Shown: positions 1 to 64,000 of the stretch, one piece after another
Position numbering within the stretch: position 1 is the first letter of the stretch
Layout of the letters: the number at the start of each line of letters is the position of its first letter
Virus record (IMG/VR): IMGVR_UViG_3300042465_005589
Coordinates: 1 to 64,000 of that record
Reading direction: 5' to 3' (one strand)
DNA length: 64,000 bases
Notes under the pieces: model-generated
Told to the model about the DNA's origin: nothing
The model's input: the letters and a program-made list of their open reading frames with translations, nothing else
The model's database searches: none
Translations under genes and position numbers: made by a program

Positions 1-2466
1 CGCTAGTTCCTGAAGTACCGCTTGTACCTGAAGTACCATCTGTACCGCTAGTTCCTGAAGTACCGCTTGTACCTGAAGTACCATCTGTACCGCTAGTTCC
101 TGAAGTACCGCTTGTTCCCGAAGTTCCCGAAGTTCCCGAAGTACCATCTGTACCGCTAGTTCCTGAAGTACCGCTTGTCCCTGAAGTTCCTGAAGTACCA
201 TCTGTACCGCTAGTTCCCGAAGTACCATCTGTACCGCTAGTTCCTGATGAACCACTTGTACCTGAGGTACCTGTAGTACCACTTGTTCCACTTGCTCCGT
301 TAACACCTGAAGAACCGCTAGTTCCTGATGTTCCACTTGTACCTCCGGTACCATTCGTTCCCGAAGTTCCTGATGTACCGCTAGTTCCTGAAGTTCCTGA
401 AGTTCCTGATGTACCGCTTGTTCCCGAAGTTCCACTTGTACCTCCGGTACCATTCGTTCCTGAAGTACCGCTTGTTCCTGATGTACCTGAAGTACCATCT
501 GTACCGCTAGTTCCCGAAGTACCATCTGTACCGCTAGTTCCTGAAGTACCATCTGTACCGCTAGTTCCCGAAGTACCATCTGTACCGCTAGTTCCTGAAG
601 TACCGCTTGTTCCCGAAGTTCCTGAAGTTCCACTTGTACCTCCGGTACCATTCGTTCCTGAAGTACCGCTAGTTCCTGAAGTACCGCTAGTTCCTGTTGT
701 TCCCGAAGTTCCCGAAGTTCCCGAAGTACCATCTGTACCGCTTGTTCCCGAAGTTCCTGAAGTTCCACTTGTACCTCCGGTACCATTCGTTCCTGAAGTA
801 CCGCTTGTTCCTGATGTACCTGAAGTACCATCTGTACCGCTAGTTCCCGAAGTACCATCTGTACCGCTAGTTCCTGAAGTACCATCTGTACCGCTAGTTC
901 CCGAAGTACCATCTGTACCGCTAGTTCCTGAAGTACCGCTTGTTCCCGAAGTTCCTGAAGTTCCACTTGTACCTCCGGTACCATTCGTTCCTGAAGTACC
1001 GCTAGTTCCTGAAGTACCGCTAGTTCCTGTTGTTCCCGAAGTTCCCGAAGTTCCCGAAGTACCATCTGTACCGCTAGTTCCTGAAGTACCATCTGTACCG
1101 CTAGTTCCTGAAGTACCGCTTGTACCTGAAGTACCATCTGTACCGCTTGTACCTGAAGTACCATCTGTACCGCTAGTTCCTGAAGTACCGCTTGTTCCTG
1201 ATGTACCATCTGTACCGCTAGTTCCCGAAGTACCATCTGTACCGCTAGTTCCTGAAGTACCGCTTGTCCCTGAAGTACCGCTTGTCCCTGAAGTTCCTGA
1301 AGTACCATCTGTACCGCTAGTTCCCGAAGTACCATCTGTACCGCTAGTTCCTGAAGTACCGCTTGTACCTGAAGTACCATCTGTACCGCTTGTTCCTGAT
1401 GTTCCATCTGTTCCACTAGTACCTGAAGTACCATCTGTACCCGAAGTTCCATCTGAACCTGAAGTTCCACTAGTACCTGAAGTTCCGTCTGTCCCGCTCG
1501 TTCCTGAAGTACCTGAAGTACCTGAAGTACCATCCGTACCACTTGTTCCTGAAGTACCATCTGTACCCGAAGTTCCATCTGAACCTGAAGTTCCACTAGT
1601 CCCTGAAGTTCCGTCAGTACCGCTAGTTCCCGAAGTACCATCTGTACCACTTGTACCTGAAGTTCCGTCTGTTCCGCTAGTTCCCGAAGTTCCGTCTGTT
1701 CCGCTAGTACCTGAAGTACCATCTGTTCCGCTAGTACCTGAAGTACCATCTGTTCCGCTAGTACCTGAAGTACCATCTGTTCCGCTAGTACCCGAAGTAC
1801 CATCCGTACCACTTGTTCCACTTGTACCGTCTGAACCTGATGTACCACTAGTACCTGAAGTTCCATTATTACCTGAAGTACCCGAAGTACCTGAAGTACC
1901 ATCTGTACCACTAGTTCCTGAAGTTCCATCTGTTCCGCTAGTTCCTGAAGTTCCATCTGAACCTGAAGTTCCTGAAGACCCGTTATTACCTGATGTACCG
2001 CTAGTACCCGAAGACCCGTTATTACCTGATGTTCCACTAGTACCTGAAGTTCCATTATTACCTGAAGTACCCGAAGTACCTGAAGTACCATCTGTACCAC
2101 TAGTTCCTGAAGTTCCATCTGTTCCGCTAGTTCCTGAAGTTCCATCTGAACCTGAAGTTCCTGAAGACCCGTTATTACCTGATGTACCGCTAGTACCCGA
2201 AGACCCGTTATTACCTGATGTTCCACTCGTTCCCGAAGTTCCATCTGTCCCACTAGTACCGGAAGTTCCATCAGAACCTGAAGTCCCTGAAGACCCATTA
2301 TTACCTGATGTTCCACTTGTTCCCGAAGAACCATTATTACCTGAAGTTCCGCTTGTACCTGAAGTTCCACTTGTACCCGAAGTTCCTGTTGTTCCATTTG
2401 AACCACTAGTTCCATCCACACCACTAGTACCTGATGTTCCGTCAATACCACTTGTACCTGAAGTAC
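1..2466 (-). repeat. 9-bp-unit coding tandem repeat (Gly-Thr-Ser) with higher-order block duplications
   Basis: units such as cctgaagta/ccgctagtt/ccatctgta; near-exact blocks at ~428 and ~761 (period 333) and at ~1851 and ~2040 (period 189). Confidence 0.95.
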
Positions 2467-2800
2467 CGGCTTGAGCAATTAAACCCCAATTAAAATTAGT
2501 ATCCGGAGCACCTCCACCAGCAGGAATTATTGTTGTTGCAAGATATGAACTACCATTATAATAAACAACATCCCCATCATCATAATTAATTGAAGGAGAC
2601 CAAGTACCTTTCCAAATGAAACTTTTTCCACTTGTACCTGATGTACCCGAAGTACCGGAACTAAATTGTGCGGTTAAGGCTGAATAATATATGTAATTTG
2701 TTTGTCCGGTAGGTACCAGGTCATAGTTTACTATAACTAAAAGAGATTCCGGAAATGCCGAAAACGCTTGAGGTAACTGTGAAATAGGTATATTTGCCAT
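1..2800 (-). CDS. collagen-like (Gly-X-Y) fibre protein, partial (runs off the left edge); missing from ORF track
   Basis: ATG at 2800: MANIPISQLPQAFSAFPESLLVIVNYDLVPTGQTNYIYYSALTAQ..., a short module (WKGTWSPSINYDDGDVVYYNGSSY), then continuous GTS/GTD/GNN/GSS triplets; no in-frame stop seen. Confidence 0.85.
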   Translation of the reverse strand, partial: MANIPISQLPQAFSAFPESLLVIVNYDLVPTGQTNYIYYSALTAQFSSGTSGTSGTSGKSFIWKGTWSPSINYDDGDVVYYNGSSYLATTIIPAGGGAPDTNFNWGLIAQAGTSGTSGIDGTSGTSGVDGTSGSNGTTGTSGTSGTSGTSGTSGNNGSSGTSGTSGNNGSSGTSGSDGTSGTSGTDGTSGTSGTSGNNGSSGTSGTSGNNGSSGTSGSDGTSGTSGTDGTSGTSGTDGTSGTSGTSGNNGTSGTSGTSGNNGSSGTSGTSGNNGSSGTSGSDGTSGTSGTDGTSGTSGTDGTSGTSGTSGNNGTSGTSGTSGSDGTSGTSGTDGTSGTSGTDGTSGTSGTDGTSGTSGTDGTSGTSGTDGTSGTSGTDGTSGTSGTDGTSGTSGTDGTSGTSGTSGSDGTSGTDGTSGTSGTDGTSGTSGTSGTSGTDGTSGTSGTSGSDGTSGTDGTSGTSGTDGTSGTSGTDGTSGTSGTSGTSGTDGTSGTSGTDGTSGTSGTSGTSGTSGTSGTSGTDGTSGTSGTDGTSGTSGTSGTSGTDGTSGTSGTDGTSGTSGTSGTSGTDGTSGTSGTDGTSGTSGTSGTTGTSGTSGTSGTSGTNGTGGTSGTSGTSGTSGTSGTSGTDGTSGTSGTDGTSGTSGTDGTSGTSGTDGTSGTSGTSGTSGTNGTGGTSGTSGTSGTSGTDGTSGTSGTSGTTGTSGTSGTSGTSGTNGTGGTSGTSGTSGTSGTSGTSGTDGTSGTSGTDGTSGTSGTDGTSGTSGTDGTSGTSGTSGTSGTNGTGGTSGTSGTSGTSGTSGTSGTSGTSGTSGTNGTGGTSGTSGTSGSSGVNGASGTSGTTGTSGTSGSSGTSGTDGTSGTSGTDGTSGTSGTSGTSGTSGTDGTSGTSGTSGTSGTSGTSGTDGTSGTSGTSGTSGTDGTSGTSGTSGTS

Positions 2801-2862
2801 CTATATGTCTAAAGTTATTTATCCTATAAATACTTGTGAAATCAGTATTTACTCAACAAACT

Positions 2863-2899
2863 AAAAAAATAAATCCCCCCATTTAATTTGGGGGATTTA
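2863..2899 (-). terminator. intrinsic terminator
   Basis: taaatccccc/gggggattta stem with A7 tract on + (U tract on -), just past the stop of 2907..3542. Confidence 0.75.
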
Positions 2900-2906
2900 A
2901 TATTTG

Positions 2907-3542
2907 TTAATTATTATTTTTTTGAAAATAGTTTTCAATTCTACGGCTTAATCTTATTCTTGGGTCATTTTCATTTCTACCTAAAACATTGTATGGTACT
3001 AAAAAACCAAAACTTAAAAAAACTCTTCGAGAGTTAAACTCCTCTGTCCAATGTTTAAATAAAGACGCTTCAAAACAATATAAATCTTTTTGTTCTATAG
3101 TTGGGGATGATTTATCTATGAAAATTTTATAATCTTCAGATAAAACACTTATATTACATTTGTAATTAATGTATCCTTCAACAGATGCGTCGTAATGTGG
3201 TTGTATTCTACCACCTTTATTCATATCAACCGCTTGAAGAAATACATTGTCAAGAGGTATATTATTTTCCTTTGAAATTCTTTCAAAGATGTCCATTATA
3301 ATTTGTGGGACTTCTTGTTTTGAAACTTTAGAAACTGATTGAAAATTTGTAATGTAGTTTGTAAGTTCAGTATTTGAAATGTCTATAATACAAGATTTAC
3401 CCTTTAGTGCTTTTGAAATTTCACTTAAGTGATAATTGGGGTCACCATCTTCCGGATTTAACGAATCAACCCAACTAACGATTTGTAAAACCTCATCGTC
3501 ATTAATAAACCCTTTTACTATTTTATAATCTTCACTCCCCAT
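2907..3542 (-). CDS. 2OG-Fe(II) dioxygenase-like protein
   Basis: HxD (PHYD), distal H (FKHW) and R (SRRVFLS) pattern of the DSBH fold. Confidence 0.7.
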   Translation of the reverse strand: MGSEDYKIVKGFINDDEVLQIVSWVDSLNPEDGDPNYHLSEISKALKGKSCIIDISNTELTNYITNFQSVSKVSKQEVPQIIMDIFERISKENNIPLDNVFLQAVDMNKGGRIQPHYDASVEGYINYKCNISVLSEDYKIFIDKSSPTIEQKDLYCFEASLFKHWTEEFNSRRVFLSFGFLVPYNVLGRNENDPRIRLSRRIENYFQKNNN

Positions 3543-3766
3543 TTATTAAGGAATTCTTTTGGACCGATTCCTAACTCCATTATAGATAAGTTTTTTTTAT
3601 TGTAAATCAGCATCATTTTTTCTTCAGAACCGGCCATTGTACAAAACCAATGAGTTGCAGGTTCTTCTCCTGTTGGGGAACAAGGTATTTTCATAACATT
3701 TTTATTTACCCAAGATTCTCTAACTTGTTCTACCTTATCGTTTTCTGTTAAAATATTTATTCTCAT
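3518..3766 (-). CDS. hypothetical protein
   Basis: 82-aa ORF tightly packed in the minus-strand operon. Confidence 0.6.
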   Translation of the reverse strand: MRINILTENDKVEQVRESWVNKNVMKIPCSPTGEEPATHWFCTMAGSEEKMMLIYNKKNLSIMELGIGPKEFLNKWGVKIIK

Positions 3767-3767
3767 A

Positions 3768-4010
3768 TTATTTATTTTTTAATAAATTAAGGGATTCTTT
3801 CTTTTCTTCTCTTGACTTCGGTTTACTCTTAAACATATTAAAAACTTCCGTAATTTCTTCAGAAGTATATGTATTAAGTAATGTAGTTTTAGTGTCCTCA
3901 CACTCTCTGTGTGTCATTTCATAAGCATCTTTTGAGTTATCAACCCAAACATCATTTTCTAAAGATTGTAGAAACTTATTATCACTTTTTCTTTTAATAT
4001 ATTTTATCAT
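3768..4010 (-). CDS. hypothetical protein
   Basis: 80-aa ORF, 1-nt spacing to next gene, A-rich leader. Confidence 0.6.
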   Translation of the reverse strand: MIKYIKRKSDNKFLQSLENDVWVDNSKDAYEMTHRECEDTKTTLLNTYTSEEITEVFNMFKSKPKSREEKKESLNLLKNK

Positions 4011-4034
4011 TTTTTTTCAGTTTTAATTTTTTTA

Positions 4035-4997
4035 TTAGTCATTGAAAACATAAAATGTTAATGTGCTATTAGCACAGAACTGAGTTTCAAGATTTGTTGA
4101 CATAGTTAAAATTATGTTCCCACCATCGTCAGAAAACGTACCAAGAAAACTTGTATTAGTATCTGTATTCAATACGGTAACAACTTCAGATATGTCATTA
4201 ACAATAGTACCACCACTTGTGTAAAAAGATTGAATAAACATATCTCCACAATAAAACTCAACACTTACATTTGTGAAAGGAAATGATGTTGTAGTTCCAC
4301 TTATTACTGTTGGTGTGGTATCTAAATCTTGTAGAATTTGAATTTCAATCGAGTAGTAGTATAAACTATTGTCAACTGGTTCAGGAACACTTAAATCAAC
4401 AACAAAAAGAATAATACTATCGTCTTTCTCATTAAAATTATTAGGAAATATAAAAGTTTCTATTGGGTTAGGTCCAAAAATGGGTGTTTGATTCCCACCT
4501 AGAAGGAATGTTGAATTTCTATTAAAAGTATTATACAGTGGGCCTGTAGTTGAATTAAACCCTACATAAACTCCTGTAAAATCCTTAATCCACTCAATAT
4601 CGAATCCCAAGTTATTTTCTAATACTGTTACCACTAAAGTAGCACTAGATACTAAAGTAGAACCGTTATTCCAATTTGTTGGGGTTTCCCCTGTTGCAAT
4701 GAATATACATCCCGTTGTGTCTATAACTCCACTTGTTACATTAGCAATATTACTAAAACTATCACCACTAACATAATTGACTATCGTGTAAGTTTCACCT
4801 ATAATAAAACCACCATTAAGACCACCAAAATCATTTAAGGTTGTGCCGGTCTGAGAACCTATATCAGTTAATAACGCTTTGTAAGTCGCCAAATTTCCTG
4901 TTGTTACACCTGTAACACTTAAATTCCCATTTATGGTTACATTACCATTTATCGTTTGCCCCGATAAATTATCTACAATATATTTTGTTCTTGCCAT
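4035..4997 (-). CDS. putative virion fibre/structural protein
   Basis: T/G/N-rich, fibre-like TINGNVTINGNLSVTG repeat. Confidence 0.55.
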   Translation of the reverse strand: MARTKYIVDNLSGQTINGNVTINGNLSVTGVTTGNLATYKALLTDIGSQTGTTLNDFGGLNGGFIIGETYTIVNYVSGDSFSNIANVTSGVIDTTGCIFIATGETPTNWNNGSTLVSSATLVVTVLENNLGFDIEWIKDFTGVYVGFNSTTGPLYNTFNRNSTFLLGGNQTPIFGPNPIETFIFPNNFNEKDDSIILFVVDLSVPEPVDNSLYYYSIEIQILQDLDTTPTVISGTTTSFPFTNVSVEFYCGDMFIQSFYTSGGTIVNDISEVVTVLNTDTNTSFLGTFSDDGGNIILTMSTNLETQFCANSTLTFYVFND

Positions 4998-4999
4998 TA

Positions 5000-7600
5000 T
5001 TATTCGTTTATATTTATTATGTTTAATACATCACTTCCATCGTAGTAAGATAACCTATTTGATAATGCAGAATTTTTGAAGATATTACAAGTATATAACT
5101 CATAAACTGAAGGGTTTTGACTAATACTTGTAACCGTAATGATTACATCATCAGAATAAACGGATTCAACAATTATGGTTATGTCTTCCGTACTACCAAA
5201 CACATCTCCAGATATTGTTAATAGCTCTCCAACTAAATAACCTGTGCCTCCCTGATTTAACACTACACTACTAACTACTCCGCTAGTAACTGTAACATCA
5301 AAAGATGCGTTTTCACCACTACCCGTACCTTGTGCAAATATATTAGGATATGAACCTGTAACCCCTGTTATTCCAATCCCATTCCCTGAAAATGTAGTAA
5401 TAACACCTGTGTCACCACCAATAGATGTACCTAATATTGTTATTGTATCACCAATAACATATAATTCACCCGCGTTGTTTATAGTAACCCCCGTTACAGT
5501 CCCACCTGAAACCACAATAGTAAATGTTGCGTTAACACCTAAACCGTTAGTTGTACCTGCAATGGCCGTGTATGTATTATTAGTTGTCCCTGTTCCTAAA
5601 TCATTATAAGTAATGCCACTTATGTTCCCATAATTTGTTGTAAAATCAACATTATTTACATAGGTATCAACAATATTCCATTGAAAATAATCACCAATAA
5701 TATTGTTATAGAAGTTATCAGGAATTGTATTGTTGTAAAAGTATTCACCAATAGTATTATTATTAAAATAATTTCCAATTCTATTTCCCTGATTATATGA
5801 ACCTCCAAAACCAAATCCATCTTGAATATCATTACTTCTAAAATCTGTTCCCAGTGTATTGTACGAAAATGAACCATAACAAGTATTAAATTCAAAATAA
5901 TCTCCGATATTGTTATGTATTGTGACTCCACTAAAAGTATTAGGCACACACCCAAATCCTATATTATTATATCCAAACTCCTCAAATATATCATTACCCT
6001 TAAAATCTGTTTTAATTTGGTTACTCCAAAAATTACCTTGAATGTCGTTACCCTTAAAATTATTCATAATTTGGTTGTTTTCAAAAGTAAGTAAGTTGTC
6101 AACTCCACCAATTGTGTTTAGATTGAAACCATTTAATATTGAATTTTTTCTAAAGTCAAAATATATGGTATTAGCATTAAAATCATCACCTATACTATTT
6201 GAGTAGAAAGAGTTTGGTATGATATTGTCATAAAAATTATCACCTATAAAATTGTCATTAAAGGACTGATTAATAATTAGGTTTTGAGAAAAGTCACCGA
6301 CAATAGTATTGTTTTGGAATCCACTATCTATGAGGTTATTATTAAAGCTGTCCCCAATATTATTATTTTGAAAATCGCTATTATTAAACGTTAAGAAATT
6401 ATTTGTGAAATATGAACCTATTCGGTTAAAATCAAAATCTTGTCCATCGGCATCTCCTAACATATTATGTTGAAAATAGTTACCAATCTGATTTGAGTCC
6501 ATATCACAATCAATAATGTTGTATTGAAAATATGAACCTATAATATTTCCGTCAAAATTATTTGTTATTATATTATATTGACAATACGGTCCGACTATAT
6601 TTGAGTTCATAACATCATTGAAGGTATTACCTACCACATTTCCACCGAATGTGTTATTTTCATATGGCCCACTTAAAAATACGTTATTTGATAATATGAA
6701 AATATTATAATCAATATTATTCCCCAAGTATGTGTTATAATTATTCCCATCATTAAATGTATAATACTCCGCAAATTCATCATTAGTTGTTCCTGTGATA
6801 TTACATTGGAATGGATTCATATAGTTAGGTAATCTTATCCCCGCAGAATAATAGACATTACTCACATTTGCTAATGTTCTACCTGTGACATACATTTCAA
6901 CATTACTAACTATCGACGAAATTTCATAATATTGGAAACTAGCTGTCCCATTAATACCAGATGAGTAAACTCCAAAAATATCACCAACAGTAAAATCAGT
7001 TGTGAATGATGTTCCTGATTGTGCTGTAGTAACTTGTCCGGTTGTACCATCCAAATTAATTTTACCATTATAGAATTGTTCTGAAAAATAACCAACATAT
7101 CTTATAAATTGAACCGCTCTGAAATCATAGTCGGCTCTGTTATTAAATTGGTCAATTCTTTCAGTAATTCTACCTTTAGCCGGTCCACCTGTTACTTCTG
7201 TTATATTCCAAGTTATATCGTAAGATATTTTGTCTTGTGGGTGTAATGTTGAGTATACCGTAGGGGAGAATCCTGTTGTTGATATCGCTAACAATAATAT
7301 AGGTTCTGTTGACCCTGTCTTATAATTACCGGTAGCTATTGGGGTACCATTAACATCATAGTTTGGTTGGTCGTAACACGTTTGGAAGTCAGTCATTAAA
7401 TAATAACTTCCTGCGGTTAGTGTTTCACCTGTGGCGAATGAATATAACTCATCGTAAGTTCCTTCGTTATAGTTTGAATTAGTGAATGCCGAATATGCTA
7501 TATGGTATGTATCCCCGCTCAATTCTACGGGAAATAATGTATCGTTTGTTAGAAATTGTAAAAGAGATAATTCTCCGATTGTTTTACCTGTTAATGCCAT
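5000..7600 (-). CDS. putative tail fibre/spike with parallel beta-helix repeats
   Basis: many ~11-aa NxIGxxFxxN repeats; C-terminal beta-rich repeats (GELYVIGDTITI, GTGYLVGELLTI). Confidence 0.7.
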   Translation of the reverse strand: MALTGKTIGELSLLQFLTNDTLFPVELSGDTYHIAYSAFTNSNYNEGTYDELYSFATGETLTAGSYYLMTDFQTCYDQPNYDVNGTPIATGNYKTGSTEPILLLAISTTGFSPTVYSTLHPQDKISYDITWNITEVTGGPAKGRITERIDQFNNRADYDFRAVQFIRYVGYFSEQFYNGKINLDGTTGQVTTAQSGTSFTTDFTVGDIFGVYSSGINGTASFQYYEISSIVSNVEMYVTGRTLANVSNVYYSAGIRLPNYMNPFQCNITGTTNDEFAEYYTFNDGNNYNTYLGNNIDYNIFILSNNVFLSGPYENNTFGGNVVGNTFNDVMNSNIVGPYCQYNIITNNFDGNIIGSYFQYNIIDCDMDSNQIGNYFQHNMLGDADGQDFDFNRIGSYFTNNFLTFNNSDFQNNNIGDSFNNNLIDSGFQNNTIVGDFSQNLIINQSFNDNFIGDNFYDNIIPNSFYSNSIGDDFNANTIYFDFRKNSILNGFNLNTIGGVDNLLTFENNQIMNNFKGNDIQGNFWSNQIKTDFKGNDIFEEFGYNNIGFGCVPNTFSGVTIHNNIGDYFEFNTCYGSFSYNTLGTDFRSNDIQDGFGFGGSYNQGNRIGNYFNNNTIGEYFYNNTIPDNFYNNIIGDYFQWNIVDTYVNNVDFTTNYGNISGITYNDLGTGTTNNTYTAIAGTTNGLGVNATFTIVVSGGTVTGVTINNAGELYVIGDTITILGTSIGGDTGVITTFSGNGIGITGVTGSYPNIFAQGTGSGENASFDVTVTSGVVSSVVLNQGGTGYLVGELLTISGDVFGSTEDITIIVESVYSDDVIITVTSISQNPSVYELYTCNIFKNSALSNRLSYYDGSDVLNIININE

Positions 7601-7638
7601 AATTTGTTTTTTATTTTATAAATATTTTTAATTTTATT

Positions 7639-8133
7639 TTAATACATTAAATAAAAATTATCACCAACAATAATATATTCATCATTTTCAGTTATAATTG
7701 GATTAATTAAAATGTCAATTGGTGTTGAAGGTGTAGGAGTTGGTGTAGGAGTGCTTGTCAATGTTGGTGTTGGGGTACTTGTAAATGTAGGTGTCGGTGT
7801 GAGTGTTGGAAATGGAACACATTTTGTTTCAGTTGGTGTTGGAGTAGGCGTAGATGTTGGGGTTGGTGTTGGAGTTCTTGTTTGAGTTGGGGTTGGTGTT
7901 GGAGTAGGTCTAACAACATTTAATATATTTGGACATTCAATACCGTTTACAATAACAACAATTGTGTAAACACCATAAACATCTATAGGTGGAGTTAATA
8001 AATAAGGTCTAAACAAAAATGGTAATGTTTGTTGCCCCAAATTAATTACTACATTATCAACATCAGGGGTAAAGATTATATTAGCAATCTCCCCGTCGTA
8101 ATTTATACTATTAATTGTTATTGATTGTGACAT
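7639..8133 (-). CDS. Thr-Pro repeat (mucin-like) structural protein
   Basis: two (TP)n tracts; C-terminal [12 protein letters not shown] motif. Confidence 0.6.
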
Positions 8134-8150
8134 ATTAAATTACTTATTGA

Positions 8151-10376
8151 TTATATTATTGTTGTTGTAACAGGAATTGTCGTTGTTGTTGTGGTTGAAA
8201 TATTCCCTATTGTGTATGTGAAATCATCCGGAGGACAAATTTCAGTACTACAATCAGGACAATCAGGGTTAAACATTCTAAACGTATTTTTCAATATATT
8301 AAAATTGTGTTTAACTTCCGGAGCCGATAATGGTGTTACATACATTCTAAATTGAGAAATACCCCCTTCAAATGTTCCTGCGAAATTTTGTTCAATAACA
8401 ATATTTGTATTCATTCCATTAAATGTAGTTCCCGTTAAATCATTAACAGGAAAACATTCAGGGTCTTGTTGATATGGTCCATAAGGTAATGTACAAGATG
8501 AAAATGTTAAATTTTCTCTCAATCCTTGAGTCCCTCCACCCCATGATATATTAAATGGAACACCAACTTGTTTTTCTTTATCCGTACTTAAAGCTCTTGG
8601 AATAATTTCTTCAAAATCTTCAATCGTGTAAAATATTTTACCATTGATATAAATTTTTAATCTTCCTCTTCTATATTTTTTTTCATCTAACCATCTTTCG
8701 TTTAAATTAACTAATTCAATTTTTGATGGTTCAATACCGTCAGGTTGTGTATAAGGTACTGTAATTAATGATATTGAATTATGTGCCAATGACTCCAAAT
8801 ATTTCTCTTGAGTTATAATCCCCAAACCACCACGATACCATAAATCGCAATCATCTAACCAAGTGTATCTTTCCCATACAGCATCTAATTGAAACCAGTG
8901 TTCTTCTTCTAACCAAGCCGGGTTATCAACTAAACAAGTTGGGTAAATTCCACCAGGAGAACAATATTCTGTTACCGTATACCCTGTAGTATATGTAATT
9001 CCACTAGTTGAACAACTTCCACTAGTTTCACACCCTCCTGTAAATCTTAAAACTTTAACACCTATCTGAGGATTTTTAGGGTCTCCACATAATTTAAACG
9101 ATAATGCGTTTGACATCGCATCATATAATGGATTTGTCTCACACGTATACTCTATTGACGTAAACCCTGTTGGTTTACAGGTTAAACAATTTCCAAAATC
9201 ATAACATGTTGAACAACTATAACAAGTGTTAGTACACACAGGCGTTACAGAGTCACAATTTGTTGGTGTTGATGTTGGACTCGGAGTAGGTGTAGGTGTA
9301 GGTTCTATAATTGAACCACAAGTATGAGTTTGACATTCCCAACCACAAGTTTCACATGGACCTAAATTACAATCACAACCACAGGTTATTTTTTGTTGAG
9401 GGTTACCGTTACACTCATCACAACCATAATTAACGTGTGGGTCATGAATATTATCTAAAGACCTTGGCGGATATACGTAGATACATCGACTATTAGTTAT
9501 TGTTCTATTACAACACGCACAAGTTTGAATACAATTATATAAATCTGAAGTTACACGAGTATATCCTGTAAAACAATTAGGGTGACCATCGGCATGATGA
9601 TAAAATTTATTTTCAGCTCTTGCCCCTAAATAAAAAAATATGTTTTTATTCTGAGGATAAATCTCGTTTAATGTTGTTTCATCTGATGATGGTGCGTATT
9701 CGTTGTATAATCTTGGTTTTAATAACATTTCAACAGACCATCCTCTGTTCATTCTTTCGGGAAATATTTCATAGTCATACCCAAATAACTTATAGAAACC
9801 TTGATAAAAACCTCCATATAATTCATGGTATCTACCTTCATAAGGACTATACTTACTTACAACTTCATATAAAACAGTTTTATTAAATCCTGAAAATCTA
9901 ACATTAGGTGATTGAGTATTACCTGTAACTTGGAATAATTTTAATCTTCTATCAAAATGTAATCTATCAAATTTTAAATAATCTGAAAATATTCCTTCTG
10001 TAAAAGTTATAGTTTCTCCGGTCATTTTGGTCACTAAACCATTATCAATTCCTGTTAACCCTATATCACAAGATGTGTGAGAATTAAAACAAGTTATATC
10101 CAATTCTTTAGGGTTATAATAATTTTGAGAAACAAAAATATTGTTTTGATTATAACTTTTATAATTTAATGTTAAATCTTGAACACAAGAAGGGTTATCA
10201 ATGTCAAAATAAAATGGTAATCTATTACCATAGGTCTGAGCAATCAAATATGGGGAGAACACAACCTCTTGATTGTAGTCTCTTTCATCGGATGTTATAG
10301 ACATATCATAGGATTCTAAAGCAAAATTTAGACCCCAATTTGGATAGACGTATTGATTTATATTTTGTTGTGCCAT
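8151..10376 (-). CDS. Cys-rich putative virion protein (possible interrupted LamG/concanavalin-like fold)
   Basis: WSVEMLLKP...LKIYING...FEGGISQFRMY...LSAPEV LamG-like strands flanking a Cys-rich, PTPTP-containing insert. Confidence 0.55.
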   Translation of the reverse strand: MAQQNINQYVYPNWGLNFALESYDMSITSDERDYNQEVVFSPYLIAQTYGNRLPFYFDIDNPSCVQDLTLNYKSYNQNNIFVSQNYYNPKELDITCFNSHTSCDIGLTGIDNGLVTKMTGETITFTEGIFSDYLKFDRLHFDRRLKLFQVTGNTQSPNVRFSGFNKTVLYEVVSKYSPYEGRYHELYGGFYQGFYKLFGYDYEIFPERMNRGWSVEMLLKPRLYNEYAPSSDETTLNEIYPQNKNIFFYLGARAENKFYHHADGHPNCFTGYTRVTSDLYNCIQTCACCNRTITNSRCIYVYPPRSLDNIHDPHVNYGCDECNGNPQQKITCGCDCNLGPCETCGWECQTHTCGSIIEPTPTPTPSPTSTPTNCDSVTPVCTNTCYSCSTCYDFGNCLTCKPTGFTSIEYTCETNPLYDAMSNALSFKLCGDPKNPQIGVKVLRFTGGCETSGSCSTSGITYTTGYTVTEYCSPGGIYPTCLVDNPAWLEEEHWFQLDAVWERYTWLDDCDLWYRGGLGIITQEKYLESLAHNSISLITVPYTQPDGIEPSKIELVNLNERWLDEKKYRRGRLKIYINGKIFYTIEDFEEIIPRALSTDKEKQVGVPFNISWGGGTQGLRENLTFSSCTLPYGPYQQDPECFPVNDLTGTTFNGMNTNIVIEQNFAGTFEGGISQFRMYVTPLSAPEVKHNFNILKNTFRMFNPDCPDCSTEICPPDDFTYTIGNISTTTTTTIPVTTTII

Positions 10377-10386
10377 CTTTTTTATG

Positions 10387-10413
10387 ATAAATACATTAAA
10401 ACGAAGTATTTAT
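10387..10413. promoter_or_regulatory. back-to-back putative late promoter motifs (TATTTAT in gene sense)
   Basis: ATAAATA 10387-10393 serves the minus gene starting at 10376; TATTTAT 10407-10413 serves the plus gene starting at 10427. Confidence 0.6.
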
Positions 10414-10426
10414 ATGAAAAAGTTAT

Positions 10427-11284
10427 ATGATAAATTTTAATACAGAGTACTATAGTAATAATTATTACTTCTTTTTAAAAGAAAGAGAGGACAAAATATC
10501 CTTATATTATTCTATTGCGGATACTTTAACTGAATCTAGAAAGAATGATGAGAGAATTGATTTCGATAAAAAAGATTCTAAAAAAATTAAAAATATTGTT
10601 GGGAATGTTTTAAAATCTAAAACAAAAGTTTCTAAAAACGCGTTAACTAAAAAGTTAAAAAGTATTAAACCTAAAAAAGAAATTGATGAATTAGTTGATT
10701 CTGATGGCTCAATGTTAAGTTCAAAAATACCATTTCTTAATCAAACATTAACACCTCATAAAACTACCGACCAAACAGTTGCAATGGCAAGAATTACAAA
10801 TGACCCTGTTACTAGAGGTTATAGAGTTTATTATGGTGAGAGTAAAGAAAAGTCTGATGAAGTTATTAATGAGGTAGATTATTCGGAAGCGTTTGGATAT
10901 GAGGAAACAAAAGATATGGATTTTGATGATACCGTTAAAACTCTTGAAGAGATGGGTGTGGAAAACGCTATTGAACGAGCAAAACAATTTGGAAAGTTAC
11001 CAAAAGAAGAAATTGAAAATGGTGAACTAAGACAGAGATTATCAGAAAAGGATAGTATTGAGGAACAACAAAAACAAAAAATGATTAAAATGGTTGAGGA
11101 TATGTTAACCAAAAAATCTAAATCATCTGATGTTGTTAACAAGTCTTCAGGAAATTCTGACGTTATTAAAAATAAAGGTGTAAGTAAAATATTATTAAAA
11201 AATATTGAGTCAATTAAAAAAATTGCAGATAAAGAAGGAATTAGTATTAATATGTTAATCAAAGCTTTGAAATCTAATGAATAA
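10427..11284 (+). CDS. hypothetical protein, probable internal head protein
   Basis: charged, several LTE/IDE/INE/LSE sites, preceded by late motif. Confidence 0.6.
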   Translation: MINFNTEYYSNNYYFFLKEREDKISLYYSIADTLTESRKNDERIDFDKKDSKKIKNIVGNVLKSKTKVSKNALTKKLKSIKPKKEIDELVDSDGSMLSSKIPFLNQTLTPHKTTDQTVAMARITNDPVTRGYRVYYGESKEKSDEVINEVDYSEAFGYEETKDMDFDDTVKTLEEMGVENAIERAKQFGKLPKEEIENGELRQRLSEKDSIEEQQKQKMIKMVEDMLTKKSKSSDVVNKSSGNSDVIKNKGVSKILLKNIESIKKIADKEGISINMLIKALKSNE

Positions 11285-11747
11285 AGATTTATACGGAAAT
11301 ACCGTTCAACTACCTGAAGATGTTGTAGAATATTTACAACAATGTTTTGATTCCGCAAATACGGATGACACAACCATTGAAGGTCACAAAAGAAATCAAG
11401 AATTAAGAGATAGTCGTGAAGTTACTTACCAACAATTAAAACGAATGAAAAATTGGTTTGATAATTTTAATGGACTTGAGAACGATTTACCATTTATCTT
11501 AAACGGTGGTCATTATGTTAAGAATTGGGTTAACGATACTTTAGGGGGGATGAGAGACAATGTTTATCTTGGTAAGAAAGCAAAAGCAGAAGTATTACCA
11601 AATCAATTCATACAAACACACACGAAAGATAATTTAAATAATATGAATAGGTCAAGTAAAAACCATAATTCAACTGTTGGAGATATTAATAAAAATATCA
11701 CAGAAAATTTAAAAAGAATAAACGAATTAATAAAAAAAATAATTTAA
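11277..11747 (+). CDS. hypothetical protein
   Basis: overlaps upstream gene; C-terminal ITENLKRINELIKK amphipathic motif. Confidence 0.65.
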   Translation: MNKDLYGNTVQLPEDVVEYLQQCFDSANTDDTTIEGHKRNQELRDSREVTYQQLKRMKNWFDNFNGLENDLPFILNGGHYVKNWVNDTLGGMRDNVYLGKKAKAEVLPNQFIQTHTKDNLNNMNRSSKNHNSTVGDINKNITENLKRINELIKKII

Positions 11748-11748
11748 C

Positions 11749-12042
11749 ATGGCAAATTTAGAACCTTTAGATTTCGCACAACCTGAAAACGAATTATCTG
11801 CAATTGCGGATATGCAAAGAAAAATGTTATTTCCTAAAAATGACTTTAAAATTACTAATCAATACTCATCCGTTAATCCTGATGCTTTAGCAGATGGAGA
11901 TACTCAAGGTAAAGGTACAGGAGGGTTTTTAGATGTTTACAATCAAAATGCGGGAGCAATTCAAGACATTATGGAAAGAAAGTCTGAACTAGTTGTTAAC
12001 GAATACAAAGAAGACAAACCATACACGACACCAAGTGCATAA
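11749..12042 (+). CDS. hypothetical protein
   Basis: 97-aa ORF, TAATG coupling to next gene. Confidence 0.65.
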   Translation: MANLEPLDFAQPENELSAIADMQRKMLFPKNDFKITNQYSSVNPDALADGDTQGKGTGGFLDVYNQNAGAIQDIMERKSELVVNEYKEDKPYTTPSA

Positions 12043-12725
12043 TGAAACTTTACAACACATTTAAATCACTTATTTTAGAAATAGCGTCTGTTGACTCTAT
12101 AGTCGACGCTATAAAAAAACGAGATAAGATTATAATTTACTATGATGGTGATGAACCAGGTGGTCGAGGATTACGTTTAATCGAGCCCGTTTGTTTTGGT
12201 TATTCAAAAGCGGATAACCCTGTTGTTAGAGCATGGGACTCACAAGGAGCTTCACACACTGCGTATTTAGGTGAACAACCATTACCAGGATGGAGACTTT
12301 TTAGAGCCGATAAAATATTTTCTTTCAAACCAACAGGAGAAACATTTAACGAGGCAAAACCAAACTATAATCCTAATGGGGATAAAAGTATGAATCGAGT
12401 TATTATTAACGCAGATTTTTCTGAAGTAACCCCACAAACACCGGAAACGCCAGCCCCTGAAACAGAAACTGAAGTTGCGGTCGATGATGTAATTAACGAT
12501 GTAATTATTACTACCGTTAATGATATGATTAATAGTATTATAGAAAAAGATGGTGTTGATTCGTTAGAGGGTGTTGATTTATCAAAAGCCGCTGAATCAT
12601 ATAAAAGAATATATTCAGGCATTGAGGGTAAAATTCGTAGAAACTTATCCAATCAAGAAAAGAATGATTTAAGACCAAAAGTTTCAGAACTAATAAAACA
12701 ATCTCAAAGTTTAATTAAAAAATAA
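12042..12725 (+). CDS. WYL-domain protein without HTH
   Basis: IIIYY...R.IEP...VRAW...WRLFRADKI...TGETF WYL pattern; short leader MKLYNTFKSLILE; acidic C-terminal helical region. Confidence 0.75.
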   Translation: MKLYNTFKSLILEIASVDSIVDAIKKRDKIIIYYDGDEPGGRGLRLIEPVCFGYSKADNPVVRAWDSQGASHTAYLGEQPLPGWRLFRADKIFSFKPTGETFNEAKPNYNPNGDKSMNRVIINADFSEVTPQTPETPAPETETEVAVDDVINDVIITTVNDMINSIIEKDGVDSLEGVDLSKAAESYKRIYSGIEGKIRRNLSNQEKNDLRPKVSELIKQSQSLIKK

Positions 12726-12726
12726 T

Positions 12727-13320
12727 ATGACAAACGAAAATGATTTAATTCAAAAACTTATGATTTCCAAACAGATAATGGAAAAACATAATCAAACACC
12801 AAGAGGTGGTATGCCATCGATGGATTCGTATAACACTCCAGAAGTCGCAACTTATAACGCTCCTCCCGCAACATATAATTTACCTCAAGATATGTTACAA
12901 GAAGCTTCGGTACCTGTACAACAAGTTAATCAACCAATGACTCAAGATAGAGTTATGGCATCAAAATTACCGGATGAAATTAAAAGATTAATGATTGAAC
13001 ATCCAATTTCACAACCTGCTGGTATGGGAGGTCCAACATTATCTAATGATTTAATCGATAAAGCGGCAAGATTAATGAATACTGATGCTCGAGGTAATCA
13101 AGTTAATCAGGTAAAACAAAAAGTTCAAGAACAATCACAACCACAACCTAGTTTTAATAATAAACAATTAAGAGACATGTTAAAAGAAGTTGTTGAGGAA
13201 GTTTTGCAAGAAAATGGTATTTTAGCCGAATCAACACAAAAATCAAATGAAGTGTTTTCTTTTAAAGTTGGAAAACATGTGTTTGAAGGTAAAGTAACCA
13301 AAATAAAAAAAATGTCTTAA
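12727..13320 (+). CDS. hypothetical protein, probable head-associated
   Basis: Q/P-rich; LRDMLKEVVEEVLQE and LAE/S motifs. Confidence 0.65.
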   Translation: MTNENDLIQKLMISKQIMEKHNQTPRGGMPSMDSYNTPEVATYNAPPATYNLPQDMLQEASVPVQQVNQPMTQDRVMASKLPDEIKRLMIEHPISQPAGMGGPTLSNDLIDKAARLMNTDARGNQVNQVKQKVQEQSQPQPSFNNKQLRDMLKEVVEEVLQENGILAESTQKSNEVFSFKVGKHVFEGKVTKIKKMS

Positions 13321-13341
13321 ACTTTATTTACTTTAAAATTT

Positions 13342-13372
13342 AAACCCCCTAAGGAAACTTAAGGGGTTTTTT
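13342..13372 (+). terminator. intrinsic terminator
   Basis: aaacccc...ggggttt stem followed by T tract. Confidence 0.8.
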
Positions 13373-13433
13373 ATTTCTTAATTCTTGATATTATGATACT
13401 ATTTAATTATATTTTCTGTGATAATATTAAACT

Positions 13434-14654
13434 ATGAAAGAAAAAATAAATGTTTTAGTTCTCGCGTCAGATAAAACAGGCGTAGGGAAATTCAGGTCTT
13501 TAGACCCACATATTAAGTTACAAAATCTATATCCTGACGATTTCCACGTTGATATTGATTATGAACCAAGAATAAATGATATAAAGTATTGGGATAAATA
13601 CCAAATAATCCATGTGCATCGAAATATTGGTAGTCACTATGACCAAACACCATCAATTGTTAAATATTTAAAATCAATTGGTAAAGTGGTTGTTATTGAT
13701 ATTGATGATTATTGGTTACCAACTATTGACCATCCAATACATAGTATTATTGTTCAAAATAAAATTCACGAGAAAATTGTCGCAAACTTAAAAGAAGCTG
13801 ATTGGGTTACAACCACAACTGACATATTCGCCAATGAAATTCGTAAAATCAATAAAAATGTTTTGGTATTACCAAACGCTATTGACCCTAATGAACAACA
13901 ATTTAATCAACCAACACCACCGTCAGATAAAATCAGAATTGGTTGGTTAGGAGGGTCTTCACATTTACACGATTTAAATTTATTAGGTGATTTCGTTCAA
14001 AAGAATCAAGACATTAATGATAAATTACAATATGTAATTTGTGGGTTCGACACAAGAGGTTCTGTAACTGAAATTAATCCACAAACAGGTGAACAAAAGA
14101 AAAGAGATATTCTTCCACACGAAACTGTATGGGTTAATTATGAGGGTATCTTTACAAATAATTACAAAACATTAGATGAAAATTACATTAAATTCTTAAA
14201 GGAATTTAAAGAGAATGAATATATTTCAGATAAAGAATTACCATACGTTAGAGTTTGGACAAAACCGGTTAATTCTTACGCTATGAATTATTCAAAATTT
14301 GATATATCTTTGGCACCGATTAAAAATCACATCTTTAATAGAATGAAATCTCAATTAAAAGTAATTGAGGCAGGATTCTATAAGAAAGCATTAATTGCGT
14401 CTGAAATTGGACCATATACTATAGATTTAAAACATTGTTTAAAAAATGGGGTATTCACCGACGAAGGAAATGCGATTTTAATCCCTGAAAGTAGGAACCA
14501 TAGTGATTGGTCTAAATCAATTAAAAAATTAGTTCAGAATCCTGAAATGATAACTGAGTTAGGAGAGAGATTATATAATACCGTAAAAGACAAATATGAC
14601 CTTAATAAAGTAACGGTTACAAGAGCGGAGTTTTACAAAAGTTTAATCAAATAA
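13434..14654 (+). CDS. glycosyltransferase, GT-B fold (GT4-like)
   Basis: DIDDYW, IGWLGGSSH, DISLAP...FN..KS.LKVIEAG motifs. Confidence 0.8.
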   Translation: MKEKINVLVLASDKTGVGKFRSLDPHIKLQNLYPDDFHVDIDYEPRINDIKYWDKYQIIHVHRNIGSHYDQTPSIVKYLKSIGKVVVIDIDDYWLPTIDHPIHSIIVQNKIHEKIVANLKEADWVTTTTDIFANEIRKINKNVLVLPNAIDPNEQQFNQPTPPSDKIRIGWLGGSSHLHDLNLLGDFVQKNQDINDKLQYVICGFDTRGSVTEINPQTGEQKKRDILPHETVWVNYEGIFTNNYKTLDENYIKFLKEFKENEYISDKELPYVRVWTKPVNSYAMNYSKFDISLAPIKNHIFNRMKSQLKVIEAGFYKKALIASEIGPYTIDLKHCLKNGVFTDEGNAILIPESRNHSDWSKSIKKLVQNPEMITELGERLYNTVKDKYDLNKVTVTRAEFYKSLIK

Positions 14655-14664
14655 AAAACAAAAA

Positions 14665-15375
14665 ATGATAAAAATACCTTTAACTAAAATATTATTTTTA
14701 GATATAGAAACTGTTGGAATTGAAAAAGATTATGACACTTGTTTAGAAAAGAGACCTGAACTCGCTAAACAATTTGACAAATATTACGATTGGTTTTTAA
14801 AACGATTTCCTGAAGATAAGGAAATTGAAGTTAACCAAAAAAATACAGTGTTTGCAACAAGAACAGCTTTAGTTCCTGAATTTGCAAAAATTGTTTGTAT
14901 GAGTGTTGCGTTTGTAATGGATAATGGAGATATAAAAAAAACAACCTTTTCCGGAGACAACGAAAAAGAGGTATTAAAAGAATGTCAAAAATTATTAGAC
15001 CGTTGTGGTAAATTAGATTTTTTTCTATGTGGACATAATTTAAAAAACTTTGACATTCCAATGACAGCTAAAAGAATGATTATTAATGGATTATTACCCC
15101 CATCAATTCTACCTTCTTACGATACAAAGCCGTGGGAAATCAAAGCTATTGATACTAGAGAAATTTGGCAATATGGTGCTTATACAGCGATTGGGTCATT
15201 AGACTTGATGTGTACTTCAATGGAAGTTCCATCACCAAAAGAGGGTGAAGTTACCGGAGATAAAGTACACGACGCATATTGGAACAAAGATATGTTAGAA
15301 GAAATATCTGCATATTGTGAACGTGACGTATTAGTCTTAATTGACATAATAAAAAAATTAAAAGAATTAGAATAA
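14665..15375 (+). CDS. DEDD 3'-5' exonuclease (PolB-exonuclease-like)
   Basis: FLDIET, GHNLKNFDIP, YCERDV. Confidence 0.85.
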   Translation: MIKIPLTKILFLDIETVGIEKDYDTCLEKRPELAKQFDKYYDWFLKRFPEDKEIEVNQKNTVFATRTALVPEFAKIVCMSVAFVMDNGDIKKTTFSGDNEKEVLKECQKLLDRCGKLDFFLCGHNLKNFDIPMTAKRMIINGLLPPSILPSYDTKPWEIKAIDTREIWQYGAYTAIGSLDLMCTSMEVPSPKEGEVTGDKVHDAYWNKDMLEEISAYCERDVLVLIDIIKKLKELE

Positions 15376-16055
15376 TGTTTAACGAAGATTTAGATTTTTT
15401 AAAAAACAAAGCGGAAGAATTAAAAAAATTAGCGAATATTGATTTAGATGATTTAAGTTATGATGATATAATGAGTGAATTTGGTTTGGATTTAAAACAA
15501 CTTGAAGAAGATATGTTAAATTCAAAAACAAGATTACCATTAGGATTTGTAAAAATTCATCCCGACGCAATAACCCCGAAATATAATTATGATAGTGATT
15601 CAGGTTTTGACCTACATTCTGTTGAAGATGTTACCATAGAAGCTTTCGGTCGAGCGTTAGTTCCTAGCGGACTATCCTTTGATATTAAAGATGGATATGA
15701 GATTCAAGTTAGGACTAAAAGTGGTTTAGCCATTAATCAGGGTCTTATGGTTTTAAACTCACCTGGAACTGTGGATTGTTTTTCAGAAGATATGAAAATA
15801 CTAACAATTAAGGGTGAAAAAACGATAAATGAATTAAATCTTAATGATGTTATCTTTTCATTTAATGAAAAGACATTAGAAATTGAAAAAGATATTATTA
15901 CCAACATTTTTAACACGGAAGAACAGGAAATAATTGTTTTTGAAACTGACAATGGAATATTAGAGGTTACACCTAATAGTGAAGTTTATACTAAAAGAGG
16001 GTTATTGTTGGCTAAAGATGTGAAAGAAAATGATGAGATTATTGTTTTTTATTAA
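15375..16055 (+). CDS. dut: dUTPase N-terminal part fused to N-half of a split intein
   Basis: dUTPase motifs SGFDL and RTKSG, half of motif 3 (GTVD), then intein block A CFSEDMKILT; ends at TAA. Confidence 0.9.
   Translation: MFNEDLDFLKNKAEELKKLANIDLDDLSYDDIMSEFGLDLKQLEEDMLNSKTRLPLGFVKIHPDAITPKYNYDSDSGFDLHSVEDVTIEAFGRALVPSGLSFDIKDGYEIQVRTKSGLAINQGLMVLNSPGTVDCFSEDMKILTIKGEKTINELNLNDVIFSFNEKTLEIEKDIITNIFNTEEQEIIVFETDNGILEVTPNSEVYTKRGLLLAKDVKENDEIIVFY
15777..16052 (+). mobile_element. split intein N-fragment (92 aa)
   Basis: Cys1 (codon 135); Hint-like blocks; block B reads EVTPNSEVY; ends AKDVKENDEIIVFY. Confidence 0.85.
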
Positions 16056-16064
16056 CCTGTGTAA

Positions 16065-16071
16065 TATTTAT
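16065..16071 (+). promoter_or_regulatory. putative late promoter motif for the endonuclease and the IntC-dUTPase gene
   Basis: TATTTAT 20 nt upstream of ATG 16092. Confidence 0.5.
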
Positions 16072-16091
16072 CAATAAAGATAAAGGGTATA

Positions 16092-16976
16092 ATGGTAAAA
16101 TGTTTAATTTGTGGGGTAGAAAAAAAATGTTCAATTGTTGAACATTTAAAATTTGTACATCAATTAAAATCTGATGAGTATAAAAAAATGTTCTTTGGTT
16201 CAAAAGTTAAATCAGATGACGAACTATTAAAAATGTCGGATAGAGCCAAAAAAAATTGGAGTAGTCCTGAGTATAAAGAATCTCAAATTAAAATTAGAAA
16301 AATTACACATCAAGACCCAATTTTTAAAGAAAAGATGTCTGAAACTTTAAAGAAAAAACATAAAGAAAATCCGGAGTTATTCACAGGATTTACTCAATGG
16401 TCTAAAACTGAGAAATATAAAGAATGGGTTATATCAAAAGAACGAACAGATAAAATATCTAAAACTAGTAAAAAAAGATGGGAGAATGACGAATATCGAG
16501 AAAAAACCATCAATTCTATTAAGAAATCATTAAATGATGGAAGGTGTGATAAATCGTTAGAGTTTAGAGAAAAAATGTCAATAATTATTTCAAAATTATA
16601 TGCAAATGGTACAATATCTAACGAATCAAATAAATATAAAACAGGTAAATATAATTCAAAAACAAATGAGGTATTTTTATATTCCTCATCATATGAATTG
16701 GAATCTATGGTATTATTTGATGATTCCAACAATATAAAAAGTTGGACTAATAAACATGGAATTAGAATTAAATATTTTTATAATAATTTAAATAGAAATT
16801 ATGTTCCCGATTTTTTAGTTGAGTTTATAAATGGAGTTACTTATATTATTGAAATGAAAGGATGGAACACTGAAGAGGTTGATATTAAAGAATATTACAC
16901 AAAAAAAACATACCCTAACTATAAAATATTCTATAGTGTTAACGAATTAAAACAATTTATAAATGAAAACAACTAA
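16092..16976 (+). CDS. free-standing putative homing endonuclease (C2H2 finger, NUMOD-like basic repeats, TnsA-like PD-(D/E)XK domain)
   Basis: CLIC...H...H; repeated KMS/KIS..K..W....Y helices; YSSSYE...YVPDFLV...IIEMKG. Confidence 0.75.
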   Translation: MVKCLICGVEKKCSIVEHLKFVHQLKSDEYKKMFFGSKVKSDDELLKMSDRAKKNWSSPEYKESQIKIRKITHQDPIFKEKMSETLKKKHKENPELFTGFTQWSKTEKYKEWVISKERTDKISKTSKKRWENDEYREKTINSIKKSLNDGRCDKSLEFREKMSIIISKLYANGTISNESNKYKTGKYNSKTNEVFLYSSSYELESMVLFDDSNNIKSWTNKHGIRIKYFYNNLNRNYVPDFLVEFINGVTYIIEMKGWNTEEVDIKEYYTKKTYPNYKIFYSVNELKQFINENN

Positions 16977-17070
16977 AATACTTAAAATTTCAAAAACAAG
17001 AAAACAAACTTATGATATTACCGTTGAAAATAATCATAATTTTTTCTGTAACAATCATTTAATTCATAAT
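16963..17070 (+). mobile_element. split intein C-fragment (36 aa)
   Basis: TYDITVENNHNFF (block F), LIHN (block G), followed by Cys+1. Confidence 0.9.
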
Positions 17071-17268
17071 TGTGGTTATACCGGAGAAGTTAAAGGAATT
17101 ATATTTAACACCAATAATCATCCTGTAACAATAACTAAAGGAATGAAATTTGGTCAAGCGGTGTTGTGTCCCGTTGTAAATGGGGGTTGGGTTCATTTGG
17201 ACCAAAGAGACAAAGTTACAGATAAAGAAAGAGGTGATAATGGGTTTGGCTCAACAGGATTAATATGA
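16963..17268 (+). CDS. dut: C-half of split intein fused to dUTPase C-terminal part
   Basis: after HN: CGYTGE (rest of motif 3), KFGQ (motif 4), RGDNGFGSTG (motif 5). Confidence 0.9.
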   Translation: MKTTKILKISKTRKQTYDITVENNHNFFCNNHLIHNCGYTGEVKGIIFNTNNHPVTITKGMKFGQAVLCPVVNGGWVHLDQRDKVTDKERGDNGFGSTGLI

Positions 17269-18773
17269 TAACAGTAATATACTCAACACATAAAGATGAA
17301 CAATATAATAACAAATTTAAACAACATTTGTTACAAACCGTTGGTTTAAAAGACGTTCAAATTTTAGAATACAAAAACAATAATGAATTTAGTTTGGCTG
17401 AGATTTACAATAAAGGTATTTCTCAATCAATTTTTGATATTGTAATTTGTTGTCATAACGATATCAAATTAGAAAATGGTTGGGGAAAAAAATTATTAAA
17501 AGATTTTTCAAATAACCCTGATTATGGGATTATTGGAAAAGCCGGTTCTTGTTATTTTCCTGAATCAGGGGTGTACTGGGAACGTATGCAACAAACAATG
17601 GTGGGACAAGTTTATCACCATCCCGATGGTCAAAATAAATGGTTAAGTAAATATTCTTTAAAATTACCATATTTAATTCCAGTAGTAACTATTGATGGGT
17701 TATTTATATCATTTGATAAAACAAAAATTAATCATCAATTTGATGAAACAATTGGAAGATTCCATTTTTACGACCATTTATTCTGTATTCCTAATTATAT
17801 AGATGGTATTAAAATTGGTGTAACATCTTCTTTTGAAATTACACATCAGTCCGTTGGGAGACCGAATCAAGAATTTTGGGAAAGTAAAGATAAATTTATT
17901 GAAAAGTGGGGAAGTAATTTGCCATTAGATTTAAAACCTGAAAAAATTTACATTCCTGAAATAAAAGAAAAACCAATTAAGAATATTGGTAGAGTTGCGG
18001 TTATAATCCCAACCAAAGGAAATGTTGAAATGTTAAAAGAATGTGTTGATTCATTTTACAATTATTGTAATTCTGAGTTATTTGATATTTTTATTGCGGA
18101 CACCGGTTCTACGGATGATGAAAAAGAAATATTAAAAAACAATATAAAAAATTATAACAACATAAAACTAATTGAGTACGATTACTATAATTTTTCAAAA
18201 ATTAATAATGATGTTGTAAAAAATCACGTAACAAATAAACACGAATTTTTATTATTCTGTAATAATGATATTAAATTATTAAATAATGTTATTTATGGAA
18301 TGTTAAATATTTTTAAAACAACACCCAAAGTTGGTACCGTTGGGTGTCGACTTCATTTTGAAGATAATACTATTCAACACAACGGTGTTATTTTAGCTAT
18401 AAATTCAAATAATATTTTTAATATTGGTCATGAAAATTTTAGTTGTTACTATAATTATATAATAAATAAAACAGAGGTTATTGGAAATACTGCAGCACTG
18501 ATGATGATTAAAACAAATATATTTAAAGATAATGGTATGTTTAATGAGAATTATCTTGAGTGTTTTGAAGATGTAGAATTAAATTTTAAATGTGTAATAA
18601 GTGGATATAAAAATTATATGTGTGGTGATTTAGTTGGTTATCATTATGAAAGTAAAACTAGAAATAACGATAACAATAAATTAACAAAACAAAACGAAGA
18701 TTACTTAAAAAGATTATTACCATTTTTAAATAAAAATTATCTTAAACTATTAAAACTAATTAAAAAAAATTAA
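17265..18773 (+). CDS. two-domain GT2-family glycosyltransferase
   Basis: CHNDI and CNNDI motifs, VIIPTK, ADTGSTD, FEDVEL. Confidence 0.85.
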   Translation: MITVIYSTHKDEQYNNKFKQHLLQTVGLKDVQILEYKNNNEFSLAEIYNKGISQSIFDIVICCHNDIKLENGWGKKLLKDFSNNPDYGIIGKAGSCYFPESGVYWERMQQTMVGQVYHHPDGQNKWLSKYSLKLPYLIPVVTIDGLFISFDKTKINHQFDETIGRFHFYDHLFCIPNYIDGIKIGVTSSFEITHQSVGRPNQEFWESKDKFIEKWGSNLPLDLKPEKIYIPEIKEKPIKNIGRVAVIIPTKGNVEMLKECVDSFYNYCNSELFDIFIADTGSTDDEKEILKNNIKNYNNIKLIEYDYYNFSKINNDVVKNHVTNKHEFLLFCNNDIKLLNNVIYGMLNIFKTTPKVGTVGCRLHFEDNTIQHNGVILAINSNNIFNIGHENFSCYYNYIINKTEVIGNTAALMMIKTNIFKDNGMFNENYLECFEDVELNFKCVISGYKNYMCGDLVGYHYESKTRNNDNNKLTKQNEDYLKRLLPFLNKNYLKLLKLIKKN

Positions 18774-19333
18774 TGATAACGTTTTTAGCAACAGCATATA
18801 AAGAGACAACAGATTCTTATCAATTTATAAGTTCTTTAATATTACAACAAAACCCAAATTGGGAGTGTATAATTCATTGTGATGAAAAAAATGAATATCT
18901 TGAAAAGTGTGTTAATTTTTTTAATTCGGATAAAATAAAAGTGATATATAATGAAACACCAACGTCTTATTGGGGACATTTTAACCGAAAAAATACATTA
19001 GAATTAGTGAGTACTGAGTTTGTAATTCAAACGTCTATTCAGGACTATTATACACCTAACACCGTAAGTGAATTATTGTCAAATTTGACTGATTGTGATA
19101 TGGTTATGTATAATTGTATCCATAACCATTTTAATTATAATGTGTTAGACTCTACACCTATTAGATGTAGAATTGATTGGGGTTCATTTGTCATAAGAAC
19201 AGACATAGCCAAAAAAGTGGGGATTAATCATCCTGAATCACCATTTTGCGATGGTATTTTTGTTGAAGAATGTTTAAAACATCCAAATATAAGAACGAAA
19301 AAAATAAATAAAATATTAACTGTACATAATTAA
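18773..19333 (+). CDS. GT2-like glycosyltransferase (short)
   Basis: LILQQNPNWECIIHCD N-terminal GT-A pattern. Confidence 0.6.
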   Translation: MITFLATAYKETTDSYQFISSLILQQNPNWECIIHCDEKNEYLEKCVNFFNSDKIKVIYNETPTSYWGHFNRKNTLELVSTEFVIQTSIQDYYTPNTVSELLSNLTDCDMVMYNCIHNHFNYNVLDSTPIRCRIDWGSFVIRTDIAKKVGINHPESPFCDGIFVEECLKHPNIRTKKINKILTVHN

Positions 19334-20323
19334 ATGAAGATATCGATTATTGGAACAGGGTGGGTTGGATGTCATTTGTCTAATGTGTTAAAAAACGAAC
19401 ACGATGTCACGCTATATGAAAAAAATGACAAAATATTTAATGGCACTTCTTACTATAATCAAAATAGATTACATTATGGTTATCATTATGCGAGAAACTA
19501 CGAAACCAGAAATTTGTGTAAAACAACTTTTTATAGGTTTATAAACGACTATGGGTTTTGCGTGACCGATATTGATAAAAACTTTTATTGCGTACCTAAA
19601 AAATTATCTTTAATTGATTTAAACACATATTTAAAAATTTTTGATGAGTATCCGTCTGAATTAACTTCCCATAATTTTAGTAATACTGAAGGATGTATTT
19701 TAACAAATGAAAAACATATTAATTTTAAAAAAGTTAAAAATTATTTTCAAAAAGAATTAGATGGGTTAATAAAATATGAAACAATAGATAATGTAAAATT
19801 AGAACAACTATCTAAAAACTCGGATTTAGTTATTGATGCGACAAATAATTTTATGGGATTAATAAATACTGATTTTTTTTATGAGTTAACCATAACATTA
19901 ATTTATGATAAAATTAAATCAACTAATTTCGATTCTGTGACATTTGTTGATGGTGAACTATTTTCTATCTACCCTTATAAAGATAATAAGTTTACATTAA
20001 CCGATGTTAAATTAACACCATTAAAAAAGTTTTCATCAGTTAATGAAATCGATGAATATAAAAAATTAATAAATGATGAATTTATTTTAAATAAAATTAA
20101 AGAATTTGAAAATCGAGTTATGACATTTATGCCGGAATTCAACGAATACTTTAAATATGACTCTTATTTTTTATCAATAAAAAGTAAAGTAAATGATGAG
20201 TCGGATAGTCGATATCCAGTAATAAAACAAACAAACAATATAATTTCATGTTTTACCGGAAAAATACAAGGAATTTATATTATTGAGGATTATATTTTAA
20301 ACATAATTAATAATGACAAATGA
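19334..20323 (+). CDS. FAD-dependent oxidoreductase
   Basis: IIGTGWVG Rossmann motif, GTSYYNQNRLHYGYHY. Confidence 0.8.
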   Translation: MKISIIGTGWVGCHLSNVLKNEHDVTLYEKNDKIFNGTSYYNQNRLHYGYHYARNYETRNLCKTTFYRFINDYGFCVTDIDKNFYCVPKKLSLIDLNTYLKIFDEYPSELTSHNFSNTEGCILTNEKHINFKKVKNYFQKELDGLIKYETIDNVKLEQLSKNSDLVIDATNNFMGLINTDFFYELTITLIYDKIKSTNFDSVTFVDGELFSIYPYKDNKFTLTDVKLTPLKKFSSVNEIDEYKKLINDEFILNKIKEFENRVMTFMPEFNEYFKYDSYFLSIKSKVNDESDSRYPVIKQTNNIISCFTGKIQGIYIIEDYILNIINNDK

Positions 20324-21359
20324 AGAATTATCGTTTCTATTTAACAAATACTTGAATAGAAATTTTACAAACCATGAACTAATTGTTCATGGTAAAAAAA
20401 CAGTAAGTTTTTTAGAAAATGAAATATTAAATTGTAACGAATATTTAAAATTACCCACAAGAAATACTAACATAAATGATTTGAAAGTTGCCATTTTATT
20501 AAGTGGTCATATCAGAAAAAACTCAATATTAAAAGGGATAAATCAATTTTGTAATAATGAAAATTTTCATGTTTTTATACATACATGGGATAATATAGGA
20601 TTGAAAGGTAGTGAAACCTTATTAAACGATTTATCCGCCGAAACTTCCGTGATTTCTGAAATAAACAAATTCACTAATATGAAAAACCATGAAATAGATA
20701 ATAATAAATATTGGATTGAATCTCAAGAAATTAAAGATAACTATTTTAATTTTTCATCTCCAGAAATTTTTATTAAATCTCAATTATATTCTATTAATAA
20801 ATCATATAAATTAATGGAACAATATTCAAAAGAAAATAATATTGAATATGATGTGGTTTTAAAAATAAGATTTGATTGTGATATGACAGAATTTAATTTA
20901 ACAGATAAAATAATCTCAGACATAAAAACTCATGATATTATTTTTACCCCTAATATTGATAATCAACATACTCACATGGACTATGGTACATCTTGTTGGG
21001 CATGTGACAGTTTATATTATAAACATAATAGAAAAATGGTTCATATTTTTGACCACACAAATGTTATATGTGATTTATTTGCGTATGGGAGTAAAGATTC
21101 AATGAAACAATATTGTGATTTATATAATAATTATGATGAACTAAACAAATCTTTTTTTGATAAAAATCTAAAGCAATTTAAAAGAGTCCCTAAAAATATT
21201 GTTCATGAAGGTGGTAATTATAACTTAAAAGGTCATGAAGGTCACGTAGATTCATTATATTATTACTATTGCTCATATCCGGAAAGATTACTACAATTTC
21301 AATTAAAAGATTATATGTTAGTTCAATCAAAAGAAATTAAATTAAACTTAGTTCGATGA
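20313..21359 (+). CDS. putative glycan-modifying protein
   Basis: VAILLSGHIR...VFIHTW...YDVVLKIRFD...DLFAYG...YPE pattern seen in polysaccharide loci. Confidence 0.5.
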   Translation: MTNEELSFLFNKYLNRNFTNHELIVHGKKTVSFLENEILNCNEYLKLPTRNTNINDLKVAILLSGHIRKNSILKGINQFCNNENFHVFIHTWDNIGLKGSETLLNDLSAETSVISEINKFTNMKNHEIDNNKYWIESQEIKDNYFNFSSPEIFIKSQLYSINKSYKLMEQYSKENNIEYDVVLKIRFDCDMTEFNLTDKIISDIKTHDIIFTPNIDNQHTHMDYGTSCWACDSLYYKHNRKMVHIFDHTNVICDLFAYGSKDSMKQYCDLYNNYDELNKSFFDKNLKQFKRVPKNIVHEGGNYNLKGHEGHVDSLYYYYCSYPERLLQFQLKDYMLVQSKEIKLNLVR

Positions 21360-22117
21360 AAATATTAATAGGAAACACCGGTTTAGTAGGGCAAACTTTA
21401 AAAGAAAGTATAAATTTTGAATTTGAATATAATTCAAAATCAATTCATAATTATTTACCACCTGATGGATGTGACTTGTATTTATCTTGTTTACCTTCAA
21501 CAAAATGGTTAATTAATAAAGATACGAAGTCAGATATTGAAACTGTGGTAGACATTATTAAATTAATAGGCGATGTTAAATATAAAAATGTATATGTAAT
21601 ATCTACGATTGATGTATATGGGAATTCACCTGTAGGTGTTGACGAAGATTTTGAACCAATATTCAAAGATTTTTCTTATGGGTCGAATAGATATCTTTTT
21701 GAAAAAATGGTTGTAAAACACTTAAACTATGAGAATGTAAAGATTTTTAGATTACCAGCTTTATTTAGTAAAAATATTAAAAAAAACATATTATACGATT
21801 TATTGAATAATAATAACATTCATATGATTAATAAAAATTCATCATTCCAATGGTATAATTTAAATGATTTGGTGAGTGATATAAATTTGTATGGTAAAAA
21901 TTACTCTAACGAAATAGTTTTTAATTTATTTACGGAACCATTGGAAAGTGAAGAAATCATTAATTTATTCCCGTCTCATAAAGAAAAAGTTATACATTCC
22001 GAAATTAAAATACAGTACGATTATACGACCAAATATTCGTCAACCGGATACATAAAACCTAAAGAGGTAATATTAAATGAAATTAAAAAATTGGTAAACG
22101 AAATTGCTCTTAAATAA
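21356..22117 (+). CDS. NAD(P)-dependent epimerase/dehydratase-like protein
   Basis: LIGNTGLVG, ISTIDVY, YGSNR, RLPALF. Confidence 0.75.
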   Translation: MKILIGNTGLVGQTLKESINFEFEYNSKSIHNYLPPDGCDLYLSCLPSTKWLINKDTKSDIETVVDIIKLIGDVKYKNVYVISTIDVYGNSPVGVDEDFEPIFKDFSYGSNRYLFEKMVVKHLNYENVKIFRLPALFSKNIKKNILYDLLNNNNIHMINKNSSFQWYNLNDLVSDINLYGKNYSNEIVFNLFTEPLESEEIINLFPSHKEKVIHSEIKIQYDYTTKYSSTGYIKPKEVILNEIKKLVNEIALK

Positions 22118-22119
22118 TA

Positions 22120-23220
22120 TTATAAAGTCATTCTATTTGAATGATTAGATTTTATTTTTTCCATTGAGATTTCAATTGGTAAACACTTGTCACTAAAATA
22201 ATTTATTTGGTTAAACAATGTTTCATGGTTTTTAATCTTGTTAACATAATTATTTGTATCTAATAGTTCTTCAGTTAATATTTCATCAACAATTTTTGAG
22301 TATTCTATATTGGAAATACCTTCCTTATTTGGTAAAACTAAACAACTTTCTTTTAAATCAATATCTTTAGTGAATATTTTTTGGTATAATAACAATTCTT
22401 CTTCGGATAGTATTGGTACTATATTATAAGCAAAACACTGATAAAAAGATATTCTAGTTGGGGTATCCCCTCTTAACACAAACAAATATTTTGTTTTCAT
22501 TAATTCCTCTTCTATATTTAACATACTACCAATATAAACTTCTGTTTTTAATTGTAGTATAAAACTTCTAATTCTATTAAGTAATGGTCTAGACTCTGAA
22601 TGTAAAGAACCAATAAATGTTAGGTCATATTTTTTTTCACAACTTATAATTTTTTTTATAGAAGGAAGTGAAAATAAACTATTACTATTCAACACATATG
22701 GAATCGTAATTATTCTGTCGTATGTACCCATTTTAAAAGTTGTGGTAGTATTAAAAAAAGATACCTCATCCTCATAGCTTAAAATAAAAATATCCTTGTC
22801 GATTGATTCAAAAGAAGTTTCAAATAAAACATAACTATATAAAATAAAATGCGGAATTTTTAAATTTGATTCTACGTTATTTTTAATAAAATTATCCCAA
22901 TAAAATTTAATAAAATTTTCTTTATACCCAACACCAAACGTAGGTGGTTGAACTTTTGGGATTAAATCAGAATACTTGTCATAACTTTTTAAATGAATAA
23001 AAAGTTTGTTATGATTACTAGGGGTTATAGACCCATAAATCAATCTAATAAAGTCTATCGGTATGAAAGCAATATCAGATTCATTGATATCATCAACCAC
23101 TTCATATTTTAATTTTAGTTTATCCAAAAATATATTGTATAAATCCATTTCAGGTGGTAAGGACTCAAAAAATGACATAATTTTTTCTAATTCTTTGATA
23201 TTATAAATAAAAATCTTCAT
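22120..23220 (-). CDS. exostosin (GT47)-like glycosyltransferase
   Basis: start MKIFIYN (23220); ADIAFIP-like, IPY, TFIGS, LFVLRGDTPTRISFYQ...VPI. Confidence 0.7.
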   Translation of the reverse strand: MKIFIYNIKELEKIMSFFESLPPEMDLYNIFLDKLKLKYEVVDDINESDIAFIPIDFIRLIYGSITPSNHNKLFIHLKSYDKYSDLIPKVQPPTFGVGYKENFIKFYWDNFIKNNVESNLKIPHFILYSYVLFETSFESIDKDIFILSYEDEVSFFNTTTTFKMGTYDRIITIPYVLNSNSLFSLPSIKKIISCEKKYDLTFIGSLHSESRPLLNRIRSFILQLKTEVYIGSMLNIEEELMKTKYLFVLRGDTPTRISFYQCFAYNIVPILSEEELLLYQKIFTKDIDLKESCLVLPNKEGISNIEYSKIVDEILTEELLDTNNYVNKIKNHETLFNQINYFSDKCLPIEISMEKIKSNHSNRMTL

Positions 23221-23241
23221 ACTTATTAAATATAAGTCTAT

Positions 23242-24252
23242 ATGTCTAATAATAAATGTTTTCACATATTAAATATTAATCCCGAATTTAATTCAGACTT
23301 ATTACCAATACACATAAATGATAATGAAATAATTAATAATCATTTTATTAAATTTGACGATTATAAATTTTTACGGTCACAATATTCTTTAGAGATAGTG
23401 TTACATAATATGTTTAGAGAACACAAAAATTTAATAAATAATTATGAAAATTCTGACATCGTATTCATCCCTATTTATTTATTTTGCACCGCATGGTCAA
23501 AGAAATATTTTTATGATGTTAATCAAATAATTAATAAAATAAATTTAATCTTACCGTTAATTAATAACTGTGTTAATGATGGTAAAAAAGTTATTATTAC
23601 TTATTCAGATGTTATGTGGGAGGATAATAGATGTTTTTTAAATTACTTTAATTTCCATGAAAACATTTATGTTATTTGTTATGAAGATGTGATAAGTACA
23701 AACAATCAAATCCCGGTACCATATTGTACTCATATTAAAAAAAACCCAAAAGATTATATTATACCTCAAAACATTAACAAAAAACACTTAATAAGTTATG
23801 CAGGTAGATATAGAAAAGAAATTGATTACTTTAATAATATTCAGGTATTAAATACAAATACAGTAATCGATGATAAATGGATTAGCATTAATAATGTGGA
23901 CACATACAATGAAATTGATGAGCTTTATTTAAATAGTCATTTTTCGTTACAACCACATGGGGATAAACAATCGAGAAAAGGGTTCTATCATAGTTTATTA
24001 CTTGGATGTATACCCGTAATATTTGATGACAATTATGGTATATATGAAAAAGTGTTAAATGGCATTGTTAATATTGAAGATATTTCTGTAATATTAAACA
24101 AACATGAAAACAATTTTGAAGACGTATTGAATAAAGAATTAATAAACATTAATTCAAAGATTGAAAATATTAATAAAATAAAACATTTATTATTGTACGA
24201 TGAGAATGATTTATCAATTGTTGATTTTATTTTAAATAAAATTAAATTTTAA
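23242..24252 (+). CDS. exostosin (GT47)-like glycosyltransferase
   Basis: SDIVFIP, VPY, SHFSLQPHGDKQSRKGFYHSLLLGCIPV. Confidence 0.8.
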   Translation: MSNNKCFHILNINPEFNSDLLPIHINDNEIINNHFIKFDDYKFLRSQYSLEIVLHNMFREHKNLINNYENSDIVFIPIYLFCTAWSKKYFYDVNQIINKINLILPLINNCVNDGKKVIITYSDVMWEDNRCFLNYFNFHENIYVICYEDVISTNNQIPVPYCTHIKKNPKDYIIPQNINKKHLISYAGRYRKEIDYFNNIQVLNTNTVIDDKWISINNVDTYNEIDELYLNSHFSLQPHGDKQSRKGFYHSLLLGCIPVIFDDNYGIYEKVLNGIVNIEDISVILNKHENNFEDVLNKELININSKIENINKIKHLLLYDENDLSIVDFILNKIKF

Positions 24253-24274
24253 AATATACAAATATATTAAAAAT

Positions 24275-25033
24275 ATGAAATTATCATTAAGTAACTTAGC
24301 GTGGGATATCTCCGATAACGACCAAATCTTAACTATATTAAAGACTAAAAATATTCATAATATTGAAGGTGTTCTAACTAAAATTAATGAATGGGATAAA
24401 TTATCTAACGATGTTTTAATAGAGTATAAAAAAAAGTTAGACTCTTACAATATTAAAATGGAGTCAATTCAGTCAATATTTTATGATGTTAAATGTGATG
24501 GAATTAAAGATACGAAAATAGTTTATAAACATATTGACAGACTAATTGAAATATGTAAAATATTAGGGGTTAAGGTTATGGTTTTTGGGTCTCCTACCAT
24601 TAGAAATGGAATCGTTGATGATTCGTTATCTAAAATATTTAAAAGGATTGATAATTCACTTAACAATACAGGTATTGCTCTAACTATTGAACCTAACTCT
24701 AAAGTTTATGGGGGGAATTATTTTTATAATATAGAAGAAATTGTTGATTTTATTAAAAATAATAAATTTATTAATATTAAAACAATGATTGATACCCATA
24801 ACTTAAAATTAGAAGGTTACGACCCAATTATTGAATTAAGTAAGTATTATGACTATATTAATCATATACATATTTCGGAAATAAAATTGACACCAATTAT
24901 AAATCCTGATATACATATAAATTTCTCAAATGAACTTAAAAAATTAGGATATAATCAAATAATCACATATGAGGTTTTAAAATGTGATAATATTGAATCT
25001 GAAATAAAAAAATTTGTTGAGATTTACAACTAA
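24275..25033 (+). CDS. sugar phosphate isomerase/epimerase (xylose isomerase-like TIM barrel)
   Basis: MKLSLSNLAW, VFGSP, IEPN, DTHN, HIHISE, YE. Confidence 0.8.
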   Translation: MKLSLSNLAWDISDNDQILTILKTKNIHNIEGVLTKINEWDKLSNDVLIEYKKKLDSYNIKMESIQSIFYDVKCDGIKDTKIVYKHIDRLIEICKILGVKVMVFGSPTIRNGIVDDSLSKIFKRIDNSLNNTGIALTIEPNSKVYGGNYFYNIEEIVDFIKNNKFINIKTMIDTHNLKLEGYDPIIELSKYYDYINHIHISEIKLTPIINPDIHINFSNELKKLGYNQIITYEVLKCDNIESEIKKFVEIYN

Positions 25034-25050
25034 ACAATTAAAAAAATAAA

Positions 25051-25794
25051 ATGGCTGAACAGCGAAAAAAGAAACCAACAACAACTCCGAACTCGGAAGT
25101 GACCGGTAAACCGGTAAGTAAAAAAGATTTAATTGCTCAAATTATTAAAAGAAAAACTAAAGAAAAGTTTTTAACTTTAAATCAAAAAAAATATTACGAT
25201 ACTTTAATTGACAGTGAAATCACAGTTTGTTCGGGACCAGCGGGTGTCGGTAAAAGTTATATAACAATGAAAGCTGCGATTGACTTACTTTCAGACCCAA
25301 AAACCCCTTACGAAAAAATAATAATTGTTAGACCAGCTGTTGAGGCTGAAGAAAAATTGGGTTCACTACCAGGTAATGTTGAAGAAAAGTTAGACCCATA
25401 TATCTTCCCATCTTATTACCTATTAAATAAAATTATTGGTAAAGAATGTCGAGAAAAACTTAAAGAGATTGAAGTTATTGAAGTGTTTGCGTTAGCGTTT
25501 ATGAGAGGTATGAATATTGACAATTCAATATTAATATTTGAAGAGGGTCAAAATGCGTCCCCGAGTCAAATGAAACTTCTTTTAACAAGAATAGGTTATA
25601 ATAGTAAATTTTTTATATCAGGAGATGTTGAACAGTCTGATAAATATAAAAATAAAACATTAAGTGGGTTATGGGACGCAATTGAAAAATTTAGAGATGA
25701 CGACTATGTTTCCACATTTGAGTTTAAAGATAAAAATGATATCGTTAGAAATCCATTAATAAGTAAAATATTAGAAAAATACGAAGATAAATAG
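25051..25794 (+). CDS. phoH: PhoH-family ATPase
   Basis: GPAGVGKS, RPAVE, LG.LPG, FMRG, EEGQN, LLTRIG, GD..QSD, DIVRNPL. Confidence 0.93.
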   Translation: MAEQRKKKPTTTPNSEVTGKPVSKKDLIAQIIKRKTKEKFLTLNQKKYYDTLIDSEITVCSGPAGVGKSYITMKAAIDLLSDPKTPYEKIIIVRPAVEAEEKLGSLPGNVEEKLDPYIFPSYYLLNKIIGKECREKLKEIEVIEVFALAFMRGMNIDNSILIFEEGQNASPSQMKLLLTRIGYNSKFFISGDVEQSDKYKNKTLSGLWDAIEKFRDDDYVSTFEFKDKNDIVRNPLISKILEKYEDK

Positions 25795-25821
25795 AATTAA
25801 AAACATTAATTTAATAGAGAA

Positions 25822-25860
25822 GATAAGTGACTATATTTTAGTTTACTTATCTTTTTTTTT
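25822..25860 (+). terminator. possible intrinsic terminator
   Basis: gataagt...acttatc stem followed by T9. Confidence 0.55.
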
Positions 25861-25877
25861 ATATAACTTTTATTGAT

Positions 25878-26480
25878 ATGAGAATCGGTATAGAAATTAA
25901 TGGAGTATTACGAAATACTTTGGGGAAAATTGAACAAACTTATCAAAAATTTTTAATTGATAAAACAGATGGTATAGAGAATGAAGACTCTTTTGAATAT
26001 AAGATGACTTATCCGATAAACAGTTTAACGTTAAATGAACATTTCTCATTTCCGGATGAAGATGAATTATTTTCATTTTTATATGAAGAATTTGCTATGG
26101 AAATTTTTGGTCACGCACAGTCTTCAGAATATAACACTTTTACTGATTTAAACGAGGTTTACGTCTCTTTAAGAGATAATAATGATTTACTGATAGTTTC
26201 TGATGAAATAGGTAAATCAAAACCTGCATCACTATTCTTTTTATCCAAATTTGGTTGCCAATTAGAAAAAGTAAAATTTTATAGTAATTCAACAATTAAT
26301 TCAATGTGGGATGAAATTGATATTTTACTTACATCAAATCCCATCTTATTATTGGAATATCCCTCAGATAAAATATTAATAAAATACGACACTGAGTATA
26401 ATGAGAATATTAACACAATCCATTCTATAAAATCAATAAAAGAATTGGAGGATAAATTAAAACAAATTTTAGAATGTTAA
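25878..26480 (+). CDS. HAD-like (5'-nucleotidase-like) protein with degenerate motif I
   Basis: MRIGIEINGVLRN in place of IGIDxDGVL. Confidence 0.5.
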   Translation: MRIGIEINGVLRNTLGKIEQTYQKFLIDKTDGIENEDSFEYKMTYPINSLTLNEHFSFPDEDELFSFLYEEFAMEIFGHAQSSEYNTFTDLNEVYVSLRDNNDLLIVSDEIGKSKPASLFFLSKFGCQLEKVKFYSNSTINSMWDEIDILLTSNPILLLEYPSDKILIKYDTEYNENINTIHSIKSIKELEDKLKQILEC

Positions 26481-26752
26481 AAGTATTAGGAGAAAACTAT
26501 TATGTAGATTTGGATAAAATAGATGACTATGTCCAAATAAAACCAAAAAAAAATATCACATCAGGTGATACTGAAGGTACCGCCATTAGTATAATTAAAT
26601 ATGAAACTATCAAGTTAATGTTAGAAATAATTATGGATGAGCCTGAAGAGATTGACGAACAATTAGGGGCTAAAGGAACTAACAATTTATCTATACCCTT
26701 TAAATTAGCGTTTAATACTCTATTATATAAAAAATTACTAAATAAAATATAA
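26474..26752 (+). CDS. hypothetical protein
   Basis: 92-aa coupled ORF. Confidence 0.65.
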   Translation: MLKVLGENYYVDLDKIDDYVQIKPKKNITSGDTEGTAISIIKYETIKLMLEIIMDEPEEIDEQLGAKGTNNLSIPFKLAFNTLLYKKLLNKI

Positions 26753-26757
26753 TTAAT

Positions 26758-27822
26758 ATGACACAAGAACAAATTACAAAGCTAGAACAGTCAATTCAAA
26801 ACATGAAAGATAAAAAATCGAGAATTTATCTTTTAGTACAAGACACTAAAGGTAATGCAAAAGCCTCTGTTGCTTACATATACGATTTAGGTATGACATT
26901 ACTAAAAATTGGATATAATCCAATTATCTTACACGAAACACCGGATTATACTGGTGTTGGAGAATGGTTAGGTGAAGAATACATGACATCATTACCTCAT
27001 AAAACTATTGAGGGTCAAAATTTGGAAATTGCTCCTGAAGATTTAATTGTTATTCCTGAATTATATGGGTTTGTTATGAGTCAAATTGCAAAGTTACCTT
27101 GTGGTAAAATTGTATTATCTCAAGCTCACGACCATATTTTGGAAACTCTACAACCAGGTCAGACATGGTCGCAATTAGGGTTTTATAAATGTATAACAAC
27201 ATCTGAAACTCAAAAAGAATATATTGAAAATCTTATGAGAGGCATTTCAATTGATGTGTTAAAACCATTTATTTCAGATAAATTTAAACCTAATCCATTA
27301 CCAGCAAAACCAATTATAGCGATTCACGCTAGAGAACAAAGAGAAGCTGTTAATATGATTAAAAGTTTTTACATTAAATTTCCACAATACAGATGGATAA
27401 CTTTTAGAGATATGAGAGGATTAACTATTGACGAATTCGCAACAGCGATGAAAGATTGTTTCTTATCTGTTTGGATTGATGAGACAAGCTCTTACGGTAC
27501 ATTCCCATTAGAATCGATGAAATGTAAAATACCGGTAGTTGGTTTAGCACCAAATTTGGTACCTGAATGGATGAATGAAGATAACGGTATTTGGGTAAAC
27601 AATAAAACTCAAATGGTTGATTATGTTGCCGACTTTTTACAAAATTGGTTAGAAGATAGTATTAATGAAAATTTAGAACAAGAAATAATTAAAACATCTG
27701 AAAATTTAAGTACTAAAGAAGATTTTGAAAAAATAGCGACAAATTTATTTGAAGGATATCTAACAAAAAGATTAGAATCATTTGAAGAACAATTAAATAA
27801 ACTACAAACAATAGAAGAATAA
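26758..27822 (+). CDS. GT-B-like glycosyltransferase
   Basis: IVIPE, SSYGTFPLESMKCKIPVVG donor-binding motif. Confidence 0.6.
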   Translation: MTQEQITKLEQSIQNMKDKKSRIYLLVQDTKGNAKASVAYIYDLGMTLLKIGYNPIILHETPDYTGVGEWLGEEYMTSLPHKTIEGQNLEIAPEDLIVIPELYGFVMSQIAKLPCGKIVLSQAHDHILETLQPGQTWSQLGFYKCITTSETQKEYIENLMRGISIDVLKPFISDKFKPNPLPAKPIIAIHAREQREAVNMIKSFYIKFPQYRWITFRDMRGLTIDEFATAMKDCFLSVWIDETSSYGTFPLESMKCKIPVVGLAPNLVPEWMNEDNGIWVNNKTQMVDYVADFLQNWLEDSINENLEQEIIKTSENLSTKEDFEKIATNLFEGYLTKRLESFEEQLNKLQTIEE

Positions 27823-27823
27823 T

Positions 27824-28630
27824 ATGGAAAATTACTTTGACGTATCAGTTATATTACCGATTAAATCGGCAACCGTACCATTTTTTGAGGATTACTTTAA
27901 AAAATGTATCGAATCATTAAATAATCAAAAATTAAGAATTAATGAATTAGTCATTGTTCATACAAATGAAACACCATTAGTAGAACTTATTAAAGATTAT
28001 GATTTTGGTGATTTAAATGTTGTTAAATTAGAATGGGATAAAGACCCTAATTATGCCGCACAAGTTAATCATGGTGTTAGAAATTCTAAATCTGAATGGA
28101 TTTCATTATTTGAATTTGACGATGAGTACTCAAATATATGGTTTAAAAATGTTAACGTTTATGCAAACGCATATCCTAATATCGACGCATTTTTACCAAT
28201 AGTTGTTGATACAGACCAAAAAGGTAAATTTGCTGGATTTACTAATGAAGCTACTTTCGCGGCAAACTTTACACCTGAAATGGGTATTTTAACACATGAT
28301 ACTTTATTAGATTATCAAAATTTCCAATCATCAGGAATGGTAATTAAAAAATCAAAATTTGTTGATTATGGATTATTTAAACCATCGTTTAAATTAACGT
28401 TTGGATATGAATTATTCTTACGATTAACACATAATTCCATTAACATAATGTCTATACCGAGAATTGGTTATAAACATACAAATTTAAGAGATGGTTCAAT
28501 CTTTTGGAATTACAAAAATGGTAGAGATATTTTAACTCCGGAAGAAGTTAAATTTTGGATTGAATCCGCAAAAAAAGAATATTTTTTCATTAATGACAGA
28601 GCAATAAAATTTGAATCTCAAGAATCTTAA
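27824..28630 (+). CDS. GT2-like glycosyltransferase
   Basis: VSVILPI, CIESLNNQ, N.GV, WISLFEFDD. Confidence 0.7.
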   Translation: MENYFDVSVILPIKSATVPFFEDYFKKCIESLNNQKLRINELVIVHTNETPLVELIKDYDFGDLNVVKLEWDKDPNYAAQVNHGVRNSKSEWISLFEFDDEYSNIWFKNVNVYANAYPNIDAFLPIVVDTDQKGKFAGFTNEATFAANFTPEMGILTHDTLLDYQNFQSSGMVIKKSKFVDYGLFKPSFKLTFGYELFLRLTHNSINIMSIPRIGYKHTNLRDGSIFWNYKNGRDILTPEEVKFWIESAKKEYFFINDRAIKFESQES

Positions 28631-29379
28631 TGAATGAAAATATTAATTTAACAGGAGATACAAATGTTGAGTTAAAAAAGAAAGGTAGAAAACCAACACA
28701 AGCAAATTATTTTGATGTTAGAGAAGAATTAGCTGTAGTCAGATTTTTAGAATCATCCTCGTATGAAGAAAAAAATAAGATTTACAACGAATTTTTAAAA
28801 AAACCTTTAGACAAGATGATATCTTCAATTATTAGAAGATACAAATTATATAGAAAAGACATGGATTTCACTGATATACATGTAGACACTCACTCGTTTT
28901 TAATGACTAAAATAGATAAGTTTAAACCTTCTCGTGAAAAGAAGGCTTATTCTTATTTTGGTACAATATGTAAAAACTATTTAATGGGTCAAATCATTAA
29001 AGACCAAAAAGAAACCAATAGAAAAATATCGTATGAAGATATTTCATCAAATTTAGAAAATAATGAAAACTTCGCGTATTATATTGAGAATGATAGTTTA
29101 GATTCTGAAAAAGTTATTAAACACTTTTTAATTGAATTAGAGAGATTTATCAAGGAAGAAAATTTATCGGAAAATGAGATTAAACTAGGTCACGCTCTTT
29201 ATGATATTTTTGAAAATTACGATTCAATATTTATTGGAAATGATAATAACAAATTTAATAAAAATATTATTTTATTGTCTTTAAGAGAGATGACTAATCT
29301 TTCAACAAAAGAAATTAGAGGGTCAATGAGAAAATACAAAAATATGTATTACACATTGATTCAAAATATGGTTAATTAA
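28630..29379 (+). CDS. putative late-transcription sigma factor (T4 gp55-like)
   Basis: NYF...; KFKPSREKKAYSYFGTICKNYL resembles sigma region 2 of gp55 (FDP...AYFTQI). Confidence 0.6.
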   Translation: MNENINLTGDTNVELKKKGRKPTQANYFDVREELAVVRFLESSSYEEKNKIYNEFLKKPLDKMISSIIRRYKLYRKDMDFTDIHVDTHSFLMTKIDKFKPSREKKAYSYFGTICKNYLMGQIIKDQKETNRKISYEDISSNLENNENFAYYIENDSLDSEKVIKHFLIELERFIKEENLSENEIKLGHALYDIFENYDSIFIGNDNNKFNKNIILLSLREMTNLSTKEIRGSMRKYKNMYYTLIQNMVN

Positions 29380-29406
29380 AAAACAATAAATTAAATATTT
29401 ATCATT

Positions 29407-29784
29407 ATGGCAAGACCGACAAAAAAAGAAATTAATCTAAGTAAAGAATCAATGTTATCATTGATGCAAGAAATCTATAATGAACTTGTAGAACAAAGAA
29501 GCACTGCGATTAGAATTCAAAATAAAATGTTAACAATGATGAAAAACCCTGAGGACATGACTTTAATCGGTCCCGTTATTGAAAAACAACAAAAAATAAT
29601 TAACGATTGTGTTGAAAAAAAATTAACCCTTTCAAAACTACAAGCAGGAATGTGGGAAAAATCAAATACAGGTACGAGTGAAAGTTTTTCAATTTCAGAT
29701 TTAGGTGTTGATGATGAGATGTTAAAAACTTTAATTGAAAAAGACGCATCCAAAACTGAAGGTTCCTATAAAATGAAAAAATAA
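29407..29784 (+). CDS. hypothetical protein
   Basis: helical ORF, TATTTAT at 29396-29402. Confidence 0.65.
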   Translation: MARPTKKEINLSKESMLSLMQEIYNELVEQRSTAIRIQNKMLTMMKNPEDMTLIGPVIEKQQKIINDCVEKKLTLSKLQAGMWEKSNTGTSESFSISDLGVDDEMLKTLIEKDASKTEGSYKMKK

Positions 29785-29790
29785 TTTGTT

Positions 29791-31704
29791 ATGGCGTCAT
29801 TAGATTTAGGATTTGATTATAAAAAAATACAAGACAAAATTACCGCAACTAGAAATTATAACGAGTTAAAATCTCAATATGATGATACTAGAAAACAAGC
29901 CGGAGATGCGTTTGAACAAAAAAAATCTGCAGTTACCGGTCAACTTGGAAAAATTAAAGAACAAACTAAACGTTATCAAAAAGAAATTAAAAATCAATTT
30001 GAACAACTTTTAGATATTAATAATACAACCGGTGGTAAAGGAAGTAATTCAACTAAATACATTAAAAAATTATTAATTACCGCAATTAAGAATGTTGAAC
30101 CAAGACTTTCTGAAATTGTTATGGAAGAATCACTAAACGCTGTTGGTTGTGACCAACAACAAGCTTATAATGGGGGTGCAACATATTATATAAAAGTGAA
30201 ATCTATCGACCTTTTAAATATACTAACTTTAGACCCTAAAACTGAAGGTAAACCTCTATACGAAAAATCTCCAATATTAGTTCAGGATTATCCTTTTTCA
30301 ATGAATAAGGAATTATATCAATTAATACAAACGGGTCAACCATACTCAACAGATAATGGACAAAATTACATTGGTCAATCTGGACAAGATTTATTTAATA
30401 TTCAATATGTTGATACAAATCTTCAAGGTGAAACAGGCCCTTGGTTTAAAGTTGATTTATCAAATAGAGTTAATGGTGTTAATAAAGTTGGGACTTTTTT
30501 AGTGGACTACTATAAAACAATTAAAGTTTCGGAACCAACTAACATTATGGCTTCAATAATGGAATCATTAAGTGGTGTTGTTTCTATGAGTGCAAGTGCT
30601 GGTGTTGGACAAGTCGAAGACCAAAGTAAATTCGACCTTTTAGTTCAAAGAATTCTTGGGTTATGTTTTGACAATAGAAGTGAAATTGATGTTAGTGGTA
30701 TTGCTAAAGTACCTGAACTTGATGGTGTTGATGAAACTTTTTTTGAATTTACTGAGATTGATTTAAGAAAAATAGAACAAAGAATAACTAACATTAAAAA
30801 TAAAGTGATTGAGTTAGAAGATTGTGATGGAATATTATTACCCGTAGATTATCCGGCGGTAATTAACCAAATAAATAATTTAAATTTAATCGAGAATAAT
30901 AGTGATTTTATTAATGCTGCCGATAATTTAACTCAAGTCTTAGCAGATAATCCTCAATGGGGTGCCGGTATTCAAACCAACGCACAAGCGGCTTTAAATT
31001 TAAATTTTATAAAATTAATCGCTCAAGGTATTGCAAGTGCTTTTTTAACACCTAAAATATTGTTACCAATATATGTAATGTTAAAAGCCATCGGTCAAGA
31101 AACTACGGACTCAATAAAAGGATTAGTTGATTTTACTAAACAATTCAAAAAATTCGCAATAAATTTTATTTCCAAAATAGGGGCAATATTTGTTCAAGAA
31201 TTATTTGAATTAATAAAAAAAGATATTTTAGCATTGATTCAAAGAGTTATTACAGATATTGTTAAAGAAAAAATTGATAAAAGAATATCAATGATTTTAA
31301 AACTCATTCAATTATTATTAATTGTTGCGTCTTTTATTAGTGATTGGCGAAAATGTAAAAGTGTTGTAGATGAATTATTAGCTTTATTAGATTTGATAAC
31401 TAGTAGTCTCGGTTTTGGTAGTCAAATACCTTTACCATTATTATTCGCTTCACAACTATTAGATGGTTACTCAGAATCAAGAGCCTTTGTTGGAGCTATT
31501 GAAGAACTACAAAAAATTGGTATCCCAACAGGTCCTTTACCGGATGGTAGCCCTAATTTAGATATTTTAGGTAAATTTGGTCAAATGAAAGCAATGGCAA
31601 AAGAAGATTCGGATAATAATAAATTACAAATTGCTATTGGACCATTAACAATGACACCCGCAGGTTTAACAGTACCAGCAAGTGCTTTCGGTAAAAAAAT
31701 ATAA
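29791..31704 (+). CDS. hypothetical protein, probable structural
   Basis: 637-aa ORF in late operon next to baseplate spike gene. Confidence 0.6.
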   Translation: MASLDLGFDYKKIQDKITATRNYNELKSQYDDTRKQAGDAFEQKKSAVTGQLGKIKEQTKRYQKEIKNQFEQLLDINNTTGGKGSNSTKYIKKLLITAIKNVEPRLSEIVMEESLNAVGCDQQQAYNGGATYYIKVKSIDLLNILTLDPKTEGKPLYEKSPILVQDYPFSMNKELYQLIQTGQPYSTDNGQNYIGQSGQDLFNIQYVDTNLQGETGPWFKVDLSNRVNGVNKVGTFLVDYYKTIKVSEPTNIMASIMESLSGVVSMSASAGVGQVEDQSKFDLLVQRILGLCFDNRSEIDVSGIAKVPELDGVDETFFEFTEIDLRKIEQRITNIKNKVIELEDCDGILLPVDYPAVINQINNLNLIENNSDFINAADNLTQVLADNPQWGAGIQTNAQAALNLNFIKLIAQGIASAFLTPKILLPIYVMLKAIGQETTDSIKGLVDFTKQFKKFAINFISKIGAIFVQELFELIKKDILALIQRVITDIVKEKIDKRISMILKLIQLLLIVASFISDWRKCKSVVDELLALLDLITSSLGFGSQIPLPLLFASQLLDGYSESRAFVGAIEELQKIGIPTGPLPDGSPNLDILGKFGQMKAMAKEDSDNNKLQIAIGPLTMTPAGLTVPASAFGKKI

Positions 31705-31706
31705 TA

Positions 31707-31928
31707 ATGAATATCCAAGAAAAATCTGAAAAAGCTAAAAATATTATTAAAGAATATAAAAATTCATCAAATAAAGATTTATCATTTGTTATGGATTTTA
31801 TTCAGGAAGATTTTGTTTTAACTAAAGAATCGTTAATTAAATTAACGCACCATTTAGATAAATTAGAATTAACTTATAATACAATATTAAAAGAATATAA
31901 CTCAAGAACAAAGAAAAATGGTAACTAA
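31707..31928 (+). CDS. hypothetical coiled-coil protein
   Basis: 73 aa, overlaps next gene. Confidence 0.6.
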
Positions 31929-33489
31929 TCAAATAATTTTTCCAGGAATAGTACTTAACAATGAAGACCCTATGATGTTAGGAAGACTTCGTGTTATACC
32001 TGAAACAAAAAATTATCAAGATATTATAGCAGCAATTCCAAATTGGAATGAGGAAACGGACCCCTGGACTTCAAAAGACCCTTTAATTTGTTTATCGTTA
32101 TTACCGTTTTATGTAAGTCAAGTACCTCTTAAAGATGAGTATGTTCATATAATATACTCAAATAAAGATTTCCCATTCACAAATCAATTTTATATTCAAG
32201 GACCATTTTCATCACCAATGATTAGTCCTTTTGAAAATTTTCAAGGAGCAAAAAAATTCTTAGCATCAGGTGACAGAATTGCTCAGGGAATTTCAATTAA
32301 AAATCAAGTAGGTGCCTATAGAAATCAAGAGAGTAAAGGAGTGTTTCCTGAACCCGGTGATAATGCGTTATTAGGAAGAGGAACTGCCGATGTGATTGTT
32401 AAGGAAAATGAAGTATTAATTAGAGCGGGTAAAACTAAAAGATTGGTGAAAGACCAATTACCATTAGGAAATGTTAATAGAGCCTTCATTCAATTATCTA
32501 ATTTTTCCCAACAAAAGACAACTAAAGACCCTGAGGGGATTACTCGATTAATTGAACAAGTTAAAGTTGTGAAAAAAATGATTATTTGGAATATTGATAA
32601 TTTAGAGAACTTATCAATACCGGGAGCATTTAACGGTTCTGTAGGGTTATATAATGTAGTTCCAAGTGTAGCAGTAAACTCAAAAAACTTTAAATCTGAT
32701 ACAATAACAACTTTATCTGTTGGGACAAATTATGGCTCTCCATTAGAAGAAATTAAATTTACTGCGAAATCATTTGATGATGCGTCCGCTATTATAAATA
32801 ATTTCATACAGGGAGTGTTTAGCGGATTTATAAACATATCAGGTTATACTGTAAACAATCCTCAAAATTTTGCACCTAACGTAACATTCCCATTAGTTAT
32901 CACACCATCAAAATTAACTTATACCACCGGAAATAAATTTTCACCAAATGACCTTATAACTGAAGTCGCGGAATATGTTAATTATGTAAGATTTTATGAT
33001 AAAATAACATTAAACCCTGCTAGTAAAAAATTTAAAGGATGGTTTTTAGTTTGGGAAAACAAATCGGGTAAACCAATTCTTGGTCCTCAAGCCGATTTAA
33101 AAGAAGAAGTAGTGATACCTACCGAATTTATTCCGGCAGATATTAGTTATAGTATTATGGGTTCTCAAAGAATGTATTTCTTATCTCAAGATTCTGCAGG
33201 TCCAAAAGGAAAAATTAGTTTAAGTCAAACTTTATATGGGATTCCTCAGGATAAATTTATTGGAGATGAGAATAGTATTCTTAATAAAACATACCCTGTT
33301 GTGAGGGGTGATGAATTAATGGGATTACTTAGAAAAATTTTCTCATTTGTTACAGGACACGTTCATCCGGTTGCAACAATGGCTCCTGTTCCGGTTGCCG
33401 CGGGTAATGGGCAAACAACCTCAGAAATCAACGCAATCCTCGCAGATGCAGAAAATACAATATTAAATCAAAATATTAGAATTAATTGA
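31918..33489 (+). CDS. baseplate central spike / gp5-gpV-like protein
   Basis: N-terminal OB-fold [17 protein letters not shown]; C-terminal HVHP (HxH spike tip). Confidence 0.65.
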
Positions 33490-33511
33490 TATTTATATAT
33501 AAAACATTTAT

Positions 33512-34990
33512 ATGTCAATTATTAATTCATATTTCAGTAAGAACAATACACTTATTTCAAATAGTTTTACCAACACAGGTAGAAATCCTGTTATGGAACT
33601 ATTCTATGGTAATGTGGCAACAACTCAATACCCAAACAATTATAGCCGTTTCATTTTTGATATAGACTTAACATTATTAAAAGAGAAAATTTTTGATGGT
33701 ACTATAACCACTGGATGTACAGATACTATTACACATACATTAAGAATGACAAACACTTCAACATTTGATGTGGAATTGTTAAATACTCTAACATCTCAAA
33801 TGAGGATGAGAGCAACGTCATTTGATTTAATTTTATTTAGAATCCCTTATTTAAATAATGACCCATCAACACCCCAACTTTGGGATGAAGGTGTTGGTTA
33901 TGATTTTGCGGATTTAGTTTACAAATATAGTGAATCAGATAGAAGCTTTTCTGATAGACCATCAAATTGGTTTCAAACAACAACCATTGGTGTTTGGCAA
34001 CAACCCGGAATTTATAATAACAAAAATTTAGGACCGGTTCCTTTTAGCGGAATCACTATAGTTGACACTCAACATTTTGAATTTGGTAATGAAAACATTG
34101 CTTTTGATATGACAAATGAAATTAATGGTATGTTAAATGGGACAATACCAAATGTGTCAGGATGGGGAATAGCGTATAAACCTCAAGTTGAAAATCTTAC
34201 AGGTCTTACAAATAACTATGAAGTGCAATTTTTCACTCAACACACTCAAACATTCTATGAACCATATCTTGAAACAAATTATAATGACTTAATTGAAGAT
34301 GATAGAAATCAATTTACGTTAGGTAGAGTTAATAAATTGTATTTATACTTATTTGATAATGGTAACCCAATCAATTTAGATTACCCACCTAAAGTGGATA
34401 TATTAGATATGATGGGGGATGTTATTCCGGGACTATCAGGGTTAACAACATGTCAAAGAACTCGAGGAGTTTATGAAGTTGTTATACCACCTCTTATGGG
34501 ATATAAAACACCGTGTATGTTTTCTGATAGATGGTACAATATTAGTTACAATAACTTCCCATTACCTCAAGTGTTAAATGATTTCACATTACAACCATTA
34601 AAAAATGCTATTCAAATGGGTGTGGTGTCTGCAAATCCTTTATTATATGGATTTGATTTTTACGGTTTAAAACAAAATGAAGAAATTGTGAATACCGATA
34701 CACGTAAAGTTGGTGTCATAATTAAACAAGCATATACCACCCAAAATTTATTATTAAATGTTGATGCTTCATATAGAATATATGTTAAAGAAGGGACGAC
34801 AGAAGTACAAGTTCAAGGATGGACAAAAATTAATAGAACCCCTAACGAATACTATTTTATATTTGACACTAGAGACAAAATACCTAACGAATATTTTATT
34901 GACATACAAGTAATTAGTAGTGGTGAAATAAACACATATAAACGACAAATTAAATTTCAAGTAGTAAATACAAAGTATTTGAAATTGTAA
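33512..34990 (+). CDS. putative virion structural protein
   Basis: beta-rich 492-aa ORF with late motif at 33490-33496. Confidence 0.55.
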   Translation: MSIINSYFSKNNTLISNSFTNTGRNPVMELFYGNVATTQYPNNYSRFIFDIDLTLLKEKIFDGTITTGCTDTITHTLRMTNTSTFDVELLNTLTSQMRMRATSFDLILFRIPYLNNDPSTPQLWDEGVGYDFADLVYKYSESDRSFSDRPSNWFQTTTIGVWQQPGIYNNKNLGPVPFSGITIVDTQHFEFGNENIAFDMTNEINGMLNGTIPNVSGWGIAYKPQVENLTGLTNNYEVQFFTQHTQTFYEPYLETNYNDLIEDDRNQFTLGRVNKLYLYLFDNGNPINLDYPPKVDILDMMGDVIPGLSGLTTCQRTRGVYEVVIPPLMGYKTPCMFSDRWYNISYNNFPLPQVLNDFTLQPLKNAIQMGVVSANPLLYGFDFYGLKQNEEIVNTDTRKVGVIIKQAYTTQNLLLNVDASYRIYVKEGTTEVQVQGWTKINRTPNEYYFIFDTRDKIPNEYFIDIQVISSGEINTYKRQIKFQVVNTKYLKL

Positions 34991-35010
34991 TATATTTATA
35001 AATAAAAAAT

Positions 35011-35391
35011 ATGGAAGAATTAAATATTATAGTAACGGCAACAACTTGTGGTGAAGAATCAATACAAGTTATTATTTTACCAATAAATGGAACTGACTTT
35101 AGTAAAGTTTATCAGTTACCAACAGGATATTGTGTAACATTAACTTCGGGTGAAACAACAACACAATTCGCTAATTCAATGTTAAGTTATGGACCATTTG
35201 ATACTTGTGACGAATGTATTGTACCATTTAGTGCAAACACAGGTGGTAATAATGGTTTAATTTGTGAAGATGACTGTAATGGTGGTAATTTATTAATTAA
35301 CCCACCACGTCCTGTTTATACAAATGGACAAAATAAAGCAATTGTACAATTAAATGCGGTCACAATTGGCGGAAATGGATTAAACTCATAA
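35011..35391 (+). CDS. Cys-containing hypothetical protein
   Basis: late motif 34993-34999; CDEC, CEDDC. Confidence 0.6.
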   Translation: MEELNIIVTATTCGEESIQVIILPINGTDFSKVYQLPTGYCVTLTSGETTTQFANSMLSYGPFDTCDECIVPFSANTGGNNGLICEDDCNGGNLLINPPRPVYTNGQNKAIVQLNAVTIGGNGLNS

Positions 35392-35395
35392 TCAT

Positions 35396-35893
35396 ATGAA
35401 AAAAGTAATTAAACTATCTGAATCAAAACTTACTGAATTAGTTAAACGAATCATGTCTGAACAAGATAATGAAAGATATATGTTTTTCAGTAATTTAGAA
35501 CAAATTCATAGACAAACAGGTTTGTTATTGGAATTAAATAAAAATACCGTTGAAGGTGTTTTAGATGGGGGTCATGATTGGGCTCAAGACCATTTATCAA
35601 CCGCAAAAGAAAATATTGACCAAGTTTTTGATTTCATGATGAATGAAACTAAAAATGAAGACAATATGAATGTTTTAGAACAGGACTACTCGACTGACGT
35701 TGAAAGACCCACAAGTGATAGAGAACGTCAAGCAAAATCTTTATTTGGTGACAAATATGGTGCATATATACCTAATGATGTTATTAGGTACATAAGAAAA
35801 AATCCTGCACAATTCTTTAAACGACTCTACCAAATGTATGGGGACAAAGCTTATGAATATTTAGATAAATCAAAAAATAAAGGGGAAAATTAA
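35396..35893 (+). CDS. hypothetical protein with putative capsid-targeting leader
   Basis: N-terminus MKKVIKLSESKLTELVKRIMSEQ, near-copy of the leader of 54400..55419. Confidence 0.7.
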   Translation: MKKVIKLSESKLTELVKRIMSEQDNERYMFFSNLEQIHRQTGLLLELNKNTVEGVLDGGHDWAQDHLSTAKENIDQVFDFMMNETKNEDNMNVLEQDYSTDVERPTSDRERQAKSLFGDKYGAYIPNDVIRYIRKNPAQFFKRLYQMYGDKAYEYLDKSKNKGEN

Positions 35894-35910
35894 ATTTCTC
35901 CTTTTTTTTT
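35880..35910 (+). terminator. intrinsic terminator
   Basis: aaggggaaa...tttctcctt stem plus T tract. Confidence 0.65.
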
Positions 35911-35943
35911 ATAAAAATATTTTTTATTCTCAAAAAATATAAT

Positions 35944-35951
35944 TACATTTG
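35944..35951 (+). promoter_or_regulatory. Bacteroidota sigma-A -7 element
   Basis: TACATTTG (TAnnTTTG) upstream of 35976. Confidence 0.6.
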
Positions 35952-35975
35952 TACTATAAATAAATCAAGTACATA

Positions 35976-36419
35976 ATGAAAAAAATATTTAAATTTTTTA
36001 AAAGATTGGTGATAAGACGTATTGTTAAATCAAGAAGTCAATTTGATTATCAAGACTCGGGACTATTAGGCGATGTACATATCTGCAAATCAATATGTCG
36101 TAAGTTAATAACTAGTGAGGGGTCTAAATTTTTAATTGCCCCCCTTTCATCACAAAGATATATTAAACATTCCGAATTAGGAATATTTATTATTCTTGAT
36201 GATAAAAAAATTAGTGTAATCAATCACGAGTACTACTACAGTAATATTTTAATGTCTAACAGAGATTGGGAAAAATTAACTAAAATGTACGATACTAAAG
36301 TAGAACGTATTAGACAAGAACTTAAAAATGAAATGAAGTCTCAAATCAAATATTCTTTAAAAAGTATTTTAGATAGAGTGGATAGTTCCAAAAAAATAAA
36401 AACCCCTACTGTAGAGTAA
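35976..36419 (+). CDS. hypothetical protein (host-type promoter)
   Basis: 147-aa basic ORF. Confidence 0.65.
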   Translation: MKKIFKFFKRLVIRRIVKSRSQFDYQDSGLLGDVHICKSICRKLITSEGSKFLIAPLSSQRYIKHSELGIFIILDDKKISVINHEYYYSNILMSNRDWEKLTKMYDTKVERIRQELKNEMKSQIKYSLKSILDRVDSSKKIKTPTVE

Positions 36420-36431
36420 GGGTTTCTTTAT

Positions 36432-37421
36432 TTAAAACATATCTTCTAATTTATCTAAATGTTTTCTAACAATATCCAAATCACTTATATCAGTATAGGT
36501 CATTCCTTGTTTTTTTAACATTTTAACATGGTTATGTAATTGTGTCATCATTTGTCTAATCATTCCGGACATTGTTGGGTAATTTTCAATCATCTTATCT
36601 AAAAAATAAACTTGTTCAGGTAAGTTTAGAACATTACCAATTTTTTTAACCCATTCTTTTCCATATTTATCAGCATCCATTTCCATATCCCAATAAATTT
36701 TGTAAAACTCCTCAAAGTCTTCAATATCTCCCATGTAAGAATCTTTCAAATTAAATTCCGACATTTGTTGTTCATGTTTCAATTCGTGAAATAAAACATA
36801 TACAAATGATGCAAAATTTGAGAATGACTCAGGTGAACATATAATAATCGCCTTACTTGTTCGAACTCCTTGAAATCCTGTGTTACAGGCATTCAATACT
36901 TTTATTGTATACCCCCTATCTTGAACATAATCTTTTATTTTACTAACGATTAAATCAAACGCTTTATATTTGTCTTCAGGAATGTCTTTTCTAAATTTAT
37001 CAATAACCCTTTCATAATTTGAGGTAGTTTTTAGACCGTTTGGGATGATATCTTCTAAAATCGTATCTTTGGTTATCTCAAACCATTCCGTTACAATAGG
37101 GACTATCTTTTTCTTCCCACCGGGTGTTTGATTTAACACACCGCCTTCTTCATCATTGTCTTCAGGATGTTTTTTCACATATTTAGAAATTTTTCTAGAC
37201 TCTTTTTCTATTTTTGCAATTTTATTCTTTGGTGTACTCATTTTACCATCATAACTATCAAACGCTAATTCTGCACTATCATACTTTGATGTTGGAACAA
37301 TAAAGGGTTGTAATTGCTCTTTATTGAAAAGCCTAACACCAGGACTCATCGGAACTCTAAATGAACCCGAACCACCAGTACCTGTAGCTTCTTTAATTTG
37401 TTTTTTGTTATTTTTATCCAT
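36432..37421 (-). CDS. putative zinc metallopeptidase-like (HExxH) protein
   Basis: YVLFHELKHEQQ...EMDAD; start moved to MDKNN (37421) because the late motif occupies 37428-37434. Confidence 0.6.
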   Translation of the reverse strand: MDKNNKKQIKEATGTGGSGSFRVPMSPGVRLFNKEQLQPFIVPTSKYDSAELAFDSYDGKMSTPKNKIAKIEKESRKISKYVKKHPEDNDEEGGVLNQTPGGKKKIVPIVTEWFEITKDTILEDIIPNGLKTTSNYERVIDKFRKDIPEDKYKAFDLIVSKIKDYVQDRGYTIKVLNACNTGFQGVRTSKAIIICSPESFSNFASFVYVLFHELKHEQQMSEFNLKDSYMGDIEDFEEFYKIYWDMEMDADKYGKEWVKKIGNVLNLPEQVYFLDKMIENYPTMSGMIRQMMTQLHNHVKMLKKQGMTYTDISDLDIVRKHLDKLEDMF

Positions 37422-37449
37422 ATACTTATAAATATACAAAATTTTAATT

Positions 37450-37683
37450 ATGGAACAACAACAACAAGAACTATTCGGAAAATTATTTAATACTATCCCA
37501 TTATATAATGAAGACCATTTAGACGTACTACTATCAACAATGGATAAAGAACAATCAATCTATATTCTAACTCAAGCCGTTAGTTTTGCATTTCACTCAG
37601 GCGTGTTTTCATTGGGGGAATCAGAAATTATTTCAAAATCAATAAGAACATTAAATAAAATTGAAAAAAATGTTGTGGGATAA
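37450..37683 (+). CDS. hypothetical protein
   Basis: 77-aa ORF. Confidence 0.6.
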   Translation: MEQQQQELFGKLFNTIPLYNEDHLDVLLSTMDKEQSIYILTQAVSFAFHSGVFSLGESEIISKSIRTLNKIEKNVVG

Positions 37684-37695
37684 ATAATTTATATT

Positions 37696-37703
37696 TACAT
37701 TTG
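37696..37703 (+). promoter_or_regulatory. Bacteroidota sigma-A -7 element
   Basis: TACATTTG upstream of 37724. Confidence 0.6.
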
Positions 37704-37723
37704 TAAAATAAAATACAAACACT

Positions 37724-37996
37724 ATGAAAAAAATATTCTTATCACTTTTACTTATTGTAAGTCTATCCTCATTCTCTCAAGATAACCCAAAACCAAAAAA
37801 CATTGATAAAGGTATCAATGTTTTGTTAGATTCGTTATCCAATGTTTATCGTGTTAAAGTAGGTGCGGTCATTGTTAATGATTACCCAAACTTAAGAACA
37901 ACAACAATCGTTTATGTTAAAAATGGTGAATTAGTTAAAAAAATTATTAAAACTGAAAAAAATCCACCAAAACGAGATATATTAAGTAAAAATTAA
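37724..37996 (+). CDS. small secreted protein (Sec/SPase I)
   Basis: MKKIFLSLLLIVSLSSFS|Q signal peptide with Gln+1. Confidence 0.75.
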   Translation: MKKIFLSLLLIVSLSSFSQDNPKPKNIDKGINVLLDSLSNVYRVKVGAVIVNDYPNLRTTTIVYVKNGELVKKIIKTEKNPPKRDILSKN

Positions 37997-39150
37997 ATTG
38001 TTTTATTACACAGTGCGGTAACACTATATCCGGTTTTAATTGTATCAGTACCAATTGGTGAATAAACTCTAACAATTGATTCTCCTGATGAACTATTGAA
38101 ATTTATTTTAATAGGTGCCTCTCCTATTGTATAAATAACAAATTCTTTAACACCTTTATTACAAAGTTTTTGAAGGTCTTTTAAAGCATATTCTACTTCA
38201 ATTCCACCTCTTTTAAATGTTTTTGATTTGGATGGGTCAACTAAAAGTTGTTCCAATAACTCTTGATAATTATTTGCTGTTATTTTTACAAGTTTATCAC
38301 CACTAACTGACACATTATTTCTTGAATTTATAAGAGTTAATTGATAAACATATAATGGGACCCATTTAAAATCAACATATTTATGTGGTCTAGTCGTCAC
38401 ATAACCAGTGTCTTGAATCACCTCTTCCCCCTTATTAAGAACAACTAATCTATCGGGAATGGTTCCGGTATCAAAAGTTACAACACCATTACCATATAAT
38501 TTTTCATTAGTTAATACATAATTAAGACTTGCATCTCCTTGACCCGCCTCAATTTTTACACCAACCCAATTACAAATATCTTTGGAATCTTTATCTTTAA
38601 CTTCCCCCGTTCCTTTAATATCGAAATTAACAAACTGTTCTTGTTTGTATAATTTAATTTTTTCAGGGTTTTTATTATCACCTTTAGTCTTATCATACGG
38701 AGTTTTACCTAATGTAACTTGATTAACATCTGTTGGAACTTGGATAGTTAAAACACCATTCTTGATTAAATCAGGAAATATCTCCTGAAAATATTTTTTA
38801 ACCGAATTTGCTCTTGCCAATGCCAAACTTCCCTTTGTCTCATATCCTTTAGGATTCGTCACATTTGATTCTCCAGATGTTATATTAACTATAAATGTCT
38901 TACCACCATTGTCTTTAATAAATTTTTCAATCTGAGGTTTTAATGCGATAATATCGTTTTTAACGGTTGGGGAATCAATCTGACCAAACCCAAATTTATC
39001 TCCAATACTTTGTATTGGGAATTCTGTGTTAATCAACGATTGTTTTGTAGAAACTTGTTCCAGGTTTAAATATTGTCGTTTTGTCGCGCCTTCGTGAAGA
39101 TTCATTATTCTATTTCTTTCCTCACTAGATATCTCAAATAAATTATTCAT
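37993..39150 (-). CDS. late protein with degenerate OmpA-C-like domain
   Basis: start MNNLFEISSEERNRIMNLHE; FGFGQ...IVNITSGESNVTN...SLALARANSVKKYF; late motif 39165-39171. Confidence 0.6.
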   Translation of the reverse strand: MNNLFEISSEERNRIMNLHEGATKRQYLNLEQVSTKQSLINTEFPIQSIGDKFGFGQIDSPTVKNDIIALKPQIEKFIKDNGGKTFIVNITSGESNVTNPKGYETKGSLALARANSVKKYFQEIFPDLIKNGVLTIQVPTDVNQVTLGKTPYDKTKGDNKNPEKIKLYKQEQFVNFDIKGTGEVKDKDSKDICNWVGVKIEAGQGDASLNYVLTNEKLYGNGVVTFDTGTIPDRLVVLNKGEEVIQDTGYVTTRPHKYVDFKWVPLYVYQLTLINSRNNVSVSGDKLVKITANNYQELLEQLLVDPSKSKTFKRGGIEVEYALKDLQKLCNKGVKEFVIYTIGEAPIKINFNSSSGESIVRVYSPIGTDTIKTGYSVTALCNKTI

Positions 39151-39205
39151 ATTTTTCTTTTTATATAAATACATTATTATTTATTTAAACTTAATATTTG
39201 TGCAT

Positions 39206-39233
39206 AAAAAAAAGGGACATATAGTCCCTTTTT
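39206..39233 (-). terminator. intrinsic terminator after major capsid gene
   Basis: aaaaaaaagggac-atata-gtccctttttt. Confidence 0.85.
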
Positions 39234-39255
39234 ATTAAATATTTTAAGATTTTGA

Positions 39256-41112
39256 TTATCTCAATTCTCTTAAATCGAATGTTCTAACACCATCTACAGT
39301 AATTCTTCCGTAAAATCTGTTGTTCACCATTTTTTTCGCGTAACGAGTCATTATACCTTTAATCGGTGTAAAGTTGAATGGGTTGTACATTGTTGGTGTT
39401 AATTGTAATGGTACATACGGTGCGTAGATGTATCCTGTGTCTAACAATGATGTTCCTTTGTGTCCAATTAACACTTGGTTAGCTGGGAAGTAAGGGTCAC
39501 GGTAAACTTGGTAACGTCCTGCTAATGTTCCAACTCTTTCAATACCCATGTTATATTGGTCTTGTTCAGGAGAAGCATTAGATACGTGGAAGTACTCTAA
39601 ATCATCAAAGATAGCAGAAACCTCAGAAGATACAACAATCCAGTTTGCTCCACCTCTTAAAGTAGATTTGTGGATTTGTGCAGACAATTGGTTAATTGCT
39701 GTAATTAATGTTTGGTTCCAATCTTTTTGAGTGTAAGAAGTTACTTGAGAAATTCTTCTCCAACCATTGTAATCCCATCTCAAGTTCCATGCAGCACCTT
39801 TACGTAAATCTCTTAAGATTTCACGGTCAATTTCTGCCGCAACTTGCTCAGATAATAAAGCTGTTAATTCAGCTTCAGCATCGATGTTGTGGAAAGCTGC
39901 AACGTCTTGAGCTAACTCAGGAGACCATTGTGCTCTTAATTTTCTTTCTGTAACTGATACAGTAACTGAATCTAAATCGAAAGAAACCTCACCGATTTTA
40001 TCTTCAAATTCTAATTCTTCATAACGTCTGAAAACAGCTTTAAATGAAGTTGTTGCTAATGCTTCAGAAATAGTTGTACCTGTGTAACCATCTAACGATG
40101 AAGAATCACAATCAGCACATACTGGACAAGATAAATCAACTTCTAACCAAATACAACCATCAACGTCACATACATTTTTGAATGAACCACCGTTACCAGT
40201 AGATGCAAATGTTGTTTGAGTTGTGTTACCATATTTCACAATACCTCTACCATAGATTTGAGTTACAACTCTAAATAATAAAGCTCCTGTAGATACAGCA
40301 CATGGTGAACTAGCGTCAACTGTTAAACCAGCTCCTGTATAGATAATTAAATCAGATAAGAATGATTCAGTATCCATTTCGTTACCATCAGGTCCGATTA
40401 ATTTTCCTGCACCTGTGTCAGCAAAACCACACATTTTAATGATAACTTTTCTTGTGTTACCTGAAGCAATTACTGCTGCTCCATCAGTTGTTCCTGAAAT
40501 AACTGCATCAACTAAAACTCCACCTGTCCATTTTTGGATAGTTGTTGTTGCTGTGATAGCTGACCAACGACCTTTAGAATAATCAAATAATCCTGGTGGG
40601 TCTAAACTTGGTTCGTTACCTTCATAGAATAAATCATAAAGATTTTTTTCATATACTGGGTTGTTTGAGCCTGAACCTGCTGTGTAACCTTCACTTGGAG
40701 AACCTGGATAATTTCCTGGAGACCCGATTGGTGCGTAGTGCTCACCTGAATACTGACCGTCAATACCGTCTTTGTATCCTTGAATTTTTGGTACAAAATA
40801 GAATAATTTACCGATTGGTAAGTTCATTGCTTGTACAGAAACGATATCATTCGCTAATAATTTAGAGAATACTCTTCTTACGATAGGAAATACAACAGTT
40901 TCAAATGAACCTGAAGACCCGTCAGAAGTTGCTTCGTTTATTAAGAAAGACGCTTGGTTCTCATATAATTGAGCTACGTTTTCTCTTAAGTGACCTTTAA
41001 GACCTTCAAGAAATCCTAATTTGTCCCATTTGTTGATTGTGTCTTCTTTAATAACTTTAAGGTGTTTTAACCCGATGTTACCAACTAGACCTGATTCTAA
41101 TAATGCTCCCAT
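39256..41112 (-). CDS. major capsid protein (T4 gp23-like)
   Basis: VSVQAMNLPIGKLFY, RKLRAQWSPELAQD..AFHNIDAEAEL, EIDREI, YAPYVPL, FTPIKGIMTRY. Confidence 0.96.
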   Translation of the reverse strand: MGALLESGLVGNIGLKHLKVIKEDTINKWDKLGFLEGLKGHLRENVAQLYENQASFLINEATSDGSSGSFETVVFPIVRRVFSKLLANDIVSVQAMNLPIGKLFYFVPKIQGYKDGIDGQYSGEHYAPIGSPGNYPGSPSEGYTAGSGSNNPVYEKNLYDLFYEGNEPSLDPPGLFDYSKGRWSAITATTTIQKWTGGVLVDAVISGTTDGAAVIASGNTRKVIIKMCGFADTGAGKLIGPDGNEMDTESFLSDLIIYTGAGLTVDASSPCAVSTGALLFRVVTQIYGRGIVKYGNTTQTTFASTGNGGSFKNVCDVDGCIWLEVDLSCPVCADCDSSSLDGYTGTTISEALATTSFKAVFRRYEELEFEDKIGEVSFDLDSVTVSVTERKLRAQWSPELAQDVAAFHNIDAEAELTALLSEQVAAEIDREILRDLRKGAAWNLRWDYNGWRRISQVTSYTQKDWNQTLITAINQLSAQIHKSTLRGGANWIVVSSEVSAIFDDLEYFHVSNASPEQDQYNMGIERVGTLAGRYQVYRDPYFPANQVLIGHKGTSLLDTGYIYAPYVPLQLTPTMYNPFNFTPIKGIMTRYAKKMVNNRFYGRITVDGVRTFDLRELR

Positions 41113-41144
41113 TTTTTTTGGTTTTTATTAATTTTTATTTATTT

Positions 41145-42695
41145 TTATTTTAATTTTGACATTAAGTCTTTCATTCTTAAGAACTGTGGATTCTCATATG
41201 TTTTAGATTCAATTAGATTAATTGCTGAACCTGTTGAAGGTGCTTTAGCAATTGTTCTTTCTAATGACTCATTCATAGGTTGAGAAGAAGTCCCTGTAAG
41301 TTCATCCTTAATGACTTTGTATAAGTTTTTAGATTCTTTAATGTTTTCAACACCGTCAAATCTTCTTAAGATATTTATTTTTTCTTGTTTTGATGTTGAA
41401 TGTTCTGTAAACAAACGAGTAGCGTAAGCTAAGTTTGAATTAAACACTGCAACCTCATTCAATTTATTTCTAAATACGTTAAGAGCTTTTCTGTATTCTT
41501 CATTTTTTTCTCTAAGAACTGTTAACTCAGTTGTATTAGTATTCTCTTTAATTGCGGTATTAAAAGATGAGTGTGCTCTTGGTTTTGGCAAACCACCTTT
41601 TCTGAAATTACTTCCATTACCTAATGTGCGAGAAGCCTCTTTTGTTTCAGCTTTTTTAGTTGTGTTAGCAACTTGCTCTTTTGTTTCTGTTTTTTTAACA
41701 GTTTTCATTTTACCTTCAAGATTTTCACCATCTTTGTAATCAAATTTTGCTTTTCCTGTACCCATAGTTACATTAGCAGATTTTTTTACAGTTTTGAAAC
41801 CACCATTTTGATTAGGTTTAGTATCATATTTAAATTTACTAGGATTCCCTAATCCGGTTCCTTTAGGTTTTACAGTCATTTTAGATTCTACTACTGTATC
41901 ATCATCCATGTCCATATCATCTTGTTCATCTAACTCTGTGTCGTCTTCGTCATCAAAAGAAATTTCATAAACGATTTCTTCATCGTCCATATCTTCTTCT
42001 TCGTCAAATTCTGATTCAAAATCTTTGAAGTGTCCATCAACATCTCCAATTTTATGACCATTACGTCTTTTAAAATCGTGTTTGTTTCCTCCAAACGCTT
42101 CACCCATTTCTGAATCTTCGTCGTCATTATCAAATACTCTAGATATGATATCTTCGATACCTTCAGAATCATCGTCTTCATCTTCGTCTTCAAATTCGAA
42201 TTCGTCTTCGTCTTCGTCTTCGTCGTTAAATTGTTCAAACATTTCTTCATCTTCGCTCTCACCAACAATCATGTATTCTTTATTGTTCTCGTTGTCTTTT
42301 AAACTGATGTTACCAGAATCATCTTTAGTAACTACAATATTATCCTCAGGTCCCATTAATTGAAATACACGTAAGATTTCTTCATCGTCATCTACGTCAG
42401 TAAGGTCTATGGTTTCTTCGTCATCATCCATATCTACATTATCAGTATCCATGTCGTCTTCCATATCTACATCAACATCCATGTCATCCATGTCTGTATC
42501 CATATCCATGTCATCCATGTCAACTTCAGTGTCAATCTCTTCTTCTTCTTGTTCTGTAAGAGATTCTTTTACTAGTTCTTTGATTTCTTGCGACATTGTC
42601 GAAGCAAGTATTCCTTTTGCATTTTCAGCTACCGCTTCTTCCAAATTTTTCATTTGGATGATAGCTTCTTCAACTAAAGATTTTTCTTTTGCCAT
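41145..42695 (-). CDS. prohead core/scaffolding protein
   Basis: extremely acidic, many LxE sites, directly upstream of the capsid gene; C-terminal FLRMKDLM. Confidence 0.8.
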   Translation of the reverse strand: MAKEKSLVEEAIIQMKNLEEAVAENAKGILASTMSQEIKELVKESLTEQEEEEIDTEVDMDDMDMDTDMDDMDVDVDMEDDMDTDNVDMDDDEETIDLTDVDDDEEILRVFQLMGPEDNIVVTKDDSGNISLKDNENNKEYMIVGESEDEEMFEQFNDEDEDEDEFEFEDEDEDDDSEGIEDIISRVFDNDDEDSEMGEAFGGNKHDFKRRNGHKIGDVDGHFKDFESEFDEEEDMDDEEIVYEISFDDEDDTELDEQDDMDMDDDTVVESKMTVKPKGTGLGNPSKFKYDTKPNQNGGFKTVKKSANVTMGTGKAKFDYKDGENLEGKMKTVKKTETKEQVANTTKKAETKEASRTLGNGSNFRKGGLPKPRAHSSFNTAIKENTNTTELTVLREKNEEYRKALNVFRNKLNEVAVFNSNLAYATRLFTEHSTSKQEKINILRRFDGVENIKESKNLYKVIKDELTGTSSQPMNESLERTIAKAPSTGSAINLIESKTYENPQFLRMKDLMSKLK

Positions 42696-42812
42696 TTGTG
42701 TTTAAGTTATTTTAATATATAAATATCTCCCATTATTAAAAAATCATTATTTTTAATAATTTGGTGTTGAGTTTTTTTATAACTATAAATATTACCAAAA
42801 AAATAAAAGCAT

Positions 42813-42841
42813 AAAAAAAGGAGACATTTCTGTCTCCTTTA
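42813..42841 (-). terminator. intrinsic terminator
   Basis: aaaaaaaggagaca-tttc-tgtctccttt. Confidence 0.8.
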
Positions 42842-42862
42842 TTAATTATTGAATATAAATTC

Positions 42863-43072
42863 TTATTCTATCACTTCATCAATTTTGCTTTCAACAATTG
42901 CTGTGATTCTCCATTCCATTGTATAATGCTCAAAAACTTTCGTAACTTTCGCTTCTACATCAGTTGGGTTATAACCACTAACTAATTTTTCTTCTCTTAA
43001 TTTTTTAATCTTTCCTGATGCCTCATCAACTGAGTCTAAGGTAATTTTTGCAATGAAATACTTCTCGTCCAT
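42863..43072 (-). CDS. small protein resembling Bacteroidota DUF4494
   Basis: YFIAKI...GKIKK..E..LV....TDVEAKV...I..I.ESKI pattern (recalled, not searched). Confidence 0.45.
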   Translation of the reverse strand: MDEKYFIAKITLDSVDEASGKIKKLREEKLVSGYNPTDVEAKVTKVFEHYTMEWRITAIVESKIDEVIE

Positions 43073-43089
43073 AATTTTTTTTATTTAGT

Positions 43090-43815
43090 TTAATGACCTA
43101 AATAATCGTTTAATTTTTTCATTAAGTCAAGTGATTTATTACCTGAATTACCAACATGTCTTTCAACACTCATTCTTTTCTCTTCATCTAAGTTTTCATC
43201 ATACAAACTTTTATCCTCTTTATTTAAAAATAGGTATGCTCCCGGTGTTGAAGGTGAAGACACTAAGTCAAAACAAATTAATTCAAAATCATCTTGTACT
43301 TCGTTTTGGTCACCAATTTTTTTAAGTGACCCAACACCCCTTGATGATATACCTAAAGTAACTCCTTGTCTTAAGTAATTTGCAGCTAAATCTCCTTTAG
43401 TTGAACAGATACCTCTTTCATGGTAACCCGGTGATGTCAATAATTTAATCTTTCCCATTAAGACGTTACCTTCCCACCATACTTCAGTGATTGCATGAGA
43501 AACTCTATCTAAATCAATTAGTGATGATTCCGGGTGATTTAACTCTGATAGAGCAGTACCCTTTTTAATCATTTTTTTATAATTCTCAGATTCTCTTTTT
43601 AATATACGTTCAGGGTATAATCTACCATTTCTATTTGGGGTGTCATATTTTTGTAATACGGCATAAAATTCAAATGGTTTTGAGTGGTCCAACATCTCGC
43701 TAGATTCTCTAATTAAAGTTTCGTTACGATTATCCTTTGGGTTAATATAACCCGCATCGTATTCAACTAATATACCTTTTCCTGATTCATTCGGTTGTAA
43801 TATTTTTAAACTCAT
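43090..43815 (-). CDS. prohead protease (T4 gp21-like)
   Basis: NRNGRLYP, ELNHP, VSH, GISSRGVGS, FDLVSSPSTPGA. Confidence 0.93.
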   Translation of the reverse strand: MSLKILQPNESGKGILVEYDAGYINPKDNRNETLIRESSEMLDHSKPFEFYAVLQKYDTPNRNGRLYPERILKRESENYKKMIKKGTALSELNHPESSLIDLDRVSHAITEVWWEGNVLMGKIKLLTSPGYHERGICSTKGDLAANYLRQGVTLGISSRGVGSLKKIGDQNEVQDDFELICFDLVSSPSTPGAYLFLNKEDKSLYDENLDEEKRMSVERHVGNSGNKSLDLMKKLNDYLGH

Positions 43816-43838
43816 TTTAAATGTTTTAATAATAAATA

Positions 43839-44309
43839 TTAAACATTTTCGGTTTGTGACGGATATTCAACGGATTTGATTTTTTTAGTTAGATAAAAGT
43901 TAAAATAATTATTTTTATAAAAGTTATCATTAAAGATTTGATTTGTTATTTTAATTAATGAATCTTTAATTTGTTTTGATTTAAAATCGAAGTTTTCCTC
44001 AATAATAAAAAAGTTAATTTCAATATTCATAAATGATTTTTTCCCCAAATTTAAACCGCTTGACCTTAAATCTAAATCAACGATAAATTTTGTATCAAAA
44101 ATTTTATTATTTAAAGAGTCATAAACTGAGTGTTTTACTCCCCTACTTAGGTTTAAAACTGTTCGATTCCAATTATCACAATCATAGAATGGTTCGACCC
44201 ATGTTTGTATATTTAAGTAAAGTGATTTTAAGTTGACAGAATCAACTGTTCCATAAACAACTTTTGCAGTTTTAAAACCGTTTAGTTGAGAGGTTTTCCC
44301 CTTTTTCAT
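43839..44309 (-). CDS. hypothetical protein
   Basis: 156-aa ORF. Confidence 0.65.
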   Translation of the reverse strand: MKKGKTSQLNGFKTAKVVYGTVDSVNLKSLYLNIQTWVEPFYDCDNWNRTVLNLSRGVKHSVYDSLNNKIFDTKFIVDLDLRSSGLNLGKKSFMNIEINFFIIEENFDFKSKQIKDSLIKITNQIFNDNFYKNNYFNFYLTKKIKSVEYPSQTENV

Positions 44310-44401
44310 TAATTTTCATATTTTTCCTTTTATTTTTAAAAAAGATAGGTAAAAATAGGTGTTAGGTCAAATTTTTTGTTAATTTGGAATATATGTATAA
44401 T

Positions 44402-44596
44402 ATGTTAATAATTAAATTAGATAAAAATACATCAATAGAGAAAGCGTTAAAACTCTATAAAAGTAAAGTTATTAAGACACGTCAAAGCTCTGAACTTAAT
44501 AAAAGAAAAGAATTTATTAAACCTTCCGTAAAAAAAAGAAACGTGTTAGCAAAAGCTAAACACGTTCAATTAAAATATTATTCGGATAATAATTAA
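44402..44596 (+). CDS. rpsU: 30S ribosomal protein bS21 (phage-encoded)
   Basis: MLIIK...IEKALKLYKSKV.KT....EL..RKEF.KPSVKKR; 64 aa from ATG 44402. Confidence 0.9.
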   Translation: MLIIKLDKNTSIEKALKLYKSKVIKTRQSSELNKRKEFIKPSVKKRNVLAKAKHVQLKYYSDNN

Positions 44597-45312
44597 AGAT
44601 TTTCTTTTAAACTTTTAAGTTTAAAATAAGTCAACTTGTCGTATTTCTCAGATATCACTTTTGTAAGTGTTTCATCAATCCTACCTTTCACTGAATTATC
44701 TTCAGATGACTCTTTCATTGCATTTAATTTATCAACCACACTTTCTTTAAGAGTGTTAAATTTAATTGATAATTCTTTATCATCTTCAGACAACAATTTA
44801 ACAATTTCTTTTTTATCAGACTCACTTAAACCATCAATATAATTTTTAATGGTTTTGTTTGCAACACTAACCATAGTTGATAATGGAAGTTCAATACCTT
44901 TAGTTTGTATAACCGGTATTTTTTTTAAATTTTCTAAAATTAAATTTTTACTTTTAAGTCTTGATTCAATAGTTAAAACATCTGTTGAAAATAGGTTGTC
45001 AATGTTTTCATATGAATTATTTGATTTCGTATTTTTAACCCATGTATTTAATTTTTTTAAATCTGCCGGTAAAATTTTATTAACAGCATTTTCATATAGA
45101 GTAATACATTCATGGATGTATTCTCTTGAATATGAATCATTCAAACCTTTTCTAGTGTTTAATTCATCATACATGTAGAAAATTTTACTAACATTTTTAT
45201 TTTCTAATACAAGTTTTTTAAATGTTTTTAATTCGTCTTTAAATGTATCGTTTTTATACGATTCAAGTAATACGTTTTCTATCTTCGATTTTAATATTCC
45301 AAACTTTGTCAT
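44593..45312 (-). CDS. hypothetical head-module protein
   Basis: start MTKFG (45312), late motif 45326-45332, many LxE sites. Confidence 0.7.
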   Translation of the reverse strand: MTKFGILKSKIENVLLESYKNDTFKDELKTFKKLVLENKNVSKIFYMYDELNTRKGLNDSYSREYIHECITLYENAVNKILPADLKKLNTWVKNTKSNNSYENIDNLFSTDVLTIESRLKSKNLILENLKKIPVIQTKGIELPLSTMVSVANKTIKNYIDGLSESDKKEIVKLLSEDDKELSIKFNTLKESVVDKLNAMKESSEDNSVKGRIDETLTKVISEKYDKLTYFKLKSLKENL

Positions 45313-45332
45313 TTTCTTTTTAATTATAAATA

Positions 45333-47189
45333 TCAATCATTTAAGATTTTATCCAATTCTTTCTCGATATCACCTAAAGAATTTCTTGCTCGAGATAAAT
45401 CAATATACGAATCATCTTCAGTTAAACTACGGCTTTCCAATAAAATGTTCATATTCTCCCGTGTTTTTGATTCAGGTGTTAATTCTGCTTCACCACCAGC
45501 TTCAGGCGCTCCACCCGGTTCAGGTGCTCCACCCGGTTCAGGTGCTCCACCTAATTCAGACTCAAGACCACCTAAGGCACCTCCTCCACCAGCAGGTGGT
45601 GGTGCAGGAACAGCTCCACCAACAGCGGTTGTTCCGGATTTACTTGCGTATAATTTATCAATAGTATCAAATACTCCTGTATGAGTGATAATTGTTGCGG
45701 TATTAGTTAACTCAGCACCAACGGCTTTTTCAATACGTTGTTGTTGTAAATCTAATTTAATTTCTTCATCAGAGAATCCTAACACATGTTTTTTAGCCCA
45801 TGTTACCGATACCGGAGCAATACCTTCGATAGCAGCCACTGCGTCTTTATACAATAAAATTTTCTCTTTCCAAATATCGATTTTTAATAAATCGGCTTGT
45901 GAAGATGGGTTAGTTAATGCCAATGTAAAGTTTGATAATTCATCCTCAAACCCTAATAAAAATAAATGAATAATTGCGATTTTGTTTAATTCTGCAATCA
46001 TCGATTTTTGTATTCTATTAATTGTTCTTGCGAAACGAATATCCATTAATGATAGATTTTTACCATCACCAGTAACTTCTTCAAAACCTAAGAATGCTTT
46101 AGGTACACGAAGAGCGGTTAACAATTTCTTTTGGATGTATTCAATATCCGCAATCTCAGCTAAGTTTTGTGCTCCCGGTAATGTATCAATTGGGTTTGGT
46201 GCCGCAGGGTCACGAACAGGAATAAAGTAATCTTGGTCAACAGCCATTTGATTGAATCTCATATCAACATTACCTGTTTGAGAATCCACAACTTGACTTC
46301 TTTTAAATTTATTAGCAACACGTTGTACATACGGTTCAACATCTTTATCATCCATGTTACCAACATAAACTTTAAAAACACGTCTTTCAGGTGCTCTTGA
46401 TGTTCTATAAATTAACATCGCATCTTCAGACAATAATAATTGTTTCCATATACGTCTTGCTTTCTCTAACATAGAAGTACCATAAGGAAGTTTTCTATCA
46501 TCACCTAGTAATCTAAAGTGAGCTATCTCCCATGAATTAAACTCCATGTCTTTAACTTTCCATTTGAAACGTAAACCCCTATTTTCAAGTGGTTCATCAA
46601 CATTTGCCGCCTTCGCAGCCATACCACGTTCCAAACGTTCAATTTCAATGTTTGGTAATTGCATACATCCAACAATACCTTTTTCAGCATCCAATTTTAG
46701 ATACACAAAATTATCCCCATATTTACAAGTGTTTCTTGTCCACATAGGTAAGTTAGTATTTAAATCTAAAACATTGTTAAATAAATCCGTTAAGATACTT
46801 TTTATTCTTTTTGATTCAGAATAAATTTGTAACATATAACCATTTTGGTCAACAGTTGTTGATTCCTCACCATAGATATCTAATGCCGCAGAAATTTCAG
46901 GAGTGTACTCCATAGATTCATAATCATAAAATGACGCTAAACGAGTTGGTTCATAATATACCGCTTGGGTATATAAGTTACTCTCAATTTTAGTCCATTG
47001 GTTGGCTAAGTAATAAGTTTGTTGTGCCTGTAATTTTTCTCTCTCGTATTCGGCTTTAGATGTGGTTTTTAATAATTCCTTCTTATCTAACTTATATACG
47101 GGATAATCTTGGTTCAATAACGAGTTCGGTCCAAATGCTTTGGATAATCTTTGCCAAACTGTTAAATCATTATTTTGATTGTTTTCCAT
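45333..47189 (-). CDS. portal protein (T4 gp20-like)
   Basis: YESM...PEISAALDI, EDAMLIYRTSRAPERRVF, DYFIP.R, IDTLPG, ALRVPK. Confidence 0.94.
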   Translation of the reverse strand: MENNQNNDLTVWQRLSKAFGPNSLLNQDYPVYKLDKKELLKTTSKAEYEREKLQAQQTYYLANQWTKIESNLYTQAVYYEPTRLASFYDYESMEYTPEISAALDIYGEESTTVDQNGYMLQIYSESKRIKSILTDLFNNVLDLNTNLPMWTRNTCKYGDNFVYLKLDAEKGIVGCMQLPNIEIERLERGMAAKAANVDEPLENRGLRFKWKVKDMEFNSWEIAHFRLLGDDRKLPYGTSMLEKARRIWKQLLLSEDAMLIYRTSRAPERRVFKVYVGNMDDKDVEPYVQRVANKFKRSQVVDSQTGNVDMRFNQMAVDQDYFIPVRDPAAPNPIDTLPGAQNLAEIADIEYIQKKLLTALRVPKAFLGFEEVTGDGKNLSLMDIRFARTINRIQKSMIAELNKIAIIHLFLLGFEDELSNFTLALTNPSSQADLLKIDIWKEKILLYKDAVAAIEGIAPVSVTWAKKHVLGFSDEEIKLDLQQQRIEKAVGAELTNTATIITHTGVFDTIDKLYASKSGTTAVGGAVPAPPPAGGGGALGGLESELGGAPEPGGAPEPGGAPEAGGEAELTPESKTRENMNILLESRSLTEDDSYIDLSRARNSLGDIEKELDKILND

Positions 47190-47246
47190 ATGAAAAATTT
47201 AAATATTTTTTTATTTTAATAAATAGTTGAGATTAATCAATTATTA

Positions 47247-47930
47247 TCATGGGATGGTTGGTGTGGGGGTTGGCATAGGATAATTTGCTGGTGGTGTTGG
47301 TATAGGGAATGGGTGACATTCAACAATTAAATTGTCATCATTTTCCGCAGTAATTCTAATATAATCCTCAGTTGCCAAGTAACAAATTTCAACAATTGGT
47401 GACGGAGTCATAGTAGGTGTTGGTGTAGGCGTTGGAGTACTTGTTGGTGGTGGTGTCGGTGTTGGTGTCGGTGTTGGTTCAGGAGTAGGTGTTGGAGGAA
47501 GAGCTCCACTAAACACATCAATTGTTTTAGGTTTTTTGAATTCCGGTGCAAATACTTTAACACTTAAAATGTCTTGACCCGGTACAACCATTCTAGAACC
47601 TGCAAAAATATTTCCAGATTTTTTTCTATTTTCAAAACTACCACCTTTTGTGGTACTTTTGTTCAATGCGGTATAGATAATAGATTCTGACGCAAAATTA
47701 AGTCCGCCACCACTAGGTTTAAAAATTGACTCAACTCTATAACTTAAAATGTTTTGTCCCGGAACAACCATTGTCGAACCAGCGATAGCATTACCTGATT
47801 TTTTCCTATTCTCAAATCCACCTGATTTACCAACACCAGTATTAAGTAAACCATTCGAGTACAAATCTGCATTTGCGTCAAAGGTTATACTATTATTTAA
47901 TGATGAGGTCTTTCTATCGGTGGTACCCAT
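47247..47930 (-). CDS. Thr-Pro-rich putative head decoration protein with internal duplication
   Basis: two GGxFENRKKSGNxxAGSxMVVPGQxILS repeats; (TP)n; YLATEDYIRITAENDDNLIVE. Confidence 0.6.
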   Translation of the reverse strand: MGTTDRKTSSLNNSITFDANADLYSNGLLNTGVGKSGGFENRKKSGNAIAGSTMVVPGQNILSYRVESIFKPSGGGLNFASESIIYTALNKSTTKGGSFENRKKSGNIFAGSRMVVPGQDILSVKVFAPEFKKPKTIDVFSGALPPTPTPEPTPTPTPTPPPTSTPTPTPTPTMTPSPIVEICYLATEDYIRITAENDDNLIVECHPFPIPTPPANYPMPTPTPTIP

Positions 47931-47950
47931 TTATGTTTATTTGATAAATA

Positions 47951-49720
47951 TTATCTATTCCCAAATAACCAGCCGTATTTTAGATAATCGTCTTTACTTA
48001 TATTACCATTACTGAATTGACCAACTCTTTCATTGGTGTTAGGAATTACAGGGTTAAACGATATGGCTTCTCTAACATTATCATTATTACTAATCGACCA
48101 AGAATCAATCATCGCTTTGGTATGTTCAGTCACTTTTGTTAATTTACTGAATGAAGATTCTGCAACATATGTCGCCATAGCAATCGACATAATTAAATCG
48201 TCGTGATGACCCTTTTGATGGTCAGGTCGACCATTCATATAGATAAATGTATTCATTTCGTTATATAGTCTTGAACTATATATCCTGAACCCGTGTCTCA
48301 TAACTTCTTCATAAGACGCTATAATTTGTACCCTCTTATTGTTAAAGTTAATACCAGGTATTTTTTCAGCAGCTTTTGGGTCGTACTTCCATTTGTTCGC
48401 GGAATCAACACCATCAATGTATAAATCTTTGAAATTCATTTCCTGTAACTTTCTCGCTGTCGATACTCCCATTCCACCTGTAATATCAATAACGACAAAA
48501 CAAGAATATAATGTTGCCCATTTGTGACAAATTTCCGCCATCGTATCGGGGGGTAATTTTCCAACATATTCAGCAACTTGTTCCATAGTGTCAAAATCAA
48601 CAATTTGAAAAGAACTAAAATCTTCTGAATCTCCACGAGAAACGTCAACACCCATGATATATTTATGTCCAACAATAGGGTCTTTCCAAATCCAAAGAGC
48701 GTTACCCATTCTTTTACTTATTGGTTCTAAAATCATGTTTTCACGAATCTTATTCATCATAATAGAATCAAATACGTTATCACCCGAACCTAAAAAGTTA
48801 CATTCTAACTCCTGAGATACTTTACGTTTATCGTATTTTAATTTTTTAACCATCGCCTCAAACCAAGAAGAACAAGGTTTAAAACCGGCATCCATAATAA
48901 TTCTTAATTCTTTGTAATTTCTATCCTCATATGGTATTTTAGCCCAATCAATAATGTCGTCCGGTTTGTAATCTTCTTTATTTAATAAATAATGAATAAC
49001 ATCCTCAGTTTTAACTAAATATAAATCTTTAGTATAACGTGGGTCACGATACCAAAACATTTCTGTAATTTTGAAATCATTCATATTACGTAATGCTTGG
49101 TCATATATCTCATAATAAATCGCGTCATAACCATTAGGTGTGGAGACAACAATTACTTTACCACCCGTAGATAGAGAAGCCATACAGGCAGCCCAAAAGT
49201 CACTATCAGCCTCAATAAAGGCTGCCTCATCAAATATAAGTATGGTTGGTGTAAATCCACGTAAGGCATCCTTAGATGTCGCAACGGCTTTAACCTCACA
49301 CCCATTTGTTAATTTATAATGTTTTTGAGAATTTTTTGTTTTGTCAAAGTCAACACCTGTCCAAGAAGGCCATTGACCAACAAACGCTTTTATTTTATTA
49401 GCCATCTCTAATGAGGTGTCTAATTTATTGGCGATAATTAGAATTTTTTCAGGGGTTTCTTTTCTTGCGAATACAAGTTTTCGTGACATCCAAGCCGCAG
49501 TAACTGTTGATACTCCGGCTTGTCTATACTTCAATGCAATGTTTTCATTGTATTCTTCGTAATCTTGGAGTAAGGATAATTGGTCAGGAAAAAGTTCCAA
49601 TGGAACATATTTTTTAACTGTATTATCGTATGTTTCTAAATACGTTTTGAGTGCGTACTCAACATCTCTACTACATTTTACGTATTCTATTAATACTTGT
49701 TCTTTAGTTAAATTTGACAT
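47951..49720 (-). CDS. terminase large subunit
   Basis: KYRQAGVST, LIFDEAAF, STPNG, GVDVSRG, HDDL. Confidence 0.93.
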   Translation of the reverse strand: MSNLTKEQVLIEYVKCSRDVEYALKTYLETYDNTVKKYVPLELFPDQLSLLQDYEEYNENIALKYRQAGVSTVTAAWMSRKLVFARKETPEKILIIANKLDTSLEMANKIKAFVGQWPSWTGVDFDKTKNSQKHYKLTNGCEVKAVATSKDALRGFTPTILIFDEAAFIEADSDFWAACMASLSTGGKVIVVSTPNGYDAIYYEIYDQALRNMNDFKITEMFWYRDPRYTKDLYLVKTEDVIHYLLNKEDYKPDDIIDWAKIPYEDRNYKELRIIMDAGFKPCSSWFEAMVKKLKYDKRKVSQELECNFLGSGDNVFDSIMMNKIRENMILEPISKRMGNALWIWKDPIVGHKYIMGVDVSRGDSEDFSSFQIVDFDTMEQVAEYVGKLPPDTMAEICHKWATLYSCFVVIDITGGMGVSTARKLQEMNFKDLYIDGVDSANKWKYDPKAAEKIPGINFNNKRVQIIASYEEVMRHGFRIYSSRLYNEMNTFIYMNGRPDHQKGHHDDLIMSIAMATYVAESSFSKLTKVTEHTKAMIDSWSISNNDNVREAISFNPVIPNTNERVGQFSNGNISKDDYLKYGWLFGNR

Positions 49721-49735
49721 AAGTCAACTTGGTTA

Positions 49736-51103
49736 TTAGAATCCAAGAGATGATAAGTCAATATCGTCTAAATCATCAAAATCATCATTATAGTCATCAT
49801 CATCACTATCTTCATCAGACATTTTTGATTCGTACTCATGTTTTTTAAGGATTTCTACAATCTCATTAACCATTCTATCAATCATCTTTTTAGCTTCCGG
49901 TTTATCTGCCATAATAGCTTTCGCTAATGTTATAAAATCTTTTGCTTCTAATTGAGACAATTTCATAAATAAATATTGTTGAAGATGTCTTTGGTCCTCT
50001 TCATATAATTTGTCAGGCCAAACATTTCTAAATTTTTCCCAAAATATTGGTCCTAACCTTGAATCCCATATTTCAGCTGGTAATGTATCTTCAGCACCAA
50101 CAACCATACTTCTTTGAACAGGGTCGTTCGGTAAGCCTTGGTCACCATATAATGAGTAAATACCTTTTACAATTTCGTGAACTAATAATGGAAAGGTAAA
50201 AGCTTTTGCTTTAATTGTTGGTGGGTCAGTTTCAGGGTCTGCTTCAGATTGTCCCATTTGACCACTACCACCACCTGCCATTCCTTCCATATCAGGATAT
50301 AACCAATATAAGTGTTCCATTAATGATTGTGTTACACCATATAAATTTAGTAGCTCAGGATTCAATCTATTTATTTCATCACTAACTAATGTATACATAT
50401 GACCACCTTTAAATGCCGCTCCTTGAACTAATGAATTAATCATTCTTCTTTTCGCTTTTTCTAAATTAAATTTTTCCATAGAATCCATAAAGTCTTCTAT
50501 TTCTTCTTGGTGTTCTTCACTTTCTTTAAATGCTTCTTCTACGTCTTCTTCATCCGGTTCTTCAGCTTTATTTTGCATTCCCTCAGAGGCTCCCATAGAA
50601 CCACTAACTAATTCAACATCAAATTGTAATTGTCCTTCAGGAATACCTAATTCTTTTTTAACTAAATTAACCGCTAAATTTTCAAGATATTCTTTATGTT
50701 GACCTTCAACTTGTTTAATTTGTTGTAAACTACGCATAACAGAACTCATTAAACCCATCATAGGGTTATTTCCTTGAATTGGTGTAGTATCACCTAAAAA
50801 CCTTCTTACTTTATCAACGGAGTCTTTAAATCGTTGAGAAGAAATTAATTCAACAAAGTCGTTATCACCATCTTGTGGTAATGCAGGGTGTTCGGCGTAT
50901 GGGGTTTTTCTTTGAGTAATTTGTCTTTCAATACCCGGTTCCATTCTTTCAGGTCCTTCATAACCAACAGGAGCCTCATTTAAAAGACGATTAATTTTTG
51001 TTAATCTAGTTTGTTGACTATTAGTCAATCCTTCATTAATCAATTTCCTATCTAAATCACTTTTGATTTTTAATATTTTTTCCATTTCTAAATTTACGCT
51101 CAT
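49736..51103 (-). CDS. hypothetical protein, probable internal head protein
   Basis: leader with LINE/LLNE sites; acidic tail. Confidence 0.65.
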   Translation of the reverse strand: MSVNLEMEKILKIKSDLDRKLINEGLTNSQQTRLTKINRLLNEAPVGYEGPERMEPGIERQITQRKTPYAEHPALPQDGDNDFVELISSQRFKDSVDKVRRFLGDTTPIQGNNPMMGLMSSVMRSLQQIKQVEGQHKEYLENLAVNLVKKELGIPEGQLQFDVELVSGSMGASEGMQNKAEEPDEEDVEEAFKESEEHQEEIEDFMDSMEKFNLEKAKRRMINSLVQGAAFKGGHMYTLVSDEINRLNPELLNLYGVTQSLMEHLYWLYPDMEGMAGGGSGQMGQSEADPETDPPTIKAKAFTFPLLVHEIVKGIYSLYGDQGLPNDPVQRSMVVGAEDTLPAEIWDSRLGPIFWEKFRNVWPDKLYEEDQRHLQQYLFMKLSQLEAKDFITLAKAIMADKPEAKKMIDRMVNEIVEILKKHEYESKMSDEDSDDDDYNDDFDDLDDIDLSSLGF

Positions 51104-51105
51104 AA

Positions 51106-52098
51106 TTATTTTGTTTTTAACCCTAATTGATTAAATTTTAAAAAACTTGGTAATTCTTTTTTTATTGCCTTAGGAGCACCTTGTTTACTAGGGTCCGGAG
51201 CAAAAGGATGTTTTGGTTTAACACCAGGGCTAACTTTTGGTTTTGCTGGTGCTGTTTTAGTGTCCTCATCCATTTCATGTTTTTTTGCTTTAGGAGCTCC
51301 TTTTTTATTAGGGTCCGGTTGAAATGGGTGTTTTGGTTTAACACCAGGACTAACTTTTGGTTTTGCGGGAGCAGTTTTAGTATCTCCTTCAATTAATTTT
51401 AAAAAATCTTGTTTAGACATTTTAGGTGTTATATGTTTTTCAACTAATCTCATGATGTGTTTTTCTATTTTGTTTTCACCAATAGTAACACTTGGAGATA
51501 TTTTTGTCAAATTTTTTTTAAATCCTCCGGAGACAGCTGCCTCTAATTTCTTATCATAATCTTTAAAGTTAAAATCTTCTTTTGTTTCTTTTTTCTTTTC
51601 AGGTAATTTGTTAAATTTAGTGTTTTGGGCAAATTCATCAGCCATTCTACACCATTTATCTCTAACTTTTTTAGATTGAGATTTATCGTTACATCTTGCA
51701 AAAAAATATTTTTGTTGACTTTTAGATTCAAATTTTTCTTGAAGTTGACTGTCAGAATCATCATCCATACCATCAGGTCCTTGAACCTGTACAGGAGATT
51801 GACTTACCTCACCTTTATCAATATCATTATTATCTACATTACTATCTTCAGTAAATTCTACTTTACCATCAGGTAACATTTTAGCCATCGTCTTTCCTTG
51901 AGTAGATACACCTTTTTTAATTTCATCCGGTGTCGCAATAACTTTAGTTGATGTAACTGTTTGAACTTCTTTAGGTTCTTTCTTACTTTCCAATAAACGA
52001 GTAAACAATGAATTAACTTGTTTTTCTGATAAATATTGTAGTGTTGAGGCTTTAAATCCTTCTTTAATAAGTTTTAATTTTTTTTGATTAGTGTTCAT
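51106..52098 (-). CDS. hypothetical K/P-rich protein with 40-aa internal repeat
   Basis: start MNTNQKK; DTKTAPAKPKVSPGVKPKHPF.PDP...GAPKA twice (120-bp period). Confidence 0.65.
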   Translation of the reverse strand: MNTNQKKLKLIKEGFKASTLQYLSEKQVNSLFTRLLESKKEPKEVQTVTSTKVIATPDEIKKGVSTQGKTMAKMLPDGKVEFTEDSNVDNNDIDKGEVSQSPVQVQGPDGMDDDSDSQLQEKFESKSQQKYFFARCNDKSQSKKVRDKWCRMADEFAQNTKFNKLPEKKKETKEDFNFKDYDKKLEAAVSGGFKKNLTKISPSVTIGENKIEKHIMRLVEKHITPKMSKQDFLKLIEGDTKTAPAKPKVSPGVKPKHPFQPDPNKKGAPKAKKHEMDEDTKTAPAKPKVSPGVKPKHPFAPDPSKQGAPKAIKKELPSFLKFNQLGLKTK

Positions 52099-52498
52099 AT
52101 ACAACTTTTTTTTCAAATTCTAAAACGATATCTCGTTCATATAATTTATTTTTTACTGATTCTTCTGTTTCTCCAAACGAGAAAACTAGTCTAGTTTGTC
52201 TATCAAAATCAACATCATCACTTTCATTTTCATACCCTAAGGCTATTATACCATCCATAGAATCAATCATTGAAAAATAATCAGAGTTTTGAATTACTGA
52301 CATGGTTACCATATCATTCTTCAAAACTCCTACTTTTTTTATGTGTTCTAAATCAGGTGGGAGAGGATATCTATTGGACGGTTTTGAGTCCCAGTTTTCC
52401 CCCCAAATGTTTTCCGAACTATCTGAGAAAATAAATTCATATATGTTATCTCCTTTATAGTTTGGACCTAATTCATTAACATATATTAAATAACTCAT
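52088..52498 (-). CDS. hypothetical protein
   Basis: 136-aa coupled ORF. Confidence 0.65.
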   Translation of the reverse strand: MSYLIYVNELGPNYKGDNIYEFIFSDSSENIWGENWDSKPSNRYPLPPDLEHIKKVGVLKNDMVTMSVIQNSDYFSMIDSMDGIIALGYENESDDVDFDRQTRLVFSFGETEESVKNKLYERDIVLEFEKKVVYEH

Positions 52499-53808
52499 AG
52501 TACTTCACCTTTAGTGTTTACTCTAAGTTGTTTATTATTCATTTCAAATACCAAATTATTTTTATTTGTTTTACCAACTAATTTTGCGTTTGGATATTTT
52601 ATTACTAATTTAGTAGAAGCGACTTCTTGAGAAATACTTTCAGAAATTTGTTTGATTTTAGAAATTTTATTTTTTCTTTCTTCTTTAATCAAATTAGTTT
52701 TTTGTGTTTTATTTTCTAATAATTGTTTTTCTTTTTGGTCAATTTTAAAATAACCTCTTAATACTTCATCAACTTTTGATTCTGTAAACATACCTTCAAA
52801 CATATCTTCTAAATGATTTGCGTGGTCGTCTTTCATTGTGTGAGGATTTAATCTTCTATGTCTTGGGTGAGAAGGTAATTCATCTTCTTCAAAATCAAGT
52901 TCAAAGTCATTATCCATAAACCCTTCAGCCATTTCAGGTTCTACATCCATATCTGCTTGGATATCTTCAACTTCAGTATCATCGGTAAAATCTTCACCAT
53001 CCATATCATCTTCTTGACCAAATTCATTAGCTTCATCTTCTTCAAATTTATTCATGATTTCCTCTTTATCTTCTTCATCTAAAGATTCTAAATCTAACGC
53101 TGATAAGATTGAGTTTATAACGTATTTAACATCTTTAGATGTCATTGGTTCGTCTTCTTGAGCATCTTCAAAGGCTCTTAATTTTTGAGCCAATTTACCT
53201 GTTAGTTTTTGGATTACTTTTAAAGTAACAATTTCATCATCTTCAGGTTCCATTTCATCGTCACCTAAATCAATTTCTTCTTCGTCATCAATATCAAATT
53301 CATCTTCAGGTGCCGGAGCTGGAGCAGGTGCCGGAGCAGGTGCCGGAGCTGGAGCAGGTGCCGGAGCAGGAGCAGGTGCCGGAGCCGGTGCAGATTGTTC
53401 ATCAGTTTCCCCACCTTTCATTTTTAAGATATATTTTGTTGCGTCGTTTTCGTAAAATAAATTAACATTGGTTTCTTGACCTTCGTTAACATTAACTTCT
53501 TTTGCGATTAAATTAAGTCTTTTAAAAGCTTGAGAATAAGAAGAATAATATTTTCTATTTTTCATTGGCTCTAAATAATCTACTTCACCAGCAGATTCTG
53601 TTAAACTTCTTTTAATAACATAACCATTTTTTTCTTTGATAATTTGATAATTTCTACCATCAGCTAATGTTTTAGTATAATCAACTGAAGTACTCTCATT
53701 TATCGGTGTAGGTTTGTTTTCATTATATTTTGCGATTTCCATGATACGTTGAATCTTCTCCATACCTTGTAATTTTTCGCTACCAATCGGTCTTAAATTA
53801 TTTCCCAT
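52495..53808 (-). CDS. acidic protein with (Ala-Pro)n linker, probable core/internal head protein
   Basis: IQRIMEIAKYNE leader, (AP)n tract of about 14 units, D/E tracts, late motif 53839-53845. Confidence 0.65.
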   Translation of the reverse strand: MGNNLRPIGSEKLQGMEKIQRIMEIAKYNENKPTPINESTSVDYTKTLADGRNYQIIKEKNGYVIKRSLTESAGEVDYLEPMKNRKYYSSYSQAFKRLNLIAKEVNVNEGQETNVNLFYENDATKYILKMKGGETDEQSAPAPAPAPAPAPAPAPAPAPAPAPAPAPEDEFDIDDEEEIDLGDDEMEPEDDEIVTLKVIQKLTGKLAQKLRAFEDAQEDEPMTSKDVKYVINSILSALDLESLDEEDKEEIMNKFEEDEANEFGQEDDMDGEDFTDDTEVEDIQADMDVEPEMAEGFMDNDFELDFEEDELPSHPRHRRLNPHTMKDDHANHLEDMFEGMFTESKVDEVLRGYFKIDQKEKQLLENKTQKTNLIKEERKNKISKIKQISESISQEVASTKLVIKYPNAKLVGKTNKNNLVFEMNNKQLRVNTKGEVL

Positions 53809-53949
53809 TTGTTAATTTTTTATAAAATTATTTTATTTATAAATATATTCAGAATTAAGAATGTTAAGATTCTGGTATATTTTTATGGTTTAGTAAAAAC
53901 TTTTTTAAATTATTTATCTATAAATAGTTGGGAATTAAAAAAAAAATGT

Positions 53950-53957
53950 TATTTTTG
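53950..53957 (+). promoter_or_regulatory. Bacteroidota sigma-A -7 element
   Basis: TATTTTTG upstream of 53984. Confidence 0.5.
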
Positions 53958-53983
53958 TATCAAACATTAAAACATTTACTGAT

Positions 53984-54367
53984 ATGAAAAAACTAATCAC
54001 CATCATCCTTTTTATTTTTATCTCAAATTTATCCTTCTCCCAAATAAAAAGGGCGGGTAGTTTTTATGAATTAACTGATTTATGGAAAAAAGATTCTGTA
54101 TCGGTTAAACAATTAATTACCAAGTTTGATTTAAATATTACCAAATTAGATACGGTACAATTCTTTAAACAATTTAACTTAAATAAAGATTTACACACTA
54201 ATTACTCATACGAATGTTATGTGTATAAATTAGATAAGAAGACTAACACTATTTCAATGAAAGAATATTTTCGTCAAAGTCTAAAACCAAAATTAAACAA
54301 ATATGTTATGATTTTCTGTTTTGATAATGATAATGGTGAAAAAATAATTAACATCAAAATATTTTAA
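53984..54367 (+). CDS. small secreted protein (Sec/SPase I)
   Basis: MKKLITIILFIFISNLSFS|Q signal peptide with Gln+1. Confidence 0.75.
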   Translation: MKKLITIILFIFISNLSFSQIKRAGSFYELTDLWKKDSVSVKQLITKFDLNITKLDTVQFFKQFNLNKDLHTNYSYECYVYKLDKKTNTISMKEYFRQSLKPKLNKYVMIFCFDNDNGEKIINIKIF

Positions 54368-54401
54368 AAAAAAAGGGGTCTCGTTAAAGACCCTTTTTTT
54401 T
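54366..54401. terminator. bidirectional intrinsic terminator
   Basis: A tract-ggggtct...agaccc-T tract between convergent genes. Confidence 0.8.
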
Positions 54402-55419
54402 ATTTCATTATTGTTGGAAGTTTAATTATTAATCTTCGATTAGGTGCGGTTTCATTTTGATTTGTTACCTCCGGGAATTTTTTACCGGGTGCGAATTGGT
54501 CTGTTTCACCAATACCTTTAGGAATAAAATTTAACTTAATTCCTGGTAAACTAGATTTAAGAGTTGTTGCAATTTTCTGAGCTCTTTTTTTAGATAAATC
54601 CATATCATAATCTTTTCTTTTTTGACCTGATGCAACTTTACCTTCAGGGTTTCCATCTATAGATGATGAACAAATTACCTCAACATCTCCTTGAACATTA
54701 GAATAATTTGATTTAATAGATTGTACAAAATCATTAAATTCTTTTTGAGCCTCATTTGTTAGTTCAACACTATCAAAATTAAAAGGGCTTGTTATGTTTA
54801 ATTCAAATGGTTTGTCTACCGGTACTTCTTCCGGTTTATTTGAATTAAATGATGTATTGTATTGACCAGGATAGAAATTTATAAGATATGCTTTTCCTCG
54901 ACTTCTATAATATGTTTTAGCTGAGATTATACCATCTTTTGATTCTTGATATCTAGAGTTATTTTTAAAATAATCCCCCGGAAATTCTTGAATACTCGCA
55001 CCATAAACTATTGGAACACCAATAGGTGATTTTTTAGAAGGGGCATCTTGAGGTACTACAGCTATAAACGCAAAATCAAGATTTTTAGTTTGAATAGGTG
55101 CCGCATTAGAATTTACAATTCCTTGCCAATTTTCTGTGGTAAGTTCAATATTAGTTCTAAAATTTTCATCTACAACTTCTTGAGTTTTAACATTATATTT
55201 AAAATCGTATAAATTACCATTTAATGGTTGAGTCGGTTTAACTTCCCCATCTTCATCTACAGATACTTCATATAATTCCCCATCGATTATTTTAATATTA
55301 ATTCCAGTCGCTCCAATACTATAATAAGAGTTATCATCAGAACTATTTTGTTCACTCATAACTCTTTTAACAATTTTATAAAATTCAGACTCAGTTAGTC
55401 TAATAATTTTTTTTCCCAT
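54400..55419 (-). CDS. OmpA-C-like domain protein with putative capsid-targeting leader
   Basis: leader MGKKIIRLTESEFYKIVKRVMSEQ; FNFDSVEL...DLSKKRAQ...KGIGET...NRRLII. Confidence 0.8.
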   Translation of the reverse strand: MGKKIIRLTESEFYKIVKRVMSEQNSSDDNSYYSIGATGINIKIIDGELYEVSVDEDGEVKPTQPLNGNLYDFKYNVKTQEVVDENFRTNIELTTENWQGIVNSNAAPIQTKNLDFAFIAVVPQDAPSKKSPIGVPIVYGASIQEFPGDYFKNNSRYQESKDGIISAKTYYRSRGKAYLINFYPGQYNTSFNSNKPEEVPVDKPFELNITSPFNFDSVELTNEAQKEFNDFVQSIKSNYSNVQGDVEVICSSSIDGNPEGKVASGQKRKDYDMDLSKKRAQKIATTLKSSLPGIKLNFIPKGIGETDQFAPGKKFPEVTNQNETAPNRRLIIKLPTIMK

Positions 55420-55424
55420 AATTT

Positions 55425-56174
55425 TTATTTTTTAAATAAACACCTTTCTTTTAAAGAAAGGGTTTTGTCGGTGTAGTTTGTTTGAAAGTCAAACAATTTT
55501 TGTATATAACCATTTCTTCTTAATGTTTTAAATACCAAATTTTCGTTTGAATACTCACCCCCATCTTCAAGACCTCTAGTTCTATATTTTTTAAGTTTAT
55601 CTTTAAATTTATTAATAATATTATTTGAACTTTCTAATGAAGATTCATCTTCCGCATCGGTAATAACATCGTCAATCATTTTCATCCATTCTTGGGACTT
55701 ATTTTTGATTAATGTTGTATCAATTTCAACATCTTCTTTTTTTGGTTTGGTTATCCATTCATTCAATAACACTGAGTACTCACCACTACTAGTGTGAGGT
55801 TCAGTTGTGTTTTGAACATATAATTCAACATCATAACCAAAAATTGTAATATTATGTTTATCGTTAAATAATGTTTTTTTTAATCGAAACAATTCCTCAT
55901 ATAAAGGTAATTCTTTTTCAGAAAATTGTTTAAAGTCTACAAGAATATGTAAATCAACATCGGAATACTGTGACCAATTATAATTAGATAAAGACCCGGT
56001 CATAACAACATCGTCAACAATCATATCAACACCAATGAAATCAATAAATTCGTAAGCTATTTGCAACAAACGTTCCCTAACCTTTGGGGACATCTCATCG
56101 GATGATTTCCAAATTTTAGGGTTTAACTCATCTTGTAGATGAAAGCTAGACAATATACTTTTTAAGTTACTCAT
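55425..56174 (-). CDS. Pol-beta superfamily nucleotidyltransferase
   Basis: TGSLSNYNW...SDVDLH, DVELY; late motif 56180-56186. Confidence 0.8.
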   Translation of the reverse strand: MSNLKSILSSFHLQDELNPKIWKSSDEMSPKVRERLLQIAYEFIDFIGVDMIVDDVVMTGSLSNYNWSQYSDVDLHILVDFKQFSEKELPLYEELFRLKKTLFNDKHNITIFGYDVELYVQNTTEPHTSSGEYSVLLNEWITKPKKEDVEIDTTLIKNKSQEWMKMIDDVITDAEDESSLESSNNIINKFKDKLKKYRTRGLEDGGEYSNENLVFKTLRRNGYIQKLFDFQTNYTDKTLSLKERCLFKK

Positions 56175-56204
56175 TATCAATAAATACTTAAAAATGTATA
56201 ATTG

Positions 56205-56447
56205 TTAAACTTTTTTGTATTTGAATTTTTTAGATATATCTGTAGTAAAGTATTTCCCTTGAGAATCAGCTAATCTAAATTTGGTATAAACATTATGAGG
56301 TACATCTTCATATTCATATTTCGTCCCATTTTTAAATTCCGCAATCATTTTTTTAGTTGATGTATCGTACTCAGTTCTTACGATGTTTGTTGACTCAATC
56401 TCATTAATGATTTTAGTCCCGTTTATTATTTCTCTTTTTACTGCCAT
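56205..56447 (-). CDS. KTSC-domain protein
   Basis: ESTNI....YD......EFKNG..YEY..VP..VY..F..A.SQGKYF. Confidence 0.85.
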   Translation of the reverse strand: MAVKREIINGTKIINEIESTNIVRTEYDTSTKKMIAEFKNGTKYEYEDVPHNVYTKFRLADSQGKYFTTDISKKFKYKKV

Positions 56448-56745
56448 TTCCTAAAGGTGTTTTTAAGTCGATTATTTTTAGTTTATCCATAAGATAATCA
56501 TTAAACTCATTAAGGTCAACATCACCGAAAAAACTTCTTATTTCAGAAAATATTCTATCTTTCGACCTTGAAAATTTTTGGAAATTACCCATAATATCGG
56601 TTGGGTAATATGGGGGACTTTTTAAATCATCATCGCTCCACCCCTCTCGTTGGAATGCCTTACGTAAATTGTAGTAAGTATCAATTAGTTCATTATCAAC
56701 ACCTAATGTATCAATATACTTCATCCAATGTTTTTTATGTGTCAT
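56413..56745 (-). CDS. hypothetical protein
   Basis: 110 aa; late motif 56750-56756. Confidence 0.6.
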   Translation of the reverse strand: MTHKKHWMKYIDTLGVDNELIDTYYNLRKAFQREGWSDDDLKSPPYYPTDIMGNFQKFSRSKDRIFSEIRSFFGDVDLNEFNDYLMDKLKIIDLKTPLGNGSKKRNNKRD

Positions 56746-56770
56746 GTTTATAAATATAATTCAAATTTGT

Positions 56771-56801
56771 TTTGTACACTCAATATTTTACATTACTTTT
56801 G
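56771..56801 (+). promoter_or_regulatory. Bacteroidota sigma-A promoter (-33/-7) for the Clp gene
   Basis: TTTG 56771-56774, 19-nt spacer, TACTTTTG 56794-56801. Confidence 0.7.
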
Positions 56802-56856
56802 TGGAATCATTTGAGAAAATGAATTTAATACTTATACTTAATTAAAACAATAAATT

Positions 56857-58905
56857 ATGACAGAACCTATGGATGGTGGAAGTAACGGTGGAAATAATAA
56901 ATCAGTTAAGACTGATTCATCAACACCTGTATTAGACAATTTTAGTAGAGACCTTATTAAATTAGCCGAACAAGGAAAACTTGACCCGGTAATTGGTAGA
57001 GAAAGGGAAATCACTAGAATTGCTCAGATTCTTTCACGTAGAAAGAAAAATAACCCAATCATTATTGGTGAACCTGGTTGTGGTAAAACAGCAATCGTTG
57101 AAGGTCTTGCCATTATGATTTATAATGGGGAATGTCCAAGAAACTTAATGGACAAACGTATCGTATCATTAGATATGACATCAATTGTTGCCGGAACCAA
57201 ATATCGTGGACAATTTGAGGAAAGAATGAAAGTTATCATTGAAGAACTTCAAAACGAACCTAACATTATCGTATTCATTGACGAAATCCACACAATAGTT
57301 GGTGCAGGAAATTCATCAGGTTCAATGGATGCGTCTAACATCTTTAAACCAGCACTTGCTCGTGGTGAGATTCAATGTGTTGGAGCAACAACCTTAGACG
57401 AATATCGAAAAAACTTTGAGAAAGACGGAGCGTTAGAAAGACGTTTTCAAAAAGTTGTTGTGGATTCAGCAACCAAAGAAGAAACTTTGGAAATCCTTAA
57501 AAACGTAAAAGACAAATACGAGAACTTCCATAAGGTAACTTATACGGATGAAGTATTGTCTGTATGTGTTGATTTGGCTGACCGTTATATCACTGACAGA
57601 GAATTCCCGGATAAAGGTTTTGATATCATTGATGAAGTGGGAGCAAGAAGTCAAGTTGATATTAAGATGCCGGATTCAATTGAGAAATTGAAACAACAAG
57701 CGTCTGATATCAAACAAGAAAAGATTGATGTTGTAAAACAACAACGATATGAAGAAGCTGCGAACTTACGTGATAAAGAAAAACGTATCTTAACCAAACT
57801 TGAGACTGAAAAGAAAAAGTTTGAAGAAGAACTTCTTACTCACAAAAAAGAAATCACATTAGATTTAGTTTATGAGGTTGTGTCTAACATGACCAAAATT
57901 CCGGTAACCAAATTAAATGCTGATGAGACCAAACTATTATCTGAGATGGAGGCAAACCTATCTGATAAAGTTATTGGACAATCTGAAGCCGTTTCAAAGA
58001 TTGCTAAGTCAATCCGTAGAAACAGAATTGGTATTAAGGACCCGAACAAACCAATCGGTTCATTTATCTTCTTAGGTTCAACAGGTGTTGGTAAAACATA
58101 CTTGGCGAAACAACTAGCAAAACAAATGTTTGGTAGTGAAGATAATATGATTCGTGTGGATATGTCTGAATACCAAGAAAAACACACCATCTCAAGATTA
58201 ATTGGAGCACCTCCGGGATACGTTGGATACGATGAAGGGGGACAATTAACCGAACAAGTGAAAAACAAACCTTATTCTGTAATTCTATTTGATGAGATTG
58301 AGAAAGCTAACAAAGATATCTTCTCAACACTTCTTCAAGTATTAGACGACGGTCACCTTACCGATGGTATGGGGAGAAAGATTAACTTCAAAAATTGTGT
58401 CATCATTATGACCTCTAATGTTGGAGCTAAAAAATTACAAGATTTTGGTTCAGGAGTTGGTTTTAAAACCGGAACAAGCACTTATGCTGATGAAGAATAC
58501 AAACGTGATGTTCTTAAAAAAGAACTTAAGAAATTCTTCACACCGGAATTCTTAAACAGAATTGATGAGGTTGTTATCTTTAACACCCTAATTAAAGATG
58601 ATGTTAAGAAAATTGTGAAATTGGAATTAGACAAACTATCTAAAAGATTAGTTGGTTTGAAATACGATATTACATTTGATGATACCATTTTAGACCTAAT
58701 CTCTGAAGTTGGATTTGATGAGACCTACGGGGCTAGACCAATCAAAAGAGCAATCCAAGATAAAATTGAGGATTTTGTGTCCGAAGAAATTATCAAAGGA
58801 AATATGGTGGAGGGTGTTCCATACACCCTTATATCCGTAGAGAAAGAAGTGGTAGTTAAACCGGAAGTTGTTAAAAAGACAAGAAAGAAAAAAGAGGACA
58901 TATAG
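56857..58905 (+). CDS. clpC: ClpC-like AAA+ unfoldase lacking the N-terminal domain
   Basis: two AAA modules ([13 protein letters not shown]; [15 protein letters not shown]), UVR-like middle domain ([11 protein letters not shown]), ClpP-docking loop GVGF. Confidence 0.88.
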
Positions 58906-58918
58906 TCCTCTTTTTTTT
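58888..58918. terminator. bidirectional intrinsic terminator
   Basis: aaaaaagaggac-atata-gtcctctttttttt. Confidence 0.85.
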
Positions 58919-58919
58919 A

Positions 58920-59741
58920 TTAAAATGATTTAAAATACTTACTGTCAACTTTAAACGGGTACTTTTTATATCCCAACCCCTCAATCATCTTTTTACCTGT
59001 CTCTATTCCACTATAAACATCTTCAACAACAACATACTCATTTGGGGTGTGATAGTTGTAATAACCTATCGCAAAATTGATACAGGAGAAATCAAAGATA
59101 TTCTTTAATGCGTAAACATCAGTATATGGATGTGATTGATAATCATGTCTCCCATTAAATCCTTCATTCAATGCAACATCACAAATATTAAAGAATTCAC
59201 CACCTCTTTCAAACAGTTGTGTCCCCATACAATATTCGCTTACCATAACATTTCCCGGAGCGTCAAACTGAATACCGTATCCAACATTTAAAAAGAAATT
59301 TGGGTCGGCTTTTTTGGACCCATGACATCCGGTTTCTTCTGATACAAAGAAAGCGGCTTTTAAATTTGGTAATTCTTTCAATAGTTCCAAACAAGCAAAA
59401 ACTCCACATTTATCGTCTCCCCCAATACCAGTTGGGTGTCCGAAATGATTATAAGCCTTTAACGATGGTTTAGGTATTTTTTGTTCATTTGGTAATATTT
59501 CCTCACGAATAATAATATTGTCTAAAGAGTGAACAGTATCTGTATGTGCAATAACACAAGGAAAGTAATCAATAAATTCGTCCGTTTGTTTAACAGCGTA
59601 AATATTTTTATGTTCGTCCACATTGAAGGGAATCCCATTTTGTTCTAACCAATTGATTAGAAATTCTACCATAAGGTCTTCTTGATAAGTTTTTGTCGGG
59701 ACCGACAAGACTTGTTTTAATAATTCATAATCTTTTTCCAT
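58920..59741 (-). CDS. M20/M28-clan zinc peptidase-like protein
   Basis: AHTDTV, GGDDKCG, EETGCHGS, YTD, YHTPNE. Confidence 0.8.
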   Translation of the reverse strand: MEKDYELLKQVLSVPTKTYQEDLMVEFLINWLEQNGIPFNVDEHKNIYAVKQTDEFIDYFPCVIAHTDTVHSLDNIIIREEILPNEQKIPKPSLKAYNHFGHPTGIGGDDKCGVFACLELLKELPNLKAAFFVSEETGCHGSKKADPNFFLNVGYGIQFDAPGNVMVSEYCMGTQLFERGGEFFNICDVALNEGFNGRHDYQSHPYTDVYALKNIFDFSCINFAIGYYNYHTPNEYVVVEDVYSGIETGKKMIEGLGYKKYPFKVDSKYFKSF

Positions 59742-59745
59742 AACG

Positions 59746-59753
59746 CAAATATA
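59746..59753 (-). promoter_or_regulatory. Bacteroidota sigma-A -7 element
   Basis: TATATTTG on minus strand, 4 nt before ATG 59741. Confidence 0.6.
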
Positions 59754-59783
59754 GGGAAAATAATTAAAAATTTAAAGATAACA

Positions 59784-61148
59784 TTAATTTATTCTAATAA
59801 ATCCTTCAAATAATTCAGGAGAAACTAAAAAATTATTAAATTCTTCTTCAGTGTAACTTCTATCTTCCATACCACCATCTTTTTTAAAAACTTGAACAAT
59901 TATTTTATTTGTTGCCGGGTCAATTTTTCTAATAAAAAACTCTCTACCTGATTTAGTTTTATATCTATTATTCATTTTATAATTTTGAGCAATTCGGTTA
60001 TATAATTCTGAATATCCATGAATATCGGCAAACTCATCAGAATCCTCTATTTTTTCAAATATTTTATCTAATTGTTTTTCAACGACATTATTATAATATA
60101 CCTCATCAAAGTCTTCACAATATATCTCCCATCTATTTTCGTCCCATCCACCAATATTACTATCTCTGTGTCCAATATCTTTAAGTAAATCATATAAACT
60201 TAATGTTTTATCCCCAACACTATTATATATTGATAATAATATACCTACTGTGGTATAATATTCTCTAAAACAATTTTGTCTAATTAATCCATAATTTGAA
60301 AAATAATCACAAACATCTCCTTCTATCCATTTTTCAGCCCCTTTATTTTTACAAGCATTTTCTTCATTAACCCAATCACTAAGTATATAATCGATTTCGT
60401 TCGGAAACATACTTTCAACCGTTTTTGATGCCGCCGATTTTACTTCATCATTTTCCAAATTAGCCACACCTGGACTAATAAGTTTTAGTATTTGTTTAAA
60501 TTTAATAAGATTTTCGTCGGAAAAAGAATGTATTAAATAACCTTCATCCCATTCATTCGATGCGTGGTCGTAATCAACAAAATCAAACATCCCATAATCA
60601 GAATAGACTGATTCCGCAAACGAAATATCGTATTCATCAAGTTCAAATAATTTTAAGTAATCTTCCATTTCATCAAAAGAAAGTTTAACCATACTTTTAT
60701 TTGGATTTTTTTCGTTATATATAAATTTCCAAATAAGACTATCAGCCCTTTCCATTTGATTAGTAGTCACTTTTTCACCGTTTTTAACCGCTAACAATAA
60801 TTTGTACACATCTGATTGTCCAACAATATTATCAATAACTGATTTAACCTCATCCGGTAAATCTGACTCAAATTCATGACGATTCATTTCTCTATGTCTA
60901 CGAACTTCACTACCATAATATTCTATTTTATTATCTTGTGTTTTATGAATAACTGATGTTTGGATTGGCTCCTTATCTTTATCTATAATAAAGTAAGTGT
61001 CCCCCTCTCTATACTTATTCCACTCAGATTTATAGTTTTCCGGAGCGTAATATACAAAGGAATCGTAATCCAATGGGTCTACGACCATCCAATCTTCATT
61101 ATCTAATAGTATGTTTTTTGTTCCGTTAAAGTCCTTCGTATCAGGCAT
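59784..61148 (-). CDS. hypothetical acidic protein
   Basis: 454 aa; late motif 61166-61172. Confidence 0.65.
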   Translation of the reverse strand: MPDTKDFNGTKNILLDNEDWMVVDPLDYDSFVYYAPENYKSEWNKYREGDTYFIIDKDKEPIQTSVIHKTQDNKIEYYGSEVRRHREMNRHEFESDLPDEVKSVIDNIVGQSDVYKLLLAVKNGEKVTTNQMERADSLIWKFIYNEKNPNKSMVKLSFDEMEDYLKLFELDEYDISFAESVYSDYGMFDFVDYDHASNEWDEGYLIHSFSDENLIKFKQILKLISPGVANLENDEVKSAASKTVESMFPNEIDYILSDWVNEENACKNKGAEKWIEGDVCDYFSNYGLIRQNCFREYYTTVGILLSIYNSVGDKTLSLYDLLKDIGHRDSNIGGWDENRWEIYCEDFDEVYYNNVVEKQLDKIFEKIEDSDEFADIHGYSELYNRIAQNYKMNNRYKTKSGREFFIRKIDPATNKIIVQVFKKDGGMEDRSYTEEEFNNFLVSPELFEGFIRIN

Positions 61149-61180
61149 TGATATTTATTTTAATAATAAATATAATTTTA

Positions 61181-61211
61181 TTTGGATTTATCCAAAAATG
61201 TATTATCTTTG
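61181..61211 (+). promoter_or_regulatory. Bacteroidota sigma-A promoter for tmRNA
   Basis: TTTG 61181-61184, 19-nt spacer, TATCTTTG 61204-61211. Confidence 0.7.
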
Positions 61212-61225
61212 TGGTATCAAAATAT

Positions 61226-61619
61226 GGGAGTGACACGGAATTGACTATTCGTAATAGTTATTCGGGGCACGTAGTGAGATGTTCTCTATCACTTAAATCT
61301 ATGGGTACAACAATTTAGACGGAAACGTTTTAAACAAAATGGCTCTAGTAGGTCTTGTACGTCAAGATGAGCTTGTGAACGTAGCGTAAGCAAACACACA
61401 TTGGGGTCGGTGGACATATAACCCAGCAACAGGAGTCCTTAAAAAGGTGTGGTACCTATCCGAAAAGGTACAAGTGGAGGATTAGTTCTCAGTAAACCGA
61501 ACCACTCTAAAAATAAGGGAATTGTGAAATTTTGGATTGTTAGCTTAAACAATATCCTAAACGTGTAGTCCTTAATAGGTAATACAAGTAACACCGGAGT
61601 TCGAGTCTCCGCACTTCCA
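61226..61619 (+). ncRNA. ssrA: tmRNA
   Basis: 5' GGGAGTG pairs with 3' CACTTCC (G3-U alanine determinant), discriminator A; GGAATTGAC D-loop analogue; T-arm CGGAG-TTCGAGT-CTCCG; tag ORF 61321-61389; smpB nearby; CCA not encoded. Confidence 0.93.
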
Positions 61620-61626
61620 CAAAAAG

Positions 61627-61654
61627 AAAAACCCATCATACGATGGGTTTTTTT
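61627..61654. terminator. bidirectional intrinsic terminator
   Basis: aaaacccatc-atac-gatgggttttttt. Confidence 0.85.
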
Positions 61655-61678
61655 GTTATCAGTTCAAATGTTTATTTT

Positions 61679-62038
61679 TTAATCTTGTAATAAATCCTTT
61701 GTTACCGGATTTAATTTAGTTACTAATTTATCTAATCTTGAATCAATAGTTCTATATACCTCATCAAGACCTTTGTTTGTATCCTCAGCTCTAGCATTTA
61801 TATATCTATTGGTCTCAGCATACAATTCGTCGGTTCGTTTAATCTCACCATCTATACGACGATGTAGGTCATCACCTGTTCTATTTATTTCTGTGAAGAT
61901 GTGTCCTTGTACTTGTTCCAATTGGGAACATTTATTTTTTAATCTTTTAATCTGAATGTACATCATAACCACAACTCCAACTCCCAGTACCCCGAGAACC
62001 AAAACTATACCCATAATGAACGATGTTAAATCTACCAT
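61679..62038 (-). CDS. single-TM coiled-coil membrane protein
   Basis: N-terminal hydrophobic helix FIMGIVLVLGVLGVGVVVMMYI followed by heptads. Confidence 0.7.
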   Translation of the reverse strand: MVDLTSFIMGIVLVLGVLGVGVVVMMYIQIKRLKNKCSQLEQVQGHIFTEINRTGDDLHRRIDGEIKRTDELYAETNRYINARAEDTNKGLDEVYRTIDSRLDKLVTKLNPVTKDLLQD

Positions 62039-62078
62039 AATTTCTTTTTTTTTATTTGTTTATTATTGAACTGATAAT

Positions 62079-62459
62079 TTATTGTTTAACTCCTCCCCAC
62101 AAATAACCATCACCATATGAAGTACATATTTCTTCACCGGGTTGGATTGTTTGTAAAGAGTAAAATTGAAATGCTCGTTTAGTTGGGTGATTTCTCCACA
62201 TTGCGTTATTAGTATCTGAATGATTATATATACATCCATACCCTAATGGTATCACATATTCAGTCCAATTTGGTCCTTGAGGATAACAAAATCTATAATC
62301 ATCAAGTAATCTTGATTGTTCCCATTTTTTTGTTGGTAAAGTCACTAAATGACATTCTTCAATCAACTCATCTTTTTCAATGACATCAATTGCAAATACC
62401 CCCATTCCTTTTCCTGGAGAGGGTTTAATCTCTATTTTGGTCGGTATTAATAAATTCAT
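62079..62459 (-). CDS. SET-domain protein (putative lysine methyltransferase)
   Basis: GKGMGVFA, YNHS, I.PGEEICTSYG. Confidence 0.88.
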   Translation of the reverse strand: MNLLIPTKIEIKPSPGKGMGVFAIDVIEKDELIEECHLVTLPTKKWEQSRLLDDYRFCYPQGPNWTEYVIPLGYGCIYNHSDTNNAMWRNHPTKRAFQFYSLQTIQPGEEICTSYGDGYLWGGVKQ

Positions 62460-62473
62460 AAGTAAATTATAAT

Positions 62474-62502
62474 AAAAAAAGAGACTATTTCAAGTCTCTT
62501 TT
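62474..62502 (-). terminator. intrinsic terminator after smpB
   Basis: aaaaaaagagact...agtctctttt. Confidence 0.7.
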
Positions 62503-62922
62503 CATATCTCTTTCAATGTCCCGAGATTTAATACTGTCTCGTTTATCGTATGTCTTCTTTCCTTTGGCAAGAGCAATCTCCATCTTAACTAACCCGGTAT
62601 CATTTATGAATACACGATAAGGAACGATGGTGGTTCCGTTGATTAGTTCGTTCTCCAATTTATTAAGTTCTTTTCGTTTAAGTAATAGTTTTCTATCCTT
62701 TACGGTCTCGTGAAAGGACCCGAACCCATAATCAGAGATATTCATTCCCTTTATAAACAACTCACCATTGTTGAAGTAACAAAACCCCTCAGATATGGAG
62801 ACCTTTCCCTGACGGATGGACTTTACCTCTGAACCAACTAGTTTGATTCCCACGATTAGTGTCTGTAGGAATGAATACTCAAACTTGGCTTTCTTATTGA
62901 CTATGTTAATTGATTTTTTCAT
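62485..62922 (-). CDS. smpB: SsrA-binding protein SmpB
   Basis: NKKAKFEY, GIKLVGSEVKSIR, RKLLL, ALAKGKKTYDKR. Confidence 0.96.
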   Translation of the reverse strand: MKKSINIVNKKAKFEYSFLQTLIVGIKLVGSEVKSIRQGKVSISEGFCYFNNGELFIKGMNISDYGFGSFHETVKDRKLLLKRKELNKLENELINGTTIVPYRVFINDTGLVKMEIALAKGKKTYDKRDSIKSRDIERDMKRDLK

Positions 62923-62926
62923 ACGA

Positions 62927-62934
62927 CAAAGATA
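62927..62934 (-). promoter_or_regulatory. Bacteroidota sigma-A -7 element
   Basis: TATCTTTG on minus strand, 4 nt before smpB ATG. Confidence 0.6.
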
Positions 62935-62999
62935 ATGATTTTTTTTCTAATAATTATGACTTTTTATACTTTTTGAGATATTTATAATAAAGAGATATT

Positions 63000-63152
63000 A
63001 TGAACCCAAGAAAAAAAGAAGAAGATAAAAAAGTAAAATTTGGAATCTGTGTTGACCCGGTAATATACCAAAAAATGGAAGATGAGATGATTAACAAATC
63101 TCGCCTGATTGAAACACTATTGAAAGAACATTATGGAAAAAAAAGTTTGTAG
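63000..63152 (+). CDS. small ribbon-helix-helix-like protein (50 aa, missing from ORF track)
   Basis: MNPRKKEEDKKVKFGICVDPVIYQKMEDEMINKSRLIETLLKEHYGKKSL; late motif 62979-62985; overlaps HNH start. Confidence 0.6.
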   Translation: MNPRKKEEDKKVKFGICVDPVIYQKMEDEMINKSRLIETLLKEHYGKKSL

Positions 63153-63753
63153 TAAGTGTAAAGAAGAAAAAGAGGTTTGCGAGTTTGGGAAACGAAAAGA
63201 TTCCAAAGATGGTCTGCGAAGTGAATGTAAAAGTTGTGCTAAAGAATGGAGATTAAAGAATCGAGAACATTTATTAAAATATAATAAAAATTGGAAAAAT
63301 TCTAATTCAGAACACGTTTATCATTATCATAAAAAATATAAAGAAGAAAATGATGAAGAATTAAAGAAATATCAAAAAGAATGGTATCTACAAAATAAAA
63401 ATATTCTTAATGAAAAAATAAAACTAAAAAAATTAACAAACCCAATATTTTTAGTTTCGTGTTCAGTTAGAAAAAGAATGTCCGAGTATATTAAAAAAAA
63501 TAATATATTGAAAAAAAATAAAACTTTTAAAGTTGTTGGATTGAACCCTATTGAATTATCTCATTACTTGGAAACTCAATTTACAGAAGGAATGTCTTGG
63601 AATAACTATGGAAAGTATGGGTGGCATATTGACCATATAATTCCGTTATCTTCAGCAAAAAATGAAAATGAACTTTATAAGTTATGTCATTATACTAATC
63701 TCCAACCACTATGGGCAGAAGACAATCTAAAAAAATCAAATAAACTATTATAA
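63133..63753 (+). CDS. HNH endonuclease (putative homing endonuclease)
   Basis: CSKC...CKSC zinc finger, K/E-rich spacer, WHIDHIIP...HYTNLQPLWAEDNLKK. Confidence 0.88.
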   Translation: MEKKVCSKCKEEKEVCEFGKRKDSKDGLRSECKSCAKEWRLKNREHLLKYNKNWKNSNSEHVYHYHKKYKEENDEELKKYQKEWYLQNKNILNEKIKLKKLTNPIFLVSCSVRKRMSEYIKKNNILKKNKTFKVVGLNPIELSHYLETQFTEGMSWNNYGKYGWHIDHIIPLSSAKNENELYKLCHYTNLQPLWAEDNLKKSNKLL

Positions 63754-63756
63754 ACA

Positions 63757-63791
63757 AAAAAAGGTGTCACAAATTAATGTAACACCTTTTT
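63757..63791. terminator. bidirectional intrinsic terminator
   Basis: aaaaaaggtgt...acaccttttt. Confidence 0.8.
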
Positions 63792-63794
63792 GGC

Positions 63795-64000
63795 TTAATA
63801 CGATGAGAATACTCGTCTTATTGAGAATCTTCGGAAGGATTATTGTTTCCCTTCTTTTCCACCATCTTTTGAATGGTAATCCTCATTGCCGATTGGTTAG
63901 ACCAATCACTCCTTAAGATATCATTTACTCTCTCATTATTCAACTCTCTTTAACCTTGCGAGCTAACTCCGGATTCGACTCCGTAGAGGTTTTTGGCGAG
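63795..64000 (-). ncRNA. 3' part of a large structured RNA, possibly GOLLD-like (continues beyond window)
   Basis: GC-richer non-coding stretch with serial hairpins (63834-63854, 63861-63877, 63891-63907), CUCGCAAGG GNRA loop, two UUCUCA motifs, ends at a terminator; family assignment from memory only. Confidence 0.5.

What the first reader, a model, noticed from the sequence alone, without database searches (positions are those of the whole stretch)
2825..62985. Late regulon marked by sense-strand TATTTAT, the reverse complement of the T4 late promoter
Seen: TATTTAT lies 4-30 nt upstream of about 20 starts in gene-sense orientation (plus: 10407, 16065, 29396, 33490, 34993, 62979; minus, read as ATAAATA on +: 2826, 7618, 10387, 37428, 39165, 42719, 43832, 45326, 47219, 47944, 53839, 56180, 56750, 61166). 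It also corrects several over-long starts in the ORF track. Known: T4 gp55 recognises TATAAATA. Inference: the gp55-like protein at 28630 reads a distinct TATTTAT(A) box; an alternative is an RNA-level UAUUUAU translation enhancer.
Basis: partly seen in the sequence, partly recalled or inferred. Interest (0 to 1): 0.6.

Follow-up and report, generated by a model that had tools for sequence, protein, structure and literature searches.

The report
Phage late-type promoter box TATTTAT
The motif is real: a T4-related giant phage of freshwater Bacteroidota marks about a third of its genes, including its virion genes, with a TATTTAT promoter box. The box differs from T4's TATAAATA at two bases, often starts transcripts right at the ATG, and travels with a very divergent relative of the T4 late sigma factor gp55.

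Summary
Observation confirmed. All 20 listed TATTTAT sites exist, in gene-sense orientation, 4-30 nt before an ATG start. I found one more at 23203(-).

The total count in the window is not above chance (66 vs 61). The placement is. Genome-wide (318 kb), sense TATTTAT in co-directional intergenic DNA occurs 62 times vs 9.5±3.0 in dinucleotide shuffles. The antisense count is 12 vs 13.4.

The refined motif is a-TATTTAT-N4-AAA. Spacing to the ATG is bimodal: a spike at exactly 4 nt (26 genes), a near-empty gap at 7-12, and a broad peak at 13-24. This fits a promoter whose transcripts start about 5 nt after the box, giving leaderless and leadered mRNAs.

The phage's host-type promoters (TTTG / TAnnTTTG) show the same N4-ATG geometry.

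Motif and spacing are conserved in relatives while the flanks vary. The box also precedes virion genes in two cultured phages, Flavobacterium phage immuto and Microcystis phage Mel-JY01.

ORF 28630-29379 is a sigma-like protein whose N-terminal half resembles T4 gp55. Its family is present in both cultured phages. Immuto has no canonical sigma region 2, whereas this genome has a second, canonical sigma.

"Late" is only partly shown, because helicase and polymerase genes carry the box too. This is a new variant of a known kind.

The parts
28630..29379 (+). Sigma-like protein (249 aa, P0001). Its N-terminal sigma-2-like domain resembles T4 gp55, and it has an extra conserved C-terminal helical domain. 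It is the candidate reader of the TATTTAT box.
   Evidence: It is the only phrog_234 (gp55) hit in the genome, E 0.005. 45 of 68 family members hit Sigma70_r2. A PDB profile search finds SigA region 2 at E 0.0045 and gp55 at E 0.37. The AF2 model has pLDDT 90.5. VIA-align against gp55 7d7c_F gives Z 10.9, rmsd 3.2 A over 113 aa. hhalign against gp55 gives E 2.4e-4. The protein has no HExxH motif, so the JGI label 'SprT' is wrong.
2826..2832 (-). TATTTAT box, 25 nt before ATG 2800 (gene 2-2800, cut by the contig end)
7618..7624 (-). TATTTAT box, 17 nt before ATG 7600 (866-aa gene 5000-7600)
10387..10393 (-). TATTTAT box, 10 nt before ATG 10376 (741-aa gene). It sits back to back with the box at 10407 in a 50-nt divergent gap.
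10407..10413 (+). TATTTAT box, 13 nt before ATG 10427
16065..16071 (+). TATTTAT box, 20 nt before ATG 16092 (endonuclease-like gene, the first of a long + strand block)
23203..23209 (-). It shortens ORF 22120-23265.
29396..29402 (+). TATTTAT-N4-ATG: predicted leaderless start of gene 29407-29784, directly behind the sigma-like gene
   Evidence: In 42 distinct relatives the box is kept in 41, and 40 have a spacing of 4 (28), 5 (6) or 6 (6), while the spacer and the upstream flank vary.
33490..33496 (+). TATTTAT box, 15 nt before ATG 33512
34993..34999 (+). TATTTAT box (full consensus TATTTATAAATAAA), 11 nt before ATG 35011
37428..37434 (-). TATTTAT box, 6 nt before ATG 37421. It corrects the TTG start at 37439.
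39165..39171 (-). TATTTAT box, 14 nt before ATG 39150. It corrects the start at 39174.
42719..42725 (-). TATTTAT box, 23 nt before ATG 42695. It heads the two-gene unit 41145-42695 plus the major capsid gene 39256-41112.
   Evidence: Lake metatranscriptome contigs cover 39.3-42.64 kb and thin out beyond that point. These are contigs only, so the support is weak.
43832..43838 (-). TATTTAT box, 16 nt before ATG 43815 (gp21-like prohead protease 43090-43815)
45326..45332 (-). TATTTAT box, 13 nt before ATG 45312. It corrects the TTG start at 45336.
47219..47225 (-). TATTTAT box, 29 nt before ATG 47189 (gp20-type portal gene)
   Evidence: In 56 distinct relatives ACTATTTA is conserved while the upstream flank is unalignable.
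47944..47950 (-). TATTTAT box, 13 nt before ATG 47930
53839..53845 (-). TATTTAT box (full consensus), 30 nt before ATG 53808. It heads a run of five genes that ends with the large terminase (47951-49720).
56180..56186 (-). TATTTAT box, 5 nt before ATG 56174. It corrects the TTG start at 56180 and is near-leaderless.
56750..56756 (-). TATTTAT-N4-ATG: predicted leaderless start of gene 56413-56745
61166..61172 (-). TATTTAT box, 17 nt before ATG 61148 (454-aa gene)
62979..62985 (+). TATTTAT box, 14 nt before ATG 63000

Best explanation
TATTTAT is the core, -10-type element of a phage-specific promoter class. The fuller form is a-TATTTAT-N4-AAA, with an A/T-only tract about 15 nt upstream and no -35 box.

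Transcription is inferred to start at the A that lies 5 nt after the last T, which puts the box at about -11 to -5. Where that A is the A of an ATG, the mRNA is leaderless. This applies to 26 genes genome-wide and 2 in the window, plus 2 window genes with a spacing of 5-6. Elsewhere an A-rich leader of about 9-25 nt without a Shine-Dalgarno sequence follows, as is usual in Bacteroidota.

The class drives the virion and packaging genes: the portal, prohead protease, capsid unit, terminase unit, sheath and tube. It also drives some replication genes. It stands beside a separate set of about 55 host-type early promoters (TTTG ... TAnnTTTG).

The most likely reader is host core RNA polymerase carrying the phage sigma-like protein of ORF 28630-29379, a very divergent gp55 relative with an added C-terminal domain.

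What is shown: the motif, its strand, its position and spacing, its conservation, and its co-occurrence with the protein family. What is inferred: the start site, the timing, and which sigma reads the box.
For: **Enrichment and strand bias.** z = 17 against dinucleotide shuffles, with no antisense excess. TATTTAT is the top 7-mer before starts.

**Motif model.** An EM run seeded with the box converges on a-TATTTAT-wwww-AAA at about 115 of 420 gene fronts. An EM run seeded with T4's TATAAATA drifts away. Sense TATAAATA occurs only 5 times in co-directional gaps.

**Spacing.** Box-to-ATG spacing is bimodal: 26 genes at N = 4, 11 at 5-6, 4 at 7-12, and a broad peak at 13-24. The reverse-complement control is flat.

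**Host-type promoters.** The phage's own host-type promoters show the same geometry, with six TAnnTTTG-N4-ATG cases.

**Comparative data.**
- In 42 distinct relatives of the 29396 site, the box is kept in 41 and spacing stays at 4-6 nt in 40, while the spacer letters and the flank change.
- The portal-gene box is conserved in 56 relatives whose upstream flanks are unalignable.
- A contig whose sigma-like protein is only 32% identical has AACTATTTA at syntenic places.

**Cultured phages.**
- Flavobacterium phage immuto has TATTTAT(A) before its terminase, portal, sheath and virion genes.
- Microcystis phage Mel-JY01 has TATTTAT 30-45 nt upstream of the portal-position, tube and other genes, with GGAG ribosome sites in between. 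There the box is not part of the ribosome-binding region.

**Link to the sigma-like family.** The family profile finds a homologue in immuto (E 1.9e-35) and in Mel-JY01 (E 9.9e-30). Immuto has no Sigma70_r2 match at all.

**gp55 likeness.**

**Gene classes.**
Against: - No transcription start, timing or binding data exist. The metatranscriptome runs are assembled contigs and cannot show RNA 5' ends.
- The gp55 likeness is weak by sequence: 14 bits to phrog_234, and PDB profile E 0.37.
- By fold, the match is tied within about 1.5 Z units with ordinary sigma-2 domains.
- The genome has a second, canonical sigma behind an early-type promoter. That sigma could read the box in this phage.
- A contig with a 36%-identical sigma-like protein and 53% GC shows no TATTTAT. 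It has a recurrent AAACGAC instead, so the family does not always go with this box.
- The helicase (258178-259563) and DNA polymerase (292761-295550) genes also carry the box, so 'late only' is not shown.
- No gp45 clamp or gp33 was detected. This may only reflect divergence.
Confidence: 0.62

Rival explanations
1. The box is a promoter, but it is read by another factor. Candidates are the phage's canonical sigma (r1.2-r2-r4, 209549-210349) or host sigma-A modified by phage proteins. On this view the 28630 protein has another role.
For: The canonical sigma exists and lies behind a strong early-type promoter, so it would be made in time. The box shares T1, A2, T5 and T7 and the same start-site geometry with the host -7 box TAnnTTTG. 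A GC-rich relative has the 28630 family without the box.
Against: Phage immuto has the box before its virion genes but no Sigma70_r2 match at E <= 1, while it has a clear 28630-family gene. The box lacks the -33 TTTG and the final G of host promoters and forms a separate class. Mel-JY01 carries the box although, by its record and its GGAG ribosome sites, its host is not a Bacteroidota.
Confidence: 0.17
2. The box acts in RNA, as UAUUUAU. It would be an A/U-rich translation enhancer, or a processing site that cuts polycistronic RNA just before the start codon.
For: The box is close to the start codon (4-30 nt) and A/U-rich. Bacteroidota lack Shine-Dalgarno pairing and favour A/U-rich leaders. 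Fixed spacing (N4) could also suit a ribosome or nuclease contact. Many boxes lie inside runs of same-strand genes, where read-through RNA would contain them.
Against: The bimodal spacing, with an almost empty 7-12 nt zone, is not expected of an enhancer. The DNA-level host promoters show the identical N4-ATG class. In Mel-JY01 the box lies 30-45 nt upstream with a GGAG site between it and the ATG. Two boxes stand back to back in a divergent 50-nt gap (10387/10407). The box co-occurs with a sigma-like family.
Confidence: 0.1
3. There is no function: the pattern is a by-product of A/T-rich intergenic composition.
For: The genome has 31% GC. The total count of TATTTAT in the window equals the shuffled expectation.
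Against: Sense count is 62 against 9.5±3.0 in dinucleotide shuffles of the same intergenic DNA, with no antisense excess. There is a sharp spacing spike. The box is conserved while flanks diverge.
Confidence: 0.01

Closest known systems
T4-type late promoter (TATAAATA, read by gp55 with gp33 and the gp45 clamp); NATAAATA in cyanophage S-PM2 (PMC2984593)
   Same: It is a single A/T-rich element of about 8 bp in the -10 region on the sense strand, with no -35 box. It sits in front of virion genes of a phage with T4-type capsid, portal, terminase, sheath and tube genes. Six of eight positions are identical (TATTTATA vs TATAAATA). As in T4-like phages that lack MotA/AsiA, some replication genes also carry the late-type box (PMC2984593).
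   Different: The two central bases are T,T instead of A,A. The T4 octamer itself is not enriched in sense orientation here (5 copies). The inferred start lies 5 nt after the 7-mer, about 2 nt closer than in T4 (the T4 figure is from my own knowledge). A large leaderless subclass exists. No gp33 or gp45 was detected.
T4 gp55 late sigma factor (PDB 7d7c chain F; phrog_234)
   Same: The N-terminal half (residues 26-143) superposes on gp55 with Z 10.9 and 3.2 A over 113 of 137 residues. hhalign gives E 2.4e-4. It is the only phrog_234 hit in this genome and in phage immuto. It lies next to glycosyltransferase genes, as gene 55 lies near a-gt in T4.
   Different: It has 249 aa against 185. An extra conserved C-terminal helical domain aligns with the C-terminal parts of full-length sigmas. 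Sequence scores fall far below family level. It is annotated as 'hypothetical' or wrongly as 'SprT protease' in public records.
Bacteroidota sigma-A promoters (-33 TTTG / -7 TAnnTTTG; the consensus is from my own knowledge of the Bacteroides and Flavobacterium literature)
   Same: The start-site geometry is the same (box-N4-A). T1, A2, T5 and T7 are shared. Both are followed by A-rich leaders without a Shine-Dalgarno sequence. This genome holds about 55 such host-type promoters, many of the strong form TTTGG...TATTATCTTTGTACC.
   Different: The TATTTAT class has A for T at position 6, no final G and no -33 TTTG. It precedes a different, largely non-overlapping gene set: 12 of 135 genes carry both.
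Flavobacterium phage vB_FspM_immuto_2-6A (NC_055915.1) and Microcystis phage Mel-JY01 (PP395634.1)
   Same: These are the closest cultured relatives, with major capsid protein 40-43% identical. Both have the TATTTAT(A) box before virion genes and a 28630-family gene.
   Different: Their genomes are half the size (160 and 190 kb). Immuto lacks a canonical sigma. Mel-JY01 uses GGAG ribosome sites and long leaders. I found no description of the box for either phage.

Membership tests
T4-type late promoter | Octamer TATAAATA on the sense (non-template) strand | tested here: not met
   The consensus is TATTTAT(A), 6 of 8 identical. Sense TATAAATA occurs 5 times in co-directional gaps against 36 for TATTTATA. 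An EM run seeded with TATAAATA does not hold.
T4-type late promoter | Single -10-region element, no -35 box | tested here: met
   The position matrix of 112 sites shows no conserved upstream element, only an A/T-only tract 14-17 nt before the box.
T4-type late promoter | Precedes virion (late) genes | tested here: met
   The portal, prohead protease, sheath and tube genes each have a box directly upstream. The capsid and terminase genes lie in units headed by a box. The helicase and polymerase genes have a box too, so it is not exclusive to late genes.
T4-type late promoter | Transcripts start a few nt downstream, late in infection, dependent on gp55, gp33 and gp45 | not testable with these tools
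   Only assembled metatranscriptome contigs were available. The start is inferred from the N4-ATG spike. gp33 and gp45 were not detected.
gp55 (T4 late sigma) | Sequence membership (phrog_234) | tested here: inconclusive
   It is the only hit in the genome, but at E 0.005 and 14.3 bits. The same holds in immuto, at E 0.008. hhalign against gp55 gives E 2.4e-4, probability 43%.
gp55 (T4 late sigma) | Sigma-2-like fold as in 7d7c chain F | tested here: met
   Z 10.9, rmsd 3.2 A, 113 aligned residues. The match is tied within about 1.5 Z with other sigma-2 domains.
gp55 (T4 late sigma) | Small protein (185 aa) without a sigma-4 domain; C-terminal clamp-binding tail | tested here: not met
   The protein has 249 aa, with five further helices at residues 135-248 that are conserved in the family. 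A clamp-binding tail was not tested.
Sigma-70 family | Region 2 above Pfam's cut-off | tested here: inconclusive
   This protein scores 14-15.5 bits against a cut-off of 24. 45 of 68 family members match at E <= 0.1, the best at 5e-7. The top 50 Foldseek rows are all sigma factors.
Bacteroidota sigma-A promoter | -7 box TAnnTTTG with -33 TTTG | tested here: not met
   The TATTTAT class lacks the final G and the -33 box. True examples of the host type form a separate class of about 55 genes.
Leaderless mRNA | Transcript 5' end at, or within a few nt of, the start codon | not testable with these tools
   This is inferred from the spike at box-N4-ATG (26 genes) and its conservation in relatives. 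No 5'-end data exist.

The most novel reading that the evidence does not exclude
The 28630 family may be a gp55-derived sigma that has gained a sigma-4-like C-terminal domain. It would then run late transcription without the sliding-clamp and gp33 activation that defines T4. That would uncouple late gene expression from replication in a large, abundant clade of aquatic T4-related phages (1118 clusters at 50% identity). With its TATTTAT box placed 5 nt from the start, it would also make many late mRNAs leaderless.
Probability: 0.2. Interest if true: 0.75.

Novelty: new variant of a known kind. Interest (0 to 1): 0.6.

Why it matters
T4's late promoter and gp55 are textbook examples of minimal promoter recognition. 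TATAAATA or NATAAATA has been reported in T4, KVP40 and the cyanophages (PMC2984593). Here a deep, very abundant aquatic branch of T4-related phages uses a two-base variant instead. This branch includes freshwater and marine metagenomes and two cultured phages.

The probable reader is a sigma-like family so divergent that public records call it 'hypothetical' or 'SprT protease'.

Practical gains:
- a simple rule to find promoters and correct start codons in these genomes;
- a name for a family of more than 1000 protein clusters;
- a predicted set of leaderless phage mRNAs in Bacteroidota;
- a cultured system (phage immuto on Flavobacterium sp. LMO8) in which all of this can be tested.

Tried and rejected
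- **blastn of the window against GenBank phages:** no match.
- **EM from random seeds:** found only the A-rich start-codon context and terminator hairpins. Seeded EM was needed.
- **T4 box embedded in the consensus TATTTATAAATA (a palindrome):** considered, but positions after the 7-mer are only weakly conserved and the TATAAATA seed does not hold.
- **Family scans of large proteins:** PHROGs or Pfam scans of about 40 large proteins gave mostly nothing. The early/late classification therefore rests on a dozen T4 homologues found by phmmer.
- **gp45 clamp, gp33, gp44/62:** no hit. The polymerase itself scores only E 5.6e-5, so absence is not shown.
- **Third promoter class:** TTGACA-type boxes were scanned and gave a few candidates but no clear class.
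- **The search for related loci with the family alignment:** Single proteins and the look-up of encoding contigs were used instead.
- **Metatranscriptomes:** four runs hold relatives' contigs over the capsid unit. Depth falls beyond about 42.64 kb, but contigs cannot show a start.
- **ORF 71235-71975:** its weak sigma region 4 hits come from a GIY-YIG endonuclease with HTH domains, not a sigma.
- **Literature search for TATTTAT as a phage promoter:** nothing relevant.

Full report
**Setting**

The window is the first 64 kb of a single 318,164-bp virus contig with 31% GC. It carries several T4-type genes:
- a major capsid gene (39256-41112, -), a gp20-type portal gene (45333-47189, -) and a T4-type large terminase (47951-49720, -);
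- a gp21-like prohead protease (43090-43815);
- elsewhere in the genome, sheath, tube, gp25, primase, helicase, polymerase and NrdA homologues.

Start codons are preceded by A-rich tracts without Shine-Dalgarno sequences. The genome also holds many copies of TTTG...TAnnTTTG, the promoter form of Bacteroidota sigma-A (the consensus is from my own knowledge). The host is therefore most likely a Bacteroidota. Relatives are very common in lake and other aquatic metagenomes and metatranscriptomes.

**The observation**

All 20 sites exist as stated, and there is a 21st at 23203(-). The total number of TATTTAT copies in the window equals the shuffled expectation (66 against 61), so the case rests on placement.

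- Genome-wide, TATTTAT is the most over-represented 7-mer in the 60 nt before ORF starts: 97 in sense against 11.9 expected.
- Of its 334 copies, 128 lie in the 7% of the genome that is intergenic.
In co-directional intergenic DNA the sense count is 62 against 9.5±3.0 in 1000 dinucleotide-preserving shuffles. The antisense count is 12 against 13.4.
- Convergent gaps hold 4 copies. Divergent gaps hold 22 and 23 on the two strands, as expected if each strand serves one gene.

**The motif**

An expectation-maximisation run seeded with the box settles on a-TATTTAT-wwww-AAA at about 115 of 420 gene fronts, with the central TTT most conserved. A run seeded with T4's TATAAATA drifts away. An A/T-only tract lies 14-17 nt before the box, and there is no -35-like element.

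It is also the same octamer with two central A-to-T changes on the same strand. Given the strict sense orientation, that is the simpler description.

**Spacing and the start site**

The distance from the box to the first usable ATG is bimodal:

| Spacing (nt) | Genes |
|---|---|
| exactly 4 | 26 |
| 5-6 | 11 |
| 7-12 | 4 |
| 13-24 | broad peak |

The reverse-complement control is flat. In leadered sites the positions that the ATG occupies in the N4 class are AAA.

This pattern is what a promoter gives when transcripts start at the A that lies 5 nt after the box. Either the A belongs to the ATG and the mRNA is leaderless, or a leader long enough for the ribosome follows.

Two independent checks agree.
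1. The host-type promoters of the same genome have the same subclass, with six TAnnTTTG-N4-ATG cases.
2. In 42 distinct relatives of the site behind the sigma-like gene (29396), the box is kept in 41. The spacing is 4 (28 sequences), 5 (6) or 6 (6), while the four spacer letters, the upstream flank and even the length of the gap vary.

The portal-gene box is likewise conserved in 56 relatives whose upstream flanks cannot be aligned. There the seventh position varies, so TATTTA is the hard core.

**DNA or RNA element**

The RNA-enhancer alternative is made unlikely by four points:
- the empty 7-12 nt zone;
- the identical geometry of the DNA-level host promoters;
- back-to-back boxes in the 50-nt divergent gap at 10387/10407;
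- Microcystis phage Mel-JY01, where TATTTAT lies 30-45 nt upstream of virion genes with a GGAG ribosome site in between.

It cannot be excluded without 5'-end data. The four metatranscriptomes I could lay on the capsid region are assembled contigs. They cover 39.3-42.64 kb and thin out past the predicted start near 42714, which is compatible but proves nothing.

**Which genes**

- Boxes stand directly before the portal, prohead protease, sheath and tube genes.
- Boxes head the units that contain the capsid and terminase genes.
- Boxes stand before many large unknown proteins.
- NrdA, the SbcC-like gene and the primase gene have none.
- The helicase and polymerase genes do have one.

About 55 genes, shorter on average, have host-type promoters, and 12 have both.

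In T4-like phages without MotA/AsiA, replication genes are reported to carry early plus late promoters (PMC2984593). The pattern here is therefore compatible with a late-type class, but timing is not shown.

ORF 28630-29379 has no Pfam or PHROG hit on its own. It belongs to a family of 1118 clusters at 50% identity.

- 45 of 68 aligned members touch Sigma70_r2.
- The family profile finds SigA region 2 (E 0.0045) and gp55 (E 0.37) in the PDB.
- The AlphaFold model (pLDDT 90.5) returns only sigma factors among the top 50 Foldseek rows.
- With VIA-align, T4 gp55 is the best low-rmsd match (Z 10.9, 3.2 A, 113 residues), ahead of sigma-E and RpoS region 2 by about 1.5 Z.
- The gp55 PHROG finds this ORF and nothing else in the genome. 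In phage immuto it again finds only the homologue of this ORF.
- hhalign gives E 2.4e-4 against gp55 and 0.05 against the phage's own canonical sigma.
- The protein is longer than gp55 and has a conserved C-terminal helical domain.
- The JGI label 'SprT protease' is not borne out: there is no HExxH motif.

A second sigma, with regions 1.2, 2 and 4, lies at 209549-210349 behind an early-type promoter.

Co-occurrence separates the two candidates. Phage immuto has the box before its virion genes and a clear homologue of the 28630 family (E 1.9e-35, gp118, annotated 'hypothetical'). It has no Sigma70_r2 match at all. Mel-JY01 also has both the box and the family. A 53%-GC contig with a 36%-identical family member lacks the box and shows a recurrent AAACGAC instead. 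Specificity therefore seems to have shifted within the family.

**Verdict**

The promoter reading is well supported by sequence statistics and comparative data. The link to the 28630 protein is supported by co-occurrence and by a weak but consistent gp55 likeness. 'Late' and the exact start site remain inferences.

I found no earlier description of this box. It is a new variant of the T4-type late promoter system, with an unannotated sigma family and a leaderless subclass as added value.

Noticed in passing
G000 209549-210349 (-), outside the window: A second, canonical phage sigma factor (Pfam regions 1.2, 2 and 4, all above cut-off). It lies directly behind gene 210351-210926, which has a strong host-type TTTG/TATCTTTG promoter. 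Its target promoters are unknown; a few TTGACAT...TATnnT candidates exist (for example near 219371 and 153614), but they form no clear class.
   Followed up: partly
whole genome; in the window upstream of the starts at 35976, 37724, 53984, 56857, 58920-59741 (-) and 62485-62922 (-): About 55 genes have Bacteroidota-type promoters, many of the near-identical form AAATTTGG-N-ATTAAAAAA-N-GTATTATCTTTGTACC. Six have TAnnTTTG-N4-ATG, which predicts leaderless early mRNAs as well.
   Followed up: partly
G000 about 65,100-88,000 (loci L003, L004): A block of about 23 tRNA genes, all on the - strand and covering most amino acids. Several small 'ORFs' of my mechanical gene list there are tRNA DNA.
   Followed up: partly
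window 1-2800 and G000 312217-318158: The first 2.8 kb has 42% GC with long open frames in several phases. The gene 2-2800 (-) is cut by the contig start. At the other contig end lies an 1876-aa collagen-like tail-fibre gene. The contig may be a circularly permuted complete genome (CheckV completeness 100).
   Followed up: no
window 13434-14654, 26758-27822, 27824-28630: Three glycosyltransferase genes sit in the + strand block that ends with the sigma-like gene. The GT-2 gene overlaps the sigma-like start and is also its neighbour in distant relatives (L105). This recalls a-gt near gene 55 in T4 and suggests sugar modification of DNA or of the virion.
   Followed up: no
window 25820-25868: A clean hairpin (AGATAAGT...ACTTATCT) followed by a run of nine T behind gene 25051-25794. 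It is probably an intrinsic terminator inside the long + strand block. The promoter that serves the genes after it, including the sigma-like gene, was not identified.
   Followed up: no
L105 (ENA ERZ16268066 scaffold_430, 53% GC): A GC-rich relative with a 36%-identical sigma-like gene in conserved gene order. It has a recurrent AAACGAC 8-15 nt before many starts instead of TATTTAT, and TAnnTTTG boxes elsewhere. This may be a re-tuned promoter specificity within the same sigma family.
   Followed up: partly
PP395634.1 (Microcystis phage Mel-JY01), locus L116: This phage shares the capsid (43% identity), the sigma-like family and the TATTTAT box with Bacteroidota phages. It uses GGAG ribosome sites and encodes a ribosomal protein S21 gene in its head-gene block.
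   Followed up: no

Follow-up and report, generated by a model that had tools for sequence, protein, structure and literature searches.

The stretch analysed here (the window) comprises 64 kb of the ~318-kb genome of a T4-like jumbo phage from lake water. Within it, the dUTPase gene (dut) is divided between the outer two of three consecutive genes on the same strand (Table 1). The product of gene 1 reads as dUTPase up to ...NSPGTVD and continues from Cys135 into a putative N-terminal intein half (IntN), and that of gene 3 begins with a putative C-terminal half (IntC) ending in ...HLIHN, followed by CGYTGE and the remainder of dUTPase. Gene 1 stops at a TAA (16053-16055) and a second in-frame TAA follows at 16062-16064; gene 2, a putative nuclease gene, shares the frame of gene 1, and gene 3 lies in the +1 frame, its ATG falling inside the nuclease gene, whose final 14 nt it overlaps. 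A stem-loop was sought in this overlap and none was present, and sigma-70-like promoters and terminators between 14600 and 17600 were not more frequent than in shuffled sequence. Public records label the pieces merely 'dUTPase' and 'hypothetical protein'. Neither intein half, nor the nuclease, nor dut occurs a second time in the 64-kb window.

Table 1. Features of the divided dut locus, numbered from the first base of the window.
Feature	Coordinates	Strand	Length	Content
Gene 1	15375..16055	+	226 aa	dUTPase residues 1-134 plus 92-aa putative IntN
dut N-extein	15375..15776	+		dUTPase residues 1-134; PF00692 28.9 bits (cut-off 22)
IntN (putative)	15777..16055	+	92 aa	From Cys1, plus TAA stop; 20 D/E versus 9 K/R
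Whole putative mobile element	15777..17070	+	1,294 bp	IntN, leader, nuclease gene, IntC
Nuclease gene leader	16056..16091	+		Second in-frame TAA, possible stem-loop, purine-rich stretch, then start codon
Gene 2	16092..16976	+	294 aa	Putative nuclease; putative homing endonuclease, free-standing
C2H2 (Ros/MucR-like) zinc finger	16101..16160	+	residues 4-23	N-terminal part of nuclease
PD-(D/E)xK nuclease domain	16638..16973	+	residues ~183-294	C-terminal part of nuclease
Gene 3	16963..17268	+	101 aa	36-aa putative IntC plus 65 aa of dUTPase
IntC (putative)	16963..17070	+	36 aa	6 K/R versus 2 D/E; block F (YDITV..NNHNFF), block G (..HN)
dut C-extein	17071..17268	+	65 aa	Plus stop; PF00692 35.2 bits (cut-off 22)

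The initial annotation of this DNA reasoned that two in-frame TAA codons and a frame change could not stem from a single sequencing error, and four independent assemblies bear this out: contigs from four runs of four studies, spanning the region from 15300, 15343 or 15350 to 17331 or 17400, are identical across it, with no differences and no gaps at a depth of 13-80. The stretch is present in 20 DNA runs, an identical gene 1 product is found on 38 contigs, and no RNA run containing it was listed. RNA-level splicing had been named as a competing explanation, and an Rfam scan of 15300-17400 (E <=1) found no group I or group II intron; its sole hit, to a microRNA, was due to chance. The ORFs and the sequence also confirm to the base that dut is cut after GTVD within catalytic motif 3, and recounting reproduced exactly the acidic composition claimed for the 92-aa IntN with its Cys1 and the basic composition claimed for the 36-aa IntC, which ends in HN ahead of Cys+1.

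A search of related phages for intact and fractured dut alleles, which had been proposed as a check, found both, with intact 199-aa alleles at the same locus. For example, the gene order in one relative (L001) is exonuclease, 199-aa dut and 502-aa glycosyltransferase. BLASTN alignments to five related phage contigs with intact dut stop at 15776 and restart at 17073 (four contigs) or 17074 (one contig), with flanks of 81-94% identity; because the alignments break at 15776 and resume from 17073, the insert is assigned to 15777-17070. At the junction, intact alleles read GTVD-N-GYTGE and the window reads GTVD/C...HN/C-GYTGE (slashes mark the extein-intein boundaries).

When tested against the trimeric dUTPase model (PF00692), both exteins score above the cut-off, and the five conserved motifs are present. 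The N-extein consists of a ~55-aa acidic N-terminal extension followed by motifs 1 and 2 and by half of motif 3, up to the catalytic Asp (GTVD); it also matches phrog_135 (E 5.7e-25) and is 93-96% identical to intact 199-aa alleles, including P0076, residues 1-135 of which map to it. The C-extein runs from Cys+1 (TGT, 17071-17073) through GYTGE, the second half of motif 3, to motif 4 and motif 5 (RGDNGFGSTG), and from residue 2 onward is 92-95% identical to intact alleles. An intact allele in turn matches solved dUTPases (E 2.6e-35) with an identical NSPGTVDN motif. The 199-aa product originally proposed agrees with these comparisons, as the predicted spliced length (134 + 65 = 199 aa) equals that of uninterrupted alleles such as P0076 (199 aa). 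Since residue +1 is Cys in all split alleles and Asn or Ser in intact ones, the spliced enzyme is predicted to carry a one-residue scar.

The suggestion to search both halves with Hint/intein HMMs yielded a divided answer. TIGR01443 exceeded its cut-off on IntC (gene 3 residues 16-37; 16.3 bits versus 15.6), whereas TIGR01445 fell just under its cut-off on IntN, at the expected place (gene 1 residues 135-206; 21.8 bits versus 24.5); PF14890 (23.7 versus 35.8) and PF07591 (18.1 versus 27.7) were also below their curated cut-offs. In the PDB, the best sequence match of IntC is the gp41-1 intein (6qaz, E 5.2e-6) and the best matches of IntN are DnaB inteins (E 0.01). IntN is also related to a contiguous intein (P0271; BLASTP E 2e-17, 37% identity without gaps), in which TDEH lies opposite TPNS. 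Most residues that define a class 1 intein are present: the first-residue nucleophile Cys1 occurs in 165 of 165 IntN sequences, and the block F Asp and His (Asp18, His25), the block G His-Asn pair (His35, Asn36) and Cys+1 each occur in 104 of 106 IntC homologues. The net charges of the halves (-11 for IntN and +4 for IntC, with family medians of -12 and +4) are complementary.

The exception, which the initial annotation did not mention, is block B, which reads T-P-N-S here and T-x-x-H in canonical inteins. The block-B His is normally the key catalyst of the first splicing step and is thought to be essential in most inteins. Among 165 IntN sequences, the block-B Thr is kept in 139, but the position of the His is occupied by Ser in 91, Thr in 45, Lys in 24, Gln in 3 and His in only 2; that 160 of the 165 sequences have Ser, Thr or Lys there is a point against trans-splicing. 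Known inteins that lack the block-B His make up a very small subset, some members of which splice (PMC6333167).

The free-standing gene first noted between the halves encodes a protein whose nuclease motif residues (Glu202, Pro239-Asp240 and Glu254-x-Lys256) are invariant; the fully conserved alignment columns are C4, C7, H18, H23, E202, P239, D240, E254 and K256, and helical repeats accompany the zinc finger and the PD-(D/E)xK domain. The AlphaFold model (mean pLDDT 86.6) found TnsA as its best Foldseek match in the PDB (1f1z, E 1.1e-4, probability 1.0), and its best BFVD matches were phage endonucleases, for example those of Bacillus phages Moonbeam and SP-15. Pfam matches were weak (TnsA-like_N, DUF1064, Phage_endo_I and ROS_MUCR), with TnsA-like_N found under its cut-off in 15 of 19 nuclease members. 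As modeled, the protein is a zinc finger joined to a TnsA/EndoI-like PD-(D/E)xK enzyme, with predicted nuclease activity, an assignment that goes beyond the initial annotation. We rejected a GIY-YIG identity in favor of PD-(D/E)xK, and a Vsr-like identity was ruled out, the classical ExK lysine being invariant instead; Pfam searches of 19 members and a PDB profile search gave no match to Vsr, which was also absent from the 50 highest-ranking structural matches. The family is narrow, with 79 clusters, all members of which adjoin dut or lie within it. This includes the four distant homologues (30-33% identity in local and 32-39% in global alignment): three directly follow, as free-standing genes, a dut that is intact or complete-ended (L084, L086/L087 and L088), and the fourth interrupts a different dut that is split at this site (L085).

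Upstream of the nuclease gene, ~30 nt of the leader are nearly invariant in 10 distinct split loci. A possible stem-loop (UAUUUAUC ... GAUAAA) adjoins the purine-rich stretch, and the leader RNA has a fold z-score of -2.1. Because there is a single compensatory pair, in L037, this hairpin is plausible but not proven. A late-promoter TATAAATA box was not recognised in the leader.

The arrangement recurs in more than 100 protein clusters. IntN is carried by 105 of 120 clusters at 90% identity and by 63 of 150 representatives at 50% identity, 163 of 168 carriers terminate at the end of IntN, nearly all junctions read G-x-(V/I)-D/C at the same motif 3 site, and a nuclease lies between the halves in all 11 distinct split loci. 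A search of 1.84 billion proteins yielded no contiguous dut intein in its best 150 representatives, and the assumed unsplit ancestor is therefore missing. Three candidates for it were rejected: P0271, the one longer match, is a related intein in a host other than dut, and P0347 and P0270, which contain no intein, are tandem or fused dUTPases. Among deposited genomes, GenBank phages had no megablast match to the region, and tblastn of the nuclease and IntN against the same phages retrieved only remote similarities, to Bacillus-phage endonucleases and to inteins of helicases or terminases, so the element occurs in no deposited phage genome. Peptide patterns from gene 1, which catch close relatives only, likewise found no relative in 185,579 bacterial and archaeal species genomes.

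Exteins, nuclease and the two intein halves are all under purifying selection, with dN/dS ratios of about 0.1. In the three closest pairs, dN/dS was 0.08-0.15 for IntN and 0.11-0.15 for the nuclease; between the window and its nearest intact alleles it was 0.008-0.043 for the N-extein and 0.08-0.13 for the C-extein, and among split alleles the exteins gave 0.08-0.29. For distant pairs dS is close to saturation and their ratios are rough.

In the extein tree, the distribution of the split state takes six changes, at least three of which are forced by well-supported branches. The window groups with five intact alleles in a supported clade, and a split and an intact allele (L016 and L079) are sisters with support of 100/98. 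The element is also more conserved than the gene that carries it. For example, L011 and L033 are 58% identical in their exteins, compared with 87% in IntN and 86% in the nuclease; L003 and the window are 54% identical in the N-extein, compared with 98% in IntN and 95% in the nuclease; and the three closest pairs have a lower dS in the element (0.56-0.73) than in the exteins (1.1-2.0). The pattern expected of a homing endonuclease, that is, a sporadic distribution among close relatives together with an element more conserved than its host gene, is thus what we observe, and the scatter on the extein tree and the stronger conservation together indicate homing. No clear co-conversion tract was found in flanking extein DNA past the +1 codon. 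Two alleles appear to be damaged: in L012 both the nuclease and the C-extein have suffered in-frame deletions, and in L011 the C-extein stops short of motif 5.

These comparisons support the interpretation of the initial annotation, a split-intein dUTPase with a nested endonuclease. We consider it very probable, judging from sequence and phylogeny, that dut was split by a mini-intein with a nested homing-endonuclease gene, that the halves trans-splice and that the nuclease homes. A mini-intein would have invaded dut directly past the catalytic Asp of motif 3, holding at the usual endonuclease position a homing-endonuclease gene that is independently translated, so that the intein would be made as two polypeptides. 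As part of a long series of genes on the same strand, the three would share a single transcript; the leader hairpin may moderate translation of the nuclease, and gene 3, which overlaps the end of the nuclease gene, may be translated by coupling to it. The acidic IntN and basic IntC would then associate and trans-splice, joining Asp134 to Cys+1, with the N-S acyl shift presumably proceeding without the block-B His by way of some compensating residue. The resulting 199-aa dUTPase would differ from intact alleles only by the change of Asn or Ser to Cys at +1. In co-infections, the PD-(D/E)xK nuclease would cut the intein-free dut of relatives near the motif 3 codons, and repair would copy the whole element, including the Cys+1 codon.

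Because the block-B His is missing throughout the family, the intein halves could instead serve for docking, keeping the dUTPase fragments in non-covalent contact without any splicing. Their complementary charges would be enough for this role, and another fragmented phage enzyme, the endonuclease-split NrdA of phage Aeh1, is reported to reassemble non-covalently with no intein involved (PMC3045599). Nevertheless, we regard docking as improbable, since it needs neither Cys1 (165/165) nor the His-Asn pair (104/106) nor a Cys+1 (104/106) in place of the Asn or Ser of intact alleles. In addition, judging from the match to solved dUTPases, a 128-aa domain left beside the catalytic Asp, within motif 3, would presumably sit in the active-site region of a compact trimer, and inteins that splice despite lacking the block-B His are documented (PMC6333167).

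It is still less probable that the divided gene is dead, that is, that a selfish element destroyed a dispensable dUTPase whose pieces persist as carriers of the endonuclease. The damaged L012 and L011 alleles would fit such decay, and a second dut could be searched for in just 64 kb of the ~318-kb genome. That part contains no second dut, however; in split alleles all five motifs survive in the exteins, which show low dN/dS (0.008-0.13 against intact alleles and 0.08-0.29 among split ones), and the split form is retained in lineages whose exteins have diverged to 55-77% identity. Finally, since the contig is of metagenomic origin, an assembly or sequencing error might be suspected, as might an alternative code or an RNA intron joining the halves. 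Stop-codon recoding occurs in some large phages, which sometimes reassign stop codons. In the present case, however, the four independent assemblies are identical, the gene 1 stop is TAA, TAG or TGA depending on the allele, gene 3 lies in a different frame, the ORFs of the window are long under the standard code, 15300-17400 contains no Rfam intron or other RNA family, and the intervening ORF encodes a conserved 294-aa protein under purifying selection, leaving artefact or recoding with hardly any probability.

Fractured genes with split inteins and a free-standing endonuclease have been described for gp41, NrdA, NrdJ, IMPDH, DnaE, terminase and ligase in the GOS metagenomes (Dassa et al. 2009, PMC2677866), and the dut locus is a new example of this class, not a new class. 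Like those loci, it is of phage or metagenomic origin, affects a nucleotide-metabolism enzyme at a catalytic motif, and has the order N-extein-IntN, separately translated endonuclease and IntC-C-extein, a conserved leader with a possible hairpin, and an endonuclease gene whose 3' end overlaps the downstream half. The features by which fractured genes were recognised in that study, ORFs split by stops, a nuclease ORF with its own start, the 3' overlap and charge complementarity, are all found here. Unlike them, the dut endonuclease is neither GIY-YIG nor Vsr-like, the block-B His is absent, no TATAAATA box was recognised, and dUTPase is not among the host proteins of that study (no mentions in PMC2677866). 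The Vsr-like homing endonucleases, with an Asp/His/Asp site lacking a Lys (PMC2677866), resemble the dut nuclease in being free-standing proteins of ~300 aa with a C-terminal restriction-enzyme-like domain inside split inteins, but differ from it in lacking the invariant ExK lysine.

The dut nuclease shares its E...PD...ExK core with TnsA of Tn7, T7 endonuclease I and phage 'zinc finger, NUMOD3, endonuclease I' proteins. To our knowledge, no TnsA, T7 endonuclease I-type or zinc finger-NUMOD3 protein is an intein-associated homing endonuclease. The intein itself is most readily compared with gp41-1 (PDB 6qaz, 6riz), which has the same size (92 + 36 = 128 aa here, and a fused chain of 128 aa), is likewise split at the endonuclease insertion point and has an acidic N half and a basic C half; IntN is only remotely similar, the host gene and the Cys+1/Asp-1 junction context differ, and block B has Ser instead of His. 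In the orthologues of Tko CDC21-1 (PMC6333167) the block-B His is also replaced with all other splice residues kept, and Lys occupies the block-B position in 24 of 165 dut members; those inteins, however, are contiguous and archaeal and have a bulky residue -1, whereas the dut family is split, large, of phage origin and mostly Ser or Thr at block B, with a small Asp at -1. A host of the same dUTPase/dCTP-deaminase fold family, also a phage nucleotide-metabolism gene, is the dCTP deaminase of cyanophage vB_AphaS-CL131, the self-excising intein of which was shown to excise in E. coli (PMC6293099). Unlike the dut intein, it is contiguous with an internal endonuclease domain and lies after the motif 2 Arg (..STYAR/CFTGD.. 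..VKN/CGI..), not in motif 3, and no sequence relation between the two inteins was detectable.

The fractured layout was known; what was not known before is the dUTPase host, the nuclease type and the intein chemistry. In accord with the annotation, which knew of no split intein in dUTPase, full-text literature searches found none described. Inteins favor the catalytic motifs of nucleotide-metabolism and replication proteins, a rule that a dUTPase cut beside its catalytic Asp fits, and this enzyme would join those that tolerate a split intein. With at least ~60 clusters at 50% identity, the family is a source of natural variants of a compact Cys1/Cys+1 split intein (92 + 36 aa) from which orthogonal protein-ligation tools might be built. 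Since the whole family lacks the block-B His, it would, if splicing occurs as proposed, show alternative catalysis of the first acyl shift. That the element represents both the first large natural split-intein family to splice without this His and a new, dut-dedicated PD-(D/E)xK homing lineage is a tentative claim, its chances slightly below even. Because relatives of the nuclease stand free behind intact dut, the family would keep both the 'before' and the 'after' state of an endonuclease that fractured a gene through an intein, and the occurrence of the nuclease both free-standing by intact dut and nested within split dut makes it possible to test the gene-breaking model of Dassa et al. directly.

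The dUTPase gene (dut) is divided over two of three same-strand genes, with a nuclease gene between its halves. The dUTPase reading of gene 1 runs to ...NSPGTVD, after which come Cys135 and a 92-aa acidic tail (IntN, the N-terminal half of the putative intein); the gene ends at a TAA codon (16053-16055), and a second in-frame TAA lies at 16062-16064. Gene 3 starts inside the final 14 nt of gene 2, in a different frame, and encodes a 36-aa basic peptide ending ...HLIHN (IntC), followed by CGYTGE... and the remainder of the dUTPase. In profile searches the Pfam dUTPase cut-off was exceeded by both halves, and the NCBIfam intein models matched gene 1 residues 135-206 (N-terminal model, 21.8 bits, cut-off 24.5) and gene 3 residues 16-37 (C-terminal model, 16.3 bits, cut-off 15.6). 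These searches place the dUTPase and intein pieces where the initial annotation had put them, and its counts of charged residues in the two intein halves were exact on recount. At its N-terminus, the dUTPase of this phage group also has ~55 extra residues (window 15375-15540) that are acidic and probably helical; this extension is kept in both split and intact alleles and is without counterpart in solved dUTPases, whose matches start at residue 54-57.

Coordinates of the fractured dut gene and of related loci
Feature	Position	Strand	Description
Gene 1	15375-16055	Same as genes 2, 3	226 aa; dut N-extein and IntN (ORF list and raw sequence)
Gene 2	16092-16976	Same as genes 1, 3	294 aa, own start; nuclease (ORF list and raw sequence)
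Gene 3	16963-17268	Same as genes 1, 2	101 aa; IntC and dut C-extein (ORF list and raw sequence)
Split dut of L085	L085:509-2186		Short ordinary dUTPase without N-terminal extension; cut at same site, GVID/CFSE
Free-standing nuclease homologues and intein-free dUTPase genes	L084:402-1759; L086:114-1607; L088:1-1068		

A search with the gene 1 protein identified 199-aa dUTPases with an N-extein identity of 87-93%, one of which lies at the same place, on a 97-kb contig between window-like neighbours: upstream is a gene for a 236-aa exonuclease, downstream one for a 502-aa glycosyltransferase. The two exteins of the window (134 and 65 aa) add up to exactly this length. Nucleotide identity between the window and five contigs with intact dut was 81-94%, and all five alignments end at 15776 and restart at 17073 (four contigs) or 17074 (the fifth), indicating that the inserted element spans 15777-17070. 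Beyond the insert, the sole change is that of the +1 codon from AAT (Asn) to TGT (Cys); the junction reads GTVD-N-GYTGE in intact alleles and GTVD/Cys...His-Asn/Cys-GYTGE in the window. The cut lies directly after the motif 3 Asp, which is the catalytic base of dUTPases. Compared with solved trimeric dUTPases, the intact allele gave a match at E 2.6e-35 in which the motif NSPGTVDN is conserved.

The window comprises the opening 64 kb of an IMG/VR contig (318,164 bp) of lake-water origin, and the split stretch is present in 20 DNA runs. In four runs from four studies, contigs cross the stretch with no differences, gaps or alternative joints, at depths of 13-80. Since the gene 1 stop varies by allele (TAA, TAG or TGA) and gene 3 is read in a different frame, fusion of the pieces by stop-codon recoding is impossible, and Rfam identified no intron at the locus. 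With four matching assemblies, recoding ruled out and a locus free of Rfam introns, the observation of a split dut in the initial annotation is confirmed.

The arrangement recurs widely. Of the 120 top-scoring clusters at 90% identity, 105 had IntN, as did 63 of the 150 top-scoring representatives at 50% identity, and neither set contained a contiguous form of the dut intein. The protein ends where IntN ends in 163 of 168 IntN-bearing proteins, nearly all of which have the junction G-x-(V/I)-D/C. The order N-extein-IntN, nuclease, IntC-C-extein is common to all 11 distinct split loci that we read: that of the window, nine from IMG/VR, among them the truncated L041, and L085, which comes from a Logan assembly. 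Cys occupies +1 in all split alleles, and Asn or Ser in all intact alleles. Compared with the window, L085 is 52% identical in IntN and only 30-32% in the nuclease, and the family therefore extends well beyond the phage group of the window. Two loci appear damaged: in L012 (524-2246), in-frame deletions affect both the nuclease and the C-extein, which has lost motif 4, and the C-extein of L011 (3349-3615) stops short of motif 5. Either decay of the copies or faulty assembly may account for this.

Cys1 was found in all 165 IntN sequences, and the block F Asp and His, the terminal His-Asn and Cys+1 were each found in 104 of 106 C-halves. At block B, IntN T-P-N-S lies opposite T-D-E-H and T-G-E-H in P0271, a contiguous-intein relative in a non-dut host (ungapped alignment), and the position of the histidine is occupied by Ser (91), Thr (45), Lys (24), Gln (3) or His (2, one of them P0271 itself) among the 165 sequences. 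This histidine has been described as indispensable to numerous inteins and as missing only in a very small group, the Tko CDC21-1 orthologues (PMC6333167). In the dut intein, the loss must either be made good by some other residue or leave the first step slow; since every other splice residue is strictly conserved, splicing probably still takes place. Among solved structures, the best sequence match of IntC is the gp41-1 split intein (E 5.2e-6), and the total intein size of 128 aa equals the length of the gp41-1 fused chain. P0271 (316 aa, not a dUTPase) contains a complete mini-intein with canonical TDEH and 37% identity to the window IntN; directly after it, a few residues away, another related intein copy begins.

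The nuclease family is narrow, comprising 79 clusters that are nearly all 49-100% identical and ~294 aa long. Its invariant residues form two modules, a C2H2 zinc finger (C4, C7, H18, H23) and a classical PD-(D/E)xK site (E202, P239-D240, E254-x-K256), and 12 of 19 members had weak Ros/MucR matches. The top solved-structure match of the AlphaFold model (mean pLDDT 86.6) was TnsA of Tn7 (E 1.1e-4, probability 1.0), and matching viral models comprised phage 'endonuclease', 'endonuclease I', 'NUMOD3' and zinc-finger proteins. No match to Vsr was obtained with family profiles, PDB profile search or structure comparison. The endonucleases of published fractured genes are GIY-YIG and Vsr-like (PMC2677866); given its TnsA-like matches and the absence of a Vsr match, the gene 2 nuclease is unlike these enzymes. 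Four distant homologues, whose identity is 30-33% in local and 32-39% in global alignments, all adjoin dut. Three of them (L084, L086/L087 and L088) are free-standing and follow, at a distance of ~50 nt, a dut that is intact or complete-ended, and the fourth is inside the split dut of L085. A free-standing nuclease behind an intact dut possibly represents the state before the gene was fractured. The exclusive association with dut is the best available, if indirect, indication that the nuclease recognises dut DNA.

Across 10 distinct loci, the nuclease gene has an almost unchanged leader of ~36 nt, with a possible stem-loop (z = -2.1) next to the start codon and a purine-rich stretch; a single compensatory pair was noted. 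Split loci also conserve the overlap between the end of the nuclease gene and the gene 3 start. Both features are like those described for fractured genes (Dassa et al. 2009) and, by analogy, may serve in expression of the dut element.

Among the three pairs with the least saturation, IntN gave dN/dS values of 0.08-0.15 and the nuclease 0.11-0.15; between the window and the nearest intact alleles, the N-extein gave 0.008-0.043 and the C-extein 0.08-0.13. These low values indicate that the host enzyme, both intein halves and the nuclease are all maintained. On a maximum likelihood tree of the exteins (+1 column left out), the split state requires six changes, at least three of which are forced by well-supported branches. 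The window clusters with five intact alleles, and the intact L079 is sister of the split L016. Element dS is about half of extein dS. Identity between L011 and L033 is 58% in the exteins, 87% in IntN and 86% in the nuclease, that between L003 and the window is 54% in the N-extein, 98% in IntN and 95% in the nuclease, and the window and L033 are 82% identical in the element versus 68% in the upstream flank. An element more conserved than its host gene, together with a scattered split state, is the signature of horizontal spread by homing. Losses of the element, inseparable from homing on the tree, may also contribute to the scattered distribution.

The phage itself is AT-rich and T4-like, with gp23, gp20 and large terminase genes. 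Window 1-2460 has ~50% G+C versus ~29% for the genome and consists of degenerate 9-nt periodic repeats (GTTCCTGAA, GTACCTGAA...); its minus strand would encode collagen-like Gly-x-y (Ser-Gly-Thr) triplets in an ORF open at the contig end, and the predicted product is possibly a fibre protein. The major capsid protein (39256-41112, minus strand, 618 aa) has its best Pfam Gp23 stretch at residues 346-603; tblastn matches to other T4-like capsid genes fall in two pieces covering ~55% of the query, and ~280-340 aa, mainly N-terminal, are without such a match. A 682-aa ClpB/Hsp104-type double AAA+ chaperone (AAA_2, AAA_lid_9, ClpB_D2-small) is encoded at 56857-58905 (plus strand). Compared with the window, L001 (intact dut) contains one more gene, cytidylyltransferase-like and 151 aa long, which separates the 406-aa and exonuclease genes (window 14655-14665), and the sugar-modification genes differ downstream of the 502-aa glycosyltransferase (window 17265-25000). 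The glycosyltransferase block of the window has a very low G+C (0.23-0.25) and looks like a variable island.

The layout of the window's dut is that of the fractured genes of Dassa et al. (2009), whose hosts do not include dUTPase (PMC2677866). No relevant paper on a dUTPase intein or split intein was found in the full-text literature, recent split-intein surveys included; the element is absent from the GenBank phage genomes of the searched collection, and its pieces are publicly annotated as 'dUTPase' and 'hypothetical protein'. The nearest report concerns cyanophage CL131, whose dCTP deaminase has a contiguous intein that contains an endonuclease and was shown to excise (PMC6293099). According to the CL131 gene, that intein follows the motif-2 Arg, a site different from motif 3 of the window. 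The features that vary from known fractured genes are a new host enzyme, another nuclease family and the lack of the block-B histidine. The comparative evidence supports the original interpretation of a split-intein fractured gene: dut very probably carries a functional split intein, and trans-splicing and homing are strongly implied by the same evidence. Although the architecture is already known, the fractured dut is a solid and useful finding, with one mechanistic oddity and a neat evolutionary series.

Follow-up and report, generated by a model that had tools for sequence, protein, structure and literature searches.

The histidine of intein block B is described, in the available text of reviews, as the most conserved intein residue, and the only natural exceptions listed there are the orthologues of the Tko CDC21-1 intein, which are active and compensated by a lysine, and the pseudogene Arth_1007 (PMC7765530). 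The Tko CDC21-1 inteins splice without this histidine (Tori et al. 2012, as summarized in the accessible portions of PMC7765530 and PMC6333167). For the engineered H73A mutant of the Ssp DnaB M86 intein, the accessible part of the report states that any -1 side chain larger than that of Ala or Abu rescues the N-S acyl shift (Friedel et al. 2018, PMC6333167). Split inteins encoded in fractured genes, exemplified by gp41-1, NrdJ-1 and IMPDH-1, have been described together with GIY-YIG or Vsr-like endonucleases (Dassa 2009, PMC2677866).

The locus described here lies in a window of 64,000 nucleotides, the whole stretch of DNA that was analysed, taken from an IMG/VR virus record of 318,164 bp that is rated complete. 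Because the genome encodes T4-type major capsid, portal and terminase proteins (Pfam), the virus is a jumbo T4-like phage; the same proteins rule out a giant eukaryotic virus. The genome contains no second dUTPase gene, and no other inteins were found in it. The single dUTPase gene is fractured: the two intein halves, on open reading frames 15375-16055 and 16963-17268, flank an endonuclease frame at 16092-16976, and the order and orientation of the host-gene parts are kept. We regard it as likely, from the conservation patterns set out below, that the two halves belong to an active, naturally split intein of class 1, which splices in trans and does so without a block-B histidine. The features of the locus are as follows.

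15375-15776, plus strand: dUTPase N-extein, residues 1-134, with the first two motifs and motif III as far as the end of its first half, G-T-V-D (PF00692 and PDB dUTPase matches; the intein-less allele L044 aligns up to 15776).
15777-16052, plus strand: IntN, 92 aa, with Cys1 at 15777-15779 and the stop codon at 16053-16055 (TIGR01445, family profile, 120 homologues).
15969-15980, plus strand: block B of IntN, T-P-N-S, with Thr65 (B:7) kept and Ser68 instead of His (B:10) (profile alignment and family counts).
16092-16976, plus strand: free-standing homing-endonuclease gene, 294 aa, whose last 14 nt overlap the start of IntC (weak profile matches, AF2 model).
16963-17070, plus strand: IntC, 36 aa, with Asp18 at 17014-17016, His25 at 17035-17037 and His35-Asn36 at 17065-17070 (TIGR01443, gp41-1 match).
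17071-17268, plus strand: dUTPase C-extein, with Cys+1 (17071-17073), G-Y-T-G-E of motif III and motifs IV and V, stop included (profile matches, intein-less allele).
15777-17070, plus strand: the whole mobile insert, 1,294 nt, comprising IntN, a 36-nt spacer, the endonuclease gene and IntC (absent from intein-less L044).

The first frame encodes a 226-aa protein, of which residues 135-226 are the N-intein half, starting C-F-S, and Asp-134 is the -1 residue of the intein. The last frame encodes 101 aa, the 36-aa IntC followed by the C-terminal dUTPase part. Positions 3-64 of the PF00692 profile are covered by the N part and positions 71-129 by the C part, so that the five motifs of trimeric dUTPases are distributed across both exteins. 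IntN matches the TIGR01445 intein_Nterm model at E 7.3e-5 with 23.7 bits, below the cut-off of 24.5, and IntC matches TIGR01443 intein_Cterm with 18.9 bits, above the cut-off of 15.6, as well as the gp41-1 intein. Like the fractured-gene inteins of PMC2677866, the locus consists of an N part fused to IntN, a free-standing endonuclease frame and IntC fused to a C part, in a phage setting, with the break at the usual endonuclease insertion point and the start of IntC overlapping the end of the endonuclease gene. Unlike them, it has dUTPase as its host, a protein not named as such in that paper, its endonuclease is TnsA-like PD-(D/E)xK with a C2H2 finger rather than GIY-YIG or Vsr-like, and the block-B His is missing.

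Block B of IntN is encoded by the codons aca cct aat agt and corresponds to T199-P200-N201-S202 of the 226-aa product, or intein residues 65-68. The first-pass annotation of this DNA had reported T-P-N-S in place of T-x-x-H at 15961-15990; the place is right and the numbering one base off, the decapeptide L-E-V-T-P-N-S-E-V-Y occupying 15960-15989. The replacement itself is confirmed by alignment with solved inteins. In a profile of 91 distinct family IntN sequences (alignment A1), which matches solved inteins at E 2e-6, the Ser68 column coincides with the His of T-g-N-H in both Npu DnaB (4o1r) and Spl DnaX (7cfv), with that of T-a-N-H in Ssp DnaB (1mi8) and with the corresponding His of the BIL domain 2lwy; a single-sequence alignment pairs S-P-N-H of the AceL NrdHF intein with T-P-N-S. 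A misalignment, in which another histidine structurally fills the block-B site, is very improbable. The candidate for such a role is His32 (G:3), an extra, mostly conserved histidine of IntC close to the active-site strand, but 3 of 105 homologues have Phe or Tyr there. None of the 92 residues of the window's IntN is a His, in each of four independent solved HINT domains the block-B His falls on Ser68, and the modelled strand after Ser68 (residues 70-71) pairs with IntC residues 33-34, as block B should with block G.

To place this serine in its family, we compared 120 proteins that join the N part of dUTPase to IntN, recovered by a word search (49-100% IntN identity, contigs up to 318 kb). 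Aligning the intein with these homologous dut inteins, as the first-pass annotation had proposed, gave Ser at B:10 in 98 N-halves, Thr in 22 and His in none, clearly at odds with its proviso that close homologues might all have His. No His occurs anywhere in IntN in 78 of the 120, and in the remainder it is scattered. The Ser codons at this site are AGT/AGC as well as TCC/TCA; the Thr codons are ACT/ACA. Since the two Ser codon families are joined only via Thr or Cys codons, their joint use indicates that a hydroxyl side chain, Thr or Ser, is selected at B:10 in this lineage. The other splicing residues that had been listed as retained, namely Cys1, Asp18 and His25 of block F, His35 and Cys+1, are all present in the window, as is the terminal Asn36. 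Cys1 is invariant in the 120 N-halves, Thr65 (B:7) is invariant in the 91-sequence alignment, and Asp18 (F:4), His25 (F:13), His35-Asn36 and Cys+1 are invariant in 105 C-halves (proteins joining IntC to the C part of dUTPase). Estimates of dN/dS (NG86) are 0.15-0.19 for IntN, 0.13 for IntC and 0.19-0.27 for the exteins, values that are rough because dS is saturated; by these estimates both intein halves are under purifying selection.

These data bear directly on whether the missing histidine is an artefact, due to a read error or to a mutation private to this sequence, or a sign of decay, as in the intein pseudogene Arth_1007. The only other reported natural His-less cases do include a pseudogene (PMC7765530), and a Thr-type relative, L059, has a defective C-half. 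The identical protein is found on 38 contigs, however, and the IntN match reaches 100% identity in six IMG/VR loci, which excludes a read error. Nor is the mutation private, since every one of the 120 homologues has S or T. Selection on both halves is purifying, neither frame is interrupted and the endonuclease motifs are invariant, so that artefact or decay is scarcely credible as an explanation. The L059 frame (~1700-1859), encoding IntC and C-extein, has Ser as its +1 residue and is closed by an in-frame stop two codons further on; decay of this copy or an assembly error close to the contig end may be the reason.

The intein has most of the features by which class 1 is recognized: a position-1 nucleophile, the B:7 Thr, the F:4 and F:13 residues, block G and Cys+1 are present, and the B:10 His is absent. 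Class 3 (WCT) features are absent, as F:4 is Asp, position 1 is Cys and block B has no Trp. A search for a unique residue replacing the His found none: only D39, I44, G48 and T/S68 are clade-specific in IntN, with no obvious general acid/base among them. Lys38 is K or R in ~85% of the representatives of the Ser/Thr clade and mostly Glu in the group with Lys or Gln at B:10, and Lys15 and Lys80 are not clade-specific.

Searching 1.84 billion representatives with a profile yielded 2,996 matches, of which the best 150 were examined. Among these 150, 107 have His at B:10 and 30 have Thr; Ser accounts for 5, Lys for 6 and Gln for 2. All 42 representatives inserted at the dUTPase site (after G-x-[VI]-D) lack the His (35 with Thr or Ser, six with Lys and one with Gln), and all 107 clear non-dUTPase inteins among the same best 150 have it, one further, weak match being the exception; the hosts of these His-bearing neighbours are radical-SAM enzymes, helicases and others. 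Deeper Thr-type members share the window's IntC motifs and its type of endonuclease, which is TnsA-like. The Lys-bearing inteins form a clade (L046-L053 and L055; for example L047:2833-3537, 3594-4442 and 4414-4719) in which block B reads P-x-x-K, so that Thr and His are both gone, a His replaces the Asp at F:4, and the free-standing endonuclease is Vsr-like. From its sequences, this K clade looks like a different active-site rearrangement at the same insertion point. In the Q variant, L054 (2947-3486 and 4384-4677), block B is T-x-x-Q and Ser replaces the His at F:13. Like the window's intein, the K clade and the Q variant are split, inserted after G-x-[VI]-D of motif III and devoid of the block-B His, with Cys1, His-Asn and Cys+1 kept; they differ from it in the block-B and block-F residues just given and in their Vsr-like endonuclease. 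Just downstream of the fractured K-clade dUTPase of L047, at 4773-6524, lies a PhoH-like gene that has a contiguous intein with a LAGLIDADG endonuclease domain. In IntC, Cys29 (window 17047-17049, in N-F-F-C after block F) is invariant in the Ser/Thr clade; the position is Gly or Ala in the K clade, and the Q variant has a divergent motif there.

The residues seen at B:10 can be linked by one nucleotide change at a time, starting from His (CAY) and passing through Gln (CAR), Lys (AAR) and Thr (ACR) to Ser. A quick tree from all columns places all 39 dUTPase-site IntN sequences on one side of a branch with SH-aLRT 93. A careful tree without the block-B columns requires three changes, and no bootstrap tree has a single clade; an AU test does not reject a single dUTPase-site clade (p 0.37). 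The trees are thus compatible with one to about four losses of the His, and one loss in an ancestor may account for the association of the His-less state with the dUTPase site.

We also predicted the structure of the complex of IntN with IntC. The pair scores 0.75, the best control 0.00, and the mark applied to this score is reached by 58 of 80 solved complexes and by 2 of 110 mismatched pairs. At least 94% of the contacts are shared between runs, with partner pLDDT of at least 76. The two halves are therefore predicted to associate, a pass that may reflect likeness rather than give proof because solved split-intein complexes exist. The modelled contacts, between IntN 53-56 and IntC 7-11, IntN 41-44 and IntC 18-21, and IntN 70-71 and IntC 33-34, correspond in the model to those of a split HINT fold, and the last of them would place Ser68 beside the end of block G.

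Predicted docking would equally be expected of a splicing-dead clasp, in which the halves only hold the dUTPase fragments together non-covalently, like the tails of the fractured Aeh1 NrdA. That a gene which a mobile endonuclease has fractured can be rescued non-covalently is documented (PMC3045599), and the His is essential in related DnaB inteins. A clasp needs no nucleophiles, however, yet Cys1 is invariant in all 120 N-halves, and Asn36, His35, Cys+1 and the block-F Asp and His in all 105 C-halves; Cys1, His-Asn and Cys+1 are retained in the K and Q sister groups too. The Cys at +1 stands in place of the native Asn and never reverts, and a HINT domain of ~128 aa attached directly behind the catalytic motif-III Asp would probably get in the way of the active site of the trimer. 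The invariance of Cys1, the terminal Asn and Cys+1, which a clasp would not require, disfavours this explanation, and we consider it improbable.

Somewhat less remote, and still unlikely, is a slow or conditional splicer, in which the first step is slow or depends on redox state, temperature or concentration, so that dUTPase would be active late or in some infection states. Loss of the His slows inteins in which it is not essential (PMC6333167), translation of IntC appears to be coupled to the endonuclease gene through the 14-nt overlap, and the invariant Cys29 is specific to the Ser/Thr clade. Against this, the element offers no regulatory signal, promoter-like and terminator-like sites around it being at chance level, and in the complex model Cys29 contacts IntN residues 7-8 and not Cys1. 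The His-less state is moreover fixed across a deep family in many phage lineages, and for this reason it looks like a stable catalytic solution. This explanation overlaps with active splicing without the His, the reading that we prefer.

Active splicing would proceed as follows. The two dUTPase halves would be translated separately, and IntN (92 aa) and IntC (36 aa) would associate into a HINT fold. Cys1 would form a thioester with the -1 Asp, this first step taking place without a block-B histidine, and the N-extein would pass to Cys+1. Asn36 would then cyclise, aided by His35 and the block-F His25, and the product would be an intact dUTPase with Cys for Asn in motif III. The TnsA-like endonuclease encoded between the halves would spread the element into intein-less dut alleles. 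Judged from the sequences, splicing most probably occurs at the dUTPase locus. The first-pass annotation had left three options, an atypical mechanism, slow or conditional splicing that controls dUTPase timing, and a splicing-dead clasp; the first of these is now favoured, as a His-less hydroxyl is fixed in the family and the other splicing residues are invariant, the evidence weighs neither for nor against control of timing by the second, and the clasp is disfavoured.

How the loss of the His might be compensated can be suggested by analogy. A hydrogen-bond network of Thr65, Asn67, Ser/Thr68 and the block-F Asp18 could take over part of its role, and strain or assistance could come from the non-glycine -1 residue, which is the invariant catalytic Asp of dUTPase motif III. 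We infer compensation by this hydroxyl/Asn/Asp network together with the -1 Asp because -1 side chains larger than Ala rescue a block-B His-to-Ala mutant (PMC6333167). The resemblance to that mutant, Ssp DnaB M86 H73A, extends to the fold, DnaB-type mini-inteins being the best solved matches of IntN, and the -1 residue here is always non-glycine (Asp). It differs in being engineered, whereas the loss here is natural and fixed, and Asp is not among the -1 residues in the available text of that study (PMC6333167).

A more specific proposal, which we hold only tentatively and rate as rather doubtful, is that the -1 Asp of motif III joins in, or replaces, the His-assisted activation of the scissile bond, by substrate-assisted catalysis or steric strain. 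If so, an imidazole beside this Asp would be unnecessary or harmful. Such activation would explain why inteins with Thr, Ser, Lys or Gln at B:10, accompanied by two endonuclease types, all lack the His, while their neighbours in other hosts keep it. Because the AU test allows a single clade, the link between loss of the His and the dUTPase site is not independent evidence for such extein-assisted catalysis. That Asp at -1 promotes cleavage is an existing idea, which is not used as evidence here; a literature search on this point found nothing.

The Tko CDC21-1 inteins, according to the accessible text on them, are the closest natural parallel, as they too are conserved inteins without a block-B His, with the loss fixed in an allelic group, and they splice. 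As described there, they differ in being archaeal and contiguous, in residing in CDC21/MCM, in having Leu at -1 and in being compensated by Lys58, a residue outside the motifs. In the inteins described here, Ser or Thr replaces the His, the intein is split and phage-borne, the host is motif III of dUTPase and the -1 residue is Asp. No invariant Lys equivalent to Lys58 was identified in IntN of the Ser/Thr clade, and a search of the CDC21-1 structure paper (PMC6801210) for the compensating Lys found nothing.

Intein-less alleles delimit the insertion. Unsplit dUTPases of 152-153 aa are colinear with the two exteins, and where their C-exteins align with the window's, identity reaches up to 94%. 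The allele L044, which is among them, aligns to window positions 15489-15776 and 17073-17909 with nothing between, which defines the 1,294-nt insert at 15777-17070; its +1 codon is AAT (Asn), where the window has TGT (Cys), and the glycosyltransferase gene that follows downstream is in conserved synteny. The insert is only slightly AT-richer in base composition. Nucleotide identity between L044 and the window is 76% upstream of the insertion site and 90% downstream, an asymmetry that could reflect recombination or a co-conversion tract left by homing. The intein-bearing dUTPase N-half also has an acidic N-terminal extension of ~46-50 aa (window 15375-15520), which is absent from the closest intein-less alleles (P0220 and P0240); a similar one is found in K-clade N-halves.

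The endonuclease has an invariant N-terminal C2H2 zinc finger (C-x2-C...H-x4-H), followed by helical repeats and a C-terminal PD-(D/E)xK core comprising E202, D240, E254 and K256 (E...P-D...E-x-K), the motif residues being invariant in 10 orthologues. It weakly matches DUF1064, TnsA_N, the BPTD_3080 restriction-endonuclease model and PHROG endonuclease families, and the solved fold nearest to its AF2 model (pLDDT 73.7) is TnsA (1f1z; Foldseek E 2.7e-4). The order of N-half, endonuclease and C-half is seen in 30 of 39 IMG/VR loci. One locus has a frame-broken remnant of the endonuclease, and a 47%-identical clade, with T-P-G-T in block B, has both halves and all catalytic residues but no endonuclease, only a 65-nt spacer. 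As the halves are intact where the endonuclease is broken or absent, the split intein outlives its endonuclease. Among 50,697 deposited phage genomes there were no carriers of the element.

On the present evidence from sequence comparison, these proteins make up a His-less lineage of class-1-like split inteins that is new and abundant, and whose host protein is new as well; a literature search for work linking split inteins with dUTPase found none. The lineage is large, diversified and metagenome-wide, with all members at one extein site and with Asp at -1. Its Thr/Ser, Lys (with block-F His) and Gln forms provide a natural series for testing an imidazole-free N-S acyl shift and the share of the extein in it. 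dUTPase is added to the hosts of inteins, and a TnsA-like PD-(D/E)xK enzyme to the endonucleases of fractured genes. For protein engineering, the family may be a source of small split inteins (92 + 36 aa) of unusual junction tolerance.

Two further genes of the window were noted. The minus strand at 2-2800 encodes at least 933 aa of a protein with collagen triple-helix repeats (Pfam Collagen, E 1.7e-110), which runs off the start of the window; periodic repeats of 9, 18 and 27 nt in this gene keep several frames open on both strands. At 56857-58905, on the plus strand, the phage encodes a ClpB/Hsp104-like double AAA+ ATPase.

What the first reader, a model, noticed from the sequence alone, without database searches (positions are those of the whole stretch)
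16056..16976. The intervening endonuclease carries its own late-promoter motif and is coupled to the IntC-dUTPase gene
Seen: the 36-nt gap after IntN contains TATTTAT (16065-16071), the motif that precedes virion genes. The ORF has a C2H2 finger, about four basic helical repeats and a TnsA-like PD-(D/E)XK domain, and overlaps the IntC start by 14 nt. Inference: a selfish nuclease that cuts intein-less dut alleles, sits in a position it cannot easily be lost from, and may shift the ratio of dUTPase halves late in infection. It is in frame with IntN, compatible with descent from a contiguous endonuclease-bearing intein, although that has a 1-in-3 chance anyway.
Basis: partly seen in the sequence, partly recalled or inferred. 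Interest (0 to 1): 0.6.

Follow-up and report, generated by a model that had tools for sequence, protein, structure and literature searches.

The report
Mobile nuclease cassette splitting phage dUTPase
A jumbo T4-like phage carries its dUTPase gene in two halves, joined by a split intein whose gap holds a self-regulated DNA-cutting gene; the whole insert moves between related phages, making it a new variant of the known "fractured gene" arrangement.

Summary
Every sequence observation checks out. The layout is dUTPase-N+IntN (15375-16055), a 36-nt spacer with TATTTAT (16065-71), a 294-aa ORF (16092-16976), and a 14-nt overlap with IntC+dUTPase-C (16963-17268).

The ORF has an invariant C2H2 finger, a duplicated helical module, and a PD-(D/E)xK domain closest to TnsA (Z 10.1).

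This is the "fractured gene" arrangement of Dassa et al. 2009. The host gene is new, and so is the nuclease type.

Comparative data support a mobile homing cassette:
- 74 of 80 syntenic relatives have an uninterrupted dut.
- The cassette is 83-99% identical in DNA where the flanking exteins are 50-81%.
- Nuclease dN/dS is 0.09-0.27.
- Relatives at only 29-40% identity still sit in or beside dut.

TATTTAT is a real element that depends on orientation and position. It lies before 95 of 406 genes and heads the capsid, portal, protease and terminase operons. It sits inside a hairpin, conserved across the family, that pairs with the start region, as in I-TevI and mobE. The "late" timing is inferred; no RNA data exist.

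The in-frame relation is chance (16 of 29 loci). Descent from a contiguous nuclease-bearing intein is not supported.

The parts
15375..15776 (+). dUTPase N-extein, 134 aa, ending ...NSPGTVD inside catalytic motif III
   Evidence: Pfam dUTPase E 1.1e-6 and phrog_135 E 5.7e-25. Aligns end to end with uninterrupted dut alleles of relatives.
15777..16055 (+). IntN, the N-terminal half of the split intein (92 aa plus stop). It starts with Cys1. Block B reads TPNS, without the usual His.
   Evidence: Weak PT-HINT and Intein_splicing Pfam hits. Homologous IntN is found in all split loci, and the missing His is family-wide.
16055..16096 (+). RNA hairpin that pairs ACC (16055-57) with G-GU of the start codon region, and pairs upstream bases with the GGGUAUA region. 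The inner stem is TTTATC/GATAAA.
   Evidence: MFE -10.2 kcal/mol, z -1.7 for the window alone. The same design is found in 20 of 20 family members, with z down to -8.2 and different arm sequences.
16065..16071 (+). TATTTAT, the phage's own promoter-like element (extended form TATTTAT-N-AATAAA), 27 nt before the nuclease ATG and in the 5' half of the hairpin
   Evidence: Present in 20 of 21 distinct spacers of the window's clade (one has TATCTAT), with nuclease at 49-100% identity. It matches the class B consensus, and this class heads the MCP, portal, protease and TerL operons.
16092..16976 (+). Free-standing homing-type endonuclease, 294 aa. Residues 1-33 are a C2H2 finger, 39-178 a duplicated helical module, and about 180-294 a TnsA-like PD-(D/E)xK domain (E202, D240, E254, K256).
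   Evidence: dN/dS 0.09-0.27. Single copy in the genome.
16963..16976 (+). 14-nt overlap of the nuclease 3' end with the IntC start codon
   Evidence: Overlaps of 14-53 nt in all 24 distinct split loci. The same feature is reported for 15 fractured-gene loci in PMC2677866.
16963..17070 (+). IntC, the C-terminal half of the split intein (36 aa), with block F YDITVENNHNFF and block G ending HN
   Evidence: Pfam Intein_splicing E 4.5e-5. Terminal HN followed by C or S in all 26 distinct sequences.
17071..17268 (+). dUTPase C-extein (65 aa plus stop). It starts with Cys+1 (CGYTGE...) and ends with motif V GFGSTG.
   Evidence: Pfam dUTPase E 1.2e-8. The +1 residue is C or S in every occupied allele and mostly N, Q or S in empty ones.

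Best explanation
The locus is a mobile 'fractured gene' cassette made of IntN, a regulatory spacer, a free-standing endonuclease and IntC. It sits in catalytic motif III of the dUTPase gene of a 318-kb T4-like phage; promoter and leader features suggest a Bacteroidota host.

**Shown**
- The anatomy of the locus.
- Conserved splicing residues (Cys1, terminal HN, Cys/Ser at +1).
- Conserved nuclease catalytic residues.
- Purifying selection on the nuclease.
- Presence or absence of the cassette among close relatives.
- Higher conservation of the cassette than of its flanks, with a sharp boundary at the extein junction.
- A hairpin conserved across the family that covers the start region.
- The match of TATTTAT to the phage's own element upstream of virion genes.

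**Inferred**
- The nuclease cuts intein-less dut alleles near the GTVD|NGY site during co-infection. Repair then copies in the cassette together with the +1 Cys codon.
- The two dUTPase halves are rejoined by protein trans-splicing.
- On the long operon transcript the hairpin blocks translation of the nuclease. Transcripts that start just after TATTTAT, inside the hairpin, lack the 5' arm and are translated. This would limit the nuclease to the phase when phage-specific promoters fire, as shown for I-TevI and for mobE of phage Aeh1.
- IntC is translated from its own A-rich leader, which lies inside the end of the nuclease gene.
For: - **Anatomy and domains:**
- **Known arrangement with the same overlap and hairpin/late-promoter features:** PMC2677866 and PMC2988022.
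- **Occupancy:** 74 of 80 loci syntenic through the upstream exonuclease have an uninterrupted dut and 6 carry the cassette. The closest exteins are empty: L105 at 96/95% and L059 at 89/88% with the exonuclease at 97%.
- **Cassette against flanks:** in L104, IntN is 89%, the nuclease 89% and IntC 100% identical, against dutN 61% and dutC 71%. DNA identity drops from 98% to 69% at the IntC|dutC junction. Cassette dS is about half that of the flanks.
- **Selection:** nuclease dN/dS 0.09-0.27.
- **Tie to dut:** nucleases at 29-40% identity are still inside a split dut intein or directly after an intact dut.
- **+1 residue:** C or S in all occupied alleles.
- **Spacer:** nearly invariant in the 21 distinct loci of the window's clade.
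- **Hairpin:** found in 20 of 20 members, with different arm sequences.
- **Motif statistics and operon heads:**
- **Phage sigma factor:** a sigma-70 family gene is present in the genome.
Against: - There is no biochemical or RNA evidence. No sequencing run holds the stretch, so cleavage, trans-splicing, the transcription start and the timing are all untested.
- The window's own hairpin is weak when taken alone (z -1.7; 15 of 200 shuffles fold as well).
- TATTTAT overlaps the inner stem, so part of its conservation could come from RNA structure. In L018, a T-to-C change in the motif improves pairing.
- The motif also precedes 34 genes at -11, many of them small, so it may not be specific to late genes.
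- It is the reverse complement of the T4 late consensus, not the consensus itself.
- T4 gp55 finds no match in the genome.
- dS values are near saturation, so the factor-of-two difference is approximate.
Confidence: 0.8

Rival explanations
1. The cassette was once mobile but is now a fixed, domesticated resident. The nuclease gene would be kept only because its 3' end supplies the IntC start and leader. The conserved spacer would be only a translational operator, and TATTTAT would be part of a stem rather than a promoter.
For: The overlap with IntC is universal. TATTTAT forms half of the inner stem TTTATC/GATAAA. In L018 the motif is lost through a change that improves pairing. Distant relatives keep the hairpin but not the exact motif.
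Against: The catalytic residues are invariant and dN/dS is 0.09-0.27 over the whole 294 aa, not just the 3' end. The cassette is younger than its flanks and is absent from the nearest relatives. L008, L009 and L037 keep TATTTAT although the pairing partner has changed.
Confidence: 0.12
2. The arrangement is the remnant of a contiguous intein with an embedded endonuclease that broke apart, which is the reader's 'in frame' suggestion.
For: IntN and the nuclease are in frame in the window and in 16 of 29 distinct loci.
Against: The frame varies (12 loci at +2, 1 at +1) and spacer length varies from 5 to 58 nt. Relatives of the nuclease stand free after an intact dut and in unrelated places in Bacillus phages. 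It carries its own start region and hairpin. The 120 listed of 144 IntN-region hits are all 127-241 aa, so no contiguous dut intein appears among them. Known intein-embedded nucleases are of other families (general knowledge).
Confidence: 0.05
3. The nuclease is a weapon for competition between phages (marker exclusion or host or rival DNA degradation), or a repair or resolvase enzyme that merely lies next to dut. It would not be a site-specific homing enzyme.
For: The fold is shared with resolvases and VRR-NUC, and PHROG hits include 'Holliday junction resolvase'. Free-standing relatives occur in other contexts.
Against: The strict link with dut holds across 29-100% identity and two architectures. 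The cassette boundaries coincide with the intein-extein junctions. The large DNA-binding N-terminal part (finger plus duplicated helices) is typical of sequence-specific phage endonucleases (inference).
Confidence: 0.08

Closest known systems
Fractured genes: split intein with an intervening free-standing homing endonuclease (Dassa, London, Stoddard, Schueler-Furman & Pietrokovski 2009, PMC2677866)
   Same: A conserved DNA-metabolism enzyme is broken in two on one strand. IntN ends the first ORF and IntC starts the second. A free-standing nuclease gene lies between them, and its 3' end overlaps the IntC start (6-69 bp there, 14-53 nt here). A hairpin, usually with a late-promoter element, lies before the nuclease. 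Such loci are found mainly in phages from aquatic metagenomes.
   Different: dUTPase is not among their eight host enzymes. Their nucleases are GIY-YIG or Vsr-like (EDxHD). This one is a C2H2 finger plus a duplicated helical module plus a TnsA-like PD-(D/E)xK domain. Their promoter element is TATAAATA, whereas here it is TATTTAT(A). Here the same nuclease family is also found standing free after an intact copy of the same target gene.
Late-promoter-in-hairpin control of I-TevI, I-TevII, I-TevIII, segB (T4) and mobE (Aeh1 nrdA) (reviewed in PMC2988022)
   Same: The nuclease gene lies inside an earlier operon. A hairpin sequesters its ribosome-binding or start region. A phage-specific promoter element sits within the hairpin, so transcripts started there cannot fold it.
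   Different: Those cases were shown by primer extension and reporter assays, while here the control is predicted only. The motif sequence differs. In the window's clade the hairpin covers the AUG itself as well as an SD-like GGG, in a phage whose genes mostly lack SD sequences.
TnsA of Tn7 (PDB 1f1z, 1t0f)
   Same: It is the best structural match to residues 156-285 (Z 10.1, 128 aligned residues). The catalytic constellation is E...D...ExK.
   Different: Sequence identity is 13-15%. There is no TnsA C-terminal domain and no TnsB/TnsC partners. The Pfam TnsA_N score is below the curated cut-off. The context is a phage homing cassette, not a transposon.
PD-(D/E)xK-type homing endonucleases I-Ssp6803I (2ost) and I-Bth0305I (3r3p, EDxHD family)
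   Same: Restriction-endonuclease-fold enzymes that act as homing endonucleases. I-Bth0305I relatives occupy fractured genes.
   Different: Structural similarity is only weak (Z 4.8 and 5.8). There is no EDxHD motif, and the DNA-binding part is different.

Membership tests
Fractured gene (split intein + free-standing endonuclease) | One conserved enzyme gene split into two same-strand ORFs that together cover the whole enzyme | tested here: met
   dutN (134 aa) and dutC (65 aa) align end to end with uninterrupted dut alleles in 74 syntenic loci.
Fractured gene (split intein + free-standing endonuclease) | Intein halves with splicing residues: Cys/Ser1, block B Thr-x-x-His, block F, terminal His-Asn, nucleophile at +1 | tested here: inconclusive
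   Cys1, block F, terminal HN and C/S at +1 are present in all sequences. The block B His is absent in the whole family (TPNS/TENT/TPGT). Splicing activity cannot be tested here.
Fractured gene (split intein + free-standing endonuclease) | Separate endonuclease ORF between the halves, with its own start and stop, overlapping the IntC start | tested here: met
   ORF 16092-16976, with stops in the spacer. Overlap is found in 24 of 24 distinct loci.
Homing endonuclease (functional class) | Occupied and empty alleles co-exist, and the element is inherited horizontally with flanking co-conversion | tested here: met
   6 occupied against 74 empty syntenic loci. Cassette DNA identity is 83-99% against 50-81% in the exteins, with a gradient on the left and a sharp edge on the right.
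Homing endonuclease (functional class) | Site-specific cleavage of the empty allele | not testable with these tools
   Needs purified enzyme and substrate DNA.
PD-(D/E)xK nuclease superfamily, TnsA-like branch | Restriction-endonuclease core fold with E...D...(D/E)xK catalytic residues | tested here: met
   AF2 model with pLDDT 86. TnsA Z 10.1 and VRR-NUC Z 8.3. E202, D240, E254 and K256 invariant.
PD-(D/E)xK nuclease superfamily, TnsA-like branch | Pfam Tn7_TnsA-like_N above the gathering score | tested here: not met
   16.9 bits against a cut-off of 26.5 for the window protein. 17 of 21 members hit at E <= 0.1, with best E 3.7e-5. It is a relative of the fold, not a TnsA orthologue.
EDxHD / Vsr-like homing endonucleases (I-Bth0305I) | EDxHD motif and Vsr-like active site | tested here: not met
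   No such motif appears among the invariant columns. Structural Z is only 5.8.
T4-type late promoter | TATAAATA on the coding strand about 15-40 nt before the gene, with no -35 element | tested here: not met
   The enriched sense motif is TATTTAT(A), the reverse complement. TATAAATA appears in sense before 23 genes and in antisense before 63. The architecture is alike: a single short element with no -35.
C2H2 (Ros/MucR-like) zinc finger | C-x2-C-x10-H-x4-H with a beta-hairpin plus helix | tested here: inconclusive
   Of the four ligands, C7, H18 and H23 are invariant and C4 is nearly so, and the model shows beta-beta-alpha at pLDDT 93. Pfam ROS_MUCR scores 15 bits against a cut-off of 25.4, with 14 of 21 members hitting weakly.
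NUMOD3 DNA-binding repeats | Pfam NUMOD3 match in the helical region | tested here: not met
   No NUMOD3 hit at E <= 0.1 in any of 21 members. A distant Bacillus phage relative is annotated with NUMOD3.

The most novel reading that the evidence does not exclude
This is an undescribed homing-endonuclease family (C2H2 finger + duplicated helical module + TnsA-like PD-(D/E)xK) dedicated to dUTPase genes. It occurs both standing free after an intact dut and inside a split dut intein, within one well-supported clade. The natural series would capture the step by which a free-standing nuclease and an intein join and break a gene. The intein itself is a naturally split, block-B-His-less type that could be a new orthogonal trans-splicing tool.
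Probability: 0.45. Interest if true: 0.6.

Novelty: new variant of a known kind. Interest (0 to 1): 0.45.

Why it matters
Fractured genes are the proposed link between free-standing homing endonucleases, inteins and naturally split inteins, and they gave the fastest split inteins used in protein engineering.

This locus adds three things:
- a new host enzyme, dUTPase, cut in its catalytic motif III;
- a nuclease type not so far reported in this role;
- unusually rich natural comparison material: dozens of empty and occupied alleles in freshwater phage populations, plus relatives of the same nuclease standing free beside the same target gene.

That material makes several questions directly testable. 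One is the order of events in gene fracturing. Another is the co-conversion of the +1 nucleophile codon. A third is the carriage of a promoter and hairpin control module by the mobile element.

It is not a surprise in kind. The arrangement and its control logic were described in 2007-2010.

Tried and rejected
- **RNA evidence.** The look-up of sequencing runs listed no run holding the stretch, so no reads were laid and the transcription start is untested.
- **PHROGs annotation.** I tried to classify motif-bearing genes as structural or not. Only the head maturation protease was named among 20 proteins, so 'late' rests on the MCP, portal, protease and TerL operons alone.
- **T4 gp55 search of the genome.** No match, which is uninformative. 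A Sigma70_r2 search did find one clear and one weak phage sigma candidate.
- **I-TevI-style operator idea** (spacer resembling the homing site). The best case is 11 of 13 matches, reached by 32 of 300 shuffles. Another is 15 of 19 on the opposite strand, but in a part of the spacer that is not conserved. I rejected this as evidence.
- **Sigma-70-type promoter and terminator scan of the operon.** Promoter-like sites were at chance level (71 found, 71.7 expected), and there were no + strand terminators.
- **Search for a contiguous dut intein.** None among the 120 listed of 144 hits. The search sees only proteins of 124-395 aa, so longer fusions are not excluded.
- **Literature.** No paper on a dUTPase intein or on a TnsA-like intein-associated homing endonuclease was found in the held library. 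The three 'dUTPase and intein' papers I opened concern other genes or only list dUTPase among phage enzymes.
- **Direction of the switch between free-standing and split forms.** The tree has no reliable root, so this stays open.
- **Not used.** The large profile search and complex prediction were not needed for any claim.

Full report
**Setting.** The window is the first 64 kb of a single 318,164-bp virus record that CheckV rates as complete. GC content is 31%. The record encodes a T4-type major capsid protein, portal and large terminase, so it is a jumbo T4-like phage. Its nearest relatives are uncultured phages from freshwater metagenomes.

**Observation.**
- ORF 15375-16055 is a dUTPase N-part followed by an intein N-half. 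ORF 16963-17268 is an intein C-half followed by the dUTPase C-part.
- The junctions are ...GTVD|CFSEDM... and ...LIHN|CGYTGE..., so the intein sits in dUTPase motif III.
- The 36-nt spacer holds TATTTAT at 16065-16071. The 294-aa ORF starts at 16092 and overlaps the IntC ATG by 14 nt.

**The nuclease.**
- Twenty-one homologues at 32-100% identity keep C7, H18 and H23 invariant and C4 nearly so. These form a C2H2 finger that the model shows as beta-beta-alpha. E202, D240, E254 and K256 are also invariant.
- The middle of the protein is a tandem duplication of a two-helix module.
- The C-terminal domain matches TnsA best (Foldseek E 7e-5; VIA Z 10.1 over 128 residues). VRR-NUC follows at Z 8.3. 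The known homing enzymes I-Bth0305I (Z 5.8) and I-Ssp6803I (Z 4.8) match only weakly.
- Pfam hits to TnsA_N, DUF1064 and Ros/MucR are consistent across members but fall below the curated cut-offs. NUMOD3 is not detected.
- dN/dS against relatives is 0.09-0.27.
- The gene is single-copy in the genome.

**Mobility.**
- I searched IMG/VR with the upstream exonuclease gene. Of the 80 best syntenic loci (73-100% identity), 74 carry an uninterrupted dut and 6 carry the cassette.
- The window's closest extein relatives are empty. L105 is 96/95% identical in the exteins. L059 is 89/88%, with its exonuclease at 97%.
- Where the cassette occurs in more distant phages, it is more conserved than its host gene. 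In L104, IntN is 89%, the nuclease 89% and IntC 100% identical, against dutN 61% and dutC 71%.
- At the DNA level the cassette is 83-99% identical and the exteins 50-81%. Identity falls from 98% to 69% exactly at the IntC|dutC junction and rises gradually through dutN on the left.
- Synonymous divergence of the cassette is about half that of the flanks, although the values are near saturation.
- Every occupied allele has Cys (or Ser in three distinct alleles: L009, L034, L042) at +1. Empty alleles mostly have Asn, Gln or Ser there, so the +1 codon must travel with the cassette. Three distinct empty alleles (L067, L083, L101) have Cys.
- Together these are the classical signs of a homing element that spreads among co-circulating phages.

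**Tie to dut.**
- Searches with the nuclease found 79 proteins and 38 further loci.
- Nearly every locus with enough flank is in one of two forms. In the first, the nuclease lies between homologous IntN and IntC halves at the same dut site. Members at only 29-40% identity in other genomic contexts also have this form (L011, L034, L036, L041, L042, L044, L047).
- In the second, the nuclease lies directly downstream of an intact dut (L010, L012/13, L038, L040, L046).
- In a maximum-likelihood tree, the free-standing forms sit in a clade with 100/99 support together with the split forms L044 and L047. The architecture therefore changed at least once, but the root, and hence the direction, is open.
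- More distant cousins in Bacillus phages are free-standing 'endonucleases' in unrelated places.
- The 120 listed of 144 hits to the IntN region are all 127-241 aa, so no contiguous dut intein appears among them.

**The motif and the hairpin.**
- Across the genome, sense TATTTAT lies within 60 nt upstream of 107 of 406 ORFs, against 43 antisense. It peaks at -11 (34 genes) and from -17 to -40 (66 genes; consensus TATTTATAaatAAAA). There is no -35-like partner.
- The motif heads the operons of the capsid protein, portal, prohead protease and terminase.
- It is almost disjoint from a second class of 40 genes preceded by TAnnTTTG, the Bacteroidota housekeeping -7 element (3 genes shared).
- The phage encodes at least one sigma-70 family protein. 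A phage-specific promoter class is therefore plausible. 'Late' is a reasonable label but remains unproven.
- The motif is the reverse complement of the T4 late consensus, not the consensus itself.
- The nuclease site matches the extended class B form (TATTTAT-C-AATAAA-G). It is the only such site found inside the + strand gene run 13434-22117 (all same-strand gaps under 40 nt), which has no + strand terminator.
- The spacer sequence ...ATAC-TATTTATCAATAAAGATAAAGGGTAT-ATGGT is nearly invariant in the 21 distinct loci of the window's clade, whose nucleases are 49-100% identical. It is better conserved than the coding DNA.
- The spacer folds into a hairpin whose 3' arm covers the GGG and the AUG. 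The window alone gives -10.2 kcal/mol and z -1.7, while relatives reach z -3 to -5.
- The distant members have quite different sequences but the same design. An anti-SD arm, an AT-rich loop with a TATTTATATATA- or TAATATATATAG-type element, and an SD arm pair through different bases. All 20 sequences tested fold this way, with z down to -8.2.
- This is the control module shown experimentally for I-TevI and reported, with similar promoter-and-hairpin arrangements, for I-TevII, I-TevIII, segB and Aeh1 mobE. In that module a late promoter inside the hairpin yields transcripts that cannot fold it (PMC2988022). Dassa et al. noted the same module in 15 of 16 fractured-gene nuclease leaders.
- L008, L009 and L037 keep TATTTAT while its pairing partner changes, which argues for a sequence-specific role. 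L018 loses the motif through a change that improves pairing, which argues for structure. Both constraints probably act.

**What is not supported.**
- The in-frame relation of IntN and the nuclease holds in 16 of 29 distinct loci, and spacers range from 5 to 58 nt. The nuclease also has free-standing kin and its own control module. Together these favour invasion of a mini-intein (or of its target site) by a free-standing gene, as in Dassa's model, over decay of a contiguous intein.
- 'Cannot easily be lost' sits badly with the predominance of empty alleles, some of them with Cys at +1.
- The suggested late shift in the ratio of dUTPase halves is untested. No RNA run holds the locus.

**Verdict.** The arrangement and its regulation belong to a known kind. 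The host enzyme, the nuclease family and the coexistence of free-standing and intein-embedded forms at one target gene make it a new variant with good experimental prospects.

Noticed in passing
window 1-2800 (- strand ORF 2-2800, open at the contig end): About 2.2 kb of 9-nt periodic repeats (units of 27, 99, 189 and 333 nt). All three listed frames stay open and GC is 42%, against 31% elsewhere. On the - strand it reads as Ser/Gly/Thr-rich triplet repeats, perhaps a fibre or collagen-like virion protein.
   Followed up: partly
whole genome; examples upstream of window genes 35976, 37724, 53984, 58920, 62485: Forty genes are preceded by TAnnTTTG at -60 to -15, the Bacteroidota-type -7 promoter element. 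Most genes lack a Shine-Dalgarno sequence and have A-rich leaders. This points to a Bacteroidota host and to a host-polymerase (early) promoter class separate from the TATTTAT class.
   Followed up: partly
genome-wide, e.g. window 29407, 55425, 56413; many between 105 and 170 kb: Thirty-four genes have TATTTAT exactly 11 nt (range -13 to -9) before the ATG, often right after a G-rich terminator hairpin. A start a few bases after the motif would give leaderless or nearly leaderless mRNAs.
   Followed up: no
window 28630-29379 (+) and G000:C1:209969-210178 (-): Phage-encoded sigma-70 family candidates. One is a strong region-2 match (63 bits) in a 272-aa frame at 210 kb. The other is a weak match (15.5 bits, below cut-off) in the window ORF, which lies just before a TATTTAT site. 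T4 gp55 itself finds nothing.
   Followed up: partly
window 15777-16055 and IntN of all related loci: The intein family lacks the block B histidine. The position reads T-P/E-N/G-S/T in all 18 aligned sequences, while Cys1, block F and the terminal HN are canonical.
   Followed up: partly
L067, L083, L101 (empty dut alleles): Three distinct intein-less alleles carry Cys at the +1 position, where other empty alleles have Asn, Gln, Ser or Phe. This could be a footprint of precise cassette loss, or a pre-adapted site.
   Followed up: no
L005-L007 611-1369; L008 8067-8882: Related phages carry other putative free-standing nucleases near the same region (weak NUMOD3 in both, plus a faint MTES_1575 hit in L005-L007) that the window phage lacks there.
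   Followed up: no
window 13434-28630 (+) and the matching parts of L001-L009: There is a long run of glycosyltransferase and sugar-modifying genes downstream of dut. Its content differs from one relative to the next, so it is a variable cassette region.
   Followed up: no
window 56857-58905 (+): A full-length ClpB/Hsp104-type double AAA+ ATPase (AAA_2 E 2.7e-70, ClpB_D2-small) is encoded between virion genes.
   Followed up: no
window 16078-16090 versus the empty dut site in L060: The conserved GATAAAGGGTATA just before the nuclease ATG resembles the homing-site sequence GAT|AATGGTTATA (11 of 13). This recalls the I-TevI operator, but the match is not significant (32 of 300 shuffles).
   Followed up: yes
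L017 2501: One close relative has TTG in place of the nuclease ATG, with an otherwise identical leader.
   Followed up: no
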